A stretch of DNA of 64,000 bases from a bacterium (lineage in GTDB: Bacteria > Eisenbacteria > RBG-16-71-46 > CAIMUX01), in NCBI GenBank assembly GCA_030431975.1, contig JAUIHP010000024.1:5321-69320 (forward strand). The letters are read 5' to 3'. The notes below the pieces were generated by a model that made no database searches, was not told the origin of the DNA, and was given only the letters and a program-made list of their open reading frames with translations. Position 1 is the stretch's first letter. Each line of letters opens with the position of its first letter. The position numbers were made by a program, and so were the translations under genes. Of this stretch, positions 1 to 64,000 are shown piece by piece.

Positions 1-186
<186 letters not shown>

Positions 187-213
187 GCCGGGCACCTTCA
201 CGGCGGAACGGGC

Positions 214-1962
214 TTACGCGCCGCCGGTCATCAGCGCTTCCAGACGGTCACGGTAGACCGTCATGTCGTAGCGCTTCTTAGCTTCCTCGATTCGACGATC
301 CAACTCTTCATTGAGCCAGGCTTCGCGAAGGTTTTCGACGATTTGCTCGCGCGCATCGTCGAATGGAAGCCGCGACGAACGCACACGCTGATTGCACCGC
401 AGGATGGTGAAGCCGTGCTGAGTCCGAACGACCTCGGAGAGTTCTCCGGTCTCCATGTTGGCCGCCCGGTCGCGGAACGGAACCCAGGAGGGATCCGGCG
501 GCGCATCCCGAACGGGAGACAGACCCGTATCGGGGTAGTAGAGGACCCGATCCGAGGATTGCGCCTCGGTTTGGGCGAGTTCGTACCAGCGTATGGGATC
601 CGAGTTGCGGAGGATTTCGCGCACTTCGCGGGCACGCGTCTCCAGGTCGGGCGCAAACGTGAGGAGGCCGTAGGCGACGAGGTCCTCGGAAAGGTACCGC
701 GACGGGTTCTCCTGGTATTCCGCCTGCAACGCCGCTTCGTCGGGCTCGAACTGCGATGCGAGGTACCGGTCCCGGAACTCCGAGATCAGGTGCCGCTCCT
801 TTTGCACTCCATGGTTGGAGACAAAGGGCTCGATGTTCTGTACGCCCATCCGTTCTGCATCCATGATGAAGAGAAGCCTCTGGACGCGTTGCTCGATCTG
901 AAACTTGATCTTGTTGTCCACCCCAACCGTGACCCAGTAGTCGAGATCCACGTCGTTGAGACTCTCCATGAAATCCCGTGCCGAATAGGTCTTGCCATAC
1001 ATCTCGAAGATGGGCTTCCCGGCCTCTTCCTCCGCCAGCAACCAGGCCGGGGCCCGGAATGCCTGGTACTCGATCGTTTCCCCCGCAGACTTGGCCGCAT
1101 TGATCGAATCCCAGAAGGCCTGCATCGCGGCCTTGGGAATCTGGAAGTTCTCCGGGTGATACACAATGTTCGCTTCGGCCCTCAGACTTTCGACATAGGC
1201 CGTGCTGTAGGGGATGTAGTTGAGATCGTTGACGATGGTCTCGGCACGATCTCGGGAGCCCGGGTGCGCATCGTAGTCAAACGGCGTGTACTCGATCACG
1301 CGCAGGAAGAAGTTTCCTCGAGCCGTGGCCACCGGGCCGACCACCGTTCCCGGCGGTACGTCGTTGAGGAAGATAGCTCGGAGAAGAGCACGGGCCGCGT
1401 TTCCGAGCCCAAAGGTCATTTCTTCCAGGACCTGCCCCTGCGGCCCGGCCCCGGCCGAGAAGCGTGTCGCCACCTCGACGAACTCGCCTCCGTCGAACAT
1501 GGCCTGCCGGATAGCCTCGAAGTCGGACTGCCGCACTGTCGTTACAAGAACGCGCGCTTCGCGTTCGAGGAGATCAACTCCCTGCTGGCGCTCCTCCGGA
1601 CTCAGAGCGAAACGCTGACGCCGATGGCCGAGGTAGTCCTGCATGAGCGTCTTCTCATACAGAACGCGGTTGAGTCGTGCGCGCTTCACATCGGGCTCCG
1701 GAATCGCGTCCTCGGCCATTTGTAGAAGGACCTGCTTACTGGCCAGCAGCTCGGCAAAGTTGGCCCGTTGGTCCAGGGTCGCGTCCGCGAAGCTGGCTCC
1801 CTCGTTGACACGTTCATACTCCGCGGCCAGCTCCGACTCGGTCAGCTTCCAGTCCCCCACGGAAGCGACCACGTTCGGATCTTCGGCGGCGCAGGCGTAA
1901 AGAAGCCCGGCCGTCAGAATGAAAAGGGGCAGTAGGCGGCAGTGCCGTCGCGATATCGTCAC
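214..1962 (-). CDS. PpiC/parvulin-type peptidyl-prolyl isomerase (SurA/PrsA-like) lipoprotein
   Basis: Lipobox-like LLYAC; VVASVGDWKLTESEL N-terminal motif; two rotamase-like segments (FVEVATRFS...GPVATARGNFFLRV; GELSEVVRTQHGFTILR). Confidence 0.8.
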   Translation of the reverse strand: MTISRRHCRLLPLFILTAGLLYACAAEDPNVVASVGDWKLTESELAAEYERVNEGASFADATLDQRANFAELLASKQVLLQMAEDAIPEPDVKRARLNRVLYEKTLMQDYLGHRRQRFALSPEERQQGVDLLEREARVLVTTVRQSDFEAIRQAMFDGGEFVEVATRFSAGAGPQGQVLEEMTFGLGNAARALLRAIFLNDVPPGTVVGPVATARGNFFLRVIEYTPFDYDAHPGSRDRAETIVNDLNYIPYSTAYVESLRAEANIVYHPENFQIPKAAMQAFWDSINAAKSAGETIEYQAFRAPAWLLAEEEAGKPIFEMYGKTYSARDFMESLNDVDLDYWVTVGVDNKIKFQIEQRVQRLLFIMDAERMGVQNIEPFVSNHGVQKERHLISEFRDRYLASQFEPDEAALQAEYQENPSRYLSEDLVAYGLLTFAPDLETRAREVREILRNSDPIRWYELAQTEAQSSDRVLYYPDTGLSPVRDAPPDPSWVPFRDRAANMETGELSEVVRTQHGFTILRCNQRVRSSRLPFDDAREQIVENLREAWLNEELDRRIEEAKKRYDMTVYRDRLEALMTGGA

Positions 1963-2055
1963 GTCTCGAAACTCCTTGGAGGCCCGATGGTTTGGGCTAC
2001 CTGCTACTTTTCGGCTGACAAACCAACAACTCTAGTGGAGGGCCATTACGAGTCG

Positions 2056-3993
2056 CTAGAAAGAAGTTCGCAGCCGCATATGGACTCGTCCCGACCCGAG
2101 AGAACCCCCGAACGGGATCCCGTAATCCACGCTGACCGAGCGGTTCGTGGTCTCATTCGAGATCCCGACGCCCCAGCCGCCGTCCTCCCGTCGCTCCCCG
2201 CCCGCGCCCAGAGCCAGGTATGAGGCCCCGTCGACAAAGGCATAGGCACGCCCCTGGTCTCCGGCCAGGGCGACACCGGTCTCCAGCTGTCCGAGAACGA
2301 AACGCCGGGTAGCCAGGCTCTCCTCCCCGAAGCCACGCGGCCCGCGCAGTCCACCGATCCAGAGAGCCTCGGAAAGGGGCAAATCCCGGGCCACACCTCC
2401 GGAAAGACCTCCACCCCGCGCTTCCGTTCGCAGAACCAGAGTCGGTCCAAAGCGCCAGTAGCGCTCGTAGTTCGCGGTGACGCGGTCCAATCGCTCCCGT
2501 CGATCCGGCCCATCTGCCGGTTGGATCCGGCTTCGACCGGTTCGGAACGAAGCCTCGGCCCGGCTCCCGACCAGCCGACCCGGGCGGAGGGTTTCCCAGG
2601 CGGCCCCGAATACGGTCGAGACCCGTCGAACGACATCGGAGGGCTCCGCTCCCAGAACCGAACGTCGATACTCCAGCCCAATCGAAACCCTCAGATCGGT
2701 CCCGAGGTCTCCAAAGAGCCCACCCTCGAACCGGTCTAAGGTGAAAGTGCTATCTTCCACCTGTTGATGCACTTCCAACTTCGCGCCTACGGGAAGCCTG
2801 AACAGAATCGGCTCTTCGTAGGCCAGGTCGAGGCGGGAACGCTCCGCTTCCAGCCGTTCCCAACGAAATGCGAACTTTCGCCCGGTCCCGAAGAGGTTGC
2901 CCAGGGCCAGATCGAGGTGGCCGGAGATCTCCTCCCGTTCTCCGGAGTAGCCGAGAGCACCCTCGATCCGGTTGTGGGGCCGCTCCCGAACTCCGTAGTG
3001 GATCCGAACCTCCGCCGGACCGAGTGGCTCGAGCCGGGGCTCCTCCACCCTCTGAAAGAGCCCACTCCGCTCCAGACGCCGCTGGCGCCGAGCCAGGTCG
3101 GAGTTCCGGAAGGTCTCCCCCGCCTGATAGCGAATCCACCGGTGTAGGAATTCGATCTTCGTCGGACCGCGACCCGGGAACGCCACTTCTTCCACCGTCG
3201 TCCGGGGACCCGGGTCGACCCGAAGCCCGGCCCGGAGCCGGCCGTCCTCCACGGTCAGGGCCTCGACCTCGATGATGACGAAAGGATGGCCCGCCTCCGC
3301 CCAGGACTCGGCCCATTCCCAGACACGGGACTCGAACTCGTCGCGGTCGAACTCTCCCTGAGGAGGCACCGCCCGAGGCTCGGCCCCGCCGCGAACCCGG
3401 ACGGACAGCGAGTCCCAGACCGGGACGGCGCCCGCCTCGATCGTAAGAACCGCCGCCGGCATCGCCGGATCGTCGTGACGAAGGACAAGTCGGGCCTCGA
3501 GAAAACCTTCTTCCACGAGACGACGCCCCAAGGCTTCCAGACCCGCTCCGGGAATCGATCCCGCTTCGATCCAGGTCCGGCGAATCTCCGAGTCGGAGAT
3601 CGGACTGTCTCCCTCGATGCGCTCGAGGTCCCAGCGCGATTCACCGCTGCTTTCCGGGTCTCGTGACGGACTGTCGGCAACTTCGACGGCAGGCGCCTCG
3701 GCGCCTACAGCCCTGAAGCCCAGGATCCCGATGCCTGGAACCCCGATACCTGTGCCCCCAATGCATGCGATCCCAATGCCCGGCGTGACCAGGACGGCTG
3801 CGAGCGGCAACAGAAACGCTACGATCCAAACGAAGTCACGGGGTTCGCCTCCGTGCTCCAGCGCGCCTCCGAGCCTCCACCCACCTCGGCCCTGCAACAA
3901 AGGTGTCCGAACCGCCGACCGAGGACGCCCACCGCCCGGTCCCCGATCCCGTTGCGCCCTCGAAGCGCCATTCCGCCGCAACGCCGTCACCAT
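2056..3993 (-). CDS. BamA/TamA-family (Omp85) outer membrane protein with POTRA domains
   Basis: POTRA-like segments (GHPFVII; RLERSGLFQRV), NLFGTGRKF barrel start, GPRGF loop-6-like motif and C-terminal Phe (RLRTSF). Start reassigned to ATG at 3993, which overlaps the upstream stop (TGATG). Confidence 0.8.
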   Translation of the reverse strand: MVTALRRNGASRAQRDRGPGGGRPRSAVRTPLLQGRGGWRLGGALEHGGEPRDFVWIVAFLLPLAAVLVTPGIGIACIGGTGIGVPGIGILGFRAVGAEAPAVEVADSPSRDPESSGESRWDLERIEGDSPISDSEIRRTWIEAGSIPGAGLEALGRRLVEEGFLEARLVLRHDDPAMPAAVLTIEAGAVPVWDSLSVRVRGGAEPRAVPPQGEFDRDEFESRVWEWAESWAEAGHPFVIIEVEALTVEDGRLRAGLRVDPGPRTTVEEVAFPGRGPTKIEFLHRWIRYQAGETFRNSDLARRQRRLERSGLFQRVEEPRLEPLGPAEVRIHYGVRERPHNRIEGALGYSGEREEISGHLDLALGNLFGTGRKFAFRWERLEAERSRLDLAYEEPILFRLPVGAKLEVHQQVEDSTFTLDRFEGGLFGDLGTDLRVSIGLEYRRSVLGAEPSDVVRRVSTVFGAAWETLRPGRLVGSRAEASFRTGRSRIQPADGPDRRERLDRVTANYERYWRFGPTLVLRTEARGGGLSGGVARDLPLSEALWIGGLRGPRGFGEESLATRRFVLGQLETGVALAGDQGRAYAFVDGASYLALGAGGERREDGGWGVGISNETTNRSVSVDYGIPFGGSLGSGRVHMRLRTSF

Positions 3994-6900
3994 CAGAACG
4001 TCGCCTTCAACTCGAGCCGCGAGTCCGTCACGGCCTTCCCGCCGTCCGGGCGGCTCTCCCGGACGAAAAATGAGAGGTCGAGGGCTTCCCGTAACCGAAC
4101 CGTCGCCAGGATCCGGCTGTTCCAGCCCGGCTTCTCGAGCTCGCGCGAGGCACGCCCCGAGCCCCCACGCCGGCGCAGGGAGGTCCGCGCCGTCCGAACC
4201 TCGATTCGGCTGTGGGATCTGGGGCTCCAAATCAGTGACGGAGTTCCGACGACCACGTCGGCACGCTCCGGCGATTGCACCCGGGCCCGACGCCGGTACC
4301 GCAGCTCGAATTCCGCGGACAGATTCTTCTGAAGCCGGAACTTCTGCTCACTGACCAGGCCCCGCGTGTCCCAACCCGTTTGCGACTCGCCGGCGCCAAT
4401 CGAAGAAGACGAGGTCCGCCGGTCCCGTTCCAGTTCCCCTTCCAATTCGTGCGACCAACCCGACGCCGGCCGCGACCGAACCCGTAGGGTCCAGGAACGT
4501 GTCGACGTGCGCTCGGAAAAGCCCGACGCCGGTGAGTTCTCCACGCGACGCAAACTCCAACCAAGTCGGGGCGAGAACCAACGCGCGTCCCCGAACGCGG
4601 TCCAGTCCGCTCTTTGCAGAACGTCGACCCTTGGAAGTCGTTTCGCTCCCACAAGGACAGGAAGCATGCGCCCCCACAGATACGACGCGGTTCGACCGCT
4701 TTCCACCGAGACCGTCCAGTAGTGAACGACACGTGAACTCTGCCAAAGCTGTTTCCACAACGTGGCCTCGTCCGATTCGTCCTCACTCTCTCCGCCCCGA
4801 CGCGTTTGATCGAGTTCGGTCCGAAACGAAGCGTCAATTCGATTGCGTCGAACGGCGTCCCCCTGTTGGCGGGAAAAGATCTCGTAGTCGCCCACTCCCT
4901 GGTAGACACCCAGGGAGTCGTAGTGCCCCTGTCCTTCGCCTACGAACTCGAGCACACGGACGCGCTCACTCTCTTCCTGGGTCGAGAGTTCCCAACGTCC
5001 CTCCTGTGACCATGCGCCCCCGCCGTCACGAAAGATCCACCGGACTCTTCCGATCTCACTGACGGTCTCTCCCGGATCCTGGGAAGACAGATCGGTCTCA
5101 ACCTCCCGTCGGGTGTAGCTCGCTTCTACTGTTTTTCCCGGCCCGGCACGCCACTGGACGTCGCCCGCGTACGTGCGGCCCTCGTCGAAAAGGGTCTCTG
5201 CATTCCCGACAACCTGGTGCGTGCGCCGGCGCGTCCACTCCGTTCCGACCTTCCACAAACGAAAGCGTGACCCCGTCTCCAGTCGGCCTCCGACTTCGCG
5301 GTAGAAGGTTCCCGCCCTCGACGCTCCCTGCCCGCGCTCGCTTCGTTCGCCGGCGTATCCGATGCGGGAACCGACCCAGGATCCCAACCATTCCACCCGC
5401 GCGCGGTCGTTCTCACGCCGGCCTTGTCCATCTCGCCCGGGCAACAGCTGATCCTCGCTGTTCGTCCGAAGAAGCCGACCAGACAGACGCAACGCTCCCC
5501 GCCGCGTCTCTCCTTCGACGACAGCTCGACGGGCTTCGAAGTCCACCGTGTTTTCGAGTCGCCCCACTTCGGCGGAAACCCGGTGGACGCCTTGTCGCCA
5601 CGCCGCGCCCGCGACGACGCGGCGATCTCCCTGCGTCAGGCGCTCCGGGTCCAGGTTCCAATCCAGAGCAAAGAAGGACGGCTCCAGTCGGCCGAGCGCT
5701 CGAAACCGGTCGTCGACGTTTCGGAAATCGAGACGAAAGGTCAGACCGTCCTCCCCCTTTCCCGTCAAACGACTGGTGGCCCGGACTTCGACGGCCGTCC
5801 CGACGTTGTCCCCGTCGTCCCGGGAGGAGAGCGTGTTCCGATCCTGGTCGGACAGACCAAACTCGCCCTCCAGCGTGAGCGCGCGCCCCCACGAGGACTC
5901 TCCCTGCAGAGAAAGAATGGAATGTGATTGCGGTGCGACGAGGTCGCGGGCCGGAAGGAAGTCCCCCTCTCCCTCTCCCACGAACGTGTAGAACACGGTA
6001 TCGACCCGCGTGGACTCGACGTAGTCGCCATCCCCCACGTCGACCTCTTCGAAGCGAACGAGGAAGTCGCCACCCCCGGGACCGCGGTAGACGAAGAAAG
6101 GATTGAAGAGCGTATCGACGAAGACCTGCTCGTATTCGCCCGCTCCCTCGCCGACGAAACGAATCCCAGCGGCCAAAGTGTCCGCCTGATCGCCAACCGC
6201 GGCCAGCGCGCGCCGCTCTTCGTCGGTCAGGTCCAAGCCCAGCGGGTCGTCGGCGTCGTCTCCCTCGGTCAGCCACTCGACGGCGAACCCGCGCGACGTC
6301 GCGTCATCCGGTGAGGCCGACGCTTCCGCCTGTCCCCATCCTTCGGTGGAGACGCCCGCACGGTAGATGCGCGATCCGAAAGGTTGATCCGCAACCTGAT
6401 AGTCGACGGCGATGCGTGAGTAGGACGTGATCGGATGCCGACTCGTAAATGTGATCGAGCCGTCGCCGTAGTCGATGATGTAGTCCTCTGACTCACCGCG
6501 GGTCATGCGGCGACCATCCAGCCAGACCGCTTCGCTTCCGGCAACCAGCGGCTGGGAGATTCCGGTGTTGTCCCGCGAAAGTACGTACGGACCCTGCACA
6601 CCCTCCCGTCCTTCGAACTCGAGACTGGCGAACTCTCCCGGCGACGAAGCACCGGCGGCGCGGACGCGAAGACCACCCGCGGAAACCTCACCCTCGACCC
6701 CGGCCAGTTGGCGGTAGTAGTCGGCGAAGCGACTCTCCGGCAAACGAAGTTCGAAGTCGCCGAGACGCATGCGGGCACGCGGTCCCTCGACTTCGACCAG
6801 GACCCGGTCCAGATCCTGCAGTTCCGTGCTCGTGCCCTCGGGCTGAAGGGGGGTATCGCGATCGGTCAGAACCGCGCGAACGGAGACGTCCCGCCCGATA

Positions 6901-7706
6901 CGCCCGAAGACGGAAAGATCCAAAGATTGACGGAGTGAAAGATCTCGCTGGGACCCAACCTCCACCGAGAACGTCTTACTGCCCGCAATCTGGAGCCGGG
7001 CTTGATTGTCCGAGCCCCTGCGTGGATCTGCCGCACCGTCTTCTTCGTCCCGGAAGAAACGTCCGCCCGCACTGTCGGCCGGAGTCCATGCCTCATGCAA
7101 TCGGAAGAGCCGGGGAAACGACAACGGGAACGCACGGAAGGAAACCTCGATCCGGGTACTTGCGGGAAACGGCTTGAGAAGCCGGAATGTCCCGCGTCTT
7201 GGATCGAGCAGGAAGTCGACACCGCGTTCGAGGCCGCGTCGCTCCCCGGTACCCGGGTCCGACCACACCGCTGCGAACGACTCGGGATCGATCCACTCCC
7301 GCTCGAGTTCGAATCGGGTCGAGTCCGGATGTATCTCTAGAACGATTTTGACCTCGCTCGCGCTCCAGGATTCGGCCGGGCCAGACTCGGTCGGTCCCGA
7401 GTCTCCGAGTGCCCGGCCCGGCGTACCCAACCAGAGGACGGTCATCGTCAGCAGAACCCACGGAAGGACGGAAAACGACCCGAGCCCTGACAGTCCGGGC
7501 GGCTGATTCCCTGGAGCGACTACCCGCGACCTCGGGGTCCGGGTCCGGGTCCGGCTCCAGGTCCAGGTCCGGGTCCGGGTCCGGGTTCGGGTCCGGGTCC
7601 AGGTCCGGGTCCAGGTCCGGGTCCAGGTCCGAGTCCGGGTCCAAGCCGGCGTACCAACCCGCCGCCGCCGGTTCCGAGACCGTCTAGCGCCCGAGGACGG
7701 GAACAT
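3993..7706 (-). CDS. Large outer-membrane beta-barrel protein with SprA-like motifs
   Basis: 1237 aa with hydrophobic signal h-region; motif GSKTFSVEVG..LRQSLDLSVFGRIG..VRAVLTDRDTPLQPEG; two GxD[YF]x[IL]DxxxG motifs; amphipathic beta strands; terminal Phe (LKATF). GGAG lies 6 nt before ATG 7706, but the start is uncertain. Confidence 0.7.
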   Translation of the reverse strand: MFPSSGARRSRNRRRRVGTPAWTRTRTWTRTWTRTWTRTRTRTRTRTWTWSRTRTRTPRSRVVAPGNQPPGLSGLGSFSVLPWVLLTMTVLWLGTPGRALGDSGPTESGPAESWSASEVKIVLEIHPDSTRFELEREWIDPESFAAVWSDPGTGERRGLERGVDFLLDPRRGTFRLLKPFPASTRIEVSFRAFPLSFPRLFRLHEAWTPADSAGGRFFRDEEDGAADPRRGSDNQARLQIAGSKTFSVEVGSQRDLSLRQSLDLSVFGRIGRDVSVRAVLTDRDTPLQPEGTSTELQDLDRVLVEVEGPRARMRLGDFELRLPESRFADYYRQLAGVEGEVSAGGLRVRAAGASSPGEFASLEFEGREGVQGPYVLSRDNTGISQPLVAGSEAVWLDGRRMTRGESEDYIIDYGDGSITFTSRHPITSYSRIAVDYQVADQPFGSRIYRAGVSTEGWGQAEASASPDDATSRGFAVEWLTEGDDADDPLGLDLTDEERRALAAVGDQADTLAAGIRFVGEGAGEYEQVFVDTLFNPFFVYRGPGGGDFLVRFEEVDVGDGDYVESTRVDTVFYTFVGEGEGDFLPARDLVAPQSHSILSLQGESSWGRALTLEGEFGLSDQDRNTLSSRDDGDNVGTAVEVRATSRLTGKGEDGLTFRLDFRNVDDRFRALGRLEPSFFALDWNLDPERLTQGDRRVVAGAAWRQGVHRVSAEVGRLENTVDFEARRAVVEGETRRGALRLSGRLLRTNSEDQLLPGRDGQGRRENDRARVEWLGSWVGSRIGYAGERSERGQGASRAGTFYREVGGRLETGSRFRLWKVGTEWTRRRTHQVVGNAETLFDEGRTYAGDVQWRAGPGKTVEASYTRREVETDLSSQDPGETVSEIGRVRWIFRDGGGAWSQEGRWELSTQEESERVRVLEFVGEGQGHYDSLGVYQGVGDYEIFSRQQGDAVRRNRIDASFRTELDQTRRGGESEDESDEATLWKQLWQSSRVVHYWTVSVESGRTASYLWGRMLPVLVGAKRLPRVDVLQRADWTAFGDARWFSPRLGWSLRRVENSPASGFSERTSTRSWTLRVRSRPASGWSHELEGELERDRRTSSSSIGAGESQTGWDTRGLVSEQKFRLQKNLSAEFELRYRRRARVQSPERADVVVGTPSLIWSPRSHSRIEVRTARTSLRRRGGSGRASRELEKPGWNSRILATVRLREALDLSFFVRESRPDGGKAVTDSRLELKATF
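7535..7642. repeat. Hexamer tandem repeat (G/A)GGTCC x18
   Basis: Direct reading of gggtcc/aggtcc units. Encodes (TR/TW)n in the minus-strand ORF. Confidence 0.95.
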
Positions 7707-8790
7707 GTTCGGCTCCGTCCCACTGCATGCGGTCGACCCGCTCGGCGTTCGGCCGAGACAGGAAGAGTCGTCCCCGGTTGTCGGCCGTCATTCCCCCGAT
7801 CGGTTCGGGCTCGGCGAAGTCCTTTCGCCAGATCAGACGACCGCCGGGAGCAAACACCCGAAGCCAGTCGCCTTCGGCCGACGCCAGGACCACCTCTCCA
7901 TCGGGCAGCAGGGCCATATGAGCGGCCCGGTTCCCACGAGGCCGGGAGCCGGGCTCCTCGGCGGTCGCAGCCGACTTCTGTGCATCCTTGTTCGTGCTCG
8001 TGTTCGTGTTCGTGTCCGCAGGCTTCACCGGGGCGACCTCGTAGGACCAACTTGGCAACGCGTCTCCCTGGCGTTCGTATGGAAAGACACGGCGACTCAA
8101 TCCGTCGAGAACCACGACGTTGCCCGCACGTCCCAACGCCATCGTCACCGGCGATCGAAACAGGTTCGCAGCATCCACTCCATCGGTCAGCTCCGCGACG
8201 AAGCCGCCGTCCCGGTCGTAGCGAAAGAGGGCACGCCCGGCTCGGTCGAGAACCAGAAGCTCTCCCGTCTTGTCGACCAGGAAATCCACCGCGTCGAGCC
8301 CTTCCGTCTCTTCGCGGAGAAGGGAAATGGTCGAGCGGAGTCGGCCATCCAGTCCGAACCGGTAGAGTGTGGCGCGAGCGGCGTCGAGGGCAAAGAGGTC
8401 CGGCCCTCGGGTGCGAAGACTCCGGAGCGAAGCAAAGCGCCCGCCTCCTTGAGCGCCCGCGTCAAAGCGGGTCCAGCCCCCGTCATCGGAGTAACGGAAG
8501 ATTCGACCTTCGAAGAGATCGAGTAGGAAGAGCGTGCCGAACTCGTCCGTGGTCAGGGGACCCGGAACCCAGTCGGTGTCGAGCGCGAGAGGACTGAGCA
8601 TCTGAAAGCCGACGGTCGGCGACGTCTCAGGCCGGGACACGTCGGGTCGGGGCGCGTCAGACCCGGCCGACTCCAGCCTCGACACGTCGAGCCCGGACGC
8701 TTCAGGTCGCGACGCGCTCGCGGCGACCGAAGGACTTCCGAAAAGAAAGACCGCGACGAGGAGCCACCACGCCGACGCCCGGAAGCTCAG
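7684..8790 (-). CDS. NHL-repeat / beta-propeller exported protein
   Basis: NHL-like blades (DFLVDKTGELLVLDR; FRSPVTMALGRAGNVVVLD). The frame stays open upstream of the track start to a CTG at 8790 with GGAGG 5 nt upstream, adding a signal peptide (LSFRASAWWLLVAVFLFGSPSVAA). Confidence 0.72.
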   Translation of the reverse strand: MSFRASAWWLLVAVFLFGSPSVAASASRPEASGLDVSRLESAGSDAPRPDVSRPETSPTVGFQMLSPLALDTDWVPGPLTTDEFGTLFLLDLFEGRIFRYSDDGGWTRFDAGAQGGGRFASLRSLRTRGPDLFALDAARATLYRFGLDGRLRSTISLLREETEGLDAVDFLVDKTGELLVLDRAGRALFRYDRDGGFVAELTDGVDAANLFRSPVTMALGRAGNVVVLDGLSRRVFPYERQGDALPSWSYEVAPVKPADTNTNTSTNKDAQKSAATAEEPGSRPRGNRAAHMALLPDGEVVLASAEGDWLRVFAPGGRLIWRKDFAEPEPIGGMTADNRGRLFLSRPNAERVDRMQWDGAEHVPVLGR

Positions 8791-9689
8791 GGCAGCCTCC
8801 GCTCCAGCGCGAACCGGGTGGTCAGTTCGCCGTCCCGGAAATCCGGGCCGATCTCGAATCCGTAGCTGGAGTTTCGCAGGCGGTTGGAAAGAAGCACCGC
8901 ATCGATCATGGAAACGAGACGATTGGCCACCGCCAGTCCCACCATGTTGCGGCTTTGCTTGAACGAACTCTGGGCTTCATTCCGCTTCTCGCGGTAGCGA
9001 AGCCGCGCCGCATTGGATTGCCAGTCCCAGGTCTCGGCTCCGGTGAGCTGATTCGACATGAAGTACTCTTCCCGCGCCGCCGGATCATCGGGATGGGCGA
9101 TGCGGGCCTCGCGGCGAACGATGATCTCGTTGTACAGGTCGCTCGACGGCCAACCGGCAATGAGCTTGTAGAAGTCGTCGTCGCTCTTGGCGTCGGCAGG
9201 AAGGCCTGCAAAAAGCTCCGCCATCTCGACGTAACTCTCTTCGCGGTTCTCGCCCTGGACCCGGTAGACGGCGAACCCCGTCCAGAAGGCGAGTTCGGCC
9301 ACCATGAAGCCGGTCCCGCGTGTCTTGTGTCCCAAGTCGTAGTGAGCGAGCCCAGGTAACAGAATCGAATAGAGAATCGCTTTGCGATTCGGAGATGAGG
9401 ACGAGGCTTCCGCCTCCGTCACGCCCCCCACCTGAAGGGAAAGAGCCGGGGTGACACCGTCACCGACGGAACCGAAACGAGCGAGGTTGGGAATCGTAGT
9501 GGAACGACTCGCAAAGTCTGCCAAGGGCGACGGGGTCGACTCGGCGAAAAGTCCCGTTGGCGAGTGCGTCGCCGCCTCGATCGGGCCCGCAAGAAAGGCG
9601 AACGCCGCGCAGCCGCAAACCAACGACAGAAACGAATGGCACGTTCGGCGCGCGACTGTAAGAGGAGACTGGCTCTTCGGCGAAATCAC
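8787..9689 (-). CDS. DUF5683-like exported/membrane protein (paralog 2)
   Basis: Signal peptide; KAILYSILLPGLAHY motif; NRLVSMIDA motif. GTGA overlap with the upstream paralog. Confidence 0.65.
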   Translation of the reverse strand: MISPKSQSPLTVARRTCHSFLSLVCGCAAFAFLAGPIEAATHSPTGLFAESTPSPLADFASRSTTIPNLARFGSVGDGVTPALSLQVGGVTEAEASSSSPNRKAILYSILLPGLAHYDLGHKTRGTGFMVAELAFWTGFAVYRVQGENREESYVEMAELFAGLPADAKSDDDFYKLIAGWPSSDLYNEIIVRREARIAHPDDPAAREEYFMSNQLTGAETWDWQSNAARLRYREKRNEAQSSFKQSRNMVGLAVANRLVSMIDAVLLSNRLRNSSYGFEIGPDFRDGELTTRFALERRLP

Positions 9690-10753
9690 GGGATCTCCTT
9701 CACCAGCCGGAACTCGGCACGTGTCGTCTCCCCGAGAAGGTCGACATCCCCGTGCAACCGCAGTCCCGGATTGCCCTCGCCCCGGTTGCGGCTTCGAGCC
9801 ACGCGAAAGGCATCGACGGCACTGACCACACGGTTGAGCACCATGACACCAAGGGCAAAGCCGGCCTTGTCTTTGAGATCGTTGCTCTTGGCACGTTGGG
9901 ATCGATAGTCGTCCCGTCGTGGATTCAGCACATCCGGATTGTCCGGATCGAAGTTCGCTTCAAAGTCGTCCCAACCGCAACGGTAGAGATCGCTGGTGGC
10001 CAACTCTTCGTAGTACTGCTCCAAGTCGCCGCTCTCGTAGGCACGAATCAATGAGTCAGCTTCCGCTGTCCAAAGACAGCCGTCGGATCCGGCCGAGTCC
10101 CGGAATCGGTCATAGTCCCAGTGGCGGCGCGCAAAGGCTTCGAACTCGCCTTCCTTCTTGTTTCCCGCGTCGATGTAGGAACTGCGCGCGAACCAGGCAC
10201 CGGCTTCGATGGCGAGGAAGAGGTAACCGCGTTGGTTGCCGTTGTAGAGTTGCCCCGCTCCCGGCAGGACCGCAGACATGAGAAAGGCCACCCCCGGCGC
10301 CCGAACCGGCGCGGGGTCTGTGGATGACAGACGTCCGGACTGTTGCCGAAATGCGTCTTCGATCTCGAAACTCGCCCATCCAACGGCCGGGATCGTTTTC
10401 GGGCTCAAGGGGCGCCACTCCAAGGCTCGTTCGTCGAGCCCACGCAAAAAGGTGAGATCCTGTTCGGCCGCGGACACCTTGGCCGTTTCGCCGCCCTGGG
10501 CTCGGTGAAACGGAGAAGCCCAGGCATTGACGTTCAGTGTCACAAGGGCGAAGGCCGCGAGGAGTGAGCACGACAAAGTCCTGTCAATCAGCCCCACACC
10601 CAGAACGGGACCCAGAACGGGGCTCAAAACCGGCCCCAGAGCCGTACTCGCAACAGAATTCCCCGAAGACCTATTCGGATGAGCTTCCTTCCGGTTCTCT
10701 CGTTCCATCAACGGTCGCCGTGATGTCATGTCGTCCCTCTCCCCGACCCTCAT
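9686..10753 (-). CDS. DUF5683-like exported/membrane protein (paralog 1)
   Basis: AFLMSAVLPGAGQLYNG and LNRVVSAVDA motifs. Start is either ATG 10753 (ATGA overlap with the M6 gene) or ATG 10729. Confidence 0.65.
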   Translation of the reverse strand: MRVGERDDMTSRRPLMERENRKEAHPNRSSGNSVASTALGPVLSPVLGPVLGVGLIDRTLSCSLLAAFALVTLNVNAWASPFHRAQGGETAKVSAAEQDLTFLRGLDERALEWRPLSPKTIPAVGWASFEIEDAFRQQSGRLSSTDPAPVRAPGVAFLMSAVLPGAGQLYNGNQRGYLFLAIEAGAWFARSSYIDAGNKKEGEFEAFARRHWDYDRFRDSAGSDGCLWTAEADSLIRAYESGDLEQYYEELATSDLYRCGWDDFEANFDPDNPDVLNPRRDDYRSQRAKSNDLKDKAGFALGVMVLNRVVSAVDAFRVARSRNRGEGNPGLRLHGDVDLLGETTRAEFRLVKEIP

Positions 10754-13700
10754 CGGACAATGGCGATTCTCTCGAATCGTTCGAACCCCAGTTCGGGAAC
10801 GCGAATGCGCACGTGATAGAGACCCGAGGCCAGATCGGACAGGTCCCATTCCAACTGGTTGCCGGCGGCGCCGGGACGACCGCGCAGACGCGTGGAAGCT
10901 ACGGACCGACCGTCCAGATCAAAGGCCTCGAACTCCAGGTCCCGAGACGTATCCACGACGAAGCGCACCGTCAGCGCGTCACCACGAAGCGGATTCGGGT
11001 AGAGCCTCAGGTCAGCCAGGTCTTCCGTCGCGACCTGAGCTTTCGGCAACTGCGACGTCGGATAGACAGAGGAACGCTCGATGTCGAAGCCCGGTCGCGC
11101 AAAGAGCCCGGGATTCCGGTCCAGGGCCAGGCGGGCGCGAATGGCGCTCAAAGATTCCACGGTCAGGCCGGTATCCGAGTCCGTGAAGTCGAGGTTGCCC
11201 ACAGCCAGGCGAGGGGACGCGTCCACGGTCGAAGGCAGGAAGTGCGGTCCGTGAAAGCCCAGCCCACCGAACGAAAGAGGGAATCCCTCGGCGTTCTCGC
11301 CTTCCTCGTTCAAAGCCAGAAGGAAGCCGTCCCCGCGGTGGACGAAAAGGTGAGGAACACCGTCACCGTCATGGTCGAGGATTCTTGGACCCGCCCGTTG
11401 TTCCAGGAGCTGTGTATCGTCCTCGCTCCAAACCGAACGCGGCCACCCGATGTCGGACGTGCCCTGCGCACTCACTGAGTGCAGGGTCCCCGCCACATCG
11501 AGGATGAAGAACTCGAGTTCACCATCCCCGTCCAGCTCGCCGACGATTGGGAATCCGACCGGATCTTCGTCCATCAGGTAGGGCCACCCTTCCGAGGACT
11601 CGCCGGACACGTCGGTGTGGTCGATGGCCCCGTCTTGCCAAACGAAGTAGAAGCTGAGTTCGTTTTGCTCGTCCGGGACGGCCAGAAGAGAGTGAGCCGC
11701 GACGCCCGGGCGCAAGGTCGAAGTCCAGGAACGGCTGGAAGGATTGTTCAGATCGAAGGCTCCGGCCCGCCCTTCGTCGGAAGCCCAGAATACGGTCCAC
11801 GGCTCTCCCGGCGCGGGGCGGCCGCACCCCAATGCCACGATACCGTCGGATCCTCCGGTTTCGAAAACCGCTTCGACCGGTTCGTCACCCCGAGTCCCCA
11901 GAGCACGGATTCGCCCATCCGAACATCCGACCAGAATCAGGCTGTCCGCAATGACCGGCGTCGACAGGACCTGGGTCACGGGATCGCCGATTGGCCAGAC
12001 GACCTCGGTCAGCCCGAGACGGTTGAAGACGTTGACGCGGAAGTCGGTCGTGGCGGCAACGATCGGCGCCCGCCCTTCTTTGCCGAGGAAGTTCTCACTC
12101 GCCGCCAACCCGGCTTCCATCGTGTCCGGCAGAAACGCAAAGGTCGTGACCTCTTCGCCGATCGATCGCATCTGCGCCAGGATGGGACCGATGCTGGTAT
12201 CGACGGCCGGGAAGATGAACGCCGGGCCCGTTTCCTCGTCGTCCAGCGTGACGACCGCGCACTGGTTGTCGAAGGCGTTGGCCGCAACGCGCACGGGCCA
12301 GCCACCGGGCGAGAGGAACGAGTTGACGTTGACCCGCATGCTCATTCCGATGGAGTCGAGCACGACCATGTTGATCCCGGTCCTCGTACCGTCATTGGTC
12401 TCGGAGGACGGAATCGTGTCCTCGCCCAGCAGGTCGTATCCACCTTTGAAAAAGGGATCGTACGGCCCGCCGAGAAACTCCGATGACGATGTACCGATGT
12501 CACGAATGCCGTCCGCTTCGACCACGGCCACACCGGGACGGCTGAAGAAGATGTTGAGACCGCCACCGGCCTGGGAAAGGCCCGTGTTGATCGCCAGGAA
12601 GTCGACGTGCCACGCAATCAGGCCTTCGCCGGGGATGAGCCAGTCATACTCGAGATAGGCCAGACTGTCGGCCAACGCCGTGGAATCCGGTTCCGGTCCG
12701 AGAATGACACCCGTCTCAGGGTCCTGCCGAACAATGACCGTGCTGTCTCCGTTCAGATCGAGAAAGCGGTTCTCGAGCAGGAGGTACTCGGAGATGTTGA
12801 GCGGCACCTGAACGATGTCGTTGTCGAGTTGAACCGTCTCGAGCGTTGCCGAGACCTGGGTTCCTTCTCCGCCCAAACGCTCGCCGACATCGACGAGGTC
12901 GCACGCCTCCGGAAACCAAATGGTCTTGTGGAACGGATCGATACTGGACGGCAGCGTCCCGCGGATAGCGCGGTTGATTCCCGGATTGTCTTCGTCCTCG
13001 ACCAACGCGAAGAGGTTGTCTCCAGAGTCCATGAGGCTGTACGCACCAACCACCGGCAAGCCGACCCGAACGTCGTAAAGATCGAAGAAGCCCAGCTGGT
13101 GACCGAACTCATGCGTGACGACTCCGTTCAGCGCGCCCTCGAACCGGTCCTGGCTGACCGTCTCCGGGACGACCATGACGAACCCAATCTCGACCGAGTC
13201 CTGAACGACGAAGGGTTCGACGACCCCAAGGTTGAAGCTCGGAATGTCCCAGGGGGAATCGCGGTTGATGTCGCCCTGAAAGTCCGGACCGGCGTGGAAG
13301 ATGACAAAGCTTTCGTATAGAGAGAAGTCGATGACGTCGCCGTCTTCCTCATCCGCTTCGACCAGGCTGTCACCGACCAGATCGATGGCATGCTGCAGCA
13401 CGTCGGGGTTGCTGTTGCTGAAGATCCAGGGTCCGTACTTGAACGTGTCGTCCAGCACATAGGCAGCATCGTTCTCTTCGGGATAGATGTCGTACTCGAG
13501 GACGAGCGCACCCTGCAGCTGGGACTCGTAGTAGCGCTTGAGCGCATCCATGTGGCGCGAAAAGAACTTCTTGTCGTGAGGCGGCGGATCGAACTGAATG
13601 TCGGTGGAGTCCCGCAGATCGAAGCGGCCGTTGCCTGAGCTGCGCCCGCCCGGGGTGTCCTCCTCGAACTCGACGCGAAGGACCAGAATGCGGACCGTGT

Positions 13701-14223
13701 CCGCAGGTGCTCCGACTCCGCGCGCGGCCGCACCTTGGATTTCCGCTCCGAGTTGACGTGTGTCGCCCATCGACAGGAATCGCTCGAGCTGCCGGTGGCG
13801 CTTCGCGGAGAGCGCATTCGGCGGCAGAGTCCCATTCGGATCGAAGTTCATCTTGGCCGGAAGACGTCGTGCCCCCGGAGCCGCGCGAACGTGCTCGGGC
13901 TTGCGGGGGCCATCATCGATGAGGAGACACGGAAACGACTGCGGACTGAATTCGGAAGGAAGACGCCCCGAGACTTGAGGCGTCGCAGAACCGGAGAGCG
14001 TCAGCCCATCGTCACCAGGACGCTGTTCCGAATCGCTTCTCGGATCGACCCGATCGGACTCGATCTGACCGGCTTCATCCGCCGCCGCCGTCCGTGACGT
14101 TTCCGGAGGAAGCTTCTTCAGTTTCAGGCTGTGGGATTCGGCCGGGTGGTGACCATCGACCACCAAAGAAGAAAGCAGAAGGAATCCGGCCAAGATCCCC
14201 CCTGCCCCAGAAATCGGTCGCAA
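10750..14223 (-). CDS. M6 (immune inhibitor A-like) zinc metalloprotease with FG-GAP-like repeats and T9SS-type C-terminal domain
   Basis: Signal peptide; ILVLRVEF; IFHAG; THEFGHQLGFFDLYD (HExxH); YSLMDSG; EYLLLENR; ELDGDGELE; CTD LYPNP...WDLSDLASGLYHVRI. Confidence 0.85.
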   Translation of the reverse strand: MRPISGAGGILAGFLLLSSLVVDGHHPAESHSLKLKKLPPETSRTAAADEAGQIESDRVDPRSDSEQRPGDDGLTLSGSATPQVSGRLPSEFSPQSFPCLLIDDGPRKPEHVRAAPGARRLPAKMNFDPNGTLPPNALSAKRHRQLERFLSMGDTRQLGAEIQGAAARGVGAPADTVRILVLRVEFEEDTPGGRSSGNGRFDLRDSTDIQFDPPPHDKKFFSRHMDALKRYYESQLQGALVLEYDIYPEENDAAYVLDDTFKYGPWIFSNSNPDVLQHAIDLVGDSLVEADEEDGDVIDFSLYESFVIFHAGPDFQGDINRDSPWDIPSFNLGVVEPFVVQDSVEIGFVMVVPETVSQDRFEGALNGVVTHEFGHQLGFFDLYDVRVGLPVVGAYSLMDSGDNLFALVEDEDNPGINRAIRGTLPSSIDPFHKTIWFPEACDLVDVGERLGGEGTQVSATLETVQLDNDIVQVPLNISEYLLLENRFLDLNGDSTVIVRQDPETGVILGPEPDSTALADSLAYLEYDWLIPGEGLIAWHVDFLAINTGLSQAGGGLNIFFSRPGVAVVEADGIRDIGTSSSEFLGGPYDPFFKGGYDLLGEDTIPSSETNDGTRTGINMVVLDSIGMSMRVNVNSFLSPGGWPVRVAANAFDNQCAVVTLDDEETGPAFIFPAVDTSIGPILAQMRSIGEEVTTFAFLPDTMEAGLAASENFLGKEGRAPIVAATTDFRVNVFNRLGLTEVVWPIGDPVTQVLSTPVIADSLILVGCSDGRIRALGTRGDEPVEAVFETGGSDGIVALGCGRPAPGEPWTVFWASDEGRAGAFDLNNPSSRSWTSTLRPGVAAHSLLAVPDEQNELSFYFVWQDGAIDHTDVSGESSEGWPYLMDEDPVGFPIVGELDGDGELEFFILDVAGTLHSVSAQGTSDIGWPRSVWSEDDTQLLEQRAGPRILDHDGDGVPHLFVHRGDGFLLALNEEGENAEGFPLSFGGLGFHGPHFLPSTVDASPRLAVGNLDFTDSDTGLTVESLSAIRARLALDRNPGLFARPGFDIERSSVYPTSQLPKAQVATEDLADLRLYPNPLRGDALTVRFVVDTSRDLEFEAFDLDGRSVASTRLRGRPGAAGNQLEWDLSDLASGLYHVRIRVPELGFERFERIAIVR

Positions 14224-14269
14224 ACTTTGCGGTCCCCTCTCCCCTAGCGGGCCACGGTCCGAAAGAGGT

Positions 14270-15259
14270 CTAGAAGTTGTACGAGATCGAGAACTTGCTC
14301 ACGCGGTCAAGCGATCTCGCCTGCGGAACGCTGGCATAGTCCGCGGTAAACCGACCGATGCCGAAACCGGCGCCGAAGGTCGGGTCGCGAATGTCACCGT
14401 CTTTGTCGTGGATGTAGCCCGCCCGAAGGGCAAACGAATCCTGGTACCGGACCTCGGTTCCGCCGTTGAGAATCGGAGTCTCGTCGCTGTAGACGAGCGA
14501 CTTGTTGAAGTCACCGGCGAGGATGACGTTGAAGTCGCCGGAGGAAACGACGCGGGCGCCGAAGCCGATCTTGAGGTTCCGGCCGATGGGGTCGGCTTCG
14601 TCCTGATCGATGTAGGCGATGTCCGGCCCGAGATTCTGAACGTTGACGGCAAAGTTGATCGGGATGTTGCCCAACATGGGCGTGCCCTTGAAGCGATAGA
14701 GGAGAGCCAAGTCGGCGCCGAAGGTGTCACCGCTTCCCTGCTCGCCATTCTCCGTGGCCCAGCGAGGCGCCAGGTCGACGTAGACATACTTCAGGGTCAT
14801 TCCCGCAGCCAGTCCCGGCGCGAGCTCCGTACCGATGGAGATCTGCGGGGAGATCTCGTAACTCGTGAAGTTTCCGAGGCTGACTCCGTCTCCCGTCACG
14901 GCCTCGCTCTCTCCGTAACCGAGGTAGACGATGGAAGCGCCGATGCCTCCCCAACCGGGCAGGTGCATCGAGTAGCCGAGGAACTCGTAATAGACGTCGT
15001 CGGCCAGGTCCGGAACGAGCTTGGCGTGCATGAGGGAAAAGACGTGGTCACGTCGCCAGGCCAAAGCGGCCGCGTTCCACCAGTTTGCCGTCGCGTCCTC
15101 GGGCAGGGCGACGAAGGCGCGGCCCATTCCGTCCGCGCGGGCGCCGGGCGTGATGTTCAGGGACTGGGCCCCGGAGGTTGTTTGGGCTTGGGCGTCGGAA
15201 GCCCAAAGGGCAGCGGAACCTAGGAGGGCCGCCAGCCCTACCCATCGCAGTTGTCTCAT
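14270..15259 (-). CDS. porV: PorV/PorQ-family outer-membrane T9SS shuttle protein
   Basis: SLNITPGARADGMGRAFVA..DATANWWNAA PorV signature; LRAGY; terminal Phe (SISYNF). Start moved to ATG 15259 (MRQLRW signal peptide). Confidence 0.85.
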   Translation of the reverse strand: MRQLRWVGLAALLGSAALWASDAQAQTTSGAQSLNITPGARADGMGRAFVALPEDATANWWNAAALAWRRDHVFSLMHAKLVPDLADDVYYEFLGYSMHLPGWGGIGASIVYLGYGESEAVTGDGVSLGNFTSYEISPQISIGTELAPGLAAGMTLKYVYVDLAPRWATENGEQGSGDTFGADLALLYRFKGTPMLGNIPINFAVNVQNLGPDIAYIDQDEADPIGRNLKIGFGARVVSSGDFNVILAGDFNKSLVYSDETPILNGGTEVRYQDSFALRAGYIHDKDGDIRDPTFGAGFGIGRFTADYASVPQARSLDRVSKFSISYNF

Positions 15260-15439
15260 ATTCGGGTCGCACTCCTCTTCGAGGTTTAGGCGCGCAGGGT
15301 CATAGAACTCGCCCGGTCGTCCCCTGGCTGAGGGATTGTAACCCCACAAATCCCAAGGGTTCCGAAAACTTCTGATCCGAGTCCGTCAGGCGCCCTGCCC
15401 CGGCCAGCAGGACAAGGGTCCGGCCTTCGGATCGCATGG

Positions 15440-18019
15440 TCAAGGAGATTTCCCCCGGTCCCCTTCCAGGACGTCGGCCGAGTCCCGGTAGGCCCGAACG
15501 GTCGCCCGCATGGCTCCGTCGTCCGGATGGTTCCGGAGCCACGTCTCGAGGACGTCGACGGCGTCGTGCTTCCGGCCCATATCCTTCCAATAGAGCGAGA
15601 ACAAAGCCCGGTGGAGTTCAAAGTCCTCCGGGAAGCGTTGCAGGCCTTCGACATAGACGGCCTCCGCCCCGCCCCAGTCGGCCTGGAGCTCGTGGGCGAG
15701 ACCGAGGTATCCGTACAGACCCGGATCGTAGTTTCCGGCCGTGATCAGATCGGCGAAGACCTCTTCCATCTTCTCGTGATCGCCGATGCTTCGGTACATC
15801 AGTCCCAGCGTGTACTTGACGGCGGTCGCATGCGGAGAGATCTGTTCGGCCCGCTGGGCCATGTCCAGCCCGAGATCGGGGCGTCCACGCTGCAGAAGCT
15901 CGCGGGCGATGGTCAGGTGGGCCGCGGCATAGTTCTGGATGAGGCGCGTGGAGTTCGGGTCCTTGTAGACGGAGTCGTCATGCTGGCCATCCTCGGTCAG
16001 AATCCCGCGGTAGCGAAAGGTCTCGGTGAGAAGTTCCACGCTCCTGTCGATAGCGACCCGCGTGTCGTCTCCCTTCGGCTCGTCAAGGCGGTAGACCACG
16101 CCTTCATGGACGAGCCGGTTGTCGAGTCCCATCAGGTCCGGAACGGTCAGGGCGATGTAGATGGGCCGACGGTCGTACTCACGCTCGATGATGCGGGCCA
16201 CCGCCACGTCCTTGGCCAGAAGTTCGGCGTCCAGGGTGCGGACGTAGGGGCGGAGCCCCGTGTTGTGAAGGTAGGCCTGGAAGTTCTCGCGCGGAATGTG
16301 GCCCCGGTAGTGCCCTGCGGAGTATGCCGAAAACTGTGCGACGATTTCCGTGTACTCGTCGTCCCAGCCGATATCGACTTTGGGTTCGAGATCACGCAGT
16401 TGTCTGAGATACCAGTCGGTGTTGAGCAGGCTCAGATTGATGACACGGATGTCCTTCCGCAGCCCTTCCACTTCCTGCACGTACCAGAGCGGGAACGTAT
16501 CGTTGTCCCCGTTGGTGAAGATGAGCGCGTCGGGTTCCAGCGGCGCGAGCACGTTGTAGGCAAAGTCGGCCGCAACGAAGAACTCCGTTCGGTCATGGCT
16601 GAACCAACCGTCGGAGGCCCGGGCCACGGGAAGCCAGAGAAAGAGGACGGCCAGGACCGCGGTCACGGAGGTCCGGACAGCCCCACCGGCGCGTTTCAGA
16701 ACCGACCAGGCTTCCAACAGAAGATGCGAACAGCCGAGTCCGATCCAGATGGTGTAGAACTGGAACGAAGCGACGAAGAAGTAATCCCGGTCGCGCACCT
16801 CCGCCTCGCGGAAGTTCAGGTAAAAGACGAGGCCGATGCTCATCACGACATAGGTGATGAAGAGCAATGCAAAGTCCTTCCGACGGCGAATGGCCTGTCC
16901 GACCAGTCCGACCCATCCGAGGATGTAGGGAATGCCCCAGGCGAATCGTTTCGGTTCGAAACCTAGGTCGTACTGGTCCCGCGCATAGTCGAAGAAGTGC
17001 CTCGTGAACTGGATGTCGATCGGGGCTTTGCGGAAGGTGAATGGATTCGGCGGTTTGTACTGGTCGCGAATCAGCACTTTCCAAAGGTTGGCCAAGTTGC
17101 TCGGGTCCGCTTCGTTGATGGCCACGTCCGAGTTCGCGCGGATGAGCAGAAAGATGTGCGTCGAGATTCCGAGGACGGAAACGATCAGGCACCAGGTCAG
17201 AAGGCCGCGCATCCCGAACACGGGAAAGTTGACCTTTCCGCCCGAGACTTCCTGGGCAATGGTGATGATGCACAGAATGAGGACGAGCCCGAAGACTCCT
17301 GCGTAGATCGGACCCAGCGTCGGCAGCATCCCCGGATGGAGAACCACGACCGTCCCGGCGACGAGCAGCGCCCCCACGACCGACTCTCCGAAGAGGCGTC
17401 GGTCGATGAGAAGTGCGTAGAGAATGATCCCCGGTAGGACAAGGAACGTTCCGAGATGGATCCCCATCGACAGACAGATGATGTAGTAGAGCAGCAGGAA
17501 GAGACCCATGCGCCGACTGCGATCGCCCGGCCGCGCCCATCGTTGCACGAAGTAGAAGCACAGGATCATGATGAGGTTGGAAAGCGCGTAGACCTCCGCC
17601 TCGATCGCGTTGTCCCAGAAGGTGCGTCCGAAGGCGGTGAAGCCGGCCGCCACCACTCCCCCGACCATGCCGATCCAGATCGGGGCCTTGCTTTCACTGG
17701 AACGAACCCAGTTGCGAAAGAACTCGAGGACGACGAGGAAGGTGAAGGCCGCGGCCAGGGCCGAGGCCACCCCCGAGAGGAAGTTGACTCGCGTCGCCAC
17801 CTTTTCGAACGTCGGAATGAGAGAGAAGACTTTCCCGATGATGACGTAGAGCGGGGTTCCCGGTGAGTGCGGGATCCCGAGGATGTGGGAAGTCGCGATG
17901 AACTCCCCACTGTCCCAGAAGGGAACGTCGATGGTGACCGTGAACGCGTAGACGGTGGCCGTTGCCAGGAAGACGAGGACCGCTCCCCAAAACCCTACGC
18001 TCGTCCGCCAACCCGCCAT
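15440..18019 (-). CDS. DUF2723 / TMEM260-like GT-C glycosyltransferase with C-terminal TPRs
   Basis: FWDSGEFIATSHILGIPHSPGTPLY, AIEAEVYA, RDRDYFF and FTNGDNDTFPLWYVQEVEG motifs; many TM helices; TPR-like tail. Confidence 0.88.
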   Translation of the reverse strand: MAGWRTSVGFWGAVLVFLATATVYAFTVTIDVPFWDSGEFIATSHILGIPHSPGTPLYVIIGKVFSLIPTFEKVATRVNFLSGVASALAAAFTFLVVLEFFRNWVRSSESKAPIWIGMVGGVVAAGFTAFGRTFWDNAIEAEVYALSNLIMILCFYFVQRWARPGDRSRRMGLFLLLYYIICLSMGIHLGTFLVLPGIILYALLIDRRLFGESVVGALLVAGTVVVLHPGMLPTLGPIYAGVFGLVLILCIITIAQEVSGGKVNFPVFGMRGLLTWCLIVSVLGISTHIFLLIRANSDVAINEADPSNLANLWKVLIRDQYKPPNPFTFRKAPIDIQFTRHFFDYARDQYDLGFEPKRFAWGIPYILGWVGLVGQAIRRRKDFALLFITYVVMSIGLVFYLNFREAEVRDRDYFFVASFQFYTIWIGLGCSHLLLEAWSVLKRAGGAVRTSVTAVLAVLFLWLPVARASDGWFSHDRTEFFVAADFAYNVLAPLEPDALIFTNGDNDTFPLWYVQEVEGLRKDIRVINLSLLNTDWYLRQLRDLEPKVDIGWDDEYTEIVAQFSAYSAGHYRGHIPRENFQAYLHNTGLRPYVRTLDAELLAKDVAVARIIEREYDRRPIYIALTVPDLMGLDNRLVHEGVVYRLDEPKGDDTRVAIDRSVELLTETFRYRGILTEDGQHDDSVYKDPNSTRLIQNYAAAHLTIARELLQRGRPDLGLDMAQRAEQISPHATAVKYTLGLMYRSIGDHEKMEEVFADLITAGNYDPGLYGYLGLAHELQADWGGAEAVYVEGLQRFPEDFELHRALFSLYWKDMGRKHDAVDVLETWLRNHPDDGAMRATVRAYRDSADVLEGDRGKSP

Positions 18020-18070
18020 TCAGTCCCCTTCTTTGTCCTGCGCCGTCCTGCGCCGCGTCCCGGGCCTTGG

Positions 18071-21000
18071 CTATCTGGAAACGACCAGCCGACCGATGGT
18101 CGACTGCGACGCTCCCCCGGCCGACGTGGCCTCGAGTTTGTAGAAATAGACGCCGTTGGCCAGCCCGTCGCCGTCCTCATCGCGTCCGTCCCAGGGAATC
18201 CCCTCGTCGGCCAACTGGTTCGGCGTGAGGAAGCCCCCCTCCAACGTGCGGATCTTGCGACCCCGCAAAGTGAAGATCTGGATTTCTACCTCGGACGCCT
18301 CCCCAATGGAAGCATAGAAGCGCGTCGAGCGTTCCATCGGGTTGGGAAGGTTGAAGACCTGCGACAGCCCAAGCCCGAATTCTCCGGAACCGGAGAGGGC
18401 AAAGTTCAGCCGGACTCCCGATCGATTGTTGACGTTGTCGGAAGCCTCGAGAACCAACTCGTACCGTCCTTCGGGCAGATTCGAGGGCAACGGGTGTTCG
18501 AGGGTCGCCTCCCGAAAATCGTTTCCGAAGACAACAGAGTTGGAGATGTCCTCGGCGAAGATCGTCTGCCCGTCCTGCTCCAGCCGAAAGACGACGGAGC
18601 GCGAAGGCACGAGCCCGGTCACATTGATTCCGCTCGCATCCTGCAGAGACGCCGTGAAGACAGCCTCCGGCGAAACGGTAGTTCCGCCGGAGACGAAGCC
18701 CAGTTGCAGCTCCGGACCATCGACGTCATCGGACGGCGGCGGCGTAGTCTCGGGAACGGTCAGGCTCGGCAGGGAACCCGCGGCGTCCCGGGTTCCGTCG
18801 TCCGCATACACGTAGAGACGGGCCGCACCGCGATCGCCGGTTCGGAGCGCCGCCGGAGTGAAGAGGGACGCGTCAAATCGTCCGCCTTGGACCGTGGCCC
18901 GACCTCGATAAATGGTCGCACCTGGGAGTTGATAGTCGTTGCGAGTGTCGTTTGCCGTGGGTTCGCGCACGATCTCGGAGTCGAAGAGTTCGACCCAGGC
19001 CTCGCCGTCGAAGTCTTCCGCCACCTCGCCGTCGGCTCCGAAGATGCGTCCGGACACCTGAACCGGGGTTCCCCGTGGAAGAACACCGCCGAGAGGATCA
19101 CCGTCCAATGTCTTCAACTCGACATCCATCTCGTGCCCGGGGGCGACCAGAGCAATGGCGGGGTCACCGTGCATGGCATACCGCCGCTGGTTGAGCCCGG
19201 TGTTGTTGAGCAGAAGCTTCCCCACCGCCGCAGCTTCCCCCATCGGCCGGCTGTTGCTGGAAAGACCGTCGGGAAAGCACCGATCGAAGAAGAGTTTGTT
19301 CATGTCGGCGTTACCCTGGGCGAAAGCAACAGCCGACGCGGAAAAAACGACCGGAGATCCCCCGTTCTCGTAACGGATCAGAGCCTCGGCCAATCCCTCA
19401 CCGGACGAGTCGTACTTTCCGATGGAACAGGATGCCGTCAGGAACAGGAACATGCGGTCGGGGTTGTCGAGGCTGGCAACGGACGAGACGTCGAAGATCC
19501 GTTCATCCGAAACTTGCGTCTCTCCCCCATGGCCGGTGTAGTTGACGACCAAAGTGCCGGCGTTCATCGACCCCAACAGGTCGGCCGCCGACGCCGGCTT
19601 GTTCGTGAAGATGCACTCCGGACCGTACTCGTAGAGGTAGTTCTTTTTCAGGTCCATCGACGCTGGAAAATACTCCTCCAACTGCTCCGTTTGGCGCATG
19701 TGGAGAAAGCCCAGGTCGTCGGAGATGGTTCCCTGGCAAACGTCGTCGGCGACGAGCGTAATCCGGTTGCGCCACGGCCCGAAGTCCGACTGCTGCTCGT
19801 AGCGAATCGTCTTTTCAACCATGGTCCGCGCTTCCGCCGGCGTCCGGGCGACGAGGCGACCCAGAAACATGTCCATTCCAACTTCCCCGGGCCCATCGAG
19901 CAGCACCAGGTAGTCGTCCGAGGAAAACCTGGGGTCGTAGATCGTGCGAACGAAAATGTTGTCGAAGTAGCGGATGTAGGTCGGAACGAAGTCCGGCGAG
20001 TCTTCGACGACGAGACCCCGATGGTCCCGGTGCGCGTCTCCCATGAGCAGGGCGTAGGCCGGGCCGTCCTCCGGGTTCCCGCCGGTCCACTGGTCCCGAG
20101 CAAGCTCGAAGAAATTCCGAATGGCGTTCGGATCTTTGCGGCCGAAAGCGAACTCGTCGTAGACCTGCTGGACATCGACGACGGCCACGGAGGCAGTGGC
20201 CCGATCCGGGAAGTTCGAACGACGATACTCGGCCAGGTCTTCGGCTTCGTCGATGAAGTCCCCGTGGGTGAGGATGATCATCTGCACCGCGTCGGTTCTC
20301 TCTCGCAGATACCCGCCGACCGGCTCCGACTCGAGCGTCAGTTCGGGACTCCGCATGGCGTCGTTCTGGGACGCGACCAGGCGCGCGGGCTCGTCGCGCG
20401 AAACGTCGAAACGGAACTGCAGGGTCGACCCAACCGCGCTCCCCTCGATCAGGGACGGTCGTCTCGGGTCGGTGGCGTCCACGACCCGGACATCCCCCGG
20501 ATCGGAAAACTCCGCAACTTCGAAGGACTGCGGACCGACGACTCCACCGAGAAAGGTGGCGAGTCGACCGTCCCGGGCCCGGAGTTCACGTGTGTAGGTC
20601 ATCTCGATGAACGCCAGGTAGACGATGTCGAGGCGTGAGATGGTCGCGTCGGGATGCGCGCGGCCGATCAGCTGGAAGACCTGCTGGTCCCCCGGCACCA
20701 GCTGGGTTCCCATGGACTCGACGTCCTGACGCCTTCGCTCATCCCATTGATACCGGCCCAGGGTCTCGCCGTTGAGGACCAGCTCGAGGTCGTGGTCCGG
20801 GGGTGCCGGGACCTCGTCACTGTCCGGATCGTTGGCGCCCCAGAAGCGGGCAAAGACTTCCACGGGTTCCGTGGCCACCGGATCCGGAATGCTGACGGTC
20901 ACGTTTTGGAACTCGTCCCGGACCTCGGTCGTCACGAGTTCGCGCCACCAGAACATCTCCCAGTCCGCCGAGTCGGGCGCCGGATTTTCCCGCTGGCGCG

Positions 21001-22135
21001 CATCGAAAAACTCATTCCCTTCATGGTGAACGCGGTCTCGAACGGAGCGCACGAACGGGGCTTGGGCACCGGATCCATCGACGACGGCCATGCGCACAGG
21101 CTCGCCCTGGAACGTCCCTCCCCATGTCATCCAGTACGTCGACTCGTTGGCGGAAGGGTCACGATAGAAGTCTTCCAAGCCGGGCCGATCGACGCCCTTG
21201 TTCGAGAACCAGTCATCCGGTCCGTGACCGAGGAAGATCAGTCGGTCGGAAGGATCGAAGACTCCATCCTCGAGTCCTTCGGTCATGACGGCGATTTCTT
21301 CCATCCAGCCCGGCGCGTCGGCCAGAAAGGCATCATCCGGGATCACGAGTTGCGTCCCGGTGAAGACACGGATCGATGACGGATCGGAGATGTCCGACAG
21401 ATCGATCCCAATCCGCTCGAGATCGGTTCCAGCCACCGCGTACAGACCCTCGACCTGTGTGGTCATCCGAACCCAGGGCGCAGACGTGCTGGAAAAGTAA
21501 TCCCCGTCCCCGGCCAGGGCGGGTTGCGCCTCGGCGGGAACCCGGCGCCACCCCTTGCCGCTTTCGTAATTGAGAAAGGCCGCTTCGTAGAGTGACTCGT
21601 AGCCGTCTCTTCCGGACTCTGCACGAGCGCGGGAACGGGCGTCCGCTTCCGCGTCGATCCCGCCTTCGATGACGACGGTCGCCCTGACGGAAACCAGGGC
21701 CTCGATCTGACCACCGGTCGTGAGCCTCCACGGGGTCACGCCGAGCGGGACTCCAAACTGCTGACGAACGTAGGTCGGCTGGCCCGCGGAAACGACCGGC
21801 CCCTGCCAAGCGTCGGGAAGTCTCGGATCCGGAGGGAGAGTGAGGTCCGGACGCGGCTCCCACCGGGCGTCCCGAATCTGGATATCGGCGATGCCCCCGC
21901 CGGGTGGGACGGCGATCCAGGTCGTGGGCCGATTCACGGACGGGAACCGTCCCTCTGTCTCGAGCCCGTTCCCGAAGCCGGCCGAAGCCGCTTCCGCCCC
22001 GTCCCAGGCGACTTCGAGTGTCGAACCGGACTCGCCGACGACTCGGAACTCCGCCCGGACCGACGAGGATCCGAGACCGACGAGCACGAATGAAAGGAGT
22101 GTGAGGAAAGAAAAGAGGATGTGTTTGGATCTCAT
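18071..22135 (-). CDS. porU: T9SS sortase PorU (peptidase C25) with FlgD-like CTD
   Basis: VYDEFAFG..DPNAIRNF, LLMGDA, SSDDY, FLGRL, VADD; catalytic VNYTGHG and LTASC; MHGDPAI; CTD NLPNP...WDGRDEDG..LANGVYFYKL. Confidence 0.88.
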   Translation of the reverse strand: MRSKHILFSFLTLLSFVLVGLGSSSVRAEFRVVGESGSTLEVAWDGAEAASAGFGNGLETEGRFPSVNRPTTWIAVPPGGGIADIQIRDARWEPRPDLTLPPDPRLPDAWQGPVVSAGQPTYVRQQFGVPLGVTPWRLTTGGQIEALVSVRATVVIEGGIDAEADARSRARAESGRDGYESLYEAAFLNYESGKGWRRVPAEAQPALAGDGDYFSSTSAPWVRMTTQVEGLYAVAGTDLERIGIDLSDISDPSSIRVFTGTQLVIPDDAFLADAPGWMEEIAVMTEGLEDGVFDPSDRLIFLGHGPDDWFSNKGVDRPGLEDFYRDPSANESTYWMTWGGTFQGEPVRMAVVDGSGAQAPFVRSVRDRVHHEGNEFFDARQRENPAPDSADWEMFWWRELVTTEVRDEFQNVTVSIPDPVATEPVEVFARFWGANDPDSDEVPAPPDHDLELVLNGETLGRYQWDERRRQDVESMGTQLVPGDQQVFQLIGRAHPDATISRLDIVYLAFIEMTYTRELRARDGRLATFLGGVVGPQSFEVAEFSDPGDVRVVDATDPRRPSLIEGSAVGSTLQFRFDVSRDEPARLVASQNDAMRSPELTLESEPVGGYLRERTDAVQMIILTHGDFIDEAEDLAEYRRSNFPDRATASVAVVDVQQVYDEFAFGRKDPNAIRNFFELARDQWTGGNPEDGPAYALLMGDAHRDHRGLVVEDSPDFVPTYIRYFDNIFVRTIYDPRFSSDDYLVLLDGPGEVGMDMFLGRLVARTPAEARTMVEKTIRYEQQSDFGPWRNRITLVADDVCQGTISDDLGFLHMRQTEQLEEYFPASMDLKKNYLYEYGPECIFTNKPASAADLLGSMNAGTLVVNYTGHGGETQVSDERIFDVSSVASLDNPDRMFLFLTASCSIGKYDSSGEGLAEALIRYENGGSPVVFSASAVAFAQGNADMNKLFFDRCFPDGLSSNSRPMGEAAAVGKLLLNNTGLNQRRYAMHGDPAIALVAPGHEMDVELKTLDGDPLGGVLPRGTPVQVSGRIFGADGEVAEDFDGEAWVELFDSEIVREPTANDTRNDYQLPGATIYRGRATVQGGRFDASLFTPAALRTGDRGAARLYVYADDGTRDAAGSLPSLTVPETTPPPSDDVDGPELQLGFVSGGTTVSPEAVFTASLQDASGINVTGLVPSRSVVFRLEQDGQTIFAEDISNSVVFGNDFREATLEHPLPSNLPEGRYELVLEASDNVNNRSGVRLNFALSGSGEFGLGLSQVFNLPNPMERSTRFYASIGEASEVEIQIFTLRGRKIRTLEGGFLTPNQLADEGIPWDGRDEDGDGLANGVYFYKLEATSAGGASQSTIGRLVVSR

Positions 22136-22317
22136 GGATTCTCCCGCAGACGAACCTGGAGACGGGCGCCTATACTACTGGGCTGGTCCAGTGGGCTGGT
22201 CCAGGACACGGTTCTTCCGCAGGGCCTCCTTGCGAGGCTAGCAACGGGAAACCTCAACGTCAACGGAGCCCCGAACGGTTGTAACCCTTCGGATGGATAC
22301 AGGTTTCCAGCAATAGC

Positions 22318-23553
22318 GTGACGGAAAAAGGGCGAGCAGAAGCTCGGAAACGACGGCGCCCCGGGCGGGAGATCTCCCGAGCCTTCAAGAGACGGACTCT
22401 CCCCTGGATCACCCAATGGCTGGGAAACTCCTCCGGAGGCGGCCGCTCTGTGTTCCCTCCCCGCCCCAAATCGCGGGTTCTGATCGTTCGCCAGGACAAT
22501 CGACTGGGAAACCTGGTGCTCCTGACGACGTTTCTGCGCAGCTTGCGCCAGGCCCTGCCCGAGGCCCATCTGACGCTGCTTACGGGCGAAGCCTACGGCG
22601 GAATCCTCCAGGATTGGCCCTGGGTCGACGACTGGATCATGCAGCCCAAACGCCGACATGCCCGGGAGCCTTGGCAGTTCCCCGGTTGGCTGCGTGGAGT
22701 TCGCTCCGGGAACTGGGATCTGGCCCTGGAAATGTCCAACCACAACACGCACTCCTACTACAACTGTGTCCTGACGGTCGCCTCGGGGGCGCCGGTCCGG
22801 ATCGGATTCGACGAACCCCGGAACCAGAACGTACTGACCCACTCCGTGGCGGCTCCGGACCCGGTCTGCCCCTTTGCCCTGGCTCCCCTTCGAATTCTCG
22901 AGGCCATGAAACTTCCCGTCGCGGCGGCCGCACCCTCGGTTCCACTTCCTCGAGCCGCGGACGGGTCGGATTGGCGCCCGCCGAACGGACTCGAACTGCC
23001 ACCGGAGCCCTTCGTGGTGTTGCACGTCGGCGGCCGGGGCGCCAAGTCCTGGCCCCTTCAGGCCTGGCGGGACCTGATTCCGGAGCTGGCCCGGGAAACG
23101 GGGCGTCCCCTCGTCCTGATCGGCGGTCCCGACGAGGTGCCCCAGATGAAAGCGCTTCGGGCGGAGGTGCCGTCCCAGGCCACGGTCGCGCCTCCTCTGG
23201 ACACGGACGATCTGGCCCAGTTTCTTCACCGAGCCGCCTCCTACGTCGGCTGCGATACCGGAGTCATGCATCTGGCGGCGGCCGTCGGTACGCCCACGGT
23301 CGCACTCTTCTTCCGGTCGAACCCGTACCACTATGGGCCCCTCGGGGAAGAGCACCAGGTCGTGCTTCTCTCCAACCCCTACGAAGTCGAAGAGTCCGCC
23401 TGGGCGGGATCGTTCTTCGGCCTCCGTCGGGCCGGACTCCACGTCAGCCTGGCGAGGGGCGAAGCGGCCCGCTCCGGACAACCCGAGACCGGTGCTTCGG
23501 CGCGAGCCGCGGTCACCCGGGCCGTTCAAGCCGCACTCACCCCGCGAACCTGA
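22318..23553 (+). CDS. Glycosyltransferase family 9 (ADP-heptose:LPS heptosyltransferase-like)
   Basis: VLIVRQDNRLGNLVL, KSWP and GCDTGVMHLAAAVGTPTVALF motifs. Confidence 0.88.
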   Translation: MTEKGRAEARKRRRPGREISRAFKRRTLPWITQWLGNSSGGGRSVFPPRPKSRVLIVRQDNRLGNLVLLTTFLRSLRQALPEAHLTLLTGEAYGGILQDWPWVDDWIMQPKRRHAREPWQFPGWLRGVRSGNWDLALEMSNHNTHSYYNCVLTVASGAPVRIGFDEPRNQNVLTHSVAAPDPVCPFALAPLRILEAMKLPVAAAAPSVPLPRAADGSDWRPPNGLELPPEPFVVLHVGGRGAKSWPLQAWRDLIPELARETGRPLVLIGGPDEVPQMKALRAEVPSQATVAPPLDTDDLAQFLHRAASYVGCDTGVMHLAAAVGTPTVALFFRSNPYHYGPLGEEHQVVLLSNPYEVEESAWAGSFFGLRRAGLHVSLARGEAARSGQPETGASARAAVTRAVQAALTPRT

Positions 23554-23570
23554 CCCTGATCTGGCTTCCC

Positions 23571-24476
23571 CTACGGGGCGAAGACCAGCAGATAGGTGAT
23601 GAGGAGCCCGAACGAGACCGACGTCGTCGCGACGAATCGGGCCATGGCGTCGTGATTCTGGTACTCGTCATTCTGCAGGAAGCGAGCTTCCCATCGGCGC
23701 AACGCCACCTCCGGTCCGAGAACTCCTACGAAGAGAAGGATCGCCGGAGCCGCTCCAAAGGACTTCCACAACGTGACGGCGGCCAGACCGGTCCCCAACC
23801 ACAAGCCGAATTCCGAAACCCGAAACGCGGCCCGCCATCCGTAGCGAACCGCGATCGTCTCGTCCCCCCGGTCGCGGTCCTCGCGAATCTGATAGACCTG
23901 GGTCAGAGGAAACAGCCCGGTCGGAACGACCAAAGCCGCCGCGCCGGCCCACGCCCTCACTCCTTCCGTAATCGAGCCGATGTCGCCTCCACCGGCGAGG
24001 AAGCCGCTGACGAACGCTCCCCCGCCGTGCCCAACGGTGACAAGAACAAGGCTCGGCCAAAGCCGGCTTTTGATCCGCACGCTGGGATGGGAGTAGGCCC
24101 AACTCACTCCGATGAGGAAGAGATGGACGACGGCGTAGGCCGGCCCGATGAAAACCACCGCCAGACCGCCTCCCACGAATTGCAGAAGGTAGGCCGCGAC
24201 CAGGTCCTGCGGCGTCACGCGACTCGGGTGGCGAAGAAACGCGACGGGGCCTTCGTCCCGATCGTAGAAGCTGTTGATGACGGTGGCCCCGCCTCCCAGT
24301 GAGACATGGAAGACGAAGAGTCCGATCAGGAAGGCCCAAAGTGAGAACTCTCCAGCCCCCGAACCGGAGAACACGGAACGGGCGAAGAGCGCTCCCCAAA
24401 GAAAAAGAGGCGCAAGGACGAGCTGGAATGGAAGGCGAAGATGAGTCAGAAAGCGGGCAGGGGCCAGGGAATCCAA
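23571..24476 (-). CDS. UbiA-family prenyltransferase
   Basis: Multi-TM protein with INSFYDRDEG, YSHPSVRIK and QIREDRDRGDETIAVRYG motifs. Confidence 0.8.
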   Translation of the reverse strand: MDSLAPARFLTHLRLPFQLVLAPLFLWGALFARSVFSGSGAGEFSLWAFLIGLFVFHVSLGGGATVINSFYDRDEGPVAFLRHPSRVTPQDLVAAYLLQFVGGGLAVVFIGPAYAVVHLFLIGVSWAYSHPSVRIKSRLWPSLVLVTVGHGGGAFVSGFLAGGGDIGSITEGVRAWAGAAALVVPTGLFPLTQVYQIREDRDRGDETIAVRYGWRAAFRVSEFGLWLGTGLAAVTLWKSFGAAPAILLFVGVLGPEVALRRWEARFLQNDEYQNHDAMARFVATTSVSFGLLITYLLVFAP

Positions 24477-24521
24477 GATTGCTCCGCGTGATGGCCGACG
24501 GTAAGCCTGTCGCCTGAAGGA

Positions 24522-25493
24522 CTAGCCCGACGTCTCTTCGAACGCCCCCATCTTCAGGTACTTCTGAAGGCGTTCTTCCAGAAGTTCTTTCGTCGGGATG
24601 CGGGCCAGCACGGCCAGGTGTTCCCGAATCTCGACGCGCAGCGTCTCGGCCATCGTATTCAGGTCCCGATGCGCACCGCCCAAGGGCTCCGGCACGACCC
24701 GGTCGATGACGCCGAGATCAAAAAGCTCCTGGGCGGAGATGCGAAGCGCGGCCGCCGACTCCGGGGCCTTGGAACGGTCCTTCCAGAGAATCGCGGCACA
24801 TCCCTCCGGCGAGATCACGGAATAGACGGAGTTCTCGAGCATGAGGACCCGGTCACCGACGGCGATGGCAAGCGCACCGCCGGATCCGCCTTCCCCGACG
24901 ATGAAAACCAGGGTCGGCACTTCCAGACGAGACATCTCCAGGAGGTTGCGGGCAATCGCCTCGGACTGGCCACGCTCTTCCGCCCCCACACCCGGGTAGG
25001 CACCGGGGGTGTCGACGAAGGTGATGACGGGCATCCCGAACTTCTCGGCCAGCTTCATCATGCGCAACGCTTTCCGGTACCCCTCCGGATGGGGCATGCC
25101 GAAGTTGCGCTTCAGATTCTCTTTGGTGTTCCGACCCTTCTGGTGGCCGATGATGACGACCGGACGATTCTCGAAACGCGCGGTTCCGCAAACGATGGCG
25201 GCATCATCTCCGAAACTGCGATCTCCATGCAGCTCGAGGAATTCGGTAAAAAGGAGCGGAATGTAATCGAGGAGGTAGGGACGGCGCGGGTGACGGGCCA
25301 ACTGGACCCGCTGCCACGGAGTCAGTTCGGAGTAGATCTCTGACCGAAGGCGGGCCGCCTTGTCCTCGAGCTTGACGAGTTCATCCGAGAACTCCAGGTT
25401 CTCCTGGTCCGCGAACGCACGGAGATCCTCGATCTTTCGCTCGAGCTCGACGAGGGGTCGCTCGAAGTCCAGCCAGGCTGTTTCCTTGCCCAC
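24522..25493 (-). CDS. accA: Acetyl-CoA carboxylase carboxyltransferase alpha subunit
   Basis: LDFERPL, WQRVQLARHPRRP, NFGMPHPEGYRKALR, DTPGAYPG, GEGGSGGA. Start reassigned to GTG 25493. Confidence 0.97.
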   Translation of the reverse strand: MGKETAWLDFERPLVELERKIEDLRAFADQENLEFSDELVKLEDKAARLRSEIYSELTPWQRVQLARHPRRPYLLDYIPLLFTEFLELHGDRSFGDDAAIVCGTARFENRPVVIIGHQKGRNTKENLKRNFGMPHPEGYRKALRMMKLAEKFGMPVITFVDTPGAYPGVGAEERGQSEAIARNLLEMSRLEVPTLVFIVGEGGSGGALAIAVGDRVLMLENSVYSVISPEGCAAILWKDRSKAPESAAALRISAQELFDLGVIDRVVPEPLGGAHRDLNTMAETLRVEIREHLAVLARIPTKELLEERLQKYLKMGAFEETSG

Positions 25494-25532
25494 GTTTGTC
25501 ACCACCACAAGGTTTGATCCAAAGTCCCGCGG

Positions 25533-25561
25533 ACGGTAACAGCCGACGGAAGCGGAGTCAA
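25533..25561 (-). promoter_or_regulatory. Putative sigma70 promoter of accA
   Basis: Minus strand reads TTGACT-17 nt-TACCGT with a TG extension, 40 nt upstream of the start. Confidence 0.55.
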
Positions 25562-25782
25562 ACTTAGCCAGATCCTCGCATTTGCTTGCCCGAGAACAGG
25601 TCCGGACCGCCTTTACTCGGCGCGCCCGTTCCGATAGAAGTGTAGCTGCTCGGTTTGATGGAGCGCTGGCGGATCCCAGCCGGCCGACCGAACCGAATCG
25701 ATGGGCTGCCGACGCCGGTGTTCCCGCCGGCCTCTCAGGCGATGATCCAGGACGAGGAGGCGCTTTGCTCTCGAGTCGACTC

Positions 25783-27537
25783 ATGCTCGAACGAACGGTC
25801 CACCTGGCAATGGCGATGGCCTTTGCCTGCATCGTCGTGTTCTCGGCTCCGACCTTGGTCCGGGCTCAGGGCGAACAGATGCTGATGGACGCGGTCCCAT
25901 CCTCGTCCGACTCGACCGAGGTCACGGAAGCGCCCTTCGTCGACGCCCGCCTCGCCAATCCACGCGCCGCCATGGAGCACTTCCTGCGCTCGGTCAACGA
26001 CGTCGCCCGCGGCGACCGGTCCCGGATCGACGACGCGGTCGCGTGTCTCGACCTCTCCAACGTCCCGGCTGCGATTCGGGCGGAGCGCGGACCGGACCTG
26101 GCCGTGAAGCTGAAGGAGGTCATCGACCGCACGCGGTACGTCGTCCTCGAAGAGATCCCGGCCGACCCGAACGCCTCTCCCTATGTGTTTCTGCGACAGG
26201 CCGAGGGCGAGATCGTGATCGCCCGCAGCGGGGATGGAGCCTGGCGATTCACCCGTAGAACCATCGACTCCGTGCCTTCGCTGCTGGACTCTCTGGAGGA
26301 CAGGAAGCGTGTGGAGGGCGCGGTCGCGGCCCCTATCGGAATCAGCCCGGGACTCTGGTTGCAGTCGAAGGTTCCAAGCACGCTGAGAACAGAGCGACTG
26401 TGGTTGGAAGACTGGCAGTGGATCGGGCTCTTCGTGCTCATCCTGGTCGGTCTGACGCTGGACAAAATCGTCGCTGGGTTTCTCTACTCCACCCTTCAGC
26501 GATTCTTCCGTCACTACAAGGTGGAGATGGCCGAGCGCATCATCCGCAACGGTCTGAGGCCGGTCGGACTCCTCGTCATGGCGCTGGTCTGGATGCTGGG
26601 TCTCCGCTACCTCGCCCTACCCGATCAGCTCTACGCCATTCTGCTCATCGCGACCAAACTCGTCGCCGTCGCCGCGGCGCTGTGGGCTGCGTACCGAATC
26701 ACCGACGTCGTCACCGAGTTTCTGCTCAAGCGCGCCGGCGAGACCGAGTCGAAACTGGACGACGTGCTCGTTCCGATGTTTCGTCGCGCCATCAAAGTCT
26801 TTCTCGCCGTCATCGGGATCGTCTTTCTCGCGGACAGCCTCGACATCAACATCACCGCTTTCCTTGCCGGACTGGGGCTCGGTGGTTTAGCCCTGGCTCT
26901 TGCCGCGAAAGACACGGTGGAGAATCTCTTCGGGTCTCTGACCGTTCTCATCGACCGCCCCTTCAACATCGGGGACTGGGTCAAGATCGACAATCAGGAA
27001 GGAACCGTCACGGAGGTCGGCTTCCGTTCCACTCGGATCCGAACGTTCTACGATTCCGAGATCACCGTTCCCAACGCGACGTTGATCAACACCGCCGTCG
27101 ACAACATGGGAGCACGCCGATACCGGCGTTGGAGCACGAAGCTCGGCGTCCAGTACGACACGTCTCCGGAGAGGATCGAAGCGTTCTGCGAGGGCATTCG
27201 CGAGATCATTCGTCAGCACCCCTACACGCGGAAGGATTACTTCCACGTCTACGTGAACGAGTTCAACGCCAGTTCCCTCGACATCCTGCTCTACGTGTTC
27301 TGGGAGGCCCCGGATTGGACGGTCGAGTTGCAGGAACGACACCGCCTCTTTCTCGATATCCTGCGTCTCGCGCATCGGCTCGGTGTGGAGTTTGCGTTCC
27401 CGACGCGGACCGTCCATCTGTCGCAGAATCCGCCGGCGCCCGAAGAGTTCCAGTCGCCGGAGTTGCCGTCCCCCGAAGACGTGGCCGCATCGATCGAGTT
27501 GGGACGAACGGAAGGGCGGGAGATCGGGTCGAAATAG
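25783..27537 (+). CDS. MscS-family mechanosensitive channel with periplasmic N-domain
   Basis: AGLGLGGLALALAAKDTVENLFG, DRPFNIGDWV, GTVTEVGFRSTRIRT, FAFPTRT. Likely start ATG 25783. Confidence 0.92.
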   Translation: MLERTVHLAMAMAFACIVVFSAPTLVRAQGEQMLMDAVPSSSDSTEVTEAPFVDARLANPRAAMEHFLRSVNDVARGDRSRIDDAVACLDLSNVPAAIRAERGPDLAVKLKEVIDRTRYVVLEEIPADPNASPYVFLRQAEGEIVIARSGDGAWRFTRRTIDSVPSLLDSLEDRKRVEGAVAAPIGISPGLWLQSKVPSTLRTERLWLEDWQWIGLFVLILVGLTLDKIVAGFLYSTLQRFFRHYKVEMAERIIRNGLRPVGLLVMALVWMLGLRYLALPDQLYAILLIATKLVAVAAALWAAYRITDVVTEFLLKRAGETESKLDDVLVPMFRRAIKVFLAVIGIVFLADSLDINITAFLAGLGLGGLALALAAKDTVENLFGSLTVLIDRPFNIGDWVKIDNQEGTVTEVGFRSTRIRTFYDSEITVPNATLINTAVDNMGARRYRRWSTKLGVQYDTSPERIEAFCEGIREIIRQHPYTRKDYFHVYVNEFNASSLDILLYVFWEAPDWTVELQERHRLFLDILRLAHRLGVEFAFPTRTVHLSQNPPAPEEFQSPELPSPEDVAASIELGRTEGREIGSK

Positions 27538-27552
27538 GCAGATCCTGCTCCC

Positions 27553-27636
27553 GGCTCGGACTTCTGGCTCGGACTTCCGACTCGGACTTCCGACCCGGAC
27601 TTCCGACCCGGACTTCCGACCCGGACTTTCAACCCG
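27553..27636. repeat. 13-bp tandem repeat (GACCCGGACTTCC), about 6 degenerate copies
   Basis: ggctcggacttct/ggctcggacttcc/gactcggacttcc/gacccggacttcc x2/gacccggactttc, directly after the mscS stop. Confidence 0.9.
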
Positions 27637-27976
27637 GGTTCGAGACTTCCAACCGGACCGTGGCGGCACAACGGGCCATGCCCGGCCGACCCGTTCGCGC
27701 TTTGCATGCCCGCGCTCGTCTTCATGCAAGATGCGGCGGCCGTTTACGCATACGGAAGCCCCGGGGCGAACCGTCTTCCCTGAACTTCCCAAAGACTATC
27801 TGACCGCGCCACAGACTCTTGCCGGAGTTCGAGAGGAATCCGTCCTGCGATTCTCCCCGATGGTACGGAGGTTGACCTATATCCCCCTGAAGCTGCGAGA
27901 CGCAGCCCAGAGTTTGCGGGACGTCCGGTCAACCCAGCCCGCCCAGCCTCCTGCCTGCCGGACGTCCCAATTTGTC

Positions 27977-28009
27977 GAGACCCCCGTCCCCAACGGACGG
28001 GGGTTTCTT
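27977..28009 (+). terminator. Terminator-like GC hairpin upstream of pyrE
   Basis: GAGACCCCCGTCC-CCAAC-GGACGGGGGTTTC-TT, with only a short U tract. Confidence 0.45.
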
Positions 28010-28024
28010 GCTAGAGTGCGCGGC

Positions 28025-29098
28025 ATGACTCACATACCTGCACTCGAAGCCGGGGAGCGCCGGGCGCTCCTCGATGTCATCCGTCGAATCTCTCTGCAGC
28101 GGGGTGACTTCACGTTGTCCTCCGGGGCGAAGAGCGATCACTACCTGGACCTTCGCCTGACAACCACCGACCCGGCCGGGGCCCGGCTTTCCGCACGGGC
28201 GCTTCTCGCGGAAGCATCCCGCCTCGGAGTGTCCGTCGTCGGCGGCCCCACGCTGGGAGCCGATCCCATCGTCGGCGCGACCGTTTGCGCCAGCGCCGAT
28301 ACTCCCCATCCGGTCCGCGGCTTTCTCGTTCGGGCCGCCGCCAAGGCGCACGGCATGGGAAAACAGGTCGAGGGCCATCTCTCGAAAGGCGACCGGGTCA
28401 TCATTCTCGATGACGTCGTGACCTCAGCCGGATCCATGATCAAGGCCGTCGATGCGGTTCGAGAAGCCGGCGGCATCGTCGAAAGCGCCTTCTGTCTGGT
28501 CGACCGAAACGGTGGTGGACGGGAACGTCTTGCCGAGATCGGACTGCCCCTGACCGCCGTCTTCCATCTCGAGGAGGTCCTGGCGGAGGACGACGGCTGT
28601 TCGACCGATTCCGCGGCCGGGATAGGGACGACTACCTCGCCCGCTGCTACCTCGCCCCCAGGCTCCGGCGACAACTGGCCGCCTCGAACCCCCCGGGTCA
28701 CGGTCGACGCCCTGCTCGAGTTGGTCCCCGGTCACGTGCTGCTCATCGAGCGGAAGTATGAGCCCCACGGCTGGGCCCTCCCCGGTGGGTTCGTCAACGA
28801 AGGCGAAAGCCTGGAAGACGCCCTGGCGCGGGAAGTACGCGAGGAGACCGGACTCCGCATCGAAAAGTCGGTCCAACTGCACACCTACTCCGATCCCGAT
28901 CGCGACCCCCGTTTCCCGACGGTCAGTTGCGTGCAGGTCGCCGTTGCGCACGGAGACTTCCGGGCGGGTGATGACGCGGCCAACGGACGCCTCGTTCCCT
29001 TGGACGACCTGCCCGACGATCTGGTTTTCGATCACAGGCAGATCATCGAGGATTTCCGCGAAGGTCGATTTGGTGTGTCACCGGGACATCTTCACTAG
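28025..29098 (+). CDS. pyrE: Orotate phosphoribosyltransferase fused to a NUDIX hydrolase
   Basis: GDFTLSSGAKSDHYLDLR and IILDDVVTSAGS (PRPP motif), then a linker, then the Nudix box GGFVNEGESLEDALAREVREETGL, RDPR and FDH. Start ATG 28025. Confidence 0.88.
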   Translation: MTHIPALEAGERRALLDVIRRISLQRGDFTLSSGAKSDHYLDLRLTTTDPAGARLSARALLAEASRLGVSVVGGPTLGADPIVGATVCASADTPHPVRGFLVRAAAKAHGMGKQVEGHLSKGDRVIILDDVVTSAGSMIKAVDAVREAGGIVESAFCLVDRNGGGRERLAEIGLPLTAVFHLEEVLAEDDGCSTDSAAGIGTTTSPAATSPPGSGDNWPPRTPRVTVDALLELVPGHVLLIERKYEPHGWALPGGFVNEGESLEDALAREVREETGLRIEKSVQLHTYSDPDRDPRFPTVSCVQVAVAHGDFRAGDDAANGRLVPLDDLPDDLVFDHRQIIEDFREGRFGVSPGHLH

Positions 29099-29226
29099 AA
29101 CCGGGGATCGACCCGTTTTGTTCGACCCGTTTGTTCGAACCGCTACCCGACGGATTCTCTTACCACTCCCCCTATCCGACTGCTAGACTCCGCTCTAGCC
29201 AGCCGGGGACAGGAAGGAAGCGTTTG

Positions 29227-32200
29227 ATGTTGCCTCTCCATGAGCCGTCCTCGTATGCCCCCAGCAACCGGAATCTGGCATCCGGCCCCACGCGGCGCCG
29301 ATTCGATCTCGTACTGCTGGCTCCCCTTTTCTCTCTTCTCCTTCTCGCCATCACAGGCACGGGGTCGTTCGGGCAGTACGAAGAGCGCTTGGTCAACGAC
29401 GACTTCTTCGGCGAGGAGAATCGGGTCGACCCCTACCCTGTGCGGCTGACCGATGGATCGATCCTGGTCCTGTGGTCTGACAACGGCCGCGGACACACGG
29501 ACGTACTCGCCCGGCGCTTCGACGCCGAGATGGAGCCTTTGGGTGAGGCCTACCGACTGAACAGCGGCGAGGGGCTCTTCTTCCACCGCAACGTGCGAGT
29601 CGCCGGCCCGGCGGCCAACGTCATTCTCGCGACGTGGGAAACCAATCGCGGCGGCACGACGACCGTCCGTGGCATTCGGCTGTCCGCAGATACGGGTCAA
29701 CCGCTCGGCACGGACTTCCGTATCGACGAGGACCTGGGGGTCGGAAGCATCCAGGACTCGGACCTCCATATGGCGAGCGACGGAACGGCCCTGGTCGTTT
29801 GGACCGAGCGCATTCTTTCCAAGCAGCGGGTTATCGCGCGAAGGATCGCGGCGGACGGGTCGCTCTTTCCCAGTTTCCAGGCCCATCCGGCCTCAGGTCC
29901 GCAGGACCAACACCAACCCTCCGCCACGCGACTCCCCGACGGGCGATGGATGGTCGCCTGGGCAGAGGAAGACGAGAGTCGGGACTGGGACGTATTCGCG
30001 CGGATGCTCTCGCTCAGTGGAGATCTCATCGGTGACGCTTTCCAGATGAACTCGGATCTCTTCCTCGCCGGGATTCAATGGGAACCCGACCTCGCGGTCA
30101 TTGGATCCCGGGTACTCGCAGTCTGGGGAGACGGCCGCGAGGGTCCGATCGACATCTGGGGACGTTGGTACGAGTTCTCCGGTGACCCGGACGGAGCCGA
30201 GTTCTCCATGAGGACGAATCCGGACACCGCACCGGACAGTGAGCCGGTGATCACGCCCGGTCCCGACGGTTTCGCCGTCAGCTGGTTCGGCGGCGTCGAC
30301 GACCGTCAGCGAAGTCTCGTCCGCTACTTCGACAATGAGGCCGTCGGTGTCTTGCCGGCGCGCGCACTCGACGACCCTGCCAGCGGGATCCTGCAGCGGA
30401 ACGGACAGGTCCTGCCCAATGACGACGGTACATGGATCGAGTTTTGGAGCGACGACCGAACCGCGGTTTACAACACCTACTGGAGACAGTTCGATCCCCA
30501 GAGCGAAGTCGCCGGAGACATCGGCACCCTGTGGGAACTCGCCACCTCTTCGAGTCAGGTCTACGCCGACATTGCGCTGTTCCCGAACGGAGAAGCGATC
30601 GTGGTCTGGGGAGAGCTTCAGTTCGGTGACCTCAGCATCGTCGGCCGCTTTCTCGATACCGAGGGTGTTCCCGTCGGCTCCAGCTTTCAGATCAGTTCGA
30701 TCCCGGCCAACGCCGACTTCACGACGCTCGACTCCTACGAGGTCATCCAGGACTACGCGCCCCATGTCGCGGCCAACGAGAATGGGTTCGTCGTCACCTG
30801 GACCATCAATCAGCTGGGTGGGCGCCTCAACGCCTGGGCTCAGTACTTTGACCGGGACGGCGACCCGATCGGCGGTAACTTCGGAGTCGCTCCGAACGAC
30901 CAGACGCTCCACCAGACCTCGCCCCGCCCCGCCATGCTCAACAATGGCGGCTTCGCGATCAGCTTCCTGCTGAACGACGAAGTGTACGTTCAGTACTACG
31001 GAACGGACGGGCTACCGACGGGACCCCGAATCGGATGCGTCGACAGCGAGGGCACGTTCGCCTCTCAGCTTCGACCGGATATCGCCGTCTCGCCCTTTGA
31101 CGAGGTCATGATCACCTGGCTCGACCAGCGTAACGGCGGTTGGGACGCCTACAGCCAGAGGTTCACGCCGGGGCAGGAACCGGTTCGGTGCCGATTCGAG
31201 GAGCTGCCTTTCTGCAACACGATTCTCCACGGAGAGGACGCGTCGTTCTCAAACCAGGATGGCGTTGCCGTGGCCTACGGCTCGGATCGAACGATCACGG
31301 TGTTCGAGACCCAACCCGGCACCGAAGGCGCGATCGACTGTCGACTCGAAGTCTTCCCGTCCCTGGTTCGCGGCGAGGGGTCGGAAGGGACTGAGACCGT
31401 GGGTGGATCCCAGATCACGTTCTTCCGACTCAATCGCGGCTTCGAAACTCCCGGCCGCAAGTATCCTCAGGTCGCCGTGGCGCCAAACGGCCGCTTCATC
31501 ATCACCTGGTGGGACAATCACGACGGCAACACGCAGATGCTGGCACAGAAGTACTCCGCAGACGGAGTGGCTGACGGGAAGCCCTTCCCCATCCACGGGA
31601 ACGACATCGATGGAAGCCGCTTTGCTCCACGAGTCGTCGTGGACAACGAGCGCGTTCACTTTGTCTGGACCGATTCCCGCCGCGCCAAGGGCTGGGACGT
31701 ACGCTCGCGGCGGGTCGACTGGAACTTTGCCGGAGCGCCGACCCCTGTTCTGCTTCGTCACTGGGACGGTGTCGCTCGCGCGGAAGGCGGAGTCGAGCTG
31801 ACGTGGAGCACGGCGTCGGAACTCGGGTTCGCGGGGTTCCATGTCTATCGGGAAATCGCCGGAGAGGACCCTCATTCGCAACGCAGCCCCAGTGATCAGG
31901 CCGTTCGCACCAATGAAGGCCTGGTACGCTCGACGACCGGAGTCTACGGGCACATCGATACGTCGGCACCGGAAGAGGAACGTCTCGCGTACTTCCTCGA
32001 GGCTGTCGACCTCGATGGCCGAACCGAGTTTTTCGGACCGCTGGTGGTGCGTTCCGGGGCCGCCCCCGCGCCGGCTCTGGTACTGCCGAATCCGTTCCGT
32101 GATCAGGTCAGGCTCATGCTGTCTACGTCCGAAGACGCGGGATTCGAGATCTATTCCGCCGCAGGCCGGCGGATTCGAGTCCTCGAGGCCCGAGGGGATG

Positions 32201-32319
32201 AGGCCTTCCTGAGTTGGGATGGAAGGGATGAGGGCGGAGCGTTGATGCCGACGGGGATCTACTTCGCCCGGCCACTCTCAGGGACCGGACCTGCCGTCAA
32301 ACTCGTCCGGGTGGACTGA
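29227..32319 (+). CDS. Large secreted repeat (propeller-like) protein with FN3-like stalk and FlgD/T9SS CTD
   Basis: Signal h-region; repeated Q..P.vA...G.f.vvW...v.arrf...G...G..F.vN units; PVLL..VELTWSTASE stalk; LPNPF...WDGRDEGG..MPTGIYF. Confidence 0.8.
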   Translation: MLPLHEPSSYAPSNRNLASGPTRRRFDLVLLAPLFSLLLLAITGTGSFGQYEERLVNDDFFGEENRVDPYPVRLTDGSILVLWSDNGRGHTDVLARRFDAEMEPLGEAYRLNSGEGLFFHRNVRVAGPAANVILATWETNRGGTTTVRGIRLSADTGQPLGTDFRIDEDLGVGSIQDSDLHMASDGTALVVWTERILSKQRVIARRIAADGSLFPSFQAHPASGPQDQHQPSATRLPDGRWMVAWAEEDESRDWDVFARMLSLSGDLIGDAFQMNSDLFLAGIQWEPDLAVIGSRVLAVWGDGREGPIDIWGRWYEFSGDPDGAEFSMRTNPDTAPDSEPVITPGPDGFAVSWFGGVDDRQRSLVRYFDNEAVGVLPARALDDPASGILQRNGQVLPNDDGTWIEFWSDDRTAVYNTYWRQFDPQSEVAGDIGTLWELATSSSQVYADIALFPNGEAIVVWGELQFGDLSIVGRFLDTEGVPVGSSFQISSIPANADFTTLDSYEVIQDYAPHVAANENGFVVTWTINQLGGRLNAWAQYFDRDGDPIGGNFGVAPNDQTLHQTSPRPAMLNNGGFAISFLLNDEVYVQYYGTDGLPTGPRIGCVDSEGTFASQLRPDIAVSPFDEVMITWLDQRNGGWDAYSQRFTPGQEPVRCRFEELPFCNTILHGEDASFSNQDGVAVAYGSDRTITVFETQPGTEGAIDCRLEVFPSLVRGEGSEGTETVGGSQITFFRLNRGFETPGRKYPQVAVAPNGRFIITWWDNHDGNTQMLAQKYSADGVADGKPFPIHGNDIDGSRFAPRVVVDNERVHFVWTDSRRAKGWDVRSRRVDWNFAGAPTPVLLRHWDGVARAEGGVELTWSTASELGFAGFHVYREIAGEDPHSQRSPSDQAVRTNEGLVRSTTGVYGHIDTSAPEEERLAYFLEAVDLDGRTEFFGPLVVRSGAAPAPALVLPNPFRDQVRLMLSTSEDAGFEIYSAAGRRIRVLEARGDEAFLSWDGRDEGGALMPTGIYFARPLSGTGPAVKLVRVD

Positions 32320-32372
32320 ACCCCGAACGCAAGCGATGGGACAAGGGCCTAGCCAGGCCAAGTAGTCATCAC

Positions 32373-32400
32373 GAAGGCGGCGCCACTCGGGGCCGCCTTT
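32373..32400. terminator. Possible terminator hairpin between convergent genes
   Basis: GAAGGCGGC...GCCGCCTTT inverted repeat. Confidence 0.35.
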
Positions 32401-32466
32401 CGAAAACGTCGCCGTCGCTGCCAAAGGCTCATTCGCTTCGGCAGCGGCTGGTCGACTTGCTGGAGT

Positions 32467-33057
32467 CTAGAGCTTGCGCAACACTCCAACGACCCGTCCC
32501 GCCAGGCGGAAGTTCGGGTCATTGGCGACGCGAATCGGCTCATAGGCTTCATTCGCCGGGCGCAGCTCCACGCCTTTCGGGCTCTTGTGGAAGTACTTCA
32601 CCGTGACGCTCTGGTCTTCCCCAACGACGGCGACGACCATGTCCCCCTCGTTTGCGGTCTCCCGCGGCTCGACGATGACGAAGTCGTCTTCGAAGATTCC
32701 GGCCTCGATCATGCTGTCGCCCTGCACCTTCACGGCGAAGGTTTCGGAGCCGAGGTCTTCGAGACGCAGTTCGCCGTCGTAGTTCGCTTCCGCGGCGAGG
32801 GGAGAACCGGCCTGGACCATCCCGAGAATGGCGACGCCCTTCTTCTCCCGGTATGAGTCGGGAACGTTCAACTGGCGACCGTCCCGAATGAGGAATCCCT
32901 TCTCCTCCAGCGCCTTCAGATGCTGGGCGACCGTGGCCACGGACCGGAGCTGGAATCGACGACCGATCTCGCGGTAGGACGGGAAACGCCCGGGATTCTC
33001 GACCCGTTCCCGGATGTACTCAAAGATGGCTCGTTGTTTGGCAGTCAGATCCTTCAC
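32467..33057 (-). CDS. lexA: SOS repressor LexA
   Basis: LTAKQ..IFEYI; PSYREIG..LRSVATV..HLKALEEKG HTH; QAGSP cleavage site; VQGDSM (Ser) and TVK (Lys). GGAGG lies 5 nt before GTG 33057. Confidence 0.96.
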   Translation of the reverse strand: MKDLTAKQRAIFEYIRERVENPGRFPSYREIGRRFQLRSVATVAQHLKALEEKGFLIRDGRQLNVPDSYREKKGVAILGMVQAGSPLAAEANYDGELRLEDLGSETFAVKVQGDSMIEAGIFEDDFVIVEPRETANEGDMVVAVVGEDQSVTVKYFHKSPKGVELRPANEAYEPIRVANDPNFRLAGRVVGVLRKL

Positions 33058-33239
33058 GACAGCCTCCGCTTTTCGTTGGTCCAAAAAAGGGGTGTTGGCC
33101 CGGGCCGGACCACCATCAGGGGAATGGAGCCCGCCCGGACGATCACCTTCGCTCTGTCGACCCTCTGCTTTCTGGCGGAAAGGAGGGCGGATCACCGAAG
33201 GACTGCGAGGGGTAACGCGTTTCCATCGGCGACAAAGGA

Positions 33240-33284
33240 AAGTTACCGAACACGCGTTCGAACCGTCAACCGAAAAAACGTTCG
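33240..33284 (-). promoter_or_regulatory. lexA promoter with two LexA boxes
   Basis: Minus strand TTGACG (33269-33264)-18 nt-TAACTT (33245-33240). CGAAC-ACGC-GTTCG at 33247-33260 lies in the spacer; CGAAA-AAAC-GTTCG is at 33271-33284. Confidence 0.85.
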
Positions 33285-33285
33285 A

Positions 33286-34428
33286 CTACGAAAAAACTCC
33301 GGAGGCCCGCTCGGCGTGGTAGGAACTGCGCACGAGGGGCCCGCTCTCGACGTGCTTGAACCCCATCTCGCGGGCAAGTTCGCCCAGGCGGTCGAAGTCG
33401 CGCGGATGGACGAACCGCTCGACGGGAAGGTGAGACTTCGTCGGCTGCAGGTACTGGCCAAGGGTCACGATGTCGCAGTCGATCGCTCTCAGATCGCGCA
33501 GGACCTCCACGATCTCCTCGTCCGTCTCCCCAAGTCCGACCATCAAGCTCGACTTCGTGATCGCGCCGCGGGACTTGGCATGTTCCAGGACCCAGAGACT
33601 GCGTTCGTACTGCGCCTGCGGACGCACTTTCTTGTGCAACCGCGGCACCGTCTCGCAGTTGTGAGCGAGAATGTCGGGCTGCGCTTCCAAAACGCGATCG
33701 AGGTTCGCTTCGCTGCCTTTGAAATCGGGAATCAAAACTTCGATCCGAAGTTCCGGGCTTCGCCGACGAACCGCACGGACCGTCTCCGCCCAAATGACGG
33801 AGCCGCCGTCGTCACGTTCATCGCGATCGACGGAAGTGATGACGACATGGACAAGCTTCATCGATGCGATCGCCTCGGCCACGCGTTCGGGTTCCGCCTC
33901 GTCGTACTCCGGCGGACGGCCTGTGTAGACGGCGCAGAATCCGCAAGAGCGGGTGCAGACGTTCCCCAGGATCATGAAGGTGGCCGTACCGGCCGACCAG
34001 CACTCTCCAATGTTGGGACAGTTCGCACTCTCGCAAACCGTGTGTAGTTCGTTGCGGTTGACGATGCCGCGCGTCTTCGCGAACTGAGCGGTTTGCGGCA
34101 ACTGAACGCGCAGCCACTCGGGACGCCGCTTCGGGCGTTCGCGAGTCGCCGCCGTCGCGGTCGCCGCGGTCGCCGCGGTCGCGGTCGCGGTCGCCGAAAC
34201 CGCTTCCACCGATGAACCGTCCACCGAGGATGAATCCGGCGGGAAGGCTCCCCCTCCCCCGCAAGGCGGAGGCGTAGGCGGAACCGTCCACTCGAGACTC
34301 ACCCCGTCCAAAGCATCGACCTCGGCGGCACCGGCTTCACTTCGGTCACGGCCGTCGCAGGCGGAGTCCGTCCGGTCACCGGCAAGGTCCGGCCGGTCGC
34401 TGACCAGGTCCGGCCGGCCGCTGCCCAC
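33286..34428 (-). CDS. lipA: Lipoyl synthase (with low-complexity N-terminal extension)
   Basis: RRPEWLRV; CESANCPNIGEC; CTRSCGFC radical SAM motif; GPLVRSSYHA. Start uncertain. Confidence 0.96.
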   Translation of the reverse strand: MGSGRPDLVSDRPDLAGDRTDSACDGRDRSEAGAAEVDALDGVSLEWTVPPTPPPCGGGGAFPPDSSSVDGSSVEAVSATATATAATAATATAATRERPKRRPEWLRVQLPQTAQFAKTRGIVNRNELHTVCESANCPNIGECWSAGTATFMILGNVCTRSCGFCAVYTGRPPEYDEAEPERVAEAIASMKLVHVVITSVDRDERDDGGSVIWAETVRAVRRRSPELRIEVLIPDFKGSEANLDRVLEAQPDILAHNCETVPRLHKKVRPQAQYERSLWVLEHAKSRGAITKSSLMVGLGETDEEIVEVLRDLRAIDCDIVTLGQYLQPTKSHLPVERFVHPRDFDRLGELAREMGFKHVESGPLVRSSYHAERASGVFS

Positions 34429-34497
34429 GTCCGTCCGGTTGCTGGCGAGGTCGGTCCGTTCGCCGGCGAGGTCGCGTCGCTCGCCGGCGAGTTCGGG
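34351..34497. repeat. 21-bp degenerate tandem repeat, about 7 copies
   Basis: In the lipA frame it reads PELAGER/RDLAGER/TDLASNR/TDVGSGR/PDLVSDR/PDLAGDR/TDSACDG. Confidence 0.8.
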
Positions 34498-34501
34498 CTG
34501 T

Positions 34502-35980
34502 TTAGATCGATCCGAGATCGAAGTTCTCCAGGTAGTGGCGGACCCGCTGGATGAAGAGACCTCCCAGCTTGCCGTCGATGTGACGGTGATCGTAGGAGAG
34601 ACTCAGGTACATGATGTCACGCACCGCGATGGCGTCACCGACCACGACCGGACGCTTGATGATCGCGCCCACGCCGAGAATGGCCGACTGCGGCTGGTTG
34701 ATAATGGGAATTCCGAAGAGGTTTCCGAAGCTTCCCATGTTCGTCACGGTAAACGTTCCGCCCGCGACCTCATCCGGCTTGAGCTGCTTTCCGCGAGCCC
34801 GCTTCGCCAGATCGTCGATGGAGCGTCCGAGGCCACGGAAGTTCATCTCTTCCGAATGCTTGATCACCGGAACGATGAGGCCGCTCTCGAGCGCCACGGC
34901 GACGCCCATGTTGATATAGCGCTTGAGCAGGATTTGCCCGTTCTCGATCGTCGAGTTGACCATCGGATAGTCGAGCAACGCCCGCACCGCCGCCTGCACG
35001 ATGAATGGCGTGTAGGTGAGTTTGAATCCGGTCTCGGATTGGAACGCCTTCTTCGACGCCTCACGGAAGCGGACGATCTGCGTCATGTCGACCTCGGTCA
35101 CCGACGCCACGTGCGGAGACGTCGCCTTCGACTTGACCATGTGATCGGCAATCAGCGTACGCATCCGGTCCATTTGCACGACCTCGACGCGGCCTTCCGG
35201 CGTGTCGAGAGTCTGGTCCGGCGTGTAGACGGGATAGGGTTCGGCCTCGGCGCGACTCGGGGCCGCGGGAGCCACATACATCGGCAGAGCGGACGCCGGC
35301 TGAGCCATGGGCGGGAGCGGCGCACCGGCTGCGGGCGCCGCGGCAGCCGCAGGAGCGCCTGCACCGGATGACGCTGCCGCCGGAGCCGATCCACGCTGCT
35401 GCAGATAGCCGAGAACATCGTCCTTGGTCACGCGGCCACCCCGTCCGGATCCGGACAGAGACTCCAGTTCTTGCAGGGAAACGCCCTCTTCGCGGGCGAT
35501 GGAACGAACGAGGGGCGAGTAGAAATTGTCGCCGACCTTACGGGGAATCTCGCCACCGTTGGCCGCCGGGGATGAATACTGACTCGATGCGGAGGCATAG
35601 GCGGGCGCGGATGACGCCGGAGCGGCTTGCGGACTGGCCGGAGCCGGTGTGGCCGGCGCGGCGGGCGCGGGCTTCTCGGCAGGTTTCTCCGCCGGTTCCG
35701 AAGGCGCCGACGCGGGCTCGGCAGAGGCAGAGGCCCCAGCCTCGGTTTCGATCACGGCCACGACATCACCGACCGGAACCACGTCGCCCTCATTCGCCTT
35801 GAGTTCGACGATCACGCCACTGGCCGGGGACGGAATCTCCGAGTCGACCTTGTCCGTCGAGATCTCGAGAATGTTCTCGTCCTTCTCCACGGAGTCACCG
35901 ACTCCCTTCAGCCATTTCAGGACCGTGCCCTCGGCGATGCTTTCCCCCATCTGGGGCATGACCATATCCATCTTCGCCAC
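34502..35980 (-). CDS. 2-oxoacid dehydrogenase E2 (dihydrolipoamide acyltransferase)
   Basis: MPQMGESIAEG, EISTDKVDSE lipoyl site, E3-binding SPLVR..GSGRGGRVTK and catalytic SYDHRHIDG. Confidence 0.95.
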   Translation of the reverse strand: MAKMDMVMPQMGESIAEGTVLKWLKGVGDSVEKDENILEISTDKVDSEIPSPASGVIVELKANEGDVVPVGDVVAVIETEAGASASAEPASAPSEPAEKPAEKPAPAAPATPAPASPQAAPASSAPAYASASSQYSSPAANGGEIPRKVGDNFYSPLVRSIAREEGVSLQELESLSGSGRGGRVTKDDVLGYLQQRGSAPAAASSGAGAPAAAAAPAAGAPLPPMAQPASALPMYVAPAAPSRAEAEPYPVYTPDQTLDTPEGRVEVVQMDRMRTLIADHMVKSKATSPHVASVTEVDMTQIVRFREASKKAFQSETGFKLTYTPFIVQAAVRALLDYPMVNSTIENGQILLKRYINMGVAVALESGLIVPVIKHSEEMNFRGLGRSIDDLAKRARGKQLKPDEVAGGTFTVTNMGSFGNLFGIPIINQPQSAILGVGAIIKRPVVVGDAIAVRDIMYLSLSYDHRHIDGKLGGLFIQRVRHYLENFDLGSI

Positions 35981-36137
35981 TTCGTAAGCCTCCCGAGCGC
36001 GTTGGCGCTCCTCTCGATCCGATTCGGAAACGACGCAGTCGCGTCCTTCCCTTCTTCAATGCCGTGCGCGGCCATCCGTGTCAAATCACCGGGACGATCA
36101 CGCCTGTTCTGGAATCGTGTCTAGCTGGCTGCGTTCC

Positions 36138-38207
36138 TCAATAGGCGGCCAGATCCGAGATCGCCGCGAAGACGTGACCGTCCTGCGGAAGAATCTCCGC
36201 CTCGAGAAACCAGTTGTACGGAATCGGCGTGTTCGCGCCGCCAAGGCGGCGGACCGGCGCATCCAGATACTCGAAAGCATGCTCGGTGATCTGCGCGGCC
36301 ACCTCGCTGCCGAATCCACCGAAGAGCACGTCCTCGTGAGCCACCAGCGCCTTCCCGGTCTTGCGCACGCTCTCGACGACGGTCTCGGTATCGAAGGGAA
36401 CCATGGTCCGGATGTCGATGACCTCGGTGGAAATCCCCTTCTCCTTCTGCAAACGGTCGGCCGCATCGAGGGATTTCTTGACGAGTGCCCCCCAAGTCAC
36501 GACCGTCAGGTCCTCACCCTGCCGCACCACCCGTGCCTTACCCCAAGGGAGCAGGAAGTCCGCGTCCGGCTCCGGGGTGGCCGCGTGCATCTGGCGGTAC
36601 AGGCCCTTGTGCTCCAGGAAGAGATACGGATCGTCGCCCCGAATGGCGGCCTTCAGCAGCCCCTTTGCGTCCGATGCGTTGGACGGGTAGGCGACGTAGA
36701 GCCCGGGAAAGTGCGCGAACGTCGCTTCGATGTTCTGGCTGTGATAGAGCGCACCGTGGATGTACCCGCCGACGGGTATACGGGCCACGAACGGGCAGGT
36801 CCAGTTTCCGTCCGAGCGATAGCGCATCGTCGCCATCTCGTTTCGGATCTGCATCATCGCCGTCCAGACATAGTCACCGAACTGAATCTCGACGACCGGC
36901 TTGTACCCTTTGCAGGCCATTCCGATCGCGGTCCCGATGATGGAGGACTCGGCCAGAGGCGAGTTGAAGACCCGCTCTTCACCGTACTTGTTCGTGAGGC
37001 CGCGAGTCGCGGTAAATACACCGCCCTTGTTGTCCTGAATGTCCTGCCCGTAGACGACGATCTTCGGGTTCCGCTCCATCTCTTCGTCCATGGCGTGATT
37101 GACCGCGTCGACGAGGACGATGGAGTCGGCAATCGTGCTCTTTGGCTCGAGCGAAGCGCCGGCAGGCGGTTCGTAGCTTTCGCCGGAGTAGACATGATGC
37201 TTTGCCGTCGACGCATCCGGATACGGAACCGCTTCTGCTTCTTCCGCGGTCTCGTCGACTTCCTTCTTCACTTCCGCGCGAATCTTCTCGAGATCGTCTT
37301 TGCTGTAGATCCCGCGCTTGACCAGTTCAGCTTCCAACTGCGGAATCGGATCGCGCTCTTTGTCGGCTTCGAGTTCATCGGTCGTCCGGTACTTGGCCTG
37401 GTTGTCCGACGAGGAATGCGGTAGCAGACGAACGACATCGGCCACGATGACCGTCGGGCCGTCGCCTTTCCGAGCCCGTTCGACGGCTCGTTCGGCCGCT
37501 TCGAACGACTCGACCATATTGGTTCCATCGACCTCGACACGCTCGAGGCCCTCGTAGCCCGCGCACATGTCAAAGACCGACTCGCCCGCAGTCTGCTGTT
37601 CCTTGGGAACGGAGATCGCGTAGTCGTTGTCCTCGATGAGAAAGATGACCGGAGCCTTCTCGCGTGCCGCCCAGTTCAGAGCTTCGTGAAAGTCTCCCTG
37701 ACTGGTCGTCCCTTCTCCCGAGGAGACCATGACGACCTCGTCACTGCCTTCCCGTCGAATGGCCAGACCGGTTCCGACTGCTTGCAGATACTGCGTTCCG
37801 GTCGGACTCGATTGAGAGACGATCCGCAGATCCTTGTGACCGAAGTGCGAAGGCATCTGGCGTCCGCCGGAGTTCGGGTCACCTTCTTTCGAAAGGAAGC
37901 AAAGCAGCAACTCCTTCGCCGTCATTCCGAACTGAATGCAAAAGGACATTCCGCGATAGTAGGGATACGCCCAGTCCTTCCCCGATTCCATGTTCGCGGC
38001 GAGAGCGATCTGCATCGCCTCGTGACCGGAAGCTCCGATGTGGAAGAAGCTCTTTCCCTGTTTGAGAAGAATCATCATCTTCTCGTCCAGCCTGCGGGTC
38101 AGCAGCATGTTCCGGTACATCTCCTTGAGAAGATCATCCGACAACTTCGACTTCCCCTTTCCCTTCTTCTTCCCCGGCGCCGTCTTTACGGCCGACTTCG
38201 CATTCAC
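36138..38207 (-). CDS. Fused E1 alpha/beta subunit, probably branched-chain 2-oxoacid dehydrogenase
   Basis: GHEA, GRQMPSH, TPP motif GEGTTSQGDFHEALN, FNSPLAES, GALYHSQ, FLEHK. Confidence 0.93.
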   Translation of the reverse strand: MNAKSAVKTAPGKKKGKGKSKLSDDLLKEMYRNMLLTRRLDEKMMILLKQGKSFFHIGASGHEAMQIALAANMESGKDWAYPYYRGMSFCIQFGMTAKELLLCFLSKEGDPNSGGRQMPSHFGHKDLRIVSQSSPTGTQYLQAVGTGLAIRREGSDEVVMVSSGEGTTSQGDFHEALNWAAREKAPVIFLIEDNDYAISVPKEQQTAGESVFDMCAGYEGLERVEVDGTNMVESFEAAERAVERARKGDGPTVIVADVVRLLPHSSSDNQAKYRTTDELEADKERDPIPQLEAELVKRGIYSKDDLEKIRAEVKKEVDETAEEAEAVPYPDASTAKHHVYSGESYEPPAGASLEPKSTIADSIVLVDAVNHAMDEEMERNPKIVVYGQDIQDNKGGVFTATRGLTNKYGEERVFNSPLAESSIIGTAIGMACKGYKPVVEIQFGDYVWTAMMQIRNEMATMRYRSDGNWTCPFVARIPVGGYIHGALYHSQNIEATFAHFPGLYVAYPSNASDAKGLLKAAIRGDDPYLFLEHKGLYRQMHAATPEPDADFLLPWGKARVVRQGEDLTVVTWGALVKKSLDAADRLQKEKGISTEVIDIRTMVPFDTETVVESVRKTGKALVAHEDVLFGGFGSEVAAQITEHAFEYLDAPVRRLGGANTPIPYNWFLEAEILPQDGHVFAAISDLAAY

Positions 38208-38962
38208 GCGTGAGCTCCCATTCTGAGGAGGCGTGCGGGCGTCTCCCCCTCGGTTGATGACAACTGTTGCAACTCGCGCTCGAGTTCAAGTTCCGTGACG
38301 AGCTGGGCGTCTCGATCAAAGGCGTTCTCGATTTCCGGAATGAGTTTCGCTTCAACCTCGCCGCGATCGGCCGGGCGACCCAAACACTCCGTCATGGAAG
38401 TGACCGGACGTCCCGTCAGGCCACAGGGAATGATCCAGCCGAAAGGCGCAAGATCCGCGTCGACGTTGAGCGCGAATCCGTGTGTGCTGACCCAGTGGCT
38501 CAGATGAAGACCGATGGCGGCCACCTTCGCCTTCTCTACCCAGACGCCGGTGGCTTTCTCGTCCCGTCGCCCCTCGATGCCGTACGCGCCCAGGGTTCGG
38601 ATGAGTACTTCTTCGATACTCCGCAGATAGGCGTGGACATCCATTTTCCACTGTCGGAGATCGAAGATCCAGTAACCGACGAGCTGGCCGGGCCCGTGGT
38701 AGGTGACGTCACCGCCCCGGTTGACGTCGACCAGTTCAACACCGCGTTTCGCGTACTCAGATTCCGAGAGCAGCAGGTTTTCCCGTCGGGCGTTGCGGCC
38801 CAGGGTCACGACCGGTTCGTGTTCGAGAAGGAGCAGGGTGTCCGAGATCCGCCCTTCGTACCGCGCCCGCCAAAGGCGCTTCTGAAGGTCCCAGAGAGGC
38901 CGATAGGACTGTCGCCCCGAGAACGAGACGACCCGAATCGGCAGTTTCTCCACTCCGCTCAC
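38204..38962 (-). CDS. lipB: Lipoyl(octanoyl) transferase
   Basis: LLEHEPVVTLGR, RGGDVTYHGPGQLVGY, KVAAIG, HGFALNV, IIPCGL. Confidence 0.96.
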   Translation of the reverse strand: MSGVEKLPIRVVSFSGRQSYRPLWDLQKRLWRARYEGRISDTLLLLEHEPVVTLGRNARRENLLLSESEYAKRGVELVDVNRGGDVTYHGPGQLVGYWIFDLRQWKMDVHAYLRSIEEVLIRTLGAYGIEGRRDEKATGVWVEKAKVAAIGLHLSHWVSTHGFALNVDADLAPFGWIIPCGLTGRPVTSMTECLGRPADRGEVEAKLIPEIENAFDRDAQLVTELELERELQQLSSTEGETPARLLRMGAHA

Positions 38963-39049
38963 GAACGTTGCACTCCTTCTTCAACCAGATGCGTTCGACA
39001 ATTCCTGTTCGACCACATGCGGTCGACGAGAAGTTTGTCGTCAGCCTGT

Positions 39050-40447
39050 CTAGAACGCGACGCTTTGATCGAACGCGATCCCCGTCGCGTCGGCCGAAGC
39101 CTCCGAGAGCGTCGGATGCGCGTGCACCGTGTCCAGAATCTCCTGGTAGGTGGCCTCGACCGTCAGGCCCAGTCCGAATTCCGCGATCATCTCCGTCGCC
39201 TCGGACCCGATGATATGTGCACCGAGCAATCCACCGTACTTGGCGTCATAGATCACCTTGACGAAGCCGTCGGTCTCACCGATCGCCAGGCTCTTCCCGC
39301 TGGCGCGGAAGGGCATCTTACCGACCTTGATTTCGATCCCGGCCTCTTTGCATGCCTCTTCCGTCATTCCAACGGAGCCCACCTGCGGCTGGCAGTAGGT
39401 ACAGCCCGGAATCTTCCCGTAGTCGATCGGCGGATGATCGTGGCCGGCGATGTGTTCGACGCAGACGATGCCCTCGTGGCTTGCGACGTGAGCCAACCAT
39501 GGCGGCCCGATGACGTCACCGATGGCATAGATCCCGGGAACGTTGGTTTTGTAGGTCGTCTTGTCGACGATGATCTGGCCACGCTCGTGCTGAACGCCGA
39601 CCGTTTCCAGTCCGATGTCTTCGACGTTGCCCTGAACTCCGATGGCAACGAGGCACTTCTCGGCCTTGATCGTCTCTTTGCCCTTCGACGTTTCGACGAC
39701 CGCCTCAACACCCTTTTTCTTGGCTTTGAGCGAATCGAGTTTCGAACCCGTCAGAAGTTTGAAGCCCTTCTTCTTGTAGATGCGGGCCATTTCTTTCGAG
39801 ACTTCGTGGTCTTCGACCGGGAGCAGGCGATCCTGCATCTCGACGACCGTGACCTCGGCGCCGAATGCCTGGTAGAGATAGGCGAACTCCATCCCGATGG
39901 CGCCGGCGCCGATGACCAGCAGCGATTTCGGAACCTCGGAAAGGACCATCGCCTCTTTGTAGGTCAGGATGTTCTCGCCGTCCGAGGGAGCGAACGGCAG
40001 CTGCCGAGCCCGGGCTCCCGTCGCAAGAATAATGTGATCGGCCGTCACGGTGCGCTTGTGCCCGCCGGGCTCGGTGACTTGAAGTGTGCCGGGAGCGGTC
40101 AGCTTGGCCCAACCGTCGATGACGTCGCTCTTGTACTTCTTGAGGAGGAAACCCACGCCCTTGTTGAGTTGCGCGGCGACGTCACGACTGCGTTTGACGA
40201 CCGCGGGAAAATCGAGTTTGACGCCGTCTGTCTGGATGCCCCAGAAGTCGCCGTGCTTGGTGTGCTCGTAGACCTCGGCGTTCTTGAGGAGAGCTTTGGT
40301 CGGAATGCAACCCCAGTTGAGGCAGATGCCTCCCATGTGCTGGGACTCGATGACGACCGTCTTCAGTCCGAGTTGGGCCGCCCGGATTCCCGCGACGTAG
40401 CCGCCTGGGCCGCCGCCGACGACGGCCACCTGCCAATGATCTGACAT
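39050..40447 (-). CDS. lpdA: Dihydrolipoyl dehydrogenase E3
   Basis: GGGPGGY, GGICLNWGCIPTK, GAGAIGME, HAHPTLSE. Start ATG 40447 after GGAGG. Confidence 0.97.
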   Translation of the reverse strand: MSDHWQVAVVGGGPGGYVAGIRAAQLGLKTVVIESQHMGGICLNWGCIPTKALLKNAEVYEHTKHGDFWGIQTDGVKLDFPAVVKRSRDVAAQLNKGVGFLLKKYKSDVIDGWAKLTAPGTLQVTEPGGHKRTVTADHIILATGARARQLPFAPSDGENILTYKEAMVLSEVPKSLLVIGAGAIGMEFAYLYQAFGAEVTVVEMQDRLLPVEDHEVSKEMARIYKKKGFKLLTGSKLDSLKAKKKGVEAVVETSKGKETIKAEKCLVAIGVQGNVEDIGLETVGVQHERGQIIVDKTTYKTNVPGIYAIGDVIGPPWLAHVASHEGIVCVEHIAGHDHPPIDYGKIPGCTYCQPQVGSVGMTEEACKEAGIEIKVGKMPFRASGKSLAIGETDGFVKVIYDAKYGGLLGAHIIGSEATEMIAEFGLGLTVEATYQEILDTVHAHPTLSEASADATGIAFDQSVAF

Positions 40448-40660
40448 TCCACCTCCGTGTTTTGGGAGCTCACGCTCTGGCACAGCCTCGCGCTTCCGGC
40501 AGGACTCCCTTCGATGCCGGTCCGACGAAGACGAGTCCCCGAATTTAGCACAGCCGAAGGGTCGAACCAAGGATCGGCCCCAACCCAAACGAAGCGCAGC
40601 AAGCTCGCGAGTTCCCGGCCCGGGACAGCCAAGCGGCTGGCGGACCGTCGTTTGAAACGA

Positions 40661-41704
40661 TCAGTTCTTCTTCCGCGGAGCAACGAGGCGGGACCCGCGA
40701 CGTTTGGCGCCGAGCAGGTCGAGAGCCCGGTTCTTGAGCTGGGTCTCCATGTCCCGAACCCGAGCCGGAGTCATCCCCTCGAGGGGCACTTTTCCCCCAG
40801 CCATCATTCCGTGTCCGCCCGCCTTTCCGTCTTCAGCCACGACCTGCTGGATGATACGACCGGCGTTGGCTGTGGGAAGGTTGGTCCGGATGCTCAGGAG
40901 TAGGTCCCTCTCGAATCGCCCCATGGTCAAGGCCCAATGAACCTTCTCCATCCGGACCATGAGATCGGCGAACTGCGCCACCATGTCCGGATTGTTCACG
41001 TCCCCGAAGCGGGTCACGGCCACATCTCCGTGAAGATGGGTTCCGGCGATGGCCTGATCGACCATTCGGAAGTAGGCGCGGGAAATCGGCGGGTTCTCGA
41101 TCTGCGAGAGCGCTTCGTTGTCGACCAGAGCGAAGAACTTGACGAAGGCCCGGGTGTCCGCCCGAGAGGCCTCACGCCCCAGATTGAGGGTCTCCGTTTT
41201 GATCGCGTAAAACATTGCGGTCGCCAAGCGGCGGTCGACCTTGACCTCGGCCGCAGTCACGTACTCGGCAAGCATGGACGCCGCCGCTCCGTAGTCTTCC
41301 CGGACGTCGTAGAAGGGGCTTTTCTTCGTCTCTTCCCGACAGGGATGGTGATCGACAACGATGGTCGGAATCACCCCCTCGGGCAGCGAGTTGTTGCCGG
41401 TCTGGGGTTGCGAATCGACAAGGGCAAACGCGTCGTAATCGGCGAGATTGATGGAGTCCAGCGGGCGAAGCGGAACTCGAAGAATCCGGGTCAGAGTCCG
41501 ATTCTCGCTACGCCCGATGATGCCCGCGTAGGCAAGATCCGCCTGCAGTTTCCCGACCTTCCGAACGACTTTGGTCAGGGCCCACCCACTGGCGATGCTG
41601 TCCGGATCCGGATTGTCATGCGTCAGGACGAGGAGTCGTTTCTTGTCCTCGAGCACCTCAGCGAGCTGTCGCAATCGCCGTTCGGCACCGGAACTGGTCG
41701 TCAA
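40661..41704 (-). CDS. DHH/DHHA1 phosphoesterase (NrnA-like)
   Basis: THDNPDPDS, LVD, VVDHH, SIR, AGGHGMMAG. Confidence 0.9.
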   Translation of the reverse strand: MTTSSGAERRLRQLAEVLEDKKRLLVLTHDNPDPDSIASGWALTKVVRKVGKLQADLAYAGIIGRSENRTLTRILRVPLRPLDSINLADYDAFALVDSQPQTGNNSLPEGVIPTIVVDHHPCREETKKSPFYDVREDYGAAASMLAEYVTAAEVKVDRRLATAMFYAIKTETLNLGREASRADTRAFVKFFALVDNEALSQIENPPISRAYFRMVDQAIAGTHLHGDVAVTRFGDVNNPDMVAQFADLMVRMEKVHWALTMGRFERDLLLSIRTNLPTANAGRIIQQVVAEDGKAGGHGMMAGGKVPLEGMTPARVRDMETQLKNRALDLLGAKRRGSRLVAPRKKN

Positions 41705-41963
41705 GGGACGCCTCCTCGGGTGGCTGGGAACAAAACGTGGAATGCTACGAACGATAAATCCGGGAGGTCAAGGCTTTCCCACGGTCTTTCGGGAAGCGGC
41801 CAAGCCTCGGAAACAGTCGAGAGATTTTGCGAAAAACAGGACGAATGTCCTGAGTTGGACGGTGCTCGATACCAGTGGACCGTAACCCAGGAATCCGCCC
41901 ACCCCGCTAGCTTGTTCTCGAGGCAGGTCTGCTGAAACTCGACGACGAGTTTTTCTCGGCCTG

Positions 41964-43925
41964 CTAGCGGCCGTGCGCCGCCCCATTCGATCCGGGATCC
42001 TTGGCCCCGTGGAATGCCGCGATCTTGGCGACCCGGGCTTCGATAGGCAACACCATCGTGACCCGCGTTCCCTCTCCCTGTCGGCTCTCGATTTGGATCC
42101 GACCTTCGTGTCTTTGGAAGATCCCCTGGGAAGCCGACAGGCCAAGCCCCCGATTTGCGGCCCCCTTGGTCGTAAAGAACGGCTCGAATGCGCGGGAAAC
42201 GGCCTCTTCGCTCATCCCTTCGCCTTCGTCCTCTACGACAACGTGGACAAAGCGCCCGACCTCCTGGGTCGTGACCCGAATGACACCGCCGCGCGGCATC
42301 GCCTCCGCAGCATTGGTCAGGATCCGACCGAATGCGTCCTGAAGCAGAGGCCCGGCTCCCCGAACCGCCGCGACCTCCTTCAAGTCCAGATCCACTCGGA
42401 TCGGGGCCGCTCCGTTCTCGCGAACCGAACTCCAGATACTCTGCTGATAGTAGGCCACGTCGCGGATCGTCCGATTGAGATCGATCTCGACGTATCGCAG
42501 ATCCATCTGCTCGCCGAAGTAGTCCTGCAGGTGCCGCACCATCTCACCGGCTTTGAGAACCGAAGCCTGAATGACTTCGAGGCTGTCGAGAAGCTTCTCC
42601 TCTTTGACTTTTCGCTGCACGAGCTGCGCCCGACCATGAATGATGGCGAGGATGTTGTTGAAGTGATGGGCAACGAGAGCGGTCATCTCACCCATCGAGC
42701 GCATCCGCTCGTTCTGCATGATCTGTTGGATGAGCGCCTTTCGCTGCGTCACGTCGACAAGCAGGAGTTCGCAGACAGCGCGGCCGTCATAAAGAACCTT
42801 GCGGCCACGAACCTCGAGGTCGATAGCGCGTCCGGAACTCGCCATGCCACTCCACTCGTCTGCGAAGGACTCTCCGTCCGGATCCAGCTCGCTCAGTTGC
42901 TTTCGTGCCTCTTCGTGAAAGTTCGGGTGCAGGATGTCCATCCAGGAAAGTTCGCCCGATTCCACCTCGGAAGCCTCACGCTCGAAAATCTCGAGGAAGG
43001 TCGCATTCGTAAAGAGGAACGTGTCCCCTTCCAAATAGCAGTAGGCGTCCGGGCTTCCCTCGACCAACAGCCGGTACATTTCGCGGGACGCCTGAAGCTC
43101 GGCCGTTCGTTCCACGACCTTGTCTTCCAGGGACGCATTGAGCTGAATGAGTTCCTTCTTCGCGGTCTCCAGTTGACCGGTTCGCTTGTCCAAAGCCGCC
43201 CCGGCGGCCTTGAAGTGCTGTGCGAGTTCGCCGATCTCGTCTCCCGCATCGACATCGAAACTCGGATCCCAGTTTCCGGTCGGCAACTGGTCTGCGGCGA
43301 CGACGAGTTCCTGTAGTGGTCTCGTGATGCGGCGTGCGAGGAACCAGGAGGCGAAACTCGCCGCGGCAACGCCGCAAAGACCAAAGACGATGAGGAGAAT
43401 GCGCGTGACGCCGAGCTGACGCGAGACCTCGCCCAGAGAAAGCCCGAGCCGAACCGTTCCCCACCTGGAACCGTCACCGGGAAGCAGGACCGGAACCACA
43501 GCCTCCATGACCGGCAGGTCCTTGCTTCCATCGTTCCAAAGCGCAGAGTTCACGGTTGTCGTAGCCGTCGTTCGAGCGGTGGCGGAAGCCTCGTCCTCAG
43601 GATAGGTTCCCTTCCGCTCCGGCGCGCCACTGAATCCGGCGACCCTTCCTTCCTTGTCGAGGAGAACGGCGTAGATCACCTCTTCCCCGTCAACCACTCC
43701 GTCCGCGACCTGCTGCAAGGTCAGGTAGTCGTACTGAAGAAGATGTGGCCGAGCCACAGCCGCCAACACTTCTGCCATGTTGGCACTGCGACGTTCGACA
43801 TTTCGCATCAGGGTCTGACGAAAGTAGGACTCCATCGTCAGGAAGAGCAGTGCCGTCATGCTGACAAAGAGGAGAGCGAACACCGTCGTGAAGCGATGGG
43901 ACAGCTTCATTTTTCGCAGGTTCAT
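41964..43925 (-). CDS. Membrane sensor histidine kinase (Cache-like, HAMP, PAS, HisKA, HATPase)
   Basis: Two TMs; HAMP (ITRPL..DEIGELA); VAHHFNNIL H-box; DEGEGM, FEPFFTTK, GLGL. ATG 43925 overlaps the SBP stop (ATGA). Confidence 0.92.
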   Translation of the reverse strand: MNLRKMKLSHRFTTVFALLFVSMTALLFLTMESYFRQTLMRNVERRSANMAEVLAAVARPHLLQYDYLTLQQVADGVVDGEEVIYAVLLDKEGRVAGFSGAPERKGTYPEDEASATARTTATTTVNSALWNDGSKDLPVMEAVVPVLLPGDGSRWGTVRLGLSLGEVSRQLGVTRILLIVFGLCGVAAASFASWFLARRITRPLQELVVAADQLPTGNWDPSFDVDAGDEIGELAQHFKAAGAALDKRTGQLETAKKELIQLNASLEDKVVERTAELQASREMYRLLVEGSPDAYCYLEGDTFLFTNATFLEIFEREASEVESGELSWMDILHPNFHEEARKQLSELDPDGESFADEWSGMASSGRAIDLEVRGRKVLYDGRAVCELLLVDVTQRKALIQQIMQNERMRSMGEMTALVAHHFNNILAIIHGRAQLVQRKVKEEKLLDSLEVIQASVLKAGEMVRHLQDYFGEQMDLRYVEIDLNRTIRDVAYYQQSIWSSVRENGAAPIRVDLDLKEVAAVRGAGPLLQDAFGRILTNAAEAMPRGGVIRVTTQEVGRFVHVVVEDEGEGMSEEAVSRAFEPFFTTKGAANRGLGLSASQGIFQRHEGRIQIESRQGEGTRVTMVLPIEARVAKIAAFHGAKDPGSNGAAHGR

Positions 43926-45634
43926 CGTTCCGTCCCCGCCACTCCGCTCGGCGCCGGCGTCGTCTCCAGCCAAACGGCCGAGAAGTTCACCGCGGTCATT
44001 CCATAGAGGCCGATTTCCAATCCCCGCACCTCGGGCGCAAAGGCATAGCTTTCGAGTTCGTGATAGGTCGGGATGACCGGAGCCTGATCCAGGATGTGTT
44101 TTTCGACTCGGCGATACTTCTGAAGGCGCTCCGGACCGGGACGCATCTGCCTTGCCTCTTCCAGCGCGCGATCGACCTCATCGTCGAAGAACGCGAAGAG
44201 ATTGTTCGGGACCTCGGAGTGAAAGAGCGGAAAGAAGAATCCGTCCGGATCCGGAACGTCCGCCAACCAGCCGAGGGAAAACATGGGCGCCGTATCGGTC
44301 TCGAGACGTTCGTCCATCTCCATCCAGGAGATTCCGACCACGACCATCGGGATCCCGACTTTGGCCAGACTCTCCTTGAAGGGACCGTCGAGCCACTGGA
44401 AGGTGCGGCCGGTTCCCGAAGCGTAAAGGACGATCGTCGGAGTCGGGTGTGCGGGTCCGTAGCCGACCTCGGCCAGCAGCCGGCGCGCTTCGTCCAGGTC
44501 GTACGGTACGACGTGCGGTTCGGGCAGGTATCCGGAAACACCGGGGGGAAGAATTCCGGAGGCCGGAACCACGTCCTCGAATCCTTCGCCCTGGAATCCT
44601 TCACGATTGACGCAGTGCGCGATGGCCCTTCTCACACGCGGGTCGTCGAGAGGTGGATGACTCGCGGAGAGTCCCACGAAGCTGAAAGTCAGTTCGGGAT
44701 TGGAGAACACCTGGAACCCACTCCGTTGGAGTTGGGGCACTTCGTCGGCGTGAACGTAGATTCCACTGACGTCACCCGTCAGGAGCCGGCTTCGCCGCTC
44801 CTCTTCCTGCATCGTATCCCGCGGACTGACGAAAACCAGGCTGTCGAGAAGAGCGGGCTGCCCCCAGTACTGCGGGTTCGCGCCCAGGGCGAGGCTCTCG
44901 AGACCGTCGAACTCTCCCCGCTCCACAAAGCGAAACGGGCCGGTCCCGATGGGGTACTCCGCCAGATCGGTGTCTCCGCCGACTTGTAGCGGAACGATGC
45001 GGAGCTGATCCATCGCAAGGACAGAGAGGAAGAAACTGAGTGGCTCGTGAAGGGTGACTTCAACCGTCATCTCATCGATCGCCTGGAGACCCGCAATCGA
45101 GTCCGTGCGACCAGCGAGATACTCCTCGGCACCCTTGATTTGCAGCAAATAGGTTTCGGCCAGGCACTGGCCCGGATTGTCCTGATCCAGACAACGCTCC
45201 AACGATCGGCAGACGACGTCGGAGTTCAGCATCGACCCGTCATGAAAGACCACGCCGGGTCGAATCCGGAACTGGTAGTGAAGCCCGTCGTCCGAGACGG
45301 TCCAGCTTTCGGCCAGACGCGGGACGACTCCCAGATGCTCGTCGAACTGAGTCAAACCTTCATAGATCTGGTTGGTGACCGCGCCTTCATAGATGTCGTC
45401 GACGAGGACCGGGTCGAGGTCGATGGCGTGTTCGCTCCATACCCGCAGGACTCCACCTTCGTCCGGGGTGTCCACCACGGCGAGTGGAACGGGCTCGGAC
45501 TCTTTGCAGCTCACTACGAAGACGGAGAGTCCAGCCAGGAGGCCCGCCGCAGAGAACAGACGGCCGAGGCGACCGCCCGGGACGTCGACCCGGGCATTGG
45601 GGGCGCAAGCGTGGATGTTTTTGGAGTCGTGAAT
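43922..45634 (-). CDS. Family 5 (OppA/DppA-like) solute-binding lipoprotein
   Basis: LDP; QIYEGL; PRLAESWTVSDDG..F.IRPGVVFHDG; PIGTGPF; DPRVRRAI. The frame continues upstream of the track start through a lipoprotein signal (LLAGLSVFVVSC) to ATT 45634. Confidence 0.85.
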   Translation of the reverse strand: MHDSKNIHACAPNARVDVPGGRLGRLFSAAGLLAGLSVFVVSCKESEPVPLAVVDTPDEGGVLRVWSEHAIDLDPVLVDDIYEGAVTNQIYEGLTQFDEHLGVVPRLAESWTVSDDGLHYQFRIRPGVVFHDGSMLNSDVVCRSLERCLDQDNPGQCLAETYLLQIKGAEEYLAGRTDSIAGLQAIDEMTVEVTLHEPLSFFLSVLAMDQLRIVPLQVGGDTDLAEYPIGTGPFRFVERGEFDGLESLALGANPQYWGQPALLDSLVFVSPRDTMQEEERRSRLLTGDVSGIYVHADEVPQLQRSGFQVFSNPELTFSFVGLSASHPPLDDPRVRRAIAHCVNREGFQGEGFEDVVPASGILPPGVSGYLPEPHVVPYDLDEARRLLAEVGYGPAHPTPTIVLYASGTGRTFQWLDGPFKESLAKVGIPMVVVGISWMEMDERLETDTAPMFSLGWLADVPDPDGFFFPLFHSEVPNNLFAFFDDEVDRALEEARQMRPGPERLQKYRRVEKHILDQAPVIPTYHELESYAFAPEVRGLEIGLYGMTAVNFSAVWLETTPAPSGVAGTER

Positions 45635-46015
45635 CTTGGGCCTTCCTCATCCGGGGTGCGAGTCTTCTCTTCTAAGGAGATCGGTGACCTTCCCACGGCA
45701 CTTGAGGAGGAGCAGTCCATACCGGCCAGGGCGAGCCCAAACTGGAAGTCACCGCCGTAGATCCTTGGTTTGCTAGGGGCTTAGCCCAAGTCATCCATCG
45801 AGGTCGGGGCCCCGTCGCTATGGCTGGAGCGACACGAGTTGGAGAATGCGGAAAGAACTGCCGGGTTACGACCTCGACACGGTCACACGAAGGGCAAAAG
45901 AGCCTACGCATAACCGGGAAGAGGTTTACGATGAAGGGAGAGGCTTGCGGTTTTCAGAACGACCGCAGCCCGGTCCACAGGCGGCTGATCCGGCACCTAC
46001 TGCGCGGAGGACTCG

Positions 46016-46645
46016 ATGCGACGACTCGCCCTGATCCTGGCCATGGCCCTGGCAACGTACGGAGTTTCTTCGGCAGAGGCCGCTGAACTCTCAGCCACCT
46101 ACACGGGTCAGTTCATCCATCTCGATTTGGAAGGAACGTTCGCGCAGTACACCGTCCTGCGCGCCCCGCAAGGAACGGAAGACTTCGATATCCTGGAGTT
46201 CAACGAAACCGGTTGCACCCAGCGCTGCACCTACGAGGACTTCGCCATCTACCATGGGGGCGCGTATGACTACGCCATCCATGTCCTCATGCCGAATGGC
46301 GACATCCGGACCTTTGGACCGACCTCGATCACGATCAGTCCCGAATTGGGACTCGATCTTTCCAGTCGGGCCACCCCGAATCCAGCCCGGCCCCGGACTC
46401 GTATCTCGTGGGTCGTGCCGGCCACGGTGGCGCAGACGGGCACCGTCCGCACGGCCGTGACCATTCATGATCCGACGGGCCGACAGGTGAGCGTGCTGTA
46501 CGACAGTGTCGTTCCGGTCGGAGAGTACTCGGTCGCTTGGGACGGGACGGACGCCGCTGGGCGGGAGCTTCCTTCAGGAAGTTACTTCTACCGGATTCAG
46601 GCCGGCTTCCACTCTGAGGTCGGACGGATGGCCCTCGTCAAGTAA
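46016..46645 (+). CDS. Small secreted protein: signal peptide, FN3-like domain and FlgD/T9SS CTD
   Basis: MRRLALILAMALA signal; TPNPAR...IHDPTGRQV..WDGTDAAGRELPSGSYFYRI. GGAGG RBS. Confidence 0.82.
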   Translation: MRRLALILAMALATYGVSSAEAAELSATYTGQFIHLDLEGTFAQYTVLRAPQGTEDFDILEFNETGCTQRCTYEDFAIYHGGAYDYAIHVLMPNGDIRTFGPTSITISPELGLDLSSRATPNPARPRTRISWVVPATVAQTGTVRTAVTIHDPTGRQVSVLYDSVVPVGEYSVAWDGTDAAGRELPSGSYFYRIQAGFHSEVGRMALVK

Positions 46646-46663
46646 CGAGGGCCCGTCCGCGCT

Positions 46664-47290
46664 TTACCGAACGAAGAGCTGCTTGATCGCGCCCCACGTC
46701 GAGTCGAGGGTCGGGGTCGGGTCGCCCGGACGCACGCCATACGTCCCCGTGTAGATGTAGTCGTTGGAGAAGGAGAGATCTCCGTCGGCCGCATTCCCCG
46801 CGACGTAGAAGGTCACGCTCTCCACCGCCGCATCGGGGGCCACCCACTCGAAGTCCCAAGTGACCGGACCGTCGGCCTGGCCCTGGTAGGTTCCCTCTGA
46901 AGTCTGTTTCAGGAAGTCGACTTCGGAACCGCCGGAATTCTCGGAGATCTGAGTGTTGACCGCATCGGTCACGAGAAGAGATCCCCCCTCTTGCAAGAAG
47001 TCCGCGTCGTCCAGAACGGTCAGCTCAAAACCCCATCGAGCCTGGCCCGGATCCTCGAGCTGCACCGTCAGAGCGTAGGTCTGACCGGGGACATATTCAG
47101 CCGGCAGACCGAGAATCTGCAGCCCCCCGTCGCCGGAGTTGACCGGAAAACTGAAGTGGCAAAGCGTGCAGTCGAAGTTGTCCGGAGGATTGCCGGCAAA
47201 ACCGTCGGCCGGCCCAAGACTGGACGCGAAGACGGTGGCAGGAAGTGCGCAAAGGGCCAGAGCGAACGCGGCGCAGGAACGGGACTTCAT
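46664..47290 (-). CDS. Choice-of-anchor V / Reeler-like secreted protein with CxxCH and WGxIK tail
   Basis: Signal peptide from ATG 47290; GNPPDNFDCTLCH; YVPGQTY; WGFELT; WDFEWVAP..VTFYVAGNAADGD; tail STWGAIKQLFVR. Confidence 0.8.
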   Translation of the reverse strand: MKSRSCAAFALALCALPATVFASSLGPADGFAGNPPDNFDCTLCHFSFPVNSGDGGLQILGLPAEYVPGQTYALTVQLEDPGQARWGFELTVLDDADFLQEGGSLLVTDAVNTQISENSGGSEVDFLKQTSEGTYQGQADGPVTWDFEWVAPDAAVESVTFYVAGNAADGDLSFSNDYIYTGTYGVRPGDPTPTLDSTWGAIKQLFVR

Positions 47291-47367
47291 GAGTCTCTCC
47301 CGATAAGGCGGTGAGTGGATGACGTACGGTGCGTGACCGGAAATTGTACGCGATGGTTCACGCAAAG

Positions 47368-48708
47368 TCAAGCAGCCGTTGCACCTCGCGGGGACCGGAA
47401 CTCCCCTCGAAGGGCGAGAAGATAGAACGGCACGAACTGGACGAGCGTCCATACCGGCGGAAGGTGGAAGGCTCCCGTTTCGGCCTGATACCCGTAGGCC
47501 AGATAAGCAAGACCGGCGGCCAGTGAGAGGTAGACCCAGGGCTGGGACGGGAATCGGATGAGGAGCGGGATCATCCAGGTCAGGTACCACGGATGCACCG
47601 TCGGCGAGAGAGCCAGAAACCATCCGAGCACGAGAAAGGCACCGCGTTCCGGATCACGCCGGCTACGCCACGAGCACCAGGCCGTGGCCAGGGCAAAGCC
47701 GAGCAGGAGCATCCAGCGTCCGACACTCCCCAACGATTCGGCCGCCCAGTAGGCTGGGCTGTTGTGGCCCAGCTTCAGCCCAAAGCCAAAGAGGGACGAC
47801 ACGAACCCCACGCCCGCGTCACGGAAAGGAAGCGCAAGGAGAAGCGCTGCCGCCAGAGACACTCCGAGAAACGTCCACCAGCGGGCTCGCGCGAAAAGGA
47901 AGAAGAGGGCGGCCGGCACAAACTTGAATCCGACGGCGAAAGTCCAGGCGAGAGCCGCCCAGATCGATCGTCCGGCGCGAAGCGCGACAAATGCCGACAC
48001 GAGAGCCAGAAGCATCCAGACGTCCAGGTGCCCCTCCCCCGCGAAGGCCAGTACCGGGAGCGGATGCCAGGCGTAGATCCCGACGTGATGGACCGGCCGG
48101 CCTCTCGAGCGGATCCAGAGCCAGATCACACCGATGAGCGCCAGGTCCGCGACAAGACACAGCCACTTCCAAGTCTCCAGCTTGTAGGAAAGAACGACCG
48201 CCATTCGAAAGAGAAGCTGAGCTGCGGGCGGATAGATGGTCGTCCATTCCGGGTGATTGATTCGTTCCGCGTAAGGGTCGGCCGGTGTCAACGACGCACC
48301 TACCGACGGTGAGGTCAGGTACGGATTGATTCCAACGGACTGCGCTCTTCCTTCCCACAGATACCGGTAGACGTCATCCGACGCAGGGATTCCCATGACG
48401 AGCAGGCGAGCCGCGACGGCGACGCACAGAACCCAGGCCAGCCGGAACGTGCGCGATCTTGAATCCCGTGGCCGCTTCGGACTCTCTTCGACGAGCGTCT
48501 GCGCCGGATCGCTGTTAGGCCGGTTCCCGAATCGTCCGAAGACGGACGGCGCCGCGATCCGGAGAAACAGCAGGTAGCCTGCGGTCGCCAAGACATAGGC
48601 GAGCAGAAATGCGCCTCGGTCCTGACCCAGGATGCCCAGACGCCCCAGCCAGGCCAGGCCGAAGAGCAGAAGGATCCCGGCCGGGTAGACGGCGGCGCCC
48701 CGTATCAG
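47368..48708 (-). CDS. GT87/DUF2029-like membrane glycosyltransferase
   Basis: SDDVYRYLWEG, INPY, TIYPP, YAWHPL..FAGEGHLD, LSPTVHPWY. Start uncertain: CTG at 48708 overlaps the upstream TGA, and TTG/GTG lie slightly upstream. Confidence 0.8.
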   Translation of the reverse strand: MIRGAAVYPAGILLLFGLAWLGRLGILGQDRGAFLLAYVLATAGYLLFLRIAAPSVFGRFGNRPNSDPAQTLVEESPKRPRDSRSRTFRLAWVLCVAVAARLLVMGIPASDDVYRYLWEGRAQSVGINPYLTSPSVGASLTPADPYAERINHPEWTTIYPPAAQLLFRMAVVLSYKLETWKWLCLVADLALIGVIWLWIRSRGRPVHHVGIYAWHPLPVLAFAGEGHLDVWMLLALVSAFVALRAGRSIWAALAWTFAVGFKFVPAALFFLFARARWWTFLGVSLAAALLLALPFRDAGVGFVSSLFGFGLKLGHNSPAYWAAESLGSVGRWMLLLGFALATAWCSWRSRRDPERGAFLVLGWFLALSPTVHPWYLTWMIPLLIRFPSQPWVYLSLAAGLAYLAYGYQAETGAFHLPPVWTLVQFVPFYLLALRGEFRSPRGATAA

Positions 48709-50267
48709 CGGGCGGTCGCCAACTCGGTTCGTCCCGGGCGCGGCAATGACCGCCACCAATGGATCAAGGAGAGCGAACCGACGGTCAGAAAACCTGTCGC
48801 ATTGAGAAGGAGAAACGGCATGACGGCCCACTTCCCCACCTCGCCGTACTGGTAGAGCGTGTAGAAACCGTAGAGGCCCAGAACGATCTCGATGAAGTGG
48901 CTGATCCGCGGCGGAATTCGGTAGACGCGCCGGCGAGTGCCCACGGTTGCGCCGCCTTTCCGTGCGTCGGCGCCTCGTCCGGTTTCCACTCCATACTTCG
49001 GGGTTCGAACGAATCCACTCTTCCTTCCACTCACCGCTTCGAGGACCGCCTTGGTGTTGTTCACGGCGATCCCGACTCCGATGGCGACGAGCACCGGCAG
49101 GATGAGGATTCTGCGTTTCCAATCGGCGTAGGCAACGCGTTGCGAACAGAAGTAGAGAATGGACGGACTGAAGGTCGAGAGGAACAGGAAGGCGCCGGTC
49201 ACGATGAGCAGCGGGCGCGAGAAAGAGTAGTCACTCAGTCGTAGCGCCGGCAGTGCGCAGAGGGCGGCGGTCAACATGAGCGGATGAATGAGATAGTGCG
49301 TCAGGTGAAAGACTGCTTCCAGCTTCTTGAAGAGCGGCACAGGTTGTCGGAAGACCAGTGGGAGAATCTTCATCGCGGTCTGGATGCTGCCCTTGGCCCA
49401 CCGATGTTGCTGGGATTTGAGACCATTGATGTCGACCGGCAGCTCGGACGGCGTCACGACATCGACGAGATACTTCATTCGCCAACCGGCCAACTGCACC
49501 CGGTAGGAAAGATCGAGATCTTCGGTCAGCGTGTCCGCTTCCCATCCCCCCGCATCGAGCACGGCCGTCTTCCGCCAAAGTCCGGCCGTTCCGTTGAAGT
49601 TCATGTAGAGATCGTTCCAGGTCCTCGCCCCCTGCTCGATGACGAAGTGCCCGTCGATCCCCACGGCCTGCGCCTGCGTAAGCAGAGAGTAGTCCCGATT
49701 GACATGGCCCCAACGCGTTTGGACCATGGCGATCTTCTCGTGTTGTTCGAAGAAGGGAACGGTACGACGTAGGAAATCGCGGGGCGGGATGAAATCGGCG
49801 TCAAAGACGGTAAGGAACTCTCCCTTGGCGGTCGCAGTGCCTACATTCAGGGCGCCGGCTTTGAAACCTTCCCGGTTTTCCCGGGTCAGATGAACGATGT
49901 CGACGCCACGGCGACGGTAGTCGTCCACGATCTCGGCGACCAGGACACGGGTGTCATCCGTGGAGTCGTCCAGGACCTGGATCTCGTGCCGGCCCTGCGG
50001 ATAATCCATGGCAACGACGGCATCGATGAGGCGGCGGACGACGTAGCGTTCGTTGAAGATGGGAAGTTGGGTCGTGATCCGTGGCAAGTCCGCGTCGGTG
50101 CGCCCGGACTGCGCGTAGGCTTTGAGAAAGGCCTGGTCGGCGGCGGCTTGACCTTTGCGTTTCCGGAAGAAGAGCCCGAGCATGACGTAGCAATTCACGC
50201 CGTACACGAATAGACCCAGCGATGCCAAACCATAGAGTGTGAGAAACGTGTACTTCAGCAGGTCCAT
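48705..50267 (-). CDS. GT2 processive glycosyltransferase (cellulose synthase-like)
   Basis: QLPIFNE, LDDSTD, GFKAGAL, FDADF, TEDLD, QQHRW (QxxRW), TM helices. Confidence 0.92.
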   Translation of the reverse strand: MDLLKYTFLTLYGLASLGLFVYGVNCYVMLGLFFRKRKGQAAADQAFLKAYAQSGRTDADLPRITTQLPIFNERYVVRRLIDAVVAMDYPQGRHEIQVLDDSTDDTRVLVAEIVDDYRRRGVDIVHLTRENREGFKAGALNVGTATAKGEFLTVFDADFIPPRDFLRRTVPFFEQHEKIAMVQTRWGHVNRDYSLLTQAQAVGIDGHFVIEQGARTWNDLYMNFNGTAGLWRKTAVLDAGGWEADTLTEDLDLSYRVQLAGWRMKYLVDVVTPSELPVDINGLKSQQHRWAKGSIQTAMKILPLVFRQPVPLFKKLEAVFHLTHYLIHPLMLTAALCALPALRLSDYSFSRPLLIVTGAFLFLSTFSPSILYFCSQRVAYADWKRRILILPVLVAIGVGIAVNNTKAVLEAVSGRKSGFVRTPKYGVETGRGADARKGGATVGTRRRVYRIPPRISHFIEIVLGLYGFYTLYQYGEVGKWAVMPFLLLNATGFLTVGSLSLIHWWRSLPRPGRTELATAR

Positions 50268-50354
50268 GAAGACTTCTGCTCCCTAGTCGGAAACGACAGG
50301 ATGGTTGCGGGATAGAAAGGCCAAGTCAAGGTAGAATACGAAGATGGACCGACA

Positions 50355-51917
50355 GTGGGACCAAAAACCGTGAACCGTGAATCCTACGGTAAAGAGTCTG
50401 CCCAGGCCGCGCGGTCCGAGCGGCCCGTCCGTCCGGTCGGACCGGATCAACCGGCGCAGGTTCGGGCACATGACATCCCCGCCGAAGTGCGATCCATCAT
50501 CGGGACTCTTCGGAACGCCGGAGGACAGGGTTGGGTCGTGGGAGGCGGAATCCGCGACCTTCTGCTCGGTCGGCCCGTTCGGGACTGGGACGTGGCCACG
50601 GACCTGCCGCCCCAAAAGCTGACCACCCTCTTCCCCAGGACGGTGGAGGTCGGAGCCCGGTTCGGTACGGTCGTCGTCATCGGAGAGCACGGCGAGTACG
50701 AGGTCACGACGTTCCGGCAGGACCAGGGGTACAGTGACGGCCGACATCCGGACGCCGTCCGCTACTCCACCAACCCCGAGGATGACCTCGCGCGGCGGGA
50801 CTTCACGGTCAACGCCATCGCCTTCGAACCCGAATCCGAGACCTTGCTGGATCCCTTCGGTGGATTGTCCGACCTGAAGGCCCGCCTTCTGCGCACCGTC
50901 GGTCGTCCCGACGAACGCTTTCGCGAGGACGGGCTTCGACTTCTTCGCGCGGTGCGTCTGGCATCGCAACTGGACTTCGACATCGATCCTGCCACGTTGG
51001 GTTCCCTCGTCCGGAACGCCGATCGCCTCGATGCCATTTCGGCGGAGAGGGTGGCCGCAGAACTCGACAGGATCCTGACGCAGGATGGCGCAGCTCGGGC
51101 GCTGGAACTGCTTCTCGAGACCGGACTGCTTCGGAAGATCCTTCCCGAGCTCTCGCACTGCTACGGAGTCAGCCAGAACACGTTCCACGCATTCAGTGTC
51201 TTCTACCATTTGTTGGCGGCCGTCGACGCCGCCGAGTCCTCGGACCGCATCGTCCGTTGGGCCGCACTCTTTCATGACGTGGGAAAGCCGGAGACGCGGG
51301 AAGAGACAGAGTCTGGGACCAGGTCGGATACCGGGACGGGAGCGAGGACGGCAACGGAGACAGGCACAGGCTCCGGAACGAAGACGAAGACGGGACGCAA
51401 GGTCACGTTCTATTCGCACCAGGTGGTCAGCGAGAGACAGGTCCGCGCCGCCTTTGACCGGCTTCGGTTGTCCAACCTGGACAAAGAAACCGTGGCTCAT
51501 CTCGTCGAGCATCACATGTTCCACTACACACCGGACTGGACGGACGGCGCCGTTCGTCGCTTTCTGCGCACGATCGGTGAAGAACACATCGACGCGCTCT
51601 ATCGCCTGCGGCGCGCCGACACCTTGGGGAATGGAGTCCGGACGCGGGTGGCTCCGGAACTCGCCATCCTACGGGGACGCATCGATCAGGTGCTGGCCGA
51701 AGACGCTGCGCTTCACGTCCGCGACCTGAAGATCGGCGGGCACGATCTCATGAAAGAGTTCGGTCGCGGGCCGGGTCCCTGGATTGGGGAAACGCTGCAG
51801 CATCTTCTCGGGATCGTCCTCGACGAACCGGCAGAAAACGAACGGGATCGACTGCTGGAGCACGCCCGTGTGTTCCTGGCCAACGAACAGAGCGAGGGAA
51901 CCTCGTCCTCGTCCTAG
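50355..51917 (+). CDS. CCA tRNA nucleotidyltransferase with HD domain
   Basis: VGGGIRD..DWDVAT, EVTTFR, DLARRDFTVNA, RFREDGLRLLRAVR, ALFHDVGK. Start approximate. Confidence 0.92.
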   Translation: MGPKTVNRESYGKESAQAARSERPVRPVGPDQPAQVRAHDIPAEVRSIIGTLRNAGGQGWVVGGGIRDLLLGRPVRDWDVATDLPPQKLTTLFPRTVEVGARFGTVVVIGEHGEYEVTTFRQDQGYSDGRHPDAVRYSTNPEDDLARRDFTVNAIAFEPESETLLDPFGGLSDLKARLLRTVGRPDERFREDGLRLLRAVRLASQLDFDIDPATLGSLVRNADRLDAISAERVAAELDRILTQDGAARALELLLETGLLRKILPELSHCYGVSQNTFHAFSVFYHLLAAVDAAESSDRIVRWAALFHDVGKPETREETESGTRSDTGTGARTATETGTGSGTKTKTGRKVTFYSHQVVSERQVRAAFDRLRLSNLDKETVAHLVEHHMFHYTPDWTDGAVRRFLRTIGEEHIDALYRLRRADTLGNGVRTRVAPELAILRGRIDQVLAEDAALHVRDLKIGGHDLMKEFGRGPGPWIGETLQHLLGIVLDEPAENERDRLLEHARVFLANEQSEGTSSSS

Positions 51918-51937
51918 CCCAAGTCCAAGTCCTAGTC

Positions 51938-52660
51938 CTAGTCCGACGGACCGAAGAAGTTCGTCGGACCAAACGAAATCGCTTCCTCGCTGTAGAACGC
52001 CTCTCCGTACTCAACCCCGATGAAGAGTCCGTAGTAGCTGCGCAGGACATCGAGAGTGTGCAGGATGGGATTCTTCTGTTTCTGAATCGCCATCTGCGTT
52101 TCGTAGGCAAGGATCGAATCCCGGGCGCGATCGATGACGGAGGTCACGTCGACGACGATGTTCGGCATCTTCGACTTCGGGACCATGTAGTAGTAGAGGT
52201 AGGGCACGTCATGCGCCGGGATCTCCGGCATGACCGACTTGAAGCGGGCCAGCTTGACGCCGTCGCGGACGAGGAGCCCGGTCGCGAAGTGATCGACGTT
52301 GGCCGCCCCGTCATGATGTCCGTGCGGATTCGTGTGGTAGGGAGCAAAGACGATCTTGGGACGAGCCTCGCGAATCATCCGTGCGATCTTGAGCTTCCCT
52401 TCCTGATCGACAGTGACCGCTGTGTCGGGAAAGTCCGACATGTACGGTGTGGACCCCAGAACCTTGTTGGCCGCCGCAAACTCGCGTCGCCGGATCTCCG
52501 TGGTGCCGTACGTCCCCTTCTCGCCGCGGGTCAGGCAGATGTTGAGGACGCTCTTCCCCGTTTCGACCAGGCGAATGACGGTGCCAGCCATTCCCATTTC
52601 GACGTCGTCGGGATGGGGACCGATGACGACGACGTCATAGGTCCCGGTGATCTCATCCAT
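51938..52660 (-). CDS. PIG-L family N-acetylglucosaminyl deacetylase (BshB1-like)
   Basis: GPHPDDVEMG, LTRGEKGT, VDH, AYETQ, YGEAF. Confidence 0.85.
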   Translation of the reverse strand: MDEITGTYDVVVIGPHPDDVEMGMAGTVIRLVETGKSVLNICLTRGEKGTYGTTEIRRREFAAANKVLGSTPYMSDFPDTAVTVDQEGKLKIARMIREARPKIVFAPYHTNPHGHHDGAANVDHFATGLLVRDGVKLARFKSVMPEIPAHDVPYLYYYMVPKSKMPNIVVDVTSVIDRARDSILAYETQMAIQKQKNPILHTLDVLRSYYGLFIGVEYGEAFYSEEAISFGPTNFFGPSD

Positions 52661-52782
52661 ACTTTTGGTCCTTCGTCGGGAGGCGGCGATGCGCTGGGCC
52701 GCCGCGATTTTGCGATTCGTGACCGGCCATGATATCGGCTCTCAGCGATTCGTCCTAGGAGGACTGCGGAAAACTCCCGGGG

Positions 52783-55620
52783 CTACGGCCCGTTGGAACC
52801 AACCCGTTCCGTCGGATACGACTTTCGTCGGCGCGGGGCCGGCGCTTTGTTCTCGTCCAGACGGTCGATTTGCCCCATTAGCTTTCGGCGGAGGTCATCC
52901 GGCAGCGGGCGCGGCACCTTTCGCTCGGCGACCTGTGACGGCTCGGCACCGACGTCCCCTCCTGCACCGGATCCCAAACCGGATCCCGCGCCGCTCCCCT
53001 GGCGTCCTGCGGGCCGGCCAGTGTTTTCCGCCGCCTCGGCCGAACTGACAGCTTCGCCGCTCGTGGCATCGCCGGGAGTTCCGGAAATCGCGGCGGTTCC
53101 CCCCGCTCCGGACGCCTTGGCGAGGAACGCCTTCGCCCGCTCGGCCCGGATTCCTTCGAGCGGAACCTTGGGAACGTAGTCTTCCAACCCGAGGACCGCG
53201 TGCAGCAGGACGAGGGCGGCTTCCTTATCTGGGATCCGTCCCTTCGTGAAGGCGTCGGGATCGTTGGCATAGCTCGGAGCGAGAGGCGCACCCACGCAAC
53301 TGGGACATCCTTCCTCGCAGGGACATCCCAGAATGAGTTCGCGCGCCGCATCGAGAATCTCTTCCAGCTTGTGGAAGGCACGCCGACCGTAGCCAAGTCC
53401 GCCCGGATACTTGTCGTAGACGAACGTCGTCGGACCTTGCGAATTGCGCATGTCGACGACGGTGCCGAGATCGTGCGCGTCGCACATGACGTGCAGCGCG
53501 ATGACCTCGCAAAGAACATTGGCGATGCCGACCATTCCATCCACGGGAACCCGACCCTGATCCAGAACTTTGCGCAGGACCGGAGCCGTCGGAACGAACC
53601 AAAGTGCGGTCGTGTGGAGTGTCGTGTGCGGAAGATCGATCTGTCCGTAGCCGAGCGAATCGCGCGACCCGAACTTGATCTTCTTGAACATGGTCACCTT
53701 CTCGTGAAGGGAACACTCGCCGAAGAATCCCGTCGACTCCGCGACCGGGCGTTCCATGTCGGCTTCCGGAGCGTCGATATGACTGTCACTGACCGACTGC
53801 GTGTAGTAGTCGACATCGGACTTGTGCAGATAGGCCACCCGTTCACTCAAGTCGAGTTCGTCGACGAAGAAGGTCTCGCCGTCATGCATGTAGATGGCCT
53901 GCGGATGAACCTGCGTAAACGCGGACGGCTCGTCGATGGTTCCGATGACGAAGTTGGCTCCGTCCGTCGTGTCGAGCAGGGTGTACTCGTTCTCTCCGGA
54001 ATTCCGAAGAGAGAACGAACTGGCCGGATACTCCTGATCGGTGTGGAACCAACGACCCCGAACCAGACGCAGATGATTGTGGTCCTGCAACAGATCCAGA
54101 ATGGCGGGAGCGTACGGTCCGTAAGACTCTTCTTCGTCGACCGGAATCGGGACTTCGAAGGCGGCGCAGCGAAGATGATTGAGCAGGATGTGCGGGTTGC
54201 CGCGGTCGAGAACGGCGCCTTCCGGATTGTTCGAAAAGAAATACTCAGGGTTCTGCATCAGGTACTGATCGATGGGCGCGTTGTGCCCGACCAGAATGGC
54301 CACCGACTCGGACTGGCGGCGCCCGGCCCGTCCCGCCTGCTGCCAGGTCGAAGCGATCGTACCGGGATAGCCGACCATGATCGCAACGTCGAGTGAGCCG
54401 ACATCGATTCCCAACTCGAGTGCGTTCGTCGAGATGACACCCAGGAGGTCCCCGTCGAAAAGTGCGGACTCGATCTTGCGCCGCTCTTCCGGCAGGTATC
54501 CCGATCGGTAGGCTCGAATGCGCTTGGCCAGTCCTCCACCTGCCTTCTGCAGATCATCCTGCGCGTAACGCAGAAGGACTTCCGCAAGAAGGCGAGCTTT
54601 GACGAAAGCGATCGACTGGTAGCCCTCGCGAATCAATCGAACGAAGAGATCCTTCGCTTCGATGTTGCTGCTGCGACGCTCCATGCCGGTGTTGCCGAGA
54701 TGCGGCGGATTCCAAAACACGAAGTGCTTCGTTCCACGAGGTGAGCCGTCGTCGTCGACGACCTTGACCTCTTCGCCGATCAGTTCCTTCGCGAGGTCGC
54801 CGGGATTGGAAATCGTCGCCGAGGCGCAGATCCAGACCGGATCGGCTCCGTGATGCCTGCAAAGCCGACGGAGTCGGCGCAGAACGTTCGCGACGTGAGA
54901 GCCGAAGATGCCGCGGTAGACATGAATCTCGTCGATGATGACGTAGCTCAGCCGGGCAAAGAACTCCGCCCAGCGCGCGTGGTTGGGAAGGATGCCCGCG
55001 TGCAGCATGTCGGGATTGGTCAGAAGCAGGTTGGCTTCGTCCCGTAGTCGGGTCCGCAAGGAAGTCGGCGTGTCTCCGTCGTAGGTGCCGGCGCGGAAGT
55101 CCAACCCAGACGGCCCGGCCAGTCCCAACTCCGACGCTGCGGCCAGCCCCGGCCCCGCCATTCCGCCGCCTCCACCTCGCCCAGTGCCTTTGCGCGAGGT
55201 TCGGCGAGCCGGGGGCATCAGGTCCTGTCCTTCGGGAAGAAAACGGCGCAGCACTTTGAGCTGATCCTGGGAGAGCGCCTTCGTCGGGAAGAGATAGAGC
55301 GCGCGCGCCTTCGGGTCCATGGAGATGCGCTCGAGCACCGGAAGGTTGTAGCAGAGACTCTTGCCGGATGCCGTTCCCGTGACGACGACCGTGCTCTCTC
55401 CCCGTCGGATGTGATCGACGGCGTGGGCCTGGTGGCGGTAGAGCTTCTCGATTCCCTGCGCCGCAAGCGGTCGGGTCAGAACATCGGGCAAAGGATGTTC
55501 CGGATCGGCATAGATCGGATCGCGTGACGGACGAGTCTCGTGATGGACCATCTGCCCGCGTTCGCGGGCCAGGTTCTCGATCAGATCGATGAGCGGAAAG
55601 GCGTCGGGTGAATCGGTCAT
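52783..55620 (-). CDS. DEAH-box helicase with DUF1998 (MrfA/YprA/SftH/Hrq1 family)
   Basis: LYRHQ, TGTASGKS, PTKALSQDQ, TNPDMLH, DEIH, SATI, TNALELGIDVG, QQAGRAGR, CPCEEGCPSC. Confidence 0.94.
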   Translation of the reverse strand: MTDSPDAFPLIDLIENLARERGQMVHHETRPSRDPIYADPEHPLPDVLTRPLAAQGIEKLYRHQAHAVDHIRRGESTVVVTGTASGKSLCYNLPVLERISMDPKARALYLFPTKALSQDQLKVLRRFLPEGQDLMPPARRTSRKGTGRGGGGGMAGPGLAAASELGLAGPSGLDFRAGTYDGDTPTSLRTRLRDEANLLLTNPDMLHAGILPNHARWAEFFARLSYVIIDEIHVYRGIFGSHVANVLRRLRRLCRHHGADPVWICASATISNPGDLAKELIGEEVKVVDDDGSPRGTKHFVFWNPPHLGNTGMERRSSNIEAKDLFVRLIREGYQSIAFVKARLLAEVLLRYAQDDLQKAGGGLAKRIRAYRSGYLPEERRKIESALFDGDLLGVISTNALELGIDVGSLDVAIMVGYPGTIASTWQQAGRAGRRQSESVAILVGHNAPIDQYLMQNPEYFFSNNPEGAVLDRGNPHILLNHLRCAAFEVPIPVDEEESYGPYAPAILDLLQDHNHLRLVRGRWFHTDQEYPASSFSLRNSGENEYTLLDTTDGANFVIGTIDEPSAFTQVHPQAIYMHDGETFFVDELDLSERVAYLHKSDVDYYTQSVSDSHIDAPEADMERPVAESTGFFGECSLHEKVTMFKKIKFGSRDSLGYGQIDLPHTTLHTTALWFVPTAPVLRKVLDQGRVPVDGMVGIANVLCEVIALHVMCDAHDLGTVVDMRNSQGPTTFVYDKYPGGLGYGRRAFHKLEEILDAARELILGCPCEEGCPSCVGAPLAPSYANDPDAFTKGRIPDKEAALVLLHAVLGLEDYVPKVPLEGIRAERAKAFLAKASGAGGTAAISGTPGDATSGEAVSSAEAAENTGRPAGRQGSGAGSGLGSGAGGDVGAEPSQVAERKVPRPLPDDLRRKLMGQIDRLDENKAPAPRRRKSYPTERVGSNGP

Positions 55621-55712
55621 ATCGTTCCCTTGATGTCAGTCTCCGGATCCCTGGAGAGGTCGCCTCATCGGGCAGGATGTGGAGCGAGGATACTCCAAGC
55701 CGCGGCACGGAA

Positions 55713-55726
55713 GGAACAAATGTTCG
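55713..55726 (-). promoter_or_regulatory. LexA box upstream of the DUF1998 helicase
   Basis: Minus strand CGAAC-ATTT-GTTCC, upstream of a TATCCT -10-like hexamer (55692-55687). Confidence 0.75.
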
Positions 55727-55752
55727 TGGGGCTGTCTCGGGATCTCGGACCC

Positions 55753-56808
55753 TCAGACGTCCCGAAGATGCACGTCCAGTCGCGCCAGCGTGACCAGGTC
55801 TTCCCGGTTGTGGCGAAGGACGCGGACCATGTCCTCTTCCTCGCCCGTTCGGACGTAGTCGTGATAGGCCTCGGGAATCTCGCCCCCTGGCAGGTCCCGA
55901 TACCGATAGCGCTGAAAGAGAACCGACTCCAGCGTCTGAAGCTTGCAGTTGGGGAGCACGCCCTTGTACACCCGGCGGGCAGCGTGCAACAGGTCGCGAT
56001 GCTCATCCGGCTCCGGAAGGACGAGTCGGTGGTAGAGTGCCCGATTCCGGAGGAACGGATGGTCGAAGGACTTCCCGTTGAAACTGACCCAGGCTTTCTC
56101 GACCTCACCGTGGTCTCCGAACGCTTCCAGGATCGACTCTTCCTCGGCATAGTCCCGCGCCAGTAGTTGAATCACGGCCCAGCTCGATTCCCACCGAACC
56201 ATGATGCCGATCAGAAAGAGCGGATGCCCGTGAAAGCCGCAGGTCTCGAGGTCGAAGTAGAGACCATCGTTCCCCAGCCCGGAGAGCTCCGGATCGCGGG
56301 AAAGGTCGCCGAGACGGTGGACGATCCGGCAGTAGGCGCCGTCGGGAAACTCGACGGCCGCATCGGGAAAGGCTTCCCGGATCGAGGCTTCAGAACGTGG
56401 GTCGAACGGCAGGCTCTCCGGATCATCGCGAAACCGAAAGGCCTCGGACCGGTCGAGAACCGTGGTCGGCAAGGTGTCGAGCGTATCCCTGCGCCCCCGC
56501 CTCTTGGCGCGAGGTGCCTGGAAACCGGGCAGACCGTCGAAGAGCGTGGGAGACTCAACTCGCTGGGAAGAGGCCGAGGCGTTTTTCGACGTTCGCCCTA
56601 CCGCCGAGGTGTGCGCGCCCCGCGCCCCGTCACCGTTCGGTCCGAGTTCTGAAGACTCCGCCTCTCGCAGGTCGAACGAGCCGTCTGACGCCTCCGGCCC
56701 ATCTTTCCGGGCGCGACGTCGTGAACGGCCTCGCCCCCGCGCAAATGGGTCGTCGCCGCGCCATTCCAGAATCGAATCGATGTCGTCCTGTTCCCGACGG
56801 TCCTTCAC
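55753..56808 (-). CDS. RNase_H_2 / YprB (MrfB-like) DEDD exonuclease
   Basis: YFDLETCG, FLIG, SFNGKSFD.PFL, HRDLLH, LQTLE, RHNREDL. Confidence 0.88.
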   Translation of the reverse strand: MKDRREQDDIDSILEWRGDDPFARGRGRSRRRARKDGPEASDGSFDLREAESSELGPNGDGARGAHTSAVGRTSKNASASSQRVESPTLFDGLPGFQAPRAKRRGRRDTLDTLPTTVLDRSEAFRFRDDPESLPFDPRSEASIREAFPDAAVEFPDGAYCRIVHRLGDLSRDPELSGLGNDGLYFDLETCGFHGHPLFLIGIMVRWESSWAVIQLLARDYAEEESILEAFGDHGEVEKAWVSFNGKSFDHPFLRNRALYHRLVLPEPDEHRDLLHAARRVYKGVLPNCKLQTLESVLFQRYRYRDLPGGEIPEAYHDYVRTGEEEDMVRVLRHNREDLVTLARLDVHLRDV

Positions 56809-56891
56809 GGGTATCCATCCCCTGGAATCACGGTTAGCATGCGGTCGAGTTCCGTCCCCAGATCACCTTCCTGGCAATGCTCGGAGGAATC

Positions 56892-57167
56892 GTGTCATCA
56901 CCGCATTTCCACGCCATCGTACGGGGCAAGGTGCAGGGTGTCTACTTTCGTGACACGACCCGGCAGACAGCGGAAAGGCTCGGCATCACCGGCTCGGCGG
57001 TCAACCTGCCGGACGGGACGGTACGCGTCGAGGCATACGGTCCCCGTCCGGCCCTGGAGGGTCTCGTCGAGTTTCTTCACCAAGGCTCTCCCCAGTCCCG
57101 TGTCGACGGCGTCGAGATCGAATGGCATGACGGCGAAACTCCGCCGCCTCGTTTCACAACCGGCTAG
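56892..57167 (+). CDS. acyP: Acylphosphatase
   Basis: VRGKVQGVYFR, G.AVNLPDGTV, GSPQSRV. GGAGG lies before GTG 56892. Confidence 0.93.
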   Translation: MSSPHFHAIVRGKVQGVYFRDTTRQTAERLGITGSAVNLPDGTVRVEAYGPRPALEGLVEFLHQGSPQSRVDGVEIEWHDGETPPPRFTTG

Positions 57168-57301
57168 CTCGCTGTTCCGACTTGTCCACAAGTGGACTCG
57201 GGCCTTCCGTTTCGTGCTTCAAAGAGGATTGAGTGCGAAGATTGGTCCACCGGACCGAACTAGGCTGAAAATCCGTATGGGGGTATCCGTAAACAAGGGA
57301 A

Positions 57302-58165
57302 ATGGAAGCACCCATCACCTCTTCCCATAACCCGCAGGTGACGCGGGTCCGAAAGTGGATCAATCGCCCGCAGGTCTGCCGGCGCGACGGCGTCCTCGTG
57401 GCCGACGGTATCCACCTTGTCCAGGAAGCTCTCGAGGCGGGTCTTTCCTGCCGGGTCATTTTTGCCGACTCGCGGAGCAGCCATCCCGAGGTGAAGGAGA
57501 TCCTGGACTCGGCAGACGAGCGCCGTCTTCCTGTCTATCCCGTGATGCCCCACATCCTCCGGGCCGTTTCCGGGGTCGAGACGCCGCAGGGGCTGATCGG
57601 CGTCTTCGAACGGCCGGCATTCGAACCCTCCGCCTTTTGGCGAGCTGCCCTCGAGACGTCTCCGGTCCATGTCGTCGTCGCGGCTGGAGTCCAGGATCCG
57701 GGAAACATGGGGAGCCTGATCCGAACGGCCCGGGCCGCAGGCATCCGTGGACTGGTCTGCACGCGCGGCACGGTGGATCCCTACCATCACCGGGCGCTGC
57801 GCGCCTCGATGGGCGCCGCTCTTTCCTTCCCCATTCTCCTCGACGTCGAAGAAGAGACTCTGATCTCCCAGCTGGAGAAGGCCGGTCTTCGAACGGCTGG
57901 GCTCGCTCCGCGCGGGACAACCGATCTGGATGAAATCGATCCCCAGTACCCGACGGCGTGGGTCTTCGGATCGGAAGGACAAGGGTTACCCAAGGACATC
58001 GGTGACGCCATTGATCTCAACGTGAAGATCCCGATGGAACCGGGTGTCGAGTCGCTGGCCGTGCCGGCCGCGGGCGCGGTCGTGTTCTACTGGCTGTACC
58101 TGTTCGGGCGCGACAAGCAGCGCAACGGTGACGGCGTTCGGGCCGACCGTTCGCAGCCAGCCTAA
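57302..58165 (+). CDS. TrmH/SpoU-family RNA methyltransferase
   Basis: ITSSHNP, VQDPGNMGSLIRTA, RASMGA, FGSEGQGL, IPM..VESL. Confidence 0.93.
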   Translation: MEAPITSSHNPQVTRVRKWINRPQVCRRDGVLVADGIHLVQEALEAGLSCRVIFADSRSSHPEVKEILDSADERRLPVYPVMPHILRAVSGVETPQGLIGVFERPAFEPSAFWRAALETSPVHVVVAAGVQDPGNMGSLIRTARAAGIRGLVCTRGTVDPYHHRALRASMGAALSFPILLDVEEETLISQLEKAGLRTAGLAPRGTTDLDEIDPQYPTAWVFGSEGQGLPKDIGDAIDLNVKIPMEPGVESLAVPAAGAVVFYWLYLFGRDKQRNGDGVRADRSQPA

Positions 58166-58168
58166 GGC

Positions 58169-58259
58169 CTTAGGTCTTAGGTCTTAGGTCTTAGGTCTTA
58201 GGTCTTAGGTCTTAGGTCTTAGGTCTCAGGTCTCAGGTCTCAGGTCTCAGGTCTCAGGT
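58169..58259. repeat. Heptamer tandem repeat: 8x CTTAGGT then 5x CTCAGGT
   Basis: Direct count of 13 contiguous units starting 4 nt after the TrmH stop. Confidence 0.97.
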
Positions 58260-58430
58260 CTCAACCTGCCTAGGATCTCAACTAGGCGAAGGTCTCAATC
58301 CTGCCAGGGTTCCAGCCCGCCCAACTCCCGTGCCCGACAACCTTTCCGCCTCGTTTTCGCGAAGTCCCCCACCTGCGCTAAGATCGAACCCGCAACATCC
58401 GCACTCCACTTCGACTCCAGGAGGTCGCCC

Positions 58431-59942
58431 TTGCTATCCCGAAGTGAAATCACCTGTCCCTCGACTCTACTCGCCACCGTGTTTTTCTCGAGCCTTCTAA
58501 CCTGGGGGGTCCATGCCGAGGCTGCCCAGCTGGAGAAGGTGGTGGCCGACATCGAAAAGCCGATCACCGTGACGTCGCCGCCGGGCGATGCTCGTGAGTT
58601 CTTCATCGAACAGGAGGGACGCATTCGCATCATCGACGCGAGCGGACAAGTCCTCGCCACACCCTTTCTCGACATCACGTCGCTCGTCGAGTGGGACGGG
58701 CTTTTTCAGGGCCTCCTCGGGCTGGCCTTCCATCCCGACTATGCGAGCAACGGCTACTTCTTCGTCGACTACCTCGTCGCAGGTGGAGACACGCGCATCT
58801 CGCGATTCGAAGTGTCCTCTGATCCCAACGTCGCCGACCCAGGTTCCGAGTCTGTCGTCATCACCATCGATCAACCCGGAACCGACCACAATGGCGGCTA
58901 CATCGCGTTCGGGCCGCAGGACGGCTACCTCTATGTTTCGATGGGTGACGGCGGCTTTGGCGGAAGCCATCACGAGAACGGACAGGACACGAACGTCCTT
59001 CTCGGCAAGATCCTGCGCCTCGACGTCGACGTTTCCTCGGGTTACCAGATCCCTCCTGACAATCCGTTCGTCGGTGTGCCCGGTTACCGCGAAGAGATCT
59101 GGGCGTTTGGACTGCGCTCTCCCTGGGGAATGAGTTTCGACCGGGAAACCCACGATCTCTGGATTGCCGACGTCGGTCTGAACTCCTGGGAAGAACTCAA
59201 CTTCCAGCCTGCCGCAAGCACCGGGGGCGAGAACTACGGGTGGAGCCGGATGGAAGGCAACCATTGCTACCAACCGCCTTCAGACTGTGACGACGGCTCG
59301 ATGATCCATCCCATCTACGAGTATCCGCACGGCCCTCTTTGCTCGATCAACGGAGGGTTCGTCTATCGCGGTTCGGCAATCCCCGAGTACCAAGGGCTGT
59401 ACTTCTTCTCGGACTGGTGTACGAGTCAGATCTGGACCATCGAATACGACGGGAACGAAGTCACCGAGCTCGTCAACCGCACTGCCGAACTCGCACCTCC
59501 GGGCGGAGAGTCCTTCAGTTTTCTCTCCGGGTTCGGTCAGGACGCAGACGGCGAGTTGTATGTCATCGACTGGAACTGGACGAATCCCAACTCGGGACAG
59601 ATCTACAAGATCGTGCCGGATGCAGCCGACGCTCCCCTGGACACTGAGGCGACCTCTGCGGGTTCGGGCCTCGAACTTCGTTTTGCACAACCCAACCCTT
59701 TCCAGAGTCACACGCGCATTCAACTCACGGCGGCCCCGGGCACGAGCGTCGACCTCTCGATTCACAGCCCGTCCGGTCGTCTCGTTTGGTCGGAGCGTAT
59801 CGAAAGGTCCGACTCGGAATTGCACTGGATCGAATGGGACGGACGTGACGCCACAGGGACGCGCCTACCCTCCGGCACGTACTTCCTGAAAGCGCAGAGC
59901 GGCGAGACTGTTCGTTCGCAACGCATTCACATCGTGAGATAG
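58431..59942 (+). CDS. PQQ-dependent sugar dehydrogenase (GSDH family) with FlgD/T9SS CTD
   Basis: GLLGLAFHPDY, HNGGYIAFGP.DGYLY, LGKILR, EIWAFGLRSPW, ADVG..EELN; CTD QPNPF..WDGRDATG..LPSGTYF. Confidence 0.9.
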   Translation: MLSRSEITCPSTLLATVFFSSLLTWGVHAEAAQLEKVVADIEKPITVTSPPGDAREFFIEQEGRIRIIDASGQVLATPFLDITSLVEWDGLFQGLLGLAFHPDYASNGYFFVDYLVAGGDTRISRFEVSSDPNVADPGSESVVITIDQPGTDHNGGYIAFGPQDGYLYVSMGDGGFGGSHHENGQDTNVLLGKILRLDVDVSSGYQIPPDNPFVGVPGYREEIWAFGLRSPWGMSFDRETHDLWIADVGLNSWEELNFQPAASTGGENYGWSRMEGNHCYQPPSDCDDGSMIHPIYEYPHGPLCSINGGFVYRGSAIPEYQGLYFFSDWCTSQIWTIEYDGNEVTELVNRTAELAPPGGESFSFLSGFGQDADGELYVIDWNWTNPNSGQIYKIVPDAADAPLDTEATSAGSGLELRFAQPNPFQSHTRIQLTAAPGTSVDLSIHSPSGRLVWSERIERSDSELHWIEWDGRDATGTRLPSGTYFLKAQSGETVRSQRIHIVR

Positions 59943-59997
59943 CAACGGCTCAAGTCGCGGCCGCCAGACGGGCGCCAGCGGGACACCAGAAGGGGCG

Positions 59998-60465
59998 CTA
60001 CGGAATGCCTTCGAAGTCGTCGGTGATGATGTCGACGACGACGACGTGGGCATTCTCCGTCCCTTCATTCTTCCACCAATGAACGAGTCCGTTCGTCTCG
60101 AGCACGACGTCACCGGCGCGCCGCACCTGCGTCCCGCCATCCTTACGTCGCTCGACGACCCGTCCGGAAATGATGTAGGCGATCGACGGCCTGGAGTCGT
60201 GACGATGAACCGCGATCTCCCCGCCCGGGCTCAGGACGATTTCGCGGGCGCGCATGTTCCGGCCCTTCGTCGAAGAGAACTCATCCTCCAGATCGATCGA
60301 ACCCAGAACGGTCGCCGACTCGACACCGCTGGAAACCGTCGGGCCCTCCATCAGCGGCGGAGGAACGGGATCTGCTTCGGCGACGACCTTCGGCTTCGAC
60401 GAACCGCATCCGATTCCGGCGAGAAGAAAGAGTAGAACCAGGCAGCGACAGACTCGTGTTTCCAT
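59998..60465 (-). CDS. Cupin-domain lipoprotein
   Basis: Lipobox-like LAGIGC; PGG..VHRH..P..YIISG...E; AGD..E...HWWKN. Confidence 0.82.
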   Translation of the reverse strand: METRVCRCLVLLFLLAGIGCGSSKPKVVAEADPVPPPLMEGPTVSSGVESATVLGSIDLEDEFSSTKGRNMRAREIVLSPGGEIAVHRHDSRPSIAYIISGRVVERRKDGGTQVRRAGDVVLETNGLVHWWKNEGTENAHVVVVDIITDDFEGIP

Positions 60466-60651
60466 CGAGGCGAACTCCTTTCACGGGTGATGCTGGACCT
60501 TCGGACGGACTATTCACGAACGTGAAGGCACGCGCAACTGTGTAGCGCGAAGGTCTTCGACGCCTCTCCACGACTTCACGAGACCCAGCGTCGACGGCGG
60601 GACCCGGCCATGGAAGCGAGTCCGCACTCATCGTCACGGAGTGTATCTGGG

Positions 60652-60690
60652 AAACAAAAGAACGAGCCTCCCGGAAAGGAAGGCTCGTTC
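60652..60690 (-). terminator. Intrinsic terminator of the lamin-tail gene
   Basis: Minus strand GAACGAGCCT...AGGCTCGTTC followed by TTTTGTTT. Confidence 0.8.
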
Positions 60691-60745
60691 GTCTTAACTC
60701 TCGTCACGAACTCTCATCCGCGACGAAGGTATCTGCAAGGGTCGT

Positions 60746-62212
60746 TTAGTTCTTGAACGAACCCTTGATCTGACCCCAGCTCCGCTCGATCGTCGGAACG
60801 ATGTCGCACGGGTTCGGGTCGCAGACCGTGTCGTCTCCCTGGTAGACTCCCGGACGCGCGGCACATTCATCCTCGGTCAGGATCTCGCACATCTCTTCGA
60901 CGCAGCAGGCGCCTTCGCGCATCGGACCGCAGTCCGGATCGTCGAGGGTGAAGTCGGCGAGGGAGCGCGGACGCATCTGGTAACCCTCGTCGTAGGGCGA
61001 GGAGCTGTCGAACTGACCACCGATACCGAGAACGCTGAACGCGCCGCCCGGAGTGGCGGTACCGTCGATGTCCGTCTCCTTGTCGATACGCATCGTCGTC
61101 GGGCCGGAGCCGTCGTCAACCGTCAGGTTGCCGTTGCTGCCGTCCGCCGGGAACTCGCTGCCATCGGTGATGGTGACGCAGGTCAGCTTGATGAGGCAGC
61201 TCTCGTAGATCTCTCCGCCGGTGGCGAGATCGTTCGTGGAGACCTCGATCGCAGCCGGGACCGCGTCCGTTCCGATGACGGCAACGTCGTCGATGCTGAC
61301 CTCGGTCAGACCGTTGAAGAAGTCGACCTCACCCGTGACGAGAACGACGTCGCCGATATTGAGCGCAGCCATGTCACCACCAAAGATCGTGACGCAGCAG
61401 CCACCATCGGTGATGGAGTACTCGTTCGTGGTGTTGGAGAAGTTGATGCTGTTGACGACACCCTCGGTCTCGACACGCTGGCCGAAGAGAACCGGGAAGC
61501 CGTTCATATCGTTCTCCATGATCTCGCAGACGGTCAGCTGCTGGTAGGCACACGGATCCGGATCACAGACCGTGTCGTCGCCCAGGTACTCACCACCAAG
61601 TCCGTTACAGTCGGCCTCGGAAACGACCTGACAGCCGGCACCCGGAACGCAGCAGGCGCCCATCGGAACCATGGCGCATTCGACGTCGTTGGCAGAACCC
61701 GGCGTCGGTGTGTCGTCAGCAAAGAAGTCCGCGCCGTTGTTGTCCGTGTCGGAACCGTCCGGGCAACGGGCGATGGAGATGTCCGGACCCGGATCGACGG
61801 TCGGCGTACCCTCGCCTGCAAAGACCTCGTCCGGATCGAAGGAACCGTAACCGACGGCGTCGATGGTGGCGCCAGCGGCGTCGCGAAGGAGGATCGAGTC
61901 CGGTCCGTTCTGGAAGTCGGTGTCGGCGATCTGATCACCGAAGGCCTGACCGACGACGAAGTAGCCGCTGGCCGGAATGAGGCCGACGAGGTCGACGGTC
62001 ATGTACTCGGTACCACCGTTGCCATTCACGCCGACGAGGGTGTAACCCGTCAGGTCCAACCCGGCGTCACCCTTGATCTCGACCCAGGTCTCGTCGTCGC
62101 CGCCGGCATCGTCATACACGGCTTCGTTGATCACCGGCTGGGCCAGAGCGGCAGTACCGGCGAAGGCCAGTCCAGCGATGGCAAAGAAACCTGTCCGTAG
62201 CCAATGCTTCAT
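60746..62212 (-). CDS. Secreted lamin-tail-domain protein with OB-like domains, two Cys-rich repeats and WGxIK tail
   Basis: Signal peptide; PVINE..D..WVEI; DAVGYG; SIARCPDG.DT; PTPG..N; GACC...C...C...YxGDDTVCDPxPC twice; tail SWGQIKGSFKN. Confidence 0.82.
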   Translation of the reverse strand: MKHWLRTGFFAIAGLAFAGTAALAQPVINEAVYDDAGGDDETWVEIKGDAGLDLTGYTLVGVNGNGGTEYMTVDLVGLIPASGYFVVGQAFGDQIADTDFQNGPDSILLRDAAGATIDAVGYGSFDPDEVFAGEGTPTVDPGPDISIARCPDGSDTDNNGADFFADDTPTPGSANDVECAMVPMGACCVPGAGCQVVSEADCNGLGGEYLGDDTVCDPDPCAYQQLTVCEIMENDMNGFPVLFGQRVETEGVVNSINFSNTTNEYSITDGGCCVTIFGGDMAALNIGDVVLVTGEVDFFNGLTEVSIDDVAVIGTDAVPAAIEVSTNDLATGGEIYESCLIKLTCVTITDGSEFPADGSNGNLTVDDGSGPTTMRIDKETDIDGTATPGGAFSVLGIGGQFDSSSPYDEGYQMRPRSLADFTLDDPDCGPMREGACCVEEMCEILTEDECAARPGVYQGDDTVCDPNPCDIVPTIERSWGQIKGSFKN

Positions 62213-62599
62213 TGGGATGTATCTCCTTGAAAGGAAGCTGCCAAAATCTCAGTCATCGAAATCTGAGGACCGCACGGGAACGACCCTCCCTACCTTGTCC
62301 GAGCCCTTCCCCCCTACGCGTCGCAACACGCAGAAAACCGGGCCTGGATCCCGTAACGCAATGCAGCAAATTCTACCGGGCTGGTTCACGCGGGTCAATC
62401 AGCGGCCATTTACCTCACGGAAACCTCGTACCGGAACACCTTGTCGAATAATGTCCATTTTAGGCAGGATGCGGCATCGGCCAGAGCAGACTAAAGTACC
62501 GGGGGAAAACGAGTTCGAACCGCGGGAAGGCTTGTAGAGCCAGCGTTCCTTCCCCCTTTCGGGACGATCTGAGGGCCCGCGCGGCCGGAGAATGAAACC

Positions 62600-63964
62600 A
62601 TGACGGCACCGCTCCCGAGCCCGGCCCAGGTCGACCGCACCCGTCTGGTGGGCTACAGCCTCTACGACTTCGCCAACTCGGCCTTCGCCACGACCATCCT
62701 GGCAGTCCTCTTCAACCAGTACTACGCCCAGGCCGTGGCCGGCGGCGCCGAGGGAGTCTCGATTCTCGGCCGGCAGGTCCCGGGCGCCACCATCTGGGCC
62801 TGGCTCGTTTCCCTGTCCATGGCCACGGTGGTCCTGAGTGGTCCTCTGCTCGGAGCTCTCGCCGACAGGACCGGAGGACGGATCCGGTTTCTCGCCGCGT
62901 TCTGGCTGCCAGGGTGCGTCCTGACGGCGCTTCTCGCCACTGTGGGTGAAGGAGAGTGGATCCGGGGAGCGTGGATCTTCGGAGGGGCCTATTTCGCCTT
63001 CTCAGCGTCCTCCATTTTCTACAACGCCCTGTTGGTCGAGGTCGGCCCGCGAGAATCTCTGGGACGCGTCTCCGGCATCGCCTGGGGATTCGGCTACGTC
63101 GGCGGTGCGCTTCTTCTGGTCGTCAACCTCCTAATGTTGCAGGCGCCGCAGAAGCTCGGTTTCGAAGAGGGAGCGTTCACGATCCACGACTGCTTTCTCT
63201 CTGTGGCGATCTGGTGGTTTGTCTTCACGCTTCCGACCCTGTGGATCTTTCGAAACGAACGCGGGAGTTCCTCCCATCCCGAAACCAAACCAGCGGTCGG
63301 CTTGGGACAACTTCTTCAGGACGCGCTGCGGGATGTGAAGAAGACCGCCGGAAAGATCTCGCGGCAGCGGAACCTACGACGCTTTCTGTTCTCCTACCTC
63401 GTCTACAACGACGGCGTGCAAACGGTCGTGGCCATGGCGTCGGTCTTCGGAGCCGATCAACTCGGGATGGAAGCGTCCGAACTCATCGTATACTTCCTGC
63501 TCATTCAGGCGACGGCGTTCCTCGGATCGAGCGTGCTCGGTTGGTGGGCAGACCGGTGGGCGCACAAACCGGTTCTGATGGTTTGCGTCGTCTCCTGGTC
63601 ACTGCTCACGGCTTGGGGAGCCGCCATCGGCATCTTCGGAAACGCCAAGACGGAGTACTGGATACTCGGCGGCATCGCCGGACTCTTCCTCGGAGGCGTG
63701 CAGACCTGTTCGCGCTCACTGACGGCGCAATGGGTTCCCGAAGGCGGCGAATCGGAGTTCTTTGGATTCTTCTCGATCATGACCCGACTTGCGGCCGTCG
63801 TCGGACCGCTCGTCTACGGCGGATTGGTCTTCGCCACGGGAAGCCTGCGCATGGCCATTCTCTCGGTCACGGTGTTCTTCATCATCGGGGGCTGGCTCTT
63901 GTTCGGCGTCGACGAGTCCAAGACGTCGACCGAACGGCGAGTGCTCGAGACAGAGGCTGGCTGA
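62600..63964 (+). CDS. MFS transporter (UMF1/Atg22 family)
   Basis: LYDFANSAF, FYNALL, SG.AWGFGYVGG, YNDGVQTV, EFFGF. Confidence 0.9.
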   Translation: MTAPLPSPAQVDRTRLVGYSLYDFANSAFATTILAVLFNQYYAQAVAGGAEGVSILGRQVPGATIWAWLVSLSMATVVLSGPLLGALADRTGGRIRFLAAFWLPGCVLTALLATVGEGEWIRGAWIFGGAYFAFSASSIFYNALLVEVGPRESLGRVSGIAWGFGYVGGALLLVVNLLMLQAPQKLGFEEGAFTIHDCFLSVAIWWFVFTLPTLWIFRNERGSSSHPETKPAVGLGQLLQDALRDVKKTAGKISRQRNLRRFLFSYLVYNDGVQTVVAMASVFGADQLGMEASELIVYFLLIQATAFLGSSVLGWWADRWAHKPVLMVCVVSWSLLTAWGAAIGIFGNAKTEYWILGGIAGLFLGGVQTCSRSLTAQWVPEGGESEFFGFFSIMTRLAAVVGPLVYGGLVFATGSLRMAILSVTVFFIIGGWLLFGVDESKTSTERRVLETEAG

Positions 63965-64000
63965 AACCTCAAGACGATGGCAGCCTGAGAGACCGGCTAG

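Follow-up and report, generated by a model that had tools for sequence, protein, structure and literature searches.

In Bacteroidota, the porU and porV genes are near neighbors, and PorZ is a tail-bearing propeller protein. For SprA/Sov, the type IX outer-membrane translocon, the reference is F. johnsoniae SprA (PDB 6H3I, 6H3J, 8GL6, and 8GL8; TIGR04189, PF14349); in PMC10994853 its barrel is described as having 36 strands, and SprA is described as binding PorV and a PPIase subunit. Reviews report type IX secretion systems (T9SS) in the FCB group. We found no published description of a PorU-PorV operon joined to a half-size SprA relative and its assembly partners. The locus described here, from the genome of an uncultured member of the Eisenbacteria, contains such a combination, and we lean, with moderate confidence, toward reading it as the Eisenbacteria form of a T9SS outer-membrane sorting operon in which a PorU/PorV/M6 unit is joined to a unit composed of two paralogous proteins (TMa and TMb), an NHL propeller, a giant barrel, and an Omp85 protein. 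Homologs of the locus proteins carry Candidatus Eisenbacteria names, in line with a previous sequence-only reading that placed this type IX secretion locus outside classical Bacteroidota.

The locus spans positions 214–22135 of the window, which is the entire 64,000-nucleotide stretch of DNA that was analyzed. ORF mapping of the window recovers ten co-directional genes, all on the minus strand, where the sequence-only reading had placed them, and Pfam and NCBIfam profile scores on the window proteins uphold its family labels. One border of the run is a divergent plus-strand GT9 gene (22318–23553), and the other is a convergent LigA gene just below the window start. A further minus-strand ORF (22132–23529) looks like a non-coding frame.

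The PorU gene (18071–22135, minus strand) encodes a type IX sortase of 1354 aa with a signal peptide, a C25 peptidase domain (PF01364, Peptidase_C25; 265.5 bits), and a C-terminal Ig-like tail, in which residues 1279–1339 give a sub-threshold FlgD_ig match (23.9 bits). It is the better of two full PorU copies in the genome. The ORF of the PorV-family outer-membrane shuttle (14270–15259, minus strand) is open to 15349, but the protein probably begins with the Met that precedes its signal peptide, at 15259. This protein exceeds the cut-off of the family model NF033709 (194.5 bits versus 90) and matches PF19572 (49 bits) but scores below the strict PorV equivalog NF033710 (134.3 bits versus 250); it is one of eight paralogs in the genome above the NF033709 family cut-off. 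The module had been described as divergent, but PorU and PorV are not especially so; PorU passes its NCBIfam equivalog cut-off (NF033707, 539.7 bits versus 420). The M6-like metalloprotease (1157 aa; 10750–14223, minus strand), which had been noted as an M6 protease with a CTD, scores above the Peptidase_M6 cut-off (PF05547, 24.5 bits versus 22), and residues 1074–1141, the putative type A C-terminal sorting domain, match Por_Secre_tail just under threshold (25 bits versus a Pfam cut-off of 27, and 21 bits versus an NCBIfam cut-off of 23). Its HExxH motif (HEFGH, at residue 371) is kept in 26/26 aligned orthologs, and the protease looks catalytically intact.

TMb (9686–10753, minus strand; 340–355 aa, with an uncertain start) and TMa (8787–9689, minus strand; 300 aa) are paralogous to each other (hhalign probability 98.9%, E 3.5e-17). 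They had been labeled DUF5683-like; the pair is indeed present, but the resemblance to DUF5683 is weak. TMb scores 20.7 bits against PF18935, below the gathering cut-off of 26.7 and over 22 residues only, and TMa has no PF18935 match, although distant homologs have this domain (four of 71 homologs) or a DUF5683 name in UniRef (two). TMb has a signal-like N-terminus, a helical-hairpin core (AF2 core pLDDT > 94), and a C-terminal beta hairpin. The next gene (7684–8790, minus strand; 368 aa from a CTG at 8790) encodes a beta-propeller of NHL type with a signal peptide. The window protein itself is under the NHL cut-off (PF01436, 12.8 bits versus 20), but its positional orthologs, which are linked to it by tblastn, exceed the cut-off in 13/13 cases tested. 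Several of these orthologs have lipobox-like N-termini.

Translational coupling strings had been listed at four junctions, and all four are present, but just one of the corresponding starts is well supported. This is the GTGA at 9689, the first start of the TMa ORF, where the GTG overlaps the TMb stop; in 10/14 orthologous loci in which both ORFs are delimited, TMb and TMa likewise overlap or are separated by at most 3 bp. A CTG start for the propeller at the CTGA at 8790 is plausible, as translation from the first canonical start (8685) would leave out the signal peptide, which is encoded upstream of it. The ATGA at 10753 is doubtful as the TMb start because the recorded gene call for the contig is 340 aa rather than 355, and the TGATG at 3993 is doubtful as the Omp85 start because clean Omp85 orthologs have 567–612 aa, compared to 645 aa from 3993.

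The giant barrel (3993–7445, minus strand) is encoded in an ORF open to 7706. Of the 1237 aa previously assigned to it, 87 residues are a 5′ extension encoded by a (GGGTCC)18 tandem repeat (7535–7642, between the propeller stop and the likely barrel start) that reads TRTRTW...; homologs align from about M88, which leaves a likely protein of 1,150 aa with the C-terminus ...ATF. In the AF2 model (pLDDT 85.3), about 41 long strands form a closed transmembrane barrel, and the C-terminal residue is Phe; the barrel and the Omp85 protein each end in an aromatic residue. The barrel matches no Pfam or NCBIfam family, and a Pfam search relaxed to E ≤ 10 linked neither it nor five of its homologs to an SprA family. 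When the profile of a 48-sequence barrel family was compared with that of 15 SprA sequences by hhalign, barrel residues 146–310 aligned with SprA 404–593 (E 6.3e-6) and residues 300–396 with SprA 892–978 (E 1.7e-11). These collinear matches do not extend past the N-terminal third, and the C-terminal region gave no significant match to SprA (E 0.021). Residues 300–396 fall on an insert domain that also resembles the N-terminal domain of the barrel itself (45–110, probability 83%), and this region has weak DUF2460 and phage tail-tube matches. In a Foldseek search with the model the top four hits were SprA chains (E 4e-10 to 7e-8), but with low TM-scores (0.19–0.28). Among solved chains, VIA-align places SprA alone on >60% of the model (705 and 712 residues aligned), although small porins, over fewer residues, reach higher Z-scores (15.5–17.2 versus 12.7–14.7). 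From the partial profile-profile matches and the fold coverage, we judge the predicted barrel to be a probable distant, half-size SprA homolog.

The Omp85 protein noted in the locus (2056–3993, minus strand; at most 645 aa, with the true start probably further downstream) proves to be a private paralog. It has the superfamily features (PF01103, 37 bits versus 24; POTRA, 22 bits versus 21.3), and the models that match it best are those of BamA and TamA, but its score is far below the BamA equivalog cut-off (TIGR03303, 78 bits versus 297). It ranks sixth among the BamA-model matches in the genome and was rejected as the housekeeping BamA (68.7 bits, versus 494 for the true BamA on contig C29).

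The sequence-only reading had treated these genes as a single cluster, and gene order is indeed conserved in relatives. PorV, TMb, TMa, the barrel, and Omp85 occur in one order on one strand in 20/20 sampled genomes, which represent 15 families; PorU belongs to the same run in 19/20, the region being cut by a contig end in the 20th, and M6 is present in 15/20. TMa adjoins TMb in all 20, and Omp85 lies directly after the barrel both in all 20 and in the 16/16 loci of a first set that shares some genomes with this sample. The core order PorU-PorV-(M6)-TMb-TMa-NHL-barrel-Omp85 recurs in all 20 and is kept across the phylum, and the slots around it vary (glycosyltransferase, Big_1 protein, M6 loss).

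Two of the ten genes are not part of this core, although a glycosyltransferase and a foldase had been proposed as parts of the module. The glycosyltransferase (15440–18019, minus strand; 859 aa) is of the TMEM260/DUF2723 type (PF11028, 157.4 bits versus 24.2), with 11 hydrophobic segments forming a polytopic GT-C-type membrane domain, and also matches TPR families, in keeping with its C-terminal TPR repeats. In the sample of 20 it is found in a single genome, of family f1, and in the first set in 7/11 loci with 1 kb or more of sequence upstream of PorV; it is an insertion specific to the host's family of Eisenbacteria. The parvulin-type (PPIC) peptidyl-prolyl isomerase lipoprotein (214–1962, minus strand; 582 aa), with a Rotamase_2 match (PF13145, 58 bits versus 27) and a lipobox-like LLYAC, follows Omp85 in 4/20 sampled genomes (families f1–f4) and is an addition specific to the host's order.

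The sequence-only reading had named a complete canonical T9SS elsewhere as evidence against it, and this is borne out in part: a canonical SprA of 2,276 residues is encoded on another contig, C49 (TIGR04189, 495 bits), and the genome also has the other full PorU copy and seven further genes of the PorV family. Among 300 candidates for tail-bearing cargo genes, at least 150 exceed the TIGR04183 cut-off, and because of these tail matches and the canonical SprA the genome is predicted to depend heavily on T9SS. The barrel had been put forward as a candidate translocon; it is SprA-like, but a canonical SprA coexists with it. The barrel does not replace SprA; both are near-universal in the phylum (118/121 genomes for SprA, and 116/121 for the barrel, which is single-copy).

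In the sorting-operon reading toward which we lean, cargo would cross the outer membrane through the canonical SprA, and the small barrel would be a second conduit or a docking platform for PorV and PorU, possibly used for cargo hand-over and processing or for surface-anchor export. By analogy to BamA with BamB, Omp85 and the propeller may insert or hold the small barrel, and in the host's order a SurA-like PPIase may join them. The GT-C glycosyltransferase inserted in the host's family probably acts in the periplasm, with cargo or anchor as its substrate. One metagenome locus (L127) contains the NHL-barrel-Omp85 triad with neither PorU nor PorV, so the triad behaves as a unit.

Beyond the phylum the barrel is mostly solitary, with unrelated housekeeping genes as neighbors: Omp85 follows it in 5/36 loci with at least 2 kb downstream, and PorU or PorV lies upstream in 0/33 loci with at least 5 kb upstream. 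A role for the small barrel in type IX secretion is therefore one that we infer. The NHL-barrel-Omp85 unit could instead be a general outer-membrane transport or biogenesis device, for example for a glycan, lipid, or surface-layer component, that is unrelated to T9SS; its adjacency to porU-porV in this phylum would then reflect only the gathering of envelope genes into one operon. With 5,307 clusters at E ≤ 0.001, the best 150 of which have about 700–1,265 residues, the barrel family is very large; it occurs in several lineages, and since the barrel is near-universal and single-copy in the phylum, a general envelope role fits as well as a T9SS role. Moreover, the housekeeping gene AccA is conserved beside PorU in 14/20 genomes, which shows that genes here can stay side by side without sharing a function. 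We nevertheless consider this explanation rather unlikely: SprA is the sole detectable sequence relative of the barrel as well as the sole solved chain covering most of its model, the core order survives across 15 families while the surrounding slots change, and every named lineage in which the barrel occurs (Chloroherpetonaceae, Melioribacteraceae, Ignavibacteria, and Rhodothermales) falls within the FCB group, where T9SS is reported. A pairing of the barrel and Omp85 resembling TamB-TamA or two-partner secretion, with the barrel as a periplasm-spanning protein or a secreted passenger of its transporter, seems very improbable. A large beta-rich protein does adjoin an Omp85 with few POTRA domains, and one Omp85 ortholog has a weak ShlB match (E 1.1e-6, 28.8 bits versus 22.7, 0 stretches); however, the AF2 model is a closed barrel, all of its structural matches in Foldseek and VIA-align are barrels, and no DUF490/TamB or TPS-domain family was matched in Pfam or NCBIfam.

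No porK/L/M/N had been visible in the window, and none was detected there or in the whole genome, which is 97% complete, in searches with six models run without a positive control: GldL, GldM, GldN, GldM_1st, and GldM_4th (TIGR03513, TIGR03517, TIGR03523, PF12081, and PF12080) gave no match, and the best GldK match has 83 bits versus a cut-off of 350. GldM was likewise found in 0/61 genomes of the phylum, again without a positive control. Models built on Bacteroidota do detect the SprA, PorU, and PorV of the phylum, so divergence is not beyond their reach in general. It is conceivable, though in our view improbable, that Eisenbacteria run a T9SS without the PorK/L/M/N motor and ring, and that the phylum-wide operon supplies the missing machinery. 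The half-size barrel would be the working translocon of this simplified system, alongside or ahead of SprA, and TMa/TMb, NHL, barrel, and Omp85 would export the tail-bearing cargo, or some of it, by a route of their own. Polar residues (E, N, S, D) kept in the hydrophobic helix ends of TMa and TMb are compatible with this proposal. On the other hand, both proteins are only moderately hydrophobic, and the TMb model resembles no motor protein: the best PorM hit has an E of 0.087, and PorM/GldM is absent from its VIA-align top 50, in which the best Z is 7.8. SprA is also retained in nearly all genomes of the phylum, so a normal translocon exists. If the motorless system were real, the barrel of about 1,150 residues would be a minimal type IX pore that works with PorV and may be ancestral.

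The sorting-operon reading can be set against described systems. With the NCBIfam set of PorU2, PorV2, and a T9SS-dependent inactivated M6-like protein the locus has in common the combination of PorU, PorV, and a tail-bearing M6-like protein; window proteins match NF052324 (118.6 bits), NF052325 (51.4 bits), and NF052323 (186.2 bits), but these scores are far under the cut-offs of 450, 325, and 600, respectively. In addition, the window PorU is of the canonical type, and the M6 protein, which keeps its HExxH, was rejected as a member of NF052323, a family named as inactivated. The analogy to BamA-BamB(-SurA)/TamA lies in an operon that encodes a POTRA Omp85 together with a propeller (lipo)protein and a PPIase lipoprotein of parvulin type; however, the propeller, of about 330 aa, belongs to the NHL type rather than being PQQ-like as BamB is, and the Omp85 is not the housekeeping BamA. 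With the Porphyromonas gingivalis PorU-PorV-PorQ-PorZ attachment complex the locus shares the proximity of its PorU and PorV genes and a tail-bearing protein and a propeller protein encoded alongside. PorZ and PorQ equivalogs were not identified (the PorQ model gives 51.8 bits versus 220 on the window PorV). The locus also differs from that complex in having as its tail-bearing partner an M6 protease that keeps the HExxH, in a propeller that lacks a sorting tail, and in the addition of the giant barrel and Omp85. Compared to SprA/Sov, the barrel has 1,150 residues versus about 2,300, and at half the length it therefore lacks most of the cap mass; it also has a private Omp85 and an NHL propeller as partners and fits no SprA family model. 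Like SprA, it is predicted to be a giant single-chain beta-barrel (about 41 long strands in the model versus 36), the profile matches cover the first barrel strands and the insert domain, and PorV and a PPIase, here of parvulin type, belong to its context, as genes in this locus and as bound partners in the case of SprA.

The locus comprises ten long ORFs on the minus strand (214-22135); the ORF listing, with Pfam and NCBIfam matches, bears out the ten co-directional genes and the families that a sequence-only reading had assigned to them. These encode PorU (18071..22135; NF033707, 539.7 bits against a cut-off of 420; C25 domain, 265 bits), a TMEM260-like/DUF2723 glycosyltransferase with TPR repeats (PF11028, 157 bits), a PorV-family barrel (NF033709, 194.5 bits against 90), an M6-like protein (10750..14223; PF05547, 24.5 bits against 22) whose type A tail, the type IX C-terminal sorting domain, scores near threshold, and two small proteins, TMb (9686..10753) and TMa (8787..9689), one of which has a sub-threshold DUF5683 match. 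They are followed by a propeller with weak matches only, a 1,237-aa ORF with no Pfam or NCBIfam family, an Omp85/POTRA protein (2056..3993; PF01103, 37 bits against 24), and a PPIC-type PPIase (214..1962; PF13145, 58 bits against 27). On its upstream side the run meets a divergently transcribed GT9 heptosyltransferase-family gene on the plus strand (22318-23553), and on its downstream side a LigA gene that converges on it. The ORF at 22132-23529 on the minus strand has the appearance of a non-coding frame. The divergent PorU/GT9 intergenic region contains, at 22179-22204, two exact tandem copies of a 13-bp sequence (TGGGCTGGTCCAG x2). A terminator scan returned 23 sites against 17.8 ± 4.4 expected, each within coding sequence, and 0 promoter-like sites, and is uninformative on co-transcription.

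The core of the locus is PorU-PorV-(M6)-TMb-TMa-NHL-barrel-Omp85. Named homologues and loci belong to Candidatus Eisenbacteria, as does the source organism. Omp85 directly follows the barrel in all 16 loci compared on genome contigs, and the order PorV-M6-TMb-TMa-...-barrel-Omp85-PPIase is found in 12 of them, the others being limited by contig ends or variant. In a second set, which takes a 20-kb region around the barrel from each of 20 genomes spread over 15 families of the phylum and shares some genomes with the first, PorV, TMb, TMa, barrel, and Omp85 are kept in order and strand in every genome. PorU is present in 19, the 20th region stopping at a contig end, and M6 in 15, while AccA adjoins PorU in 14. 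The approximately 1.2-kb gap upstream of the barrel contains an NHL-repeat ORF in 13/13 loci tested, several with lipobox-like N-termini. Thus the core order, which had been proposed for comparison across relatives, is kept, and the interpretation of the locus as a type IX module outside Bacteroidota stands for its type IX genes and gene order but not for the glycosyltransferase (one genome, family f1) or the PPIase (four genomes, families f1-f4), which had been counted as integral parts and are lineage-specific additions.

In two homologous loci (L036:5-2041 and L037:2-2476) a Big_1/invasin-like Ig-domain protein occupies the slot upstream of PorV in place of the glycosyltransferase, so the PorU-PorV interval seems to be a variable insertion site. 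The AccA-PorU interval in the window contains the GT9 gene (+) as well as a UbiA-family prenyltransferase (23571-24476, -); grouped with the GT-C gene, the two resemble an insertion of glycan-donor/transferase genes around porU that is specific to the lineage. The glycosyltransferase has 11 hydrophobic segments, in keeping with a GT-C enzyme.

The four stop/start overlaps claimed from the sequence are all present as strings but are not equally good as starts. The earliest start in the TMa ORF is the GTGA at 9689, and among the 14 orthologous loci with both ORFs delimited, TMb and TMa overlap or are separated by ≤3 bp in 10. CTGA at 8790 requires a CTG start for the propeller, which is plausible because translation from the first canonical start codon would miss the signal peptide encoded upstream of it. 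Doubt attaches to ATGA at 10753 as the TMb start, the recorded gene call on the contig being 340 aa, not 355, and to TGATG at 3993 as the Omp85 start, clean orthologues being 567-612 aa long, compared with 645 aa from 3993. The barrel is also shorter than had been claimed: in the 1,237-aa ORF the first 87 codons are taken up by (GGGTCC)18, which translates as TRTRTW, and homologues align from about M88, leaving 1,150 aa (3993-7445, -). The hexamer repeat (7535-7642; perfect period, 86% matches) separates the NHL stop from the likely start of the barrel and could act on spacing, regulation, or slippage.

The barrel can be placed in no Pfam or NCBIfam family, even at E ≤ 10. A word-indexed search recovered 68 relatives, and a full profile search 5,307 clusters (50% identity) at E ≤ 0.001, of which 2,573 pass E ≤ 1e-30; lengths among the best 150 are approximately 700-1,265 aa. 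Among the names seen, NCBI/JGI entries read 'hypothetical protein' throughout, and a single UniRef entry bears the label 'SprA N-terminal domain-containing'. Named carriers are Eisenbacteria, Chloroherpetonaceae, Melioribacteraceae/Ignavibacteria, and Rhodothermales.

A confident AlphaFold2 model built on a 48-sequence alignment (pLDDT 85.3, pTM 0.76) shows a beta domain at the N-terminus, approximately 41 long strands, and a small number of insert domains. Among PDB entries, Foldseek places SprA of F. johnsoniae in its first four ranks, with four entries at E 4e-10 to 7e-8 but TM-scores of only 0.19-0.28. In VIA-align, small porins score above SprA (Z 15.5-17.2 against 14.7 and 12.7) over 250-350 aligned residues; SprA is the sole chain aligned across 705-712 residues, the next longest alignments covering 473 and 433. 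The barrel profile has 0 matches to solved-structure sequences at E ≤ 1, and single-sequence comparison with the genome's own SprA is weak (BLASTP E 8e-5 and 0.001; in hhalign, the insert domain alone matches). In hhalign, the match is stronger when the barrel family is set against SprA as an alignment of 15 sequences from the Eisenbacteria phylum: barrel residues 146-310 match SprA 404-593 (154 columns; probability 85%, E 6.3e-6) and residues 300-396 match SprA 892-978 (probability 97%, E 1.7e-11), while the pairing of 947-1150 with 2080-2274 is not significant (probability 2.3%, E 0.021). The matches are collinear, and the sequence-level evidence is partial. From profile and model together, we read the barrel as a distant half-size SprA homologue, outside the SprA family as its models define it.

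Type IX secretion (T9SS) has been worked out almost solely in Bacteroidota, with one pore, SprA, powered by the PorLM/PorKN machinery. The present genome (6.19 Mb in 59 contigs, 97% complete) leans heavily on this system. With 150 of 300 candidates scored, the type A tail model has at least 150 matches over cut-off, and eight PorV/PorQ-family genes exceed theirs. A second full-length PorU (C5:142153-146160; 456 bits) lies amid tail-bearing cargo genes for PHB-depolymerase-like, LVIVD-repeat, and PETase-like proteins; a third protein, C25/PorU-like and bearing a sorting tail of its own (C10:274246-278550), adjoins a sigma-54 activator and a GGDEF protein. Two further likely cargo genes with C-terminal FlgD_ig-type tails are found at 46016-46645 and 58431-59942, the latter encoding a glucose/sorbosone dehydrogenase-family product. 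A plus-strand 1,062-aa ORF (29131-32319) has coding-like GC3 and no Pfam family at E ≤ 1e-6.

The locus had been credited with a candidate translocon. A SprA-like barrel is indeed there, but the genome-wide profile search also found a canonical SprA of 2,276 aa on another contig (C49:104761-113133; TIGR04189, 495 bits against 200), which has an LptF/LptG-like permease gene on one side and, on the other, ORFs beginning like an IF-2-like gene. Of 121 genomes sampled from the phylum, 116 carry the barrel and 118 carry SprA (113 over cut-off), both tallies including one unpublished genome (G015); the barrel therefore does not replace SprA.

As for the motor, no porK/L/M/N had been visible in the window, and none was found genome-wide with Gld models, in searches run without a positive control because the control genomes carry no T9SS. 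GldL, GldM, GldN, GldM_1st, and GldM_4th gave 0 matches in the genome, to be read under those conditions as 'not found' rather than 'absent'; GldK gave partial FGE-domain matches only (best 83 bits against 350), and GldM was found in 0/61 genomes of the phylum, both likewise without a positive control. The PorP/SprF model gave only a 22-bit cross-match to a PorV paralogue. That Bacteroidota-built SprA, PorU, and PorV models detect the proteins of this phylum argues indirectly for the sensitivity of the motor search.

The remaining proteins of the operon can be characterized in part. The Omp85 protein ranks sixth in the genome with the BamA model, at 68.7 bits, and is a private paralogue rather than BamA, the true BamA being encoded on contig C29 (494 bits). 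The M6 protein has HEFGH at residue 371, with HExxH...DLY kept in 26/26 aligned orthologues, and looks catalytically intact. It falls outside the NCBIfam 'inactivated M6-like' family (186 bits against 600), and because it keeps these motifs while that nearest family is defined as inactivated, the T9SS-linked M6 proteins may fall into two branches, one active and the other inactive. TMa and TMb are paralogues. The TMb model has a very confident all-helical core (pLDDT above 94 over residues 135-310) with two long helices, at 160-196 and 263-308. These pair at their ends, which are hydrophobic and contain conserved E, N, S, and D; after the core comes a C-terminal beta hairpin. Foldseek and VIA-align found no convincing solved-structure match. 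A PorM/GldM-like motor role for TMb is unsupported: Foldseek gave PorM 7cmg_B at E 0.087 and GldM 7sb2_A at E 0.22, none ≤ 0.001, and the best VIA-align hits (Z 7.8) are generic helical hairpins, with PorM/GldM outside the top 50.

Gene content, homologies, and conservation are what the analysis shows; the mechanism itself we infer. Tail-bearing cargo, bound to PorV, would pass the outer membrane via the canonical SprA, and the operon barrel could serve as a second conduit or docking platform for PorV and PorU, used either for cargo hand-over and processing or for surface-anchor export. Omp85 and the propeller may insert or hold the barrel, much as BamA with BamB, presumably joined by the SurA-like PPIase in the source organism's order of the phylum. 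The M6 protease would count among the cargo and may have a part in processing other cargo on the cell surface, and periplasmic glycosylation of cargo or anchor may be the task of the inserted GT-C enzyme.

We consider this T9SS-linked reading of the barrel unit probable, by a modest measure. The unit could instead be a general envelope module that is merely a neighbour of porU-porV, as would fit the loci outside the phylum: among 80 metagenome loci with an Ignavibacteria/Chlorobi/Rhodothermales-type barrel, none of the 33 with ≥5 kb upstream has PorU or PorV there, 5 of the 36 with ≥2 kb downstream have Omp85 after the barrel, one locus (L127) has NHL-barrel-Omp85 without PorU or PorV, and the remaining neighbours are unrelated housekeeping genes. 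Given these loci, the link to type IX secretion rests on conservation within the phylum and homology to SprA, which lead us to regard a general module as rather unlikely. Less likely again is a motor-less type IX system in which the barrel is an alternative translocon; the motor searches would suit it, and the co-occurrence of SprA with the barrel speaks against it. The pairing of a large protein with an Omp85 might also recall a TamB/TamA-like or two-partner-secretion pair, readings that we set aside on the strength of the AlphaFold2 barrel model and to which we give scarcely any credence.

A literature search (supplements aside) found no publication on a short SprA paralogue, Eisenbacteria T9SS, DUF2723 in a T9SS context, or the function or T9SS context of DUF5683, and nothing relevant to type IX secretion in candidate phyla was among the matches listed. 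If the T9SS-linked reading is correct and the barrel works with PorV and PorU, it offers a far more compact system in which to study the building of giant barrels and the hand-over of cargo at the cell surface, as well as a functional context for an orphan Omp85 subfamily; if it is independent of them, the FCB group still has in it a giant outer-membrane protein that is both widespread and uncharacterised.

SprA forms a 36-strand barrel that opens laterally; it is partnered by PorV and a PPIase subunit and extended by SprE and SkpA (PMC10994853). The T9SS is placed in the FCB group, with possible systems mentioned in Chlorobi, Fibrobacteres, and Ignavibacteriae (PMC11205867, PMC5837995), and the description of the Bacteroidota BAM complex in passages of PMC12611786 has no match to the operon module. 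Set beside these systems, what is new is a whole sister phylum in which the operon of PorU and PorV also encodes a dedicated Omp85 and a second SprA-like barrel of half size, motor genes are undetected, and the barrel belongs to a very large family (thousands of 50%-identity clusters) without any annotation. We conclude that the Eisenbacteria locus is a new variant of a known secretion system.

Follow-up and report, generated by a model that had tools for sequence, protein, structure and literature searches.

Proteins A and B, both encoded on the minus strand of the window (the whole stretch of DNA analysed, 64,000 nt), end in a short tail that recurs on about 80 proteins of the source genome, G000 (a 6.19-Mb assembly of 59 contigs, 97% complete). 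The tail is modular, stands strictly at the C-terminus, is enriched on proteins with signal peptides, excludes the C-terminal domain (CTD) of the T9SS (type IX secretion system) and replaces it on homologous passengers, and is conserved across phyla. From this position and context we infer that the tail is probably an undescribed, portable C-terminal address tag of Sec-exported proteins. We consider it rather probable that a linear peptide of 15 residues suffices for addressing proteins to the envelope or surface in several uncultured, Bacteroidota-related phyla, be it as the first non-folded signal of the T9SS or as the tag of a route whose receptor lies outside the known sortase families.

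C-terminal sorting signals define the surface proteins of a bacterium and therefore carry weight in secretome prediction. The tail marks about 1.8 to 2% of the genes of G000 and up to 46 proteins per genome in the other phyla sampled; since it escapes every Pfam and NCBIfam model, secretome predictions for Eisenbacteria, for Latescibacteria-type and for related lineages would be incomplete. If the addressing function holds, by either route, about 2% of the genes of such genomes carry an address that is read by no annotation pipeline. Should the type IX pathway be used, recognition would be reducible to a linear peptide, which sharpens the question of what the T9SS reads; should it not be used, there would be a sorting machine of the envelope still to discover. 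A portable tag of 15 residues might also serve as a tool for surface display.

The features of the window on which the analysis draws are the following:

46664..46717, minus strand: tail of protein A, TPTLDSTWGAIKQLFVR, including the stop codon (tail profile E 9.6e-8 at G000:C15:51993-52055)
46664..47290, minus strand: protein A, 208 aa, exported, choice-of-anchor V domain and tail (NF041895)
60746..60799, minus strand: tail of protein B, VPTIERSWGQIKGSFKN, including the stop codon (tail profile E 2.8e-11 at G000:C15:66072-66140)
60746..62212, minus strand: protein B, 488 aa, exported, with lamin-tail domain (PF00932, 42.7 bits), OB-fold region, cysteine modules and tail
45989..46645, plus strand: neighbour of protein A with an 82-aa T9SS/FlgD-type CTD, the alternative signal (iterated CTD profile; FlgD-like match)
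58209..59942, plus strand: PQQ-dehydrogenase-like protein with a T9SS type A CTD at its end (TIGR04183, 30.2 bits; iterated CTD profile)
28975..32319, plus strand: ORF of 1114 aa with a T9SS-type CTD at its end (iterated CTD profile)
18074..22174, minus strand: PorU, T9SS sortase (NF033707, 539.7 bits, cut-off 420)
14273..15385, minus strand: PorV, T9SS cargo shuttle, product P0003 of 329 aa (NF033709, 194 bits)

Sequence, position and carriers of the tail

Protein A begins with the signal-peptide-like sequence MKSRSCAAFALALCALPATVFASS and ends in ...TPTLDSTWGAIKQLFVR-stop; protein B ends in ...VPTIERSWGQIKGSFKN-stop. The original prediction that the two share a tail was borne out. Its consensus, PT-x3-[ST]-W-G-x-I-K-x2-F, holds but was drawn too narrowly: across the 80 ORFs of G000 with a tail the consensus is P-[TV]-[IVL]-[ED]-[ST]-[ST]-W-G-x-[ILV]-K-x-x-[FY]-R (15 residues), in which Trp and Lys are invariant and Gly is invariant in G000, whose place Ser or Ala takes in some of the relatives. 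Position by position, the 80 tails read P (88%), T/V/I, I/V/L, E/D (66%), S/T, S/T (96%), W, G, x, I/L/V, K, x, x, F/Y (88%), R (55%). The tail would thus consist of a flexible stretch, P-[TV]-x-[ED]-[ST]-[ST], and a short predicted helix, W-G-x-[ILV]-K-x-x-[FY]-R, which usually ends the protein.

A profile built from 56 of the G000 tails matched, at E<=0.01, 80 ORFs of this genome, 78 of them within 15 aa of the stop codon, 2 at a distance of 16-40 aa and none deeper. The same confinement is seen with simple patterns: of the 108 occurrences of WG.[IVLM]K in the six-frame ORFs (58,001, each at least 60 aa long), 87 lie within 15 residues of the stop codon, and in a crude set of 4,322 genes 54 of the 60 occurrences of [ST]WG.[IVL]K lie within this distance. 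Exactly 4 residues follow the Lys in 34 of the 80 tails and 3 to 14 residues in 76 of them. The last residue is Arg in 44 tails.

When a profile of the last 33 residues, which also spans the cysteine module preceding the tail (see below), was run against 1.84 billion representative proteins, 757 proteins were found at E<=0.001. Among the best 150 of these 757, the motif lies within 15 residues of the end in 148 and is solely internal in none; in the remaining 2 the cysteine module was matched and there is no tail. Exactly 4 residues follow the Lys in 108 of the 148, and this fixed end suggests that the free carboxyl end is read. The possibility that the tail is the start of a longer domain was rejected, there being no internal occurrence in G000 at E<=0.01 nor in the best 150 global matches. 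The sole weak internal match in G000 (S-T-W-G-Y-I-K-A-V-F-R, E 0.023, in ORF C11_+_1_24189_526 of contig C11, 221 residues before the stop codon) may be a chance resemblance or the fossil of a gene fusion.

NCBIfam and Pfam yielded no family on the 40-aa ends of proteins A and B at E<=10, and a literature search (full text for motif and topic, in main articles) found no account of such a tail.

Half of the G000 tails are preceded by a cysteine module of about 30 residues, C..GG.[YF].G..T.CDPNPC, which is matched by no Pfam model (examples are found at 60800-60900 of the window, in protein B, and in loci L013, L019 and L045); Cys is found at position -10 in 50% of the tails. One could therefore ask whether the tail is just the last part of this module (C..GG.Y.GD...CDPNPC), or of another domain, or owes its appearance to chance. 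This explanation can be regarded as refuted: the other half of the tails follow unrelated domains in 26 passenger groups, protein A is devoid of the module, the module recurs internally without a tail in the public collection (up to 16 stretches per protein), and the statistics of C-terminal position exclude chance.

Being strictly C-terminal and of a preferred length, the tail could alternatively be a tag for degradation or regulation, which a tail-specific protease of the periplasm or a PDZ protein would recognize and which would determine turnover rather than location. Known tail-specific proteases and PDZ domains of the DegS type prefer non-polar or aromatic ends, and Arg is the most common last residue of the tail. 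A degron on about 2% of the genes that is kept across phyla would be hard to explain, as would the presence of the tail in the slot of a sorting domain on homologous passengers. We therefore consider this possibility very improbable.

Of the 54 genes in the crude set that carry the tail, 34 have a signal-peptide-like N-terminus, as compared with 855 of the 4,268 other genes (crude heuristic; Fisher p 1e-11), and by a more lenient heuristic 69 of 87 candidate tail ORFs are positive. The C-terminal scan for [ST]WGxIK, proposed together with the original prediction, thus shows the expected enrichment on signal-peptide proteins. The 80 passengers fall into 26 BLAST groups unrelated to each other, of 41, 10, 3, 3 and 2 members plus 21 singletons. 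Searching 56 of the 80 carriers with Pfam revealed lamin-tail (LTD), beta-helix/PMP, peptidase M28, redoxin, CBM20, CHRD, laminin-G and SdrD_B domains; 35 of the 56 gave no match. The genes are dispersed over the contigs of G000 and mostly stand singly. These results agree with the prediction of a modular C-terminal tag on exported proteins beside the T9SS/FlgD-type CTD: the motif is confined to the ends of proteins that largely have signal peptides, is found on about 80 genes rather than on two, and belongs to no Pfam or NCBIfam model.

A large paralogous family without Pfam domain (L004, L006, L018, L024, L028, L030, L032, L036) comprises proteins of about 220-300 aa with the cysteine module and the tail at the end; in these proteins A-G-P-N-x-G-[GIV]-L follows directly after the signal peptide. 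In protein B, region 279-368 resembles the N-terminus of ExeM/NucH (weak match to the endonuclease model NF033681, 22.8 bits versus a cut-off of 300); the OB-fold matches of Pfam on this protein are below threshold.

Exchange of the tail for the T9SS C-terminal domain

CTD-bearing proteins of G000 were collected from its ORFs with our own iterated profile of the FlgD-type (PF13860) T9SS domain of about 82 residues. The domain ends 310 ORFs, and the overlap with the 80 tail ORFs is zero. A CTD-bearing paralogue exists for 57 of the 80 tail passengers (E<=1e-5), and in 6 pair alignments the tail takes the place of the whole CTD at the same junction. Both proteins of the window have such paralogues in G000: that of protein A (on contig C22; 49% identity over 160 aa) and that of protein B (E 1.6e-30) terminate in a T9SS CTD. 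The median length of the ORFs is 294 aa for tail carriers versus 767 aa for CTD carriers; the smaller size of the tail proteins may reflect a destination different from that of the CTD proteins.

Protein A had been predicted to contain a choice-of-anchor domain, and it is indeed a member of the choice-of-anchor V family, scoring 97.6 bits with NF041895 (cut-off 42), a model that covers the passenger only. The accompanying statement that C-terminal signals are interchangeable on such domains was confirmed for this family with the best 120 homologues of protein A in the public collection. The tail, as W-[GSA]-x-[IVLM]-K, ends 55 of the 120 (median length 211 aa); a T9SS CTD ends about 45 (43 found by script, P0174 and P0199 by eye; about 280 aa); in about 8 the end is dockerin-like, and in 6 it is a membrane helix with a basic terminus. 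The passenger cores were placed on a quick maximum-likelihood tree, on which the tail label changes 5 times, at least 2 of the changes being forced by well-supported branches. Because of this alternation among homologues and the changes on the tree, we consider the tail to be one more "choice of anchor", which has been repeatedly swapped.

The tail has much in common with the T9SS type A CTD (TIGR04183/PF18962; here of the FlgD-Ig type, PF13860). Both are C-terminal, modular and found on Sec-exported proteins; they share passenger families, genomes and lineages, and have a basic last residue; and known CTDs have already been shortened. In Prevotella intermedia, T9SS CTDs of 43-55 aa with three strands are still cleaved and glycosylated (PMC11969387), and the same paper refers to a study reporting that GFP was secreted with no more than the last 22 residues of Hbp35. 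We tentatively propose that the tail is a linear, minimal signal of the type IX pathway, a proposal to which we give somewhat less than an even chance. The tail would do the same job as the 82-residue CTD does on homologous passengers: after Sec export it would dock on a general component of the T9SS (PorV, the translocon or the sortase complex), and docking would lead to passage across the outer membrane or to retention at it, possibly with cleavage in the Pro-Thr linker. PorU and PorV of the window are candidate members of this pathway.

Several observations count against such a role in the T9SS. The tail has 15-17 residues rather than 43-100 and is modelled as one short helix rather than a beta-sandwich or sheet; it lacks motifs B, D and E and has no HMM match, TIGR04183 and all other NCBIfam and Pfam models missing it at E<=10. 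Nothing in the tail corresponds to the conserved end of the G000 CTDs (G-V-Y-F-x-R-L ... [RK]-hydrophobic x4-R) or to the linker before the CTD. Type A, B and C CTDs are all domains of about 100 residues or more according to PMC10202324; the T9SS signals described so far all have a folded beta structure and comprise at least 43 residues, and a helix-modelled tail of 15 residues is a different kind of object.

Distribution across phyla and the search for a reader

With the profile trained on G000, tails were found in all 31 genomes of the same order and in 128 of the 151 sampled genomes of the phylum (127 of 150 without the unpublished genome G043). They are scarce in family f8, in which 10 of 32 genomes had a match, with 1-3 each; the number of canonical tails per genome is 0-3. 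This family has kept PorU, 8 PorV-family genes and many CTD cargo proteins, which counts against the type IX pathway as the route of the tail.

A genome of the same order as G000, G022, was at first sight a tail-less contrast and was rejected as such since it contains the variant [ST]-W-S-x-I-K-A-L-Y-[KR], for example in ORFs 285-1205 and 1483-2544 of locus L197 (G022:C12:21947-25819); there are 8 pattern matches of W-S-x-I-K in G022 versus 1 control match. The "invariant" Gly is therefore lineage-specific, and profiles from a single genome undercount tails elsewhere. From this variant and the residual tails of family f8 it follows that there is no clean tail-less clade for phylogenetic profiling.

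An exact-pattern scan of species-representative genomes gave at least 132 loci, and 130 real tail ORFs were read among the matches listed. By record title, the first 80 loci among the matches listed belong to Eisenbacteria (most), Krumholzibacteriota, Latescibacterota, Cloacimonadota, Zixibacteria, Gemmatimonadota and many unclassified bins. A broader profile of 104 tails revealed the tail in three further phyla. In the phylum to which a Latescibacteria-titled genome belongs, 39 of 41 genomes have tails (1-38 each); in a small phylum reached via a Gemmatimonadota-titled record 12 of 12 genomes have them (2-46 each), and in Cloacimonadota 17 of 41 (exactly one each). In the two Cloacimonadota genomes that were read, the carrier is a protein of 234-238 aa which by eye resembles the OB-fold N-terminus of ExeM/NucH; its relative in G000 has a T9SS CTD in place of the tail. 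The remaining Cloacimonadota matches are on ORFs of 235-280 aa.

The T9SS sortase is present in every phylum in which the tail was found. All 41 genomes of the Latescibacteria-titled phylum contain PorU, as do 36 of the 41 from Cloacimonadota, among them all 17 with a tail; the 5 Cloacimonadota genomes without PorU (1.5-1.6 Mb) have no tail. Because the T9SS is present in essentially all genomes of the tail-bearing phyla, this co-occurrence hardly discriminates.

The T9SS operon of the window (2059-22174, minus strand) encodes, in this order, PorU, a TPR protein of 860 aa, PorV, an inactive metalloprotease of M6-like type, 4 proteins that were not assigned, a BamA-like barrel (far under the cut-off of TIGR03303, at 77.6 bits) and a PPIase. 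No reader of the tail was found among a second PorU, an extra PorV, the operon TPR protein, an exosortase and a small membrane protein of Cloacimonadota. There are two full-length PorU genes in G000, one in the window at 18074-22174 (540 bits) and one outside it (G000:C5:142087-146160, 456 bits), the latter in a cluster of five CTD-cargo genes. The second PorU was rejected as reader, two copies being found in 2 of 151 genomes, G000 included (E<=1e-90); at the same threshold 133 of the 151 have one copy and 16 have none, the genes often being split by contig ends. An extra PorV paralogue was likewise rejected: G000 has 7 matches to the PorV/PorQ family versus 8 in each of five tail-poor genomes. 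That no T9SS paralogue tracks the abundance of the tail also counts against the type IX pathway. The operon TPR protein was a promising candidate, since in tail-poor f8 genomes (G045, G049 and G051) PorU lies directly beside PorV, and was rejected when it turned up in 146 of 151 genomes, including 31 of the 32 of family f8. An orphan exosortase was rejected too, the one exosortase of G000 having 6 PEP-CTERM clients of its own.

In both Cloacimonadota genomes that were read, the tail gene is directly followed by one for a conserved small protein (about 121 aa) that has a membrane helix at its N-terminus (L218, 5182-6267, plus strand; L219, 5476-6586, minus strand), the other neighbours being different between the two. 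A homologue of this protein was not found in G000 (best E 0.29). Co-folding of window PorV (residues 24-329; alignment of 62 rows) with a 33-residue tail (56 rows) gave scores of 0.00 and 0.01, the mark being 0.32, which is an answer neither for nor against binding.

These results bear on the question whether a dedicated sorting system, encoded apart from its clients, serves the tail: an envelope receptor or enzyme would recognize the peptide together with its free end, and might attach the protein covalently via the invariant Lys or cleave at the Pro-Thr linker. The invariant Lys and Trp, and their preferred fixed distance to the C-terminus, would be well explained; the tail sits where homologues bear signals of dedicated systems, namely membrane anchors with a basic end and dockerin-like ends; and no curated model matches it. 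However, no candidate emerged from the search described, the small membrane protein of Cloacimonadota being without a counterpart in G000, and if a dedicated system served a single client, one would expect to find it beside that client. We hold such a system to be unlikely. One tail per tail-positive Cloacimonadota genome, and single, dispersed genes in G000, are better accounted for by a general machine than by a dedicated, linked enzyme. It is this argument, together with the shared passengers, the shared lineages and the precedent of shrinking CTDs, that makes us prefer the type IX pathway.

Predicted shape and comparison with other C-terminal signals

In its short C-terminal signature on many unrelated exported proteins of one genome, the tail is like PEP-CTERM/exosortase, GlyGly-CTERM, MYXO-CTERM, IPTL-CTERM and LPXTG, and it is interchangeable on choice-of-anchor domains as PEP-CTERM-type tripartite signals are. 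The start of the tail, [VT]-P-[TV]-[IVL]...W-G, is reminiscent of the signature of IPTL-CTERM, IPTL-S-E-W-G. Unlike the tripartite signals (PEP-CTERM, IPTL-CTERM, GlyGly-CTERM), the tail has no transmembrane helix, no basic cluster and no matching curated model; with 3 to 14 residues after the Lys in nearly all tails there is no room for a membrane-spanning helix. The beta-signal of outer-membrane proteins has an aromatic last residue (Phe, Tyr or Trp), which is the case in just 4 of the 80 tails.

An AlphaFold2 model of protein A (alignment of 54 rows; mean pLDDT 87) consists of a beta-sandwich, a linker of 10 residues and a short helix, W199-F206, predicted with moderate confidence (pLDDT about 70-74). 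Shuffled sequences have a lower hydrophobic moment than the last ten residues, at helical angles (z 4-6) as well as at the strand angle (z 6), so that the moment is ambiguous as to helix or strand. A helix, as in the original prediction, is supported by the model; the amphipathicity is not specifically helical by the moment. Over the last 12 residues the net charge averages +1.75; the tail helix, of about two turns, has a mean hydrophobicity of -0.13.

A detached helix of 8 residues after a flexible linker, basic and with a moment above the shuffles, is what one would expect of an envelope anchor that requires no machine, the main rival of the type IX pathway. Trp, Ile and Phe/Tyr would form one face of an interfacial amphipathic helix flanked by Lys and Arg, which would stick to a membrane leaflet or to LPS. 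E. coli PBP5 and PBP6 provide a precedent, a C-terminal amphipathic helix being the membrane anchor of these periplasmic enzymes; like the tail, it is a short helix with aromatic and basic residues at the end of exported soluble domains, and it needs no dedicated sorting enzyme. Such an anchor would also be in keeping with the failure to find a linked or co-varying gene, with the single copy per Cloacimonadota genome, for which no dedicated machine is needed, and with the tolerance, in part of the set, of C-terminal extensions of 1 to 14 residues.

Anchors of the PBP5/PBP6 type are, however, not known to be conserved in sequence across unrelated proteins or phyla, whereas in the tail some residues are invariant and the non-helical leader is conserved. 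The conservation exceeds by far what generic membrane binding would require (Trp and Lys invariant, a small residue after Trp), it includes the P-[TV]-x-[ED]-[ST]-[ST] stretch in sampled genomes and loci from several phyla, the helix is short and of low hydrophobicity, and most of the best global matches end at exactly the same distance from the Lys. For these reasons we regard a machine-free anchor as somewhat unlikely. If it were correct, the tail-bearing paralogues would stay at the envelope and the CTD-bearing paralogues would be secreted.
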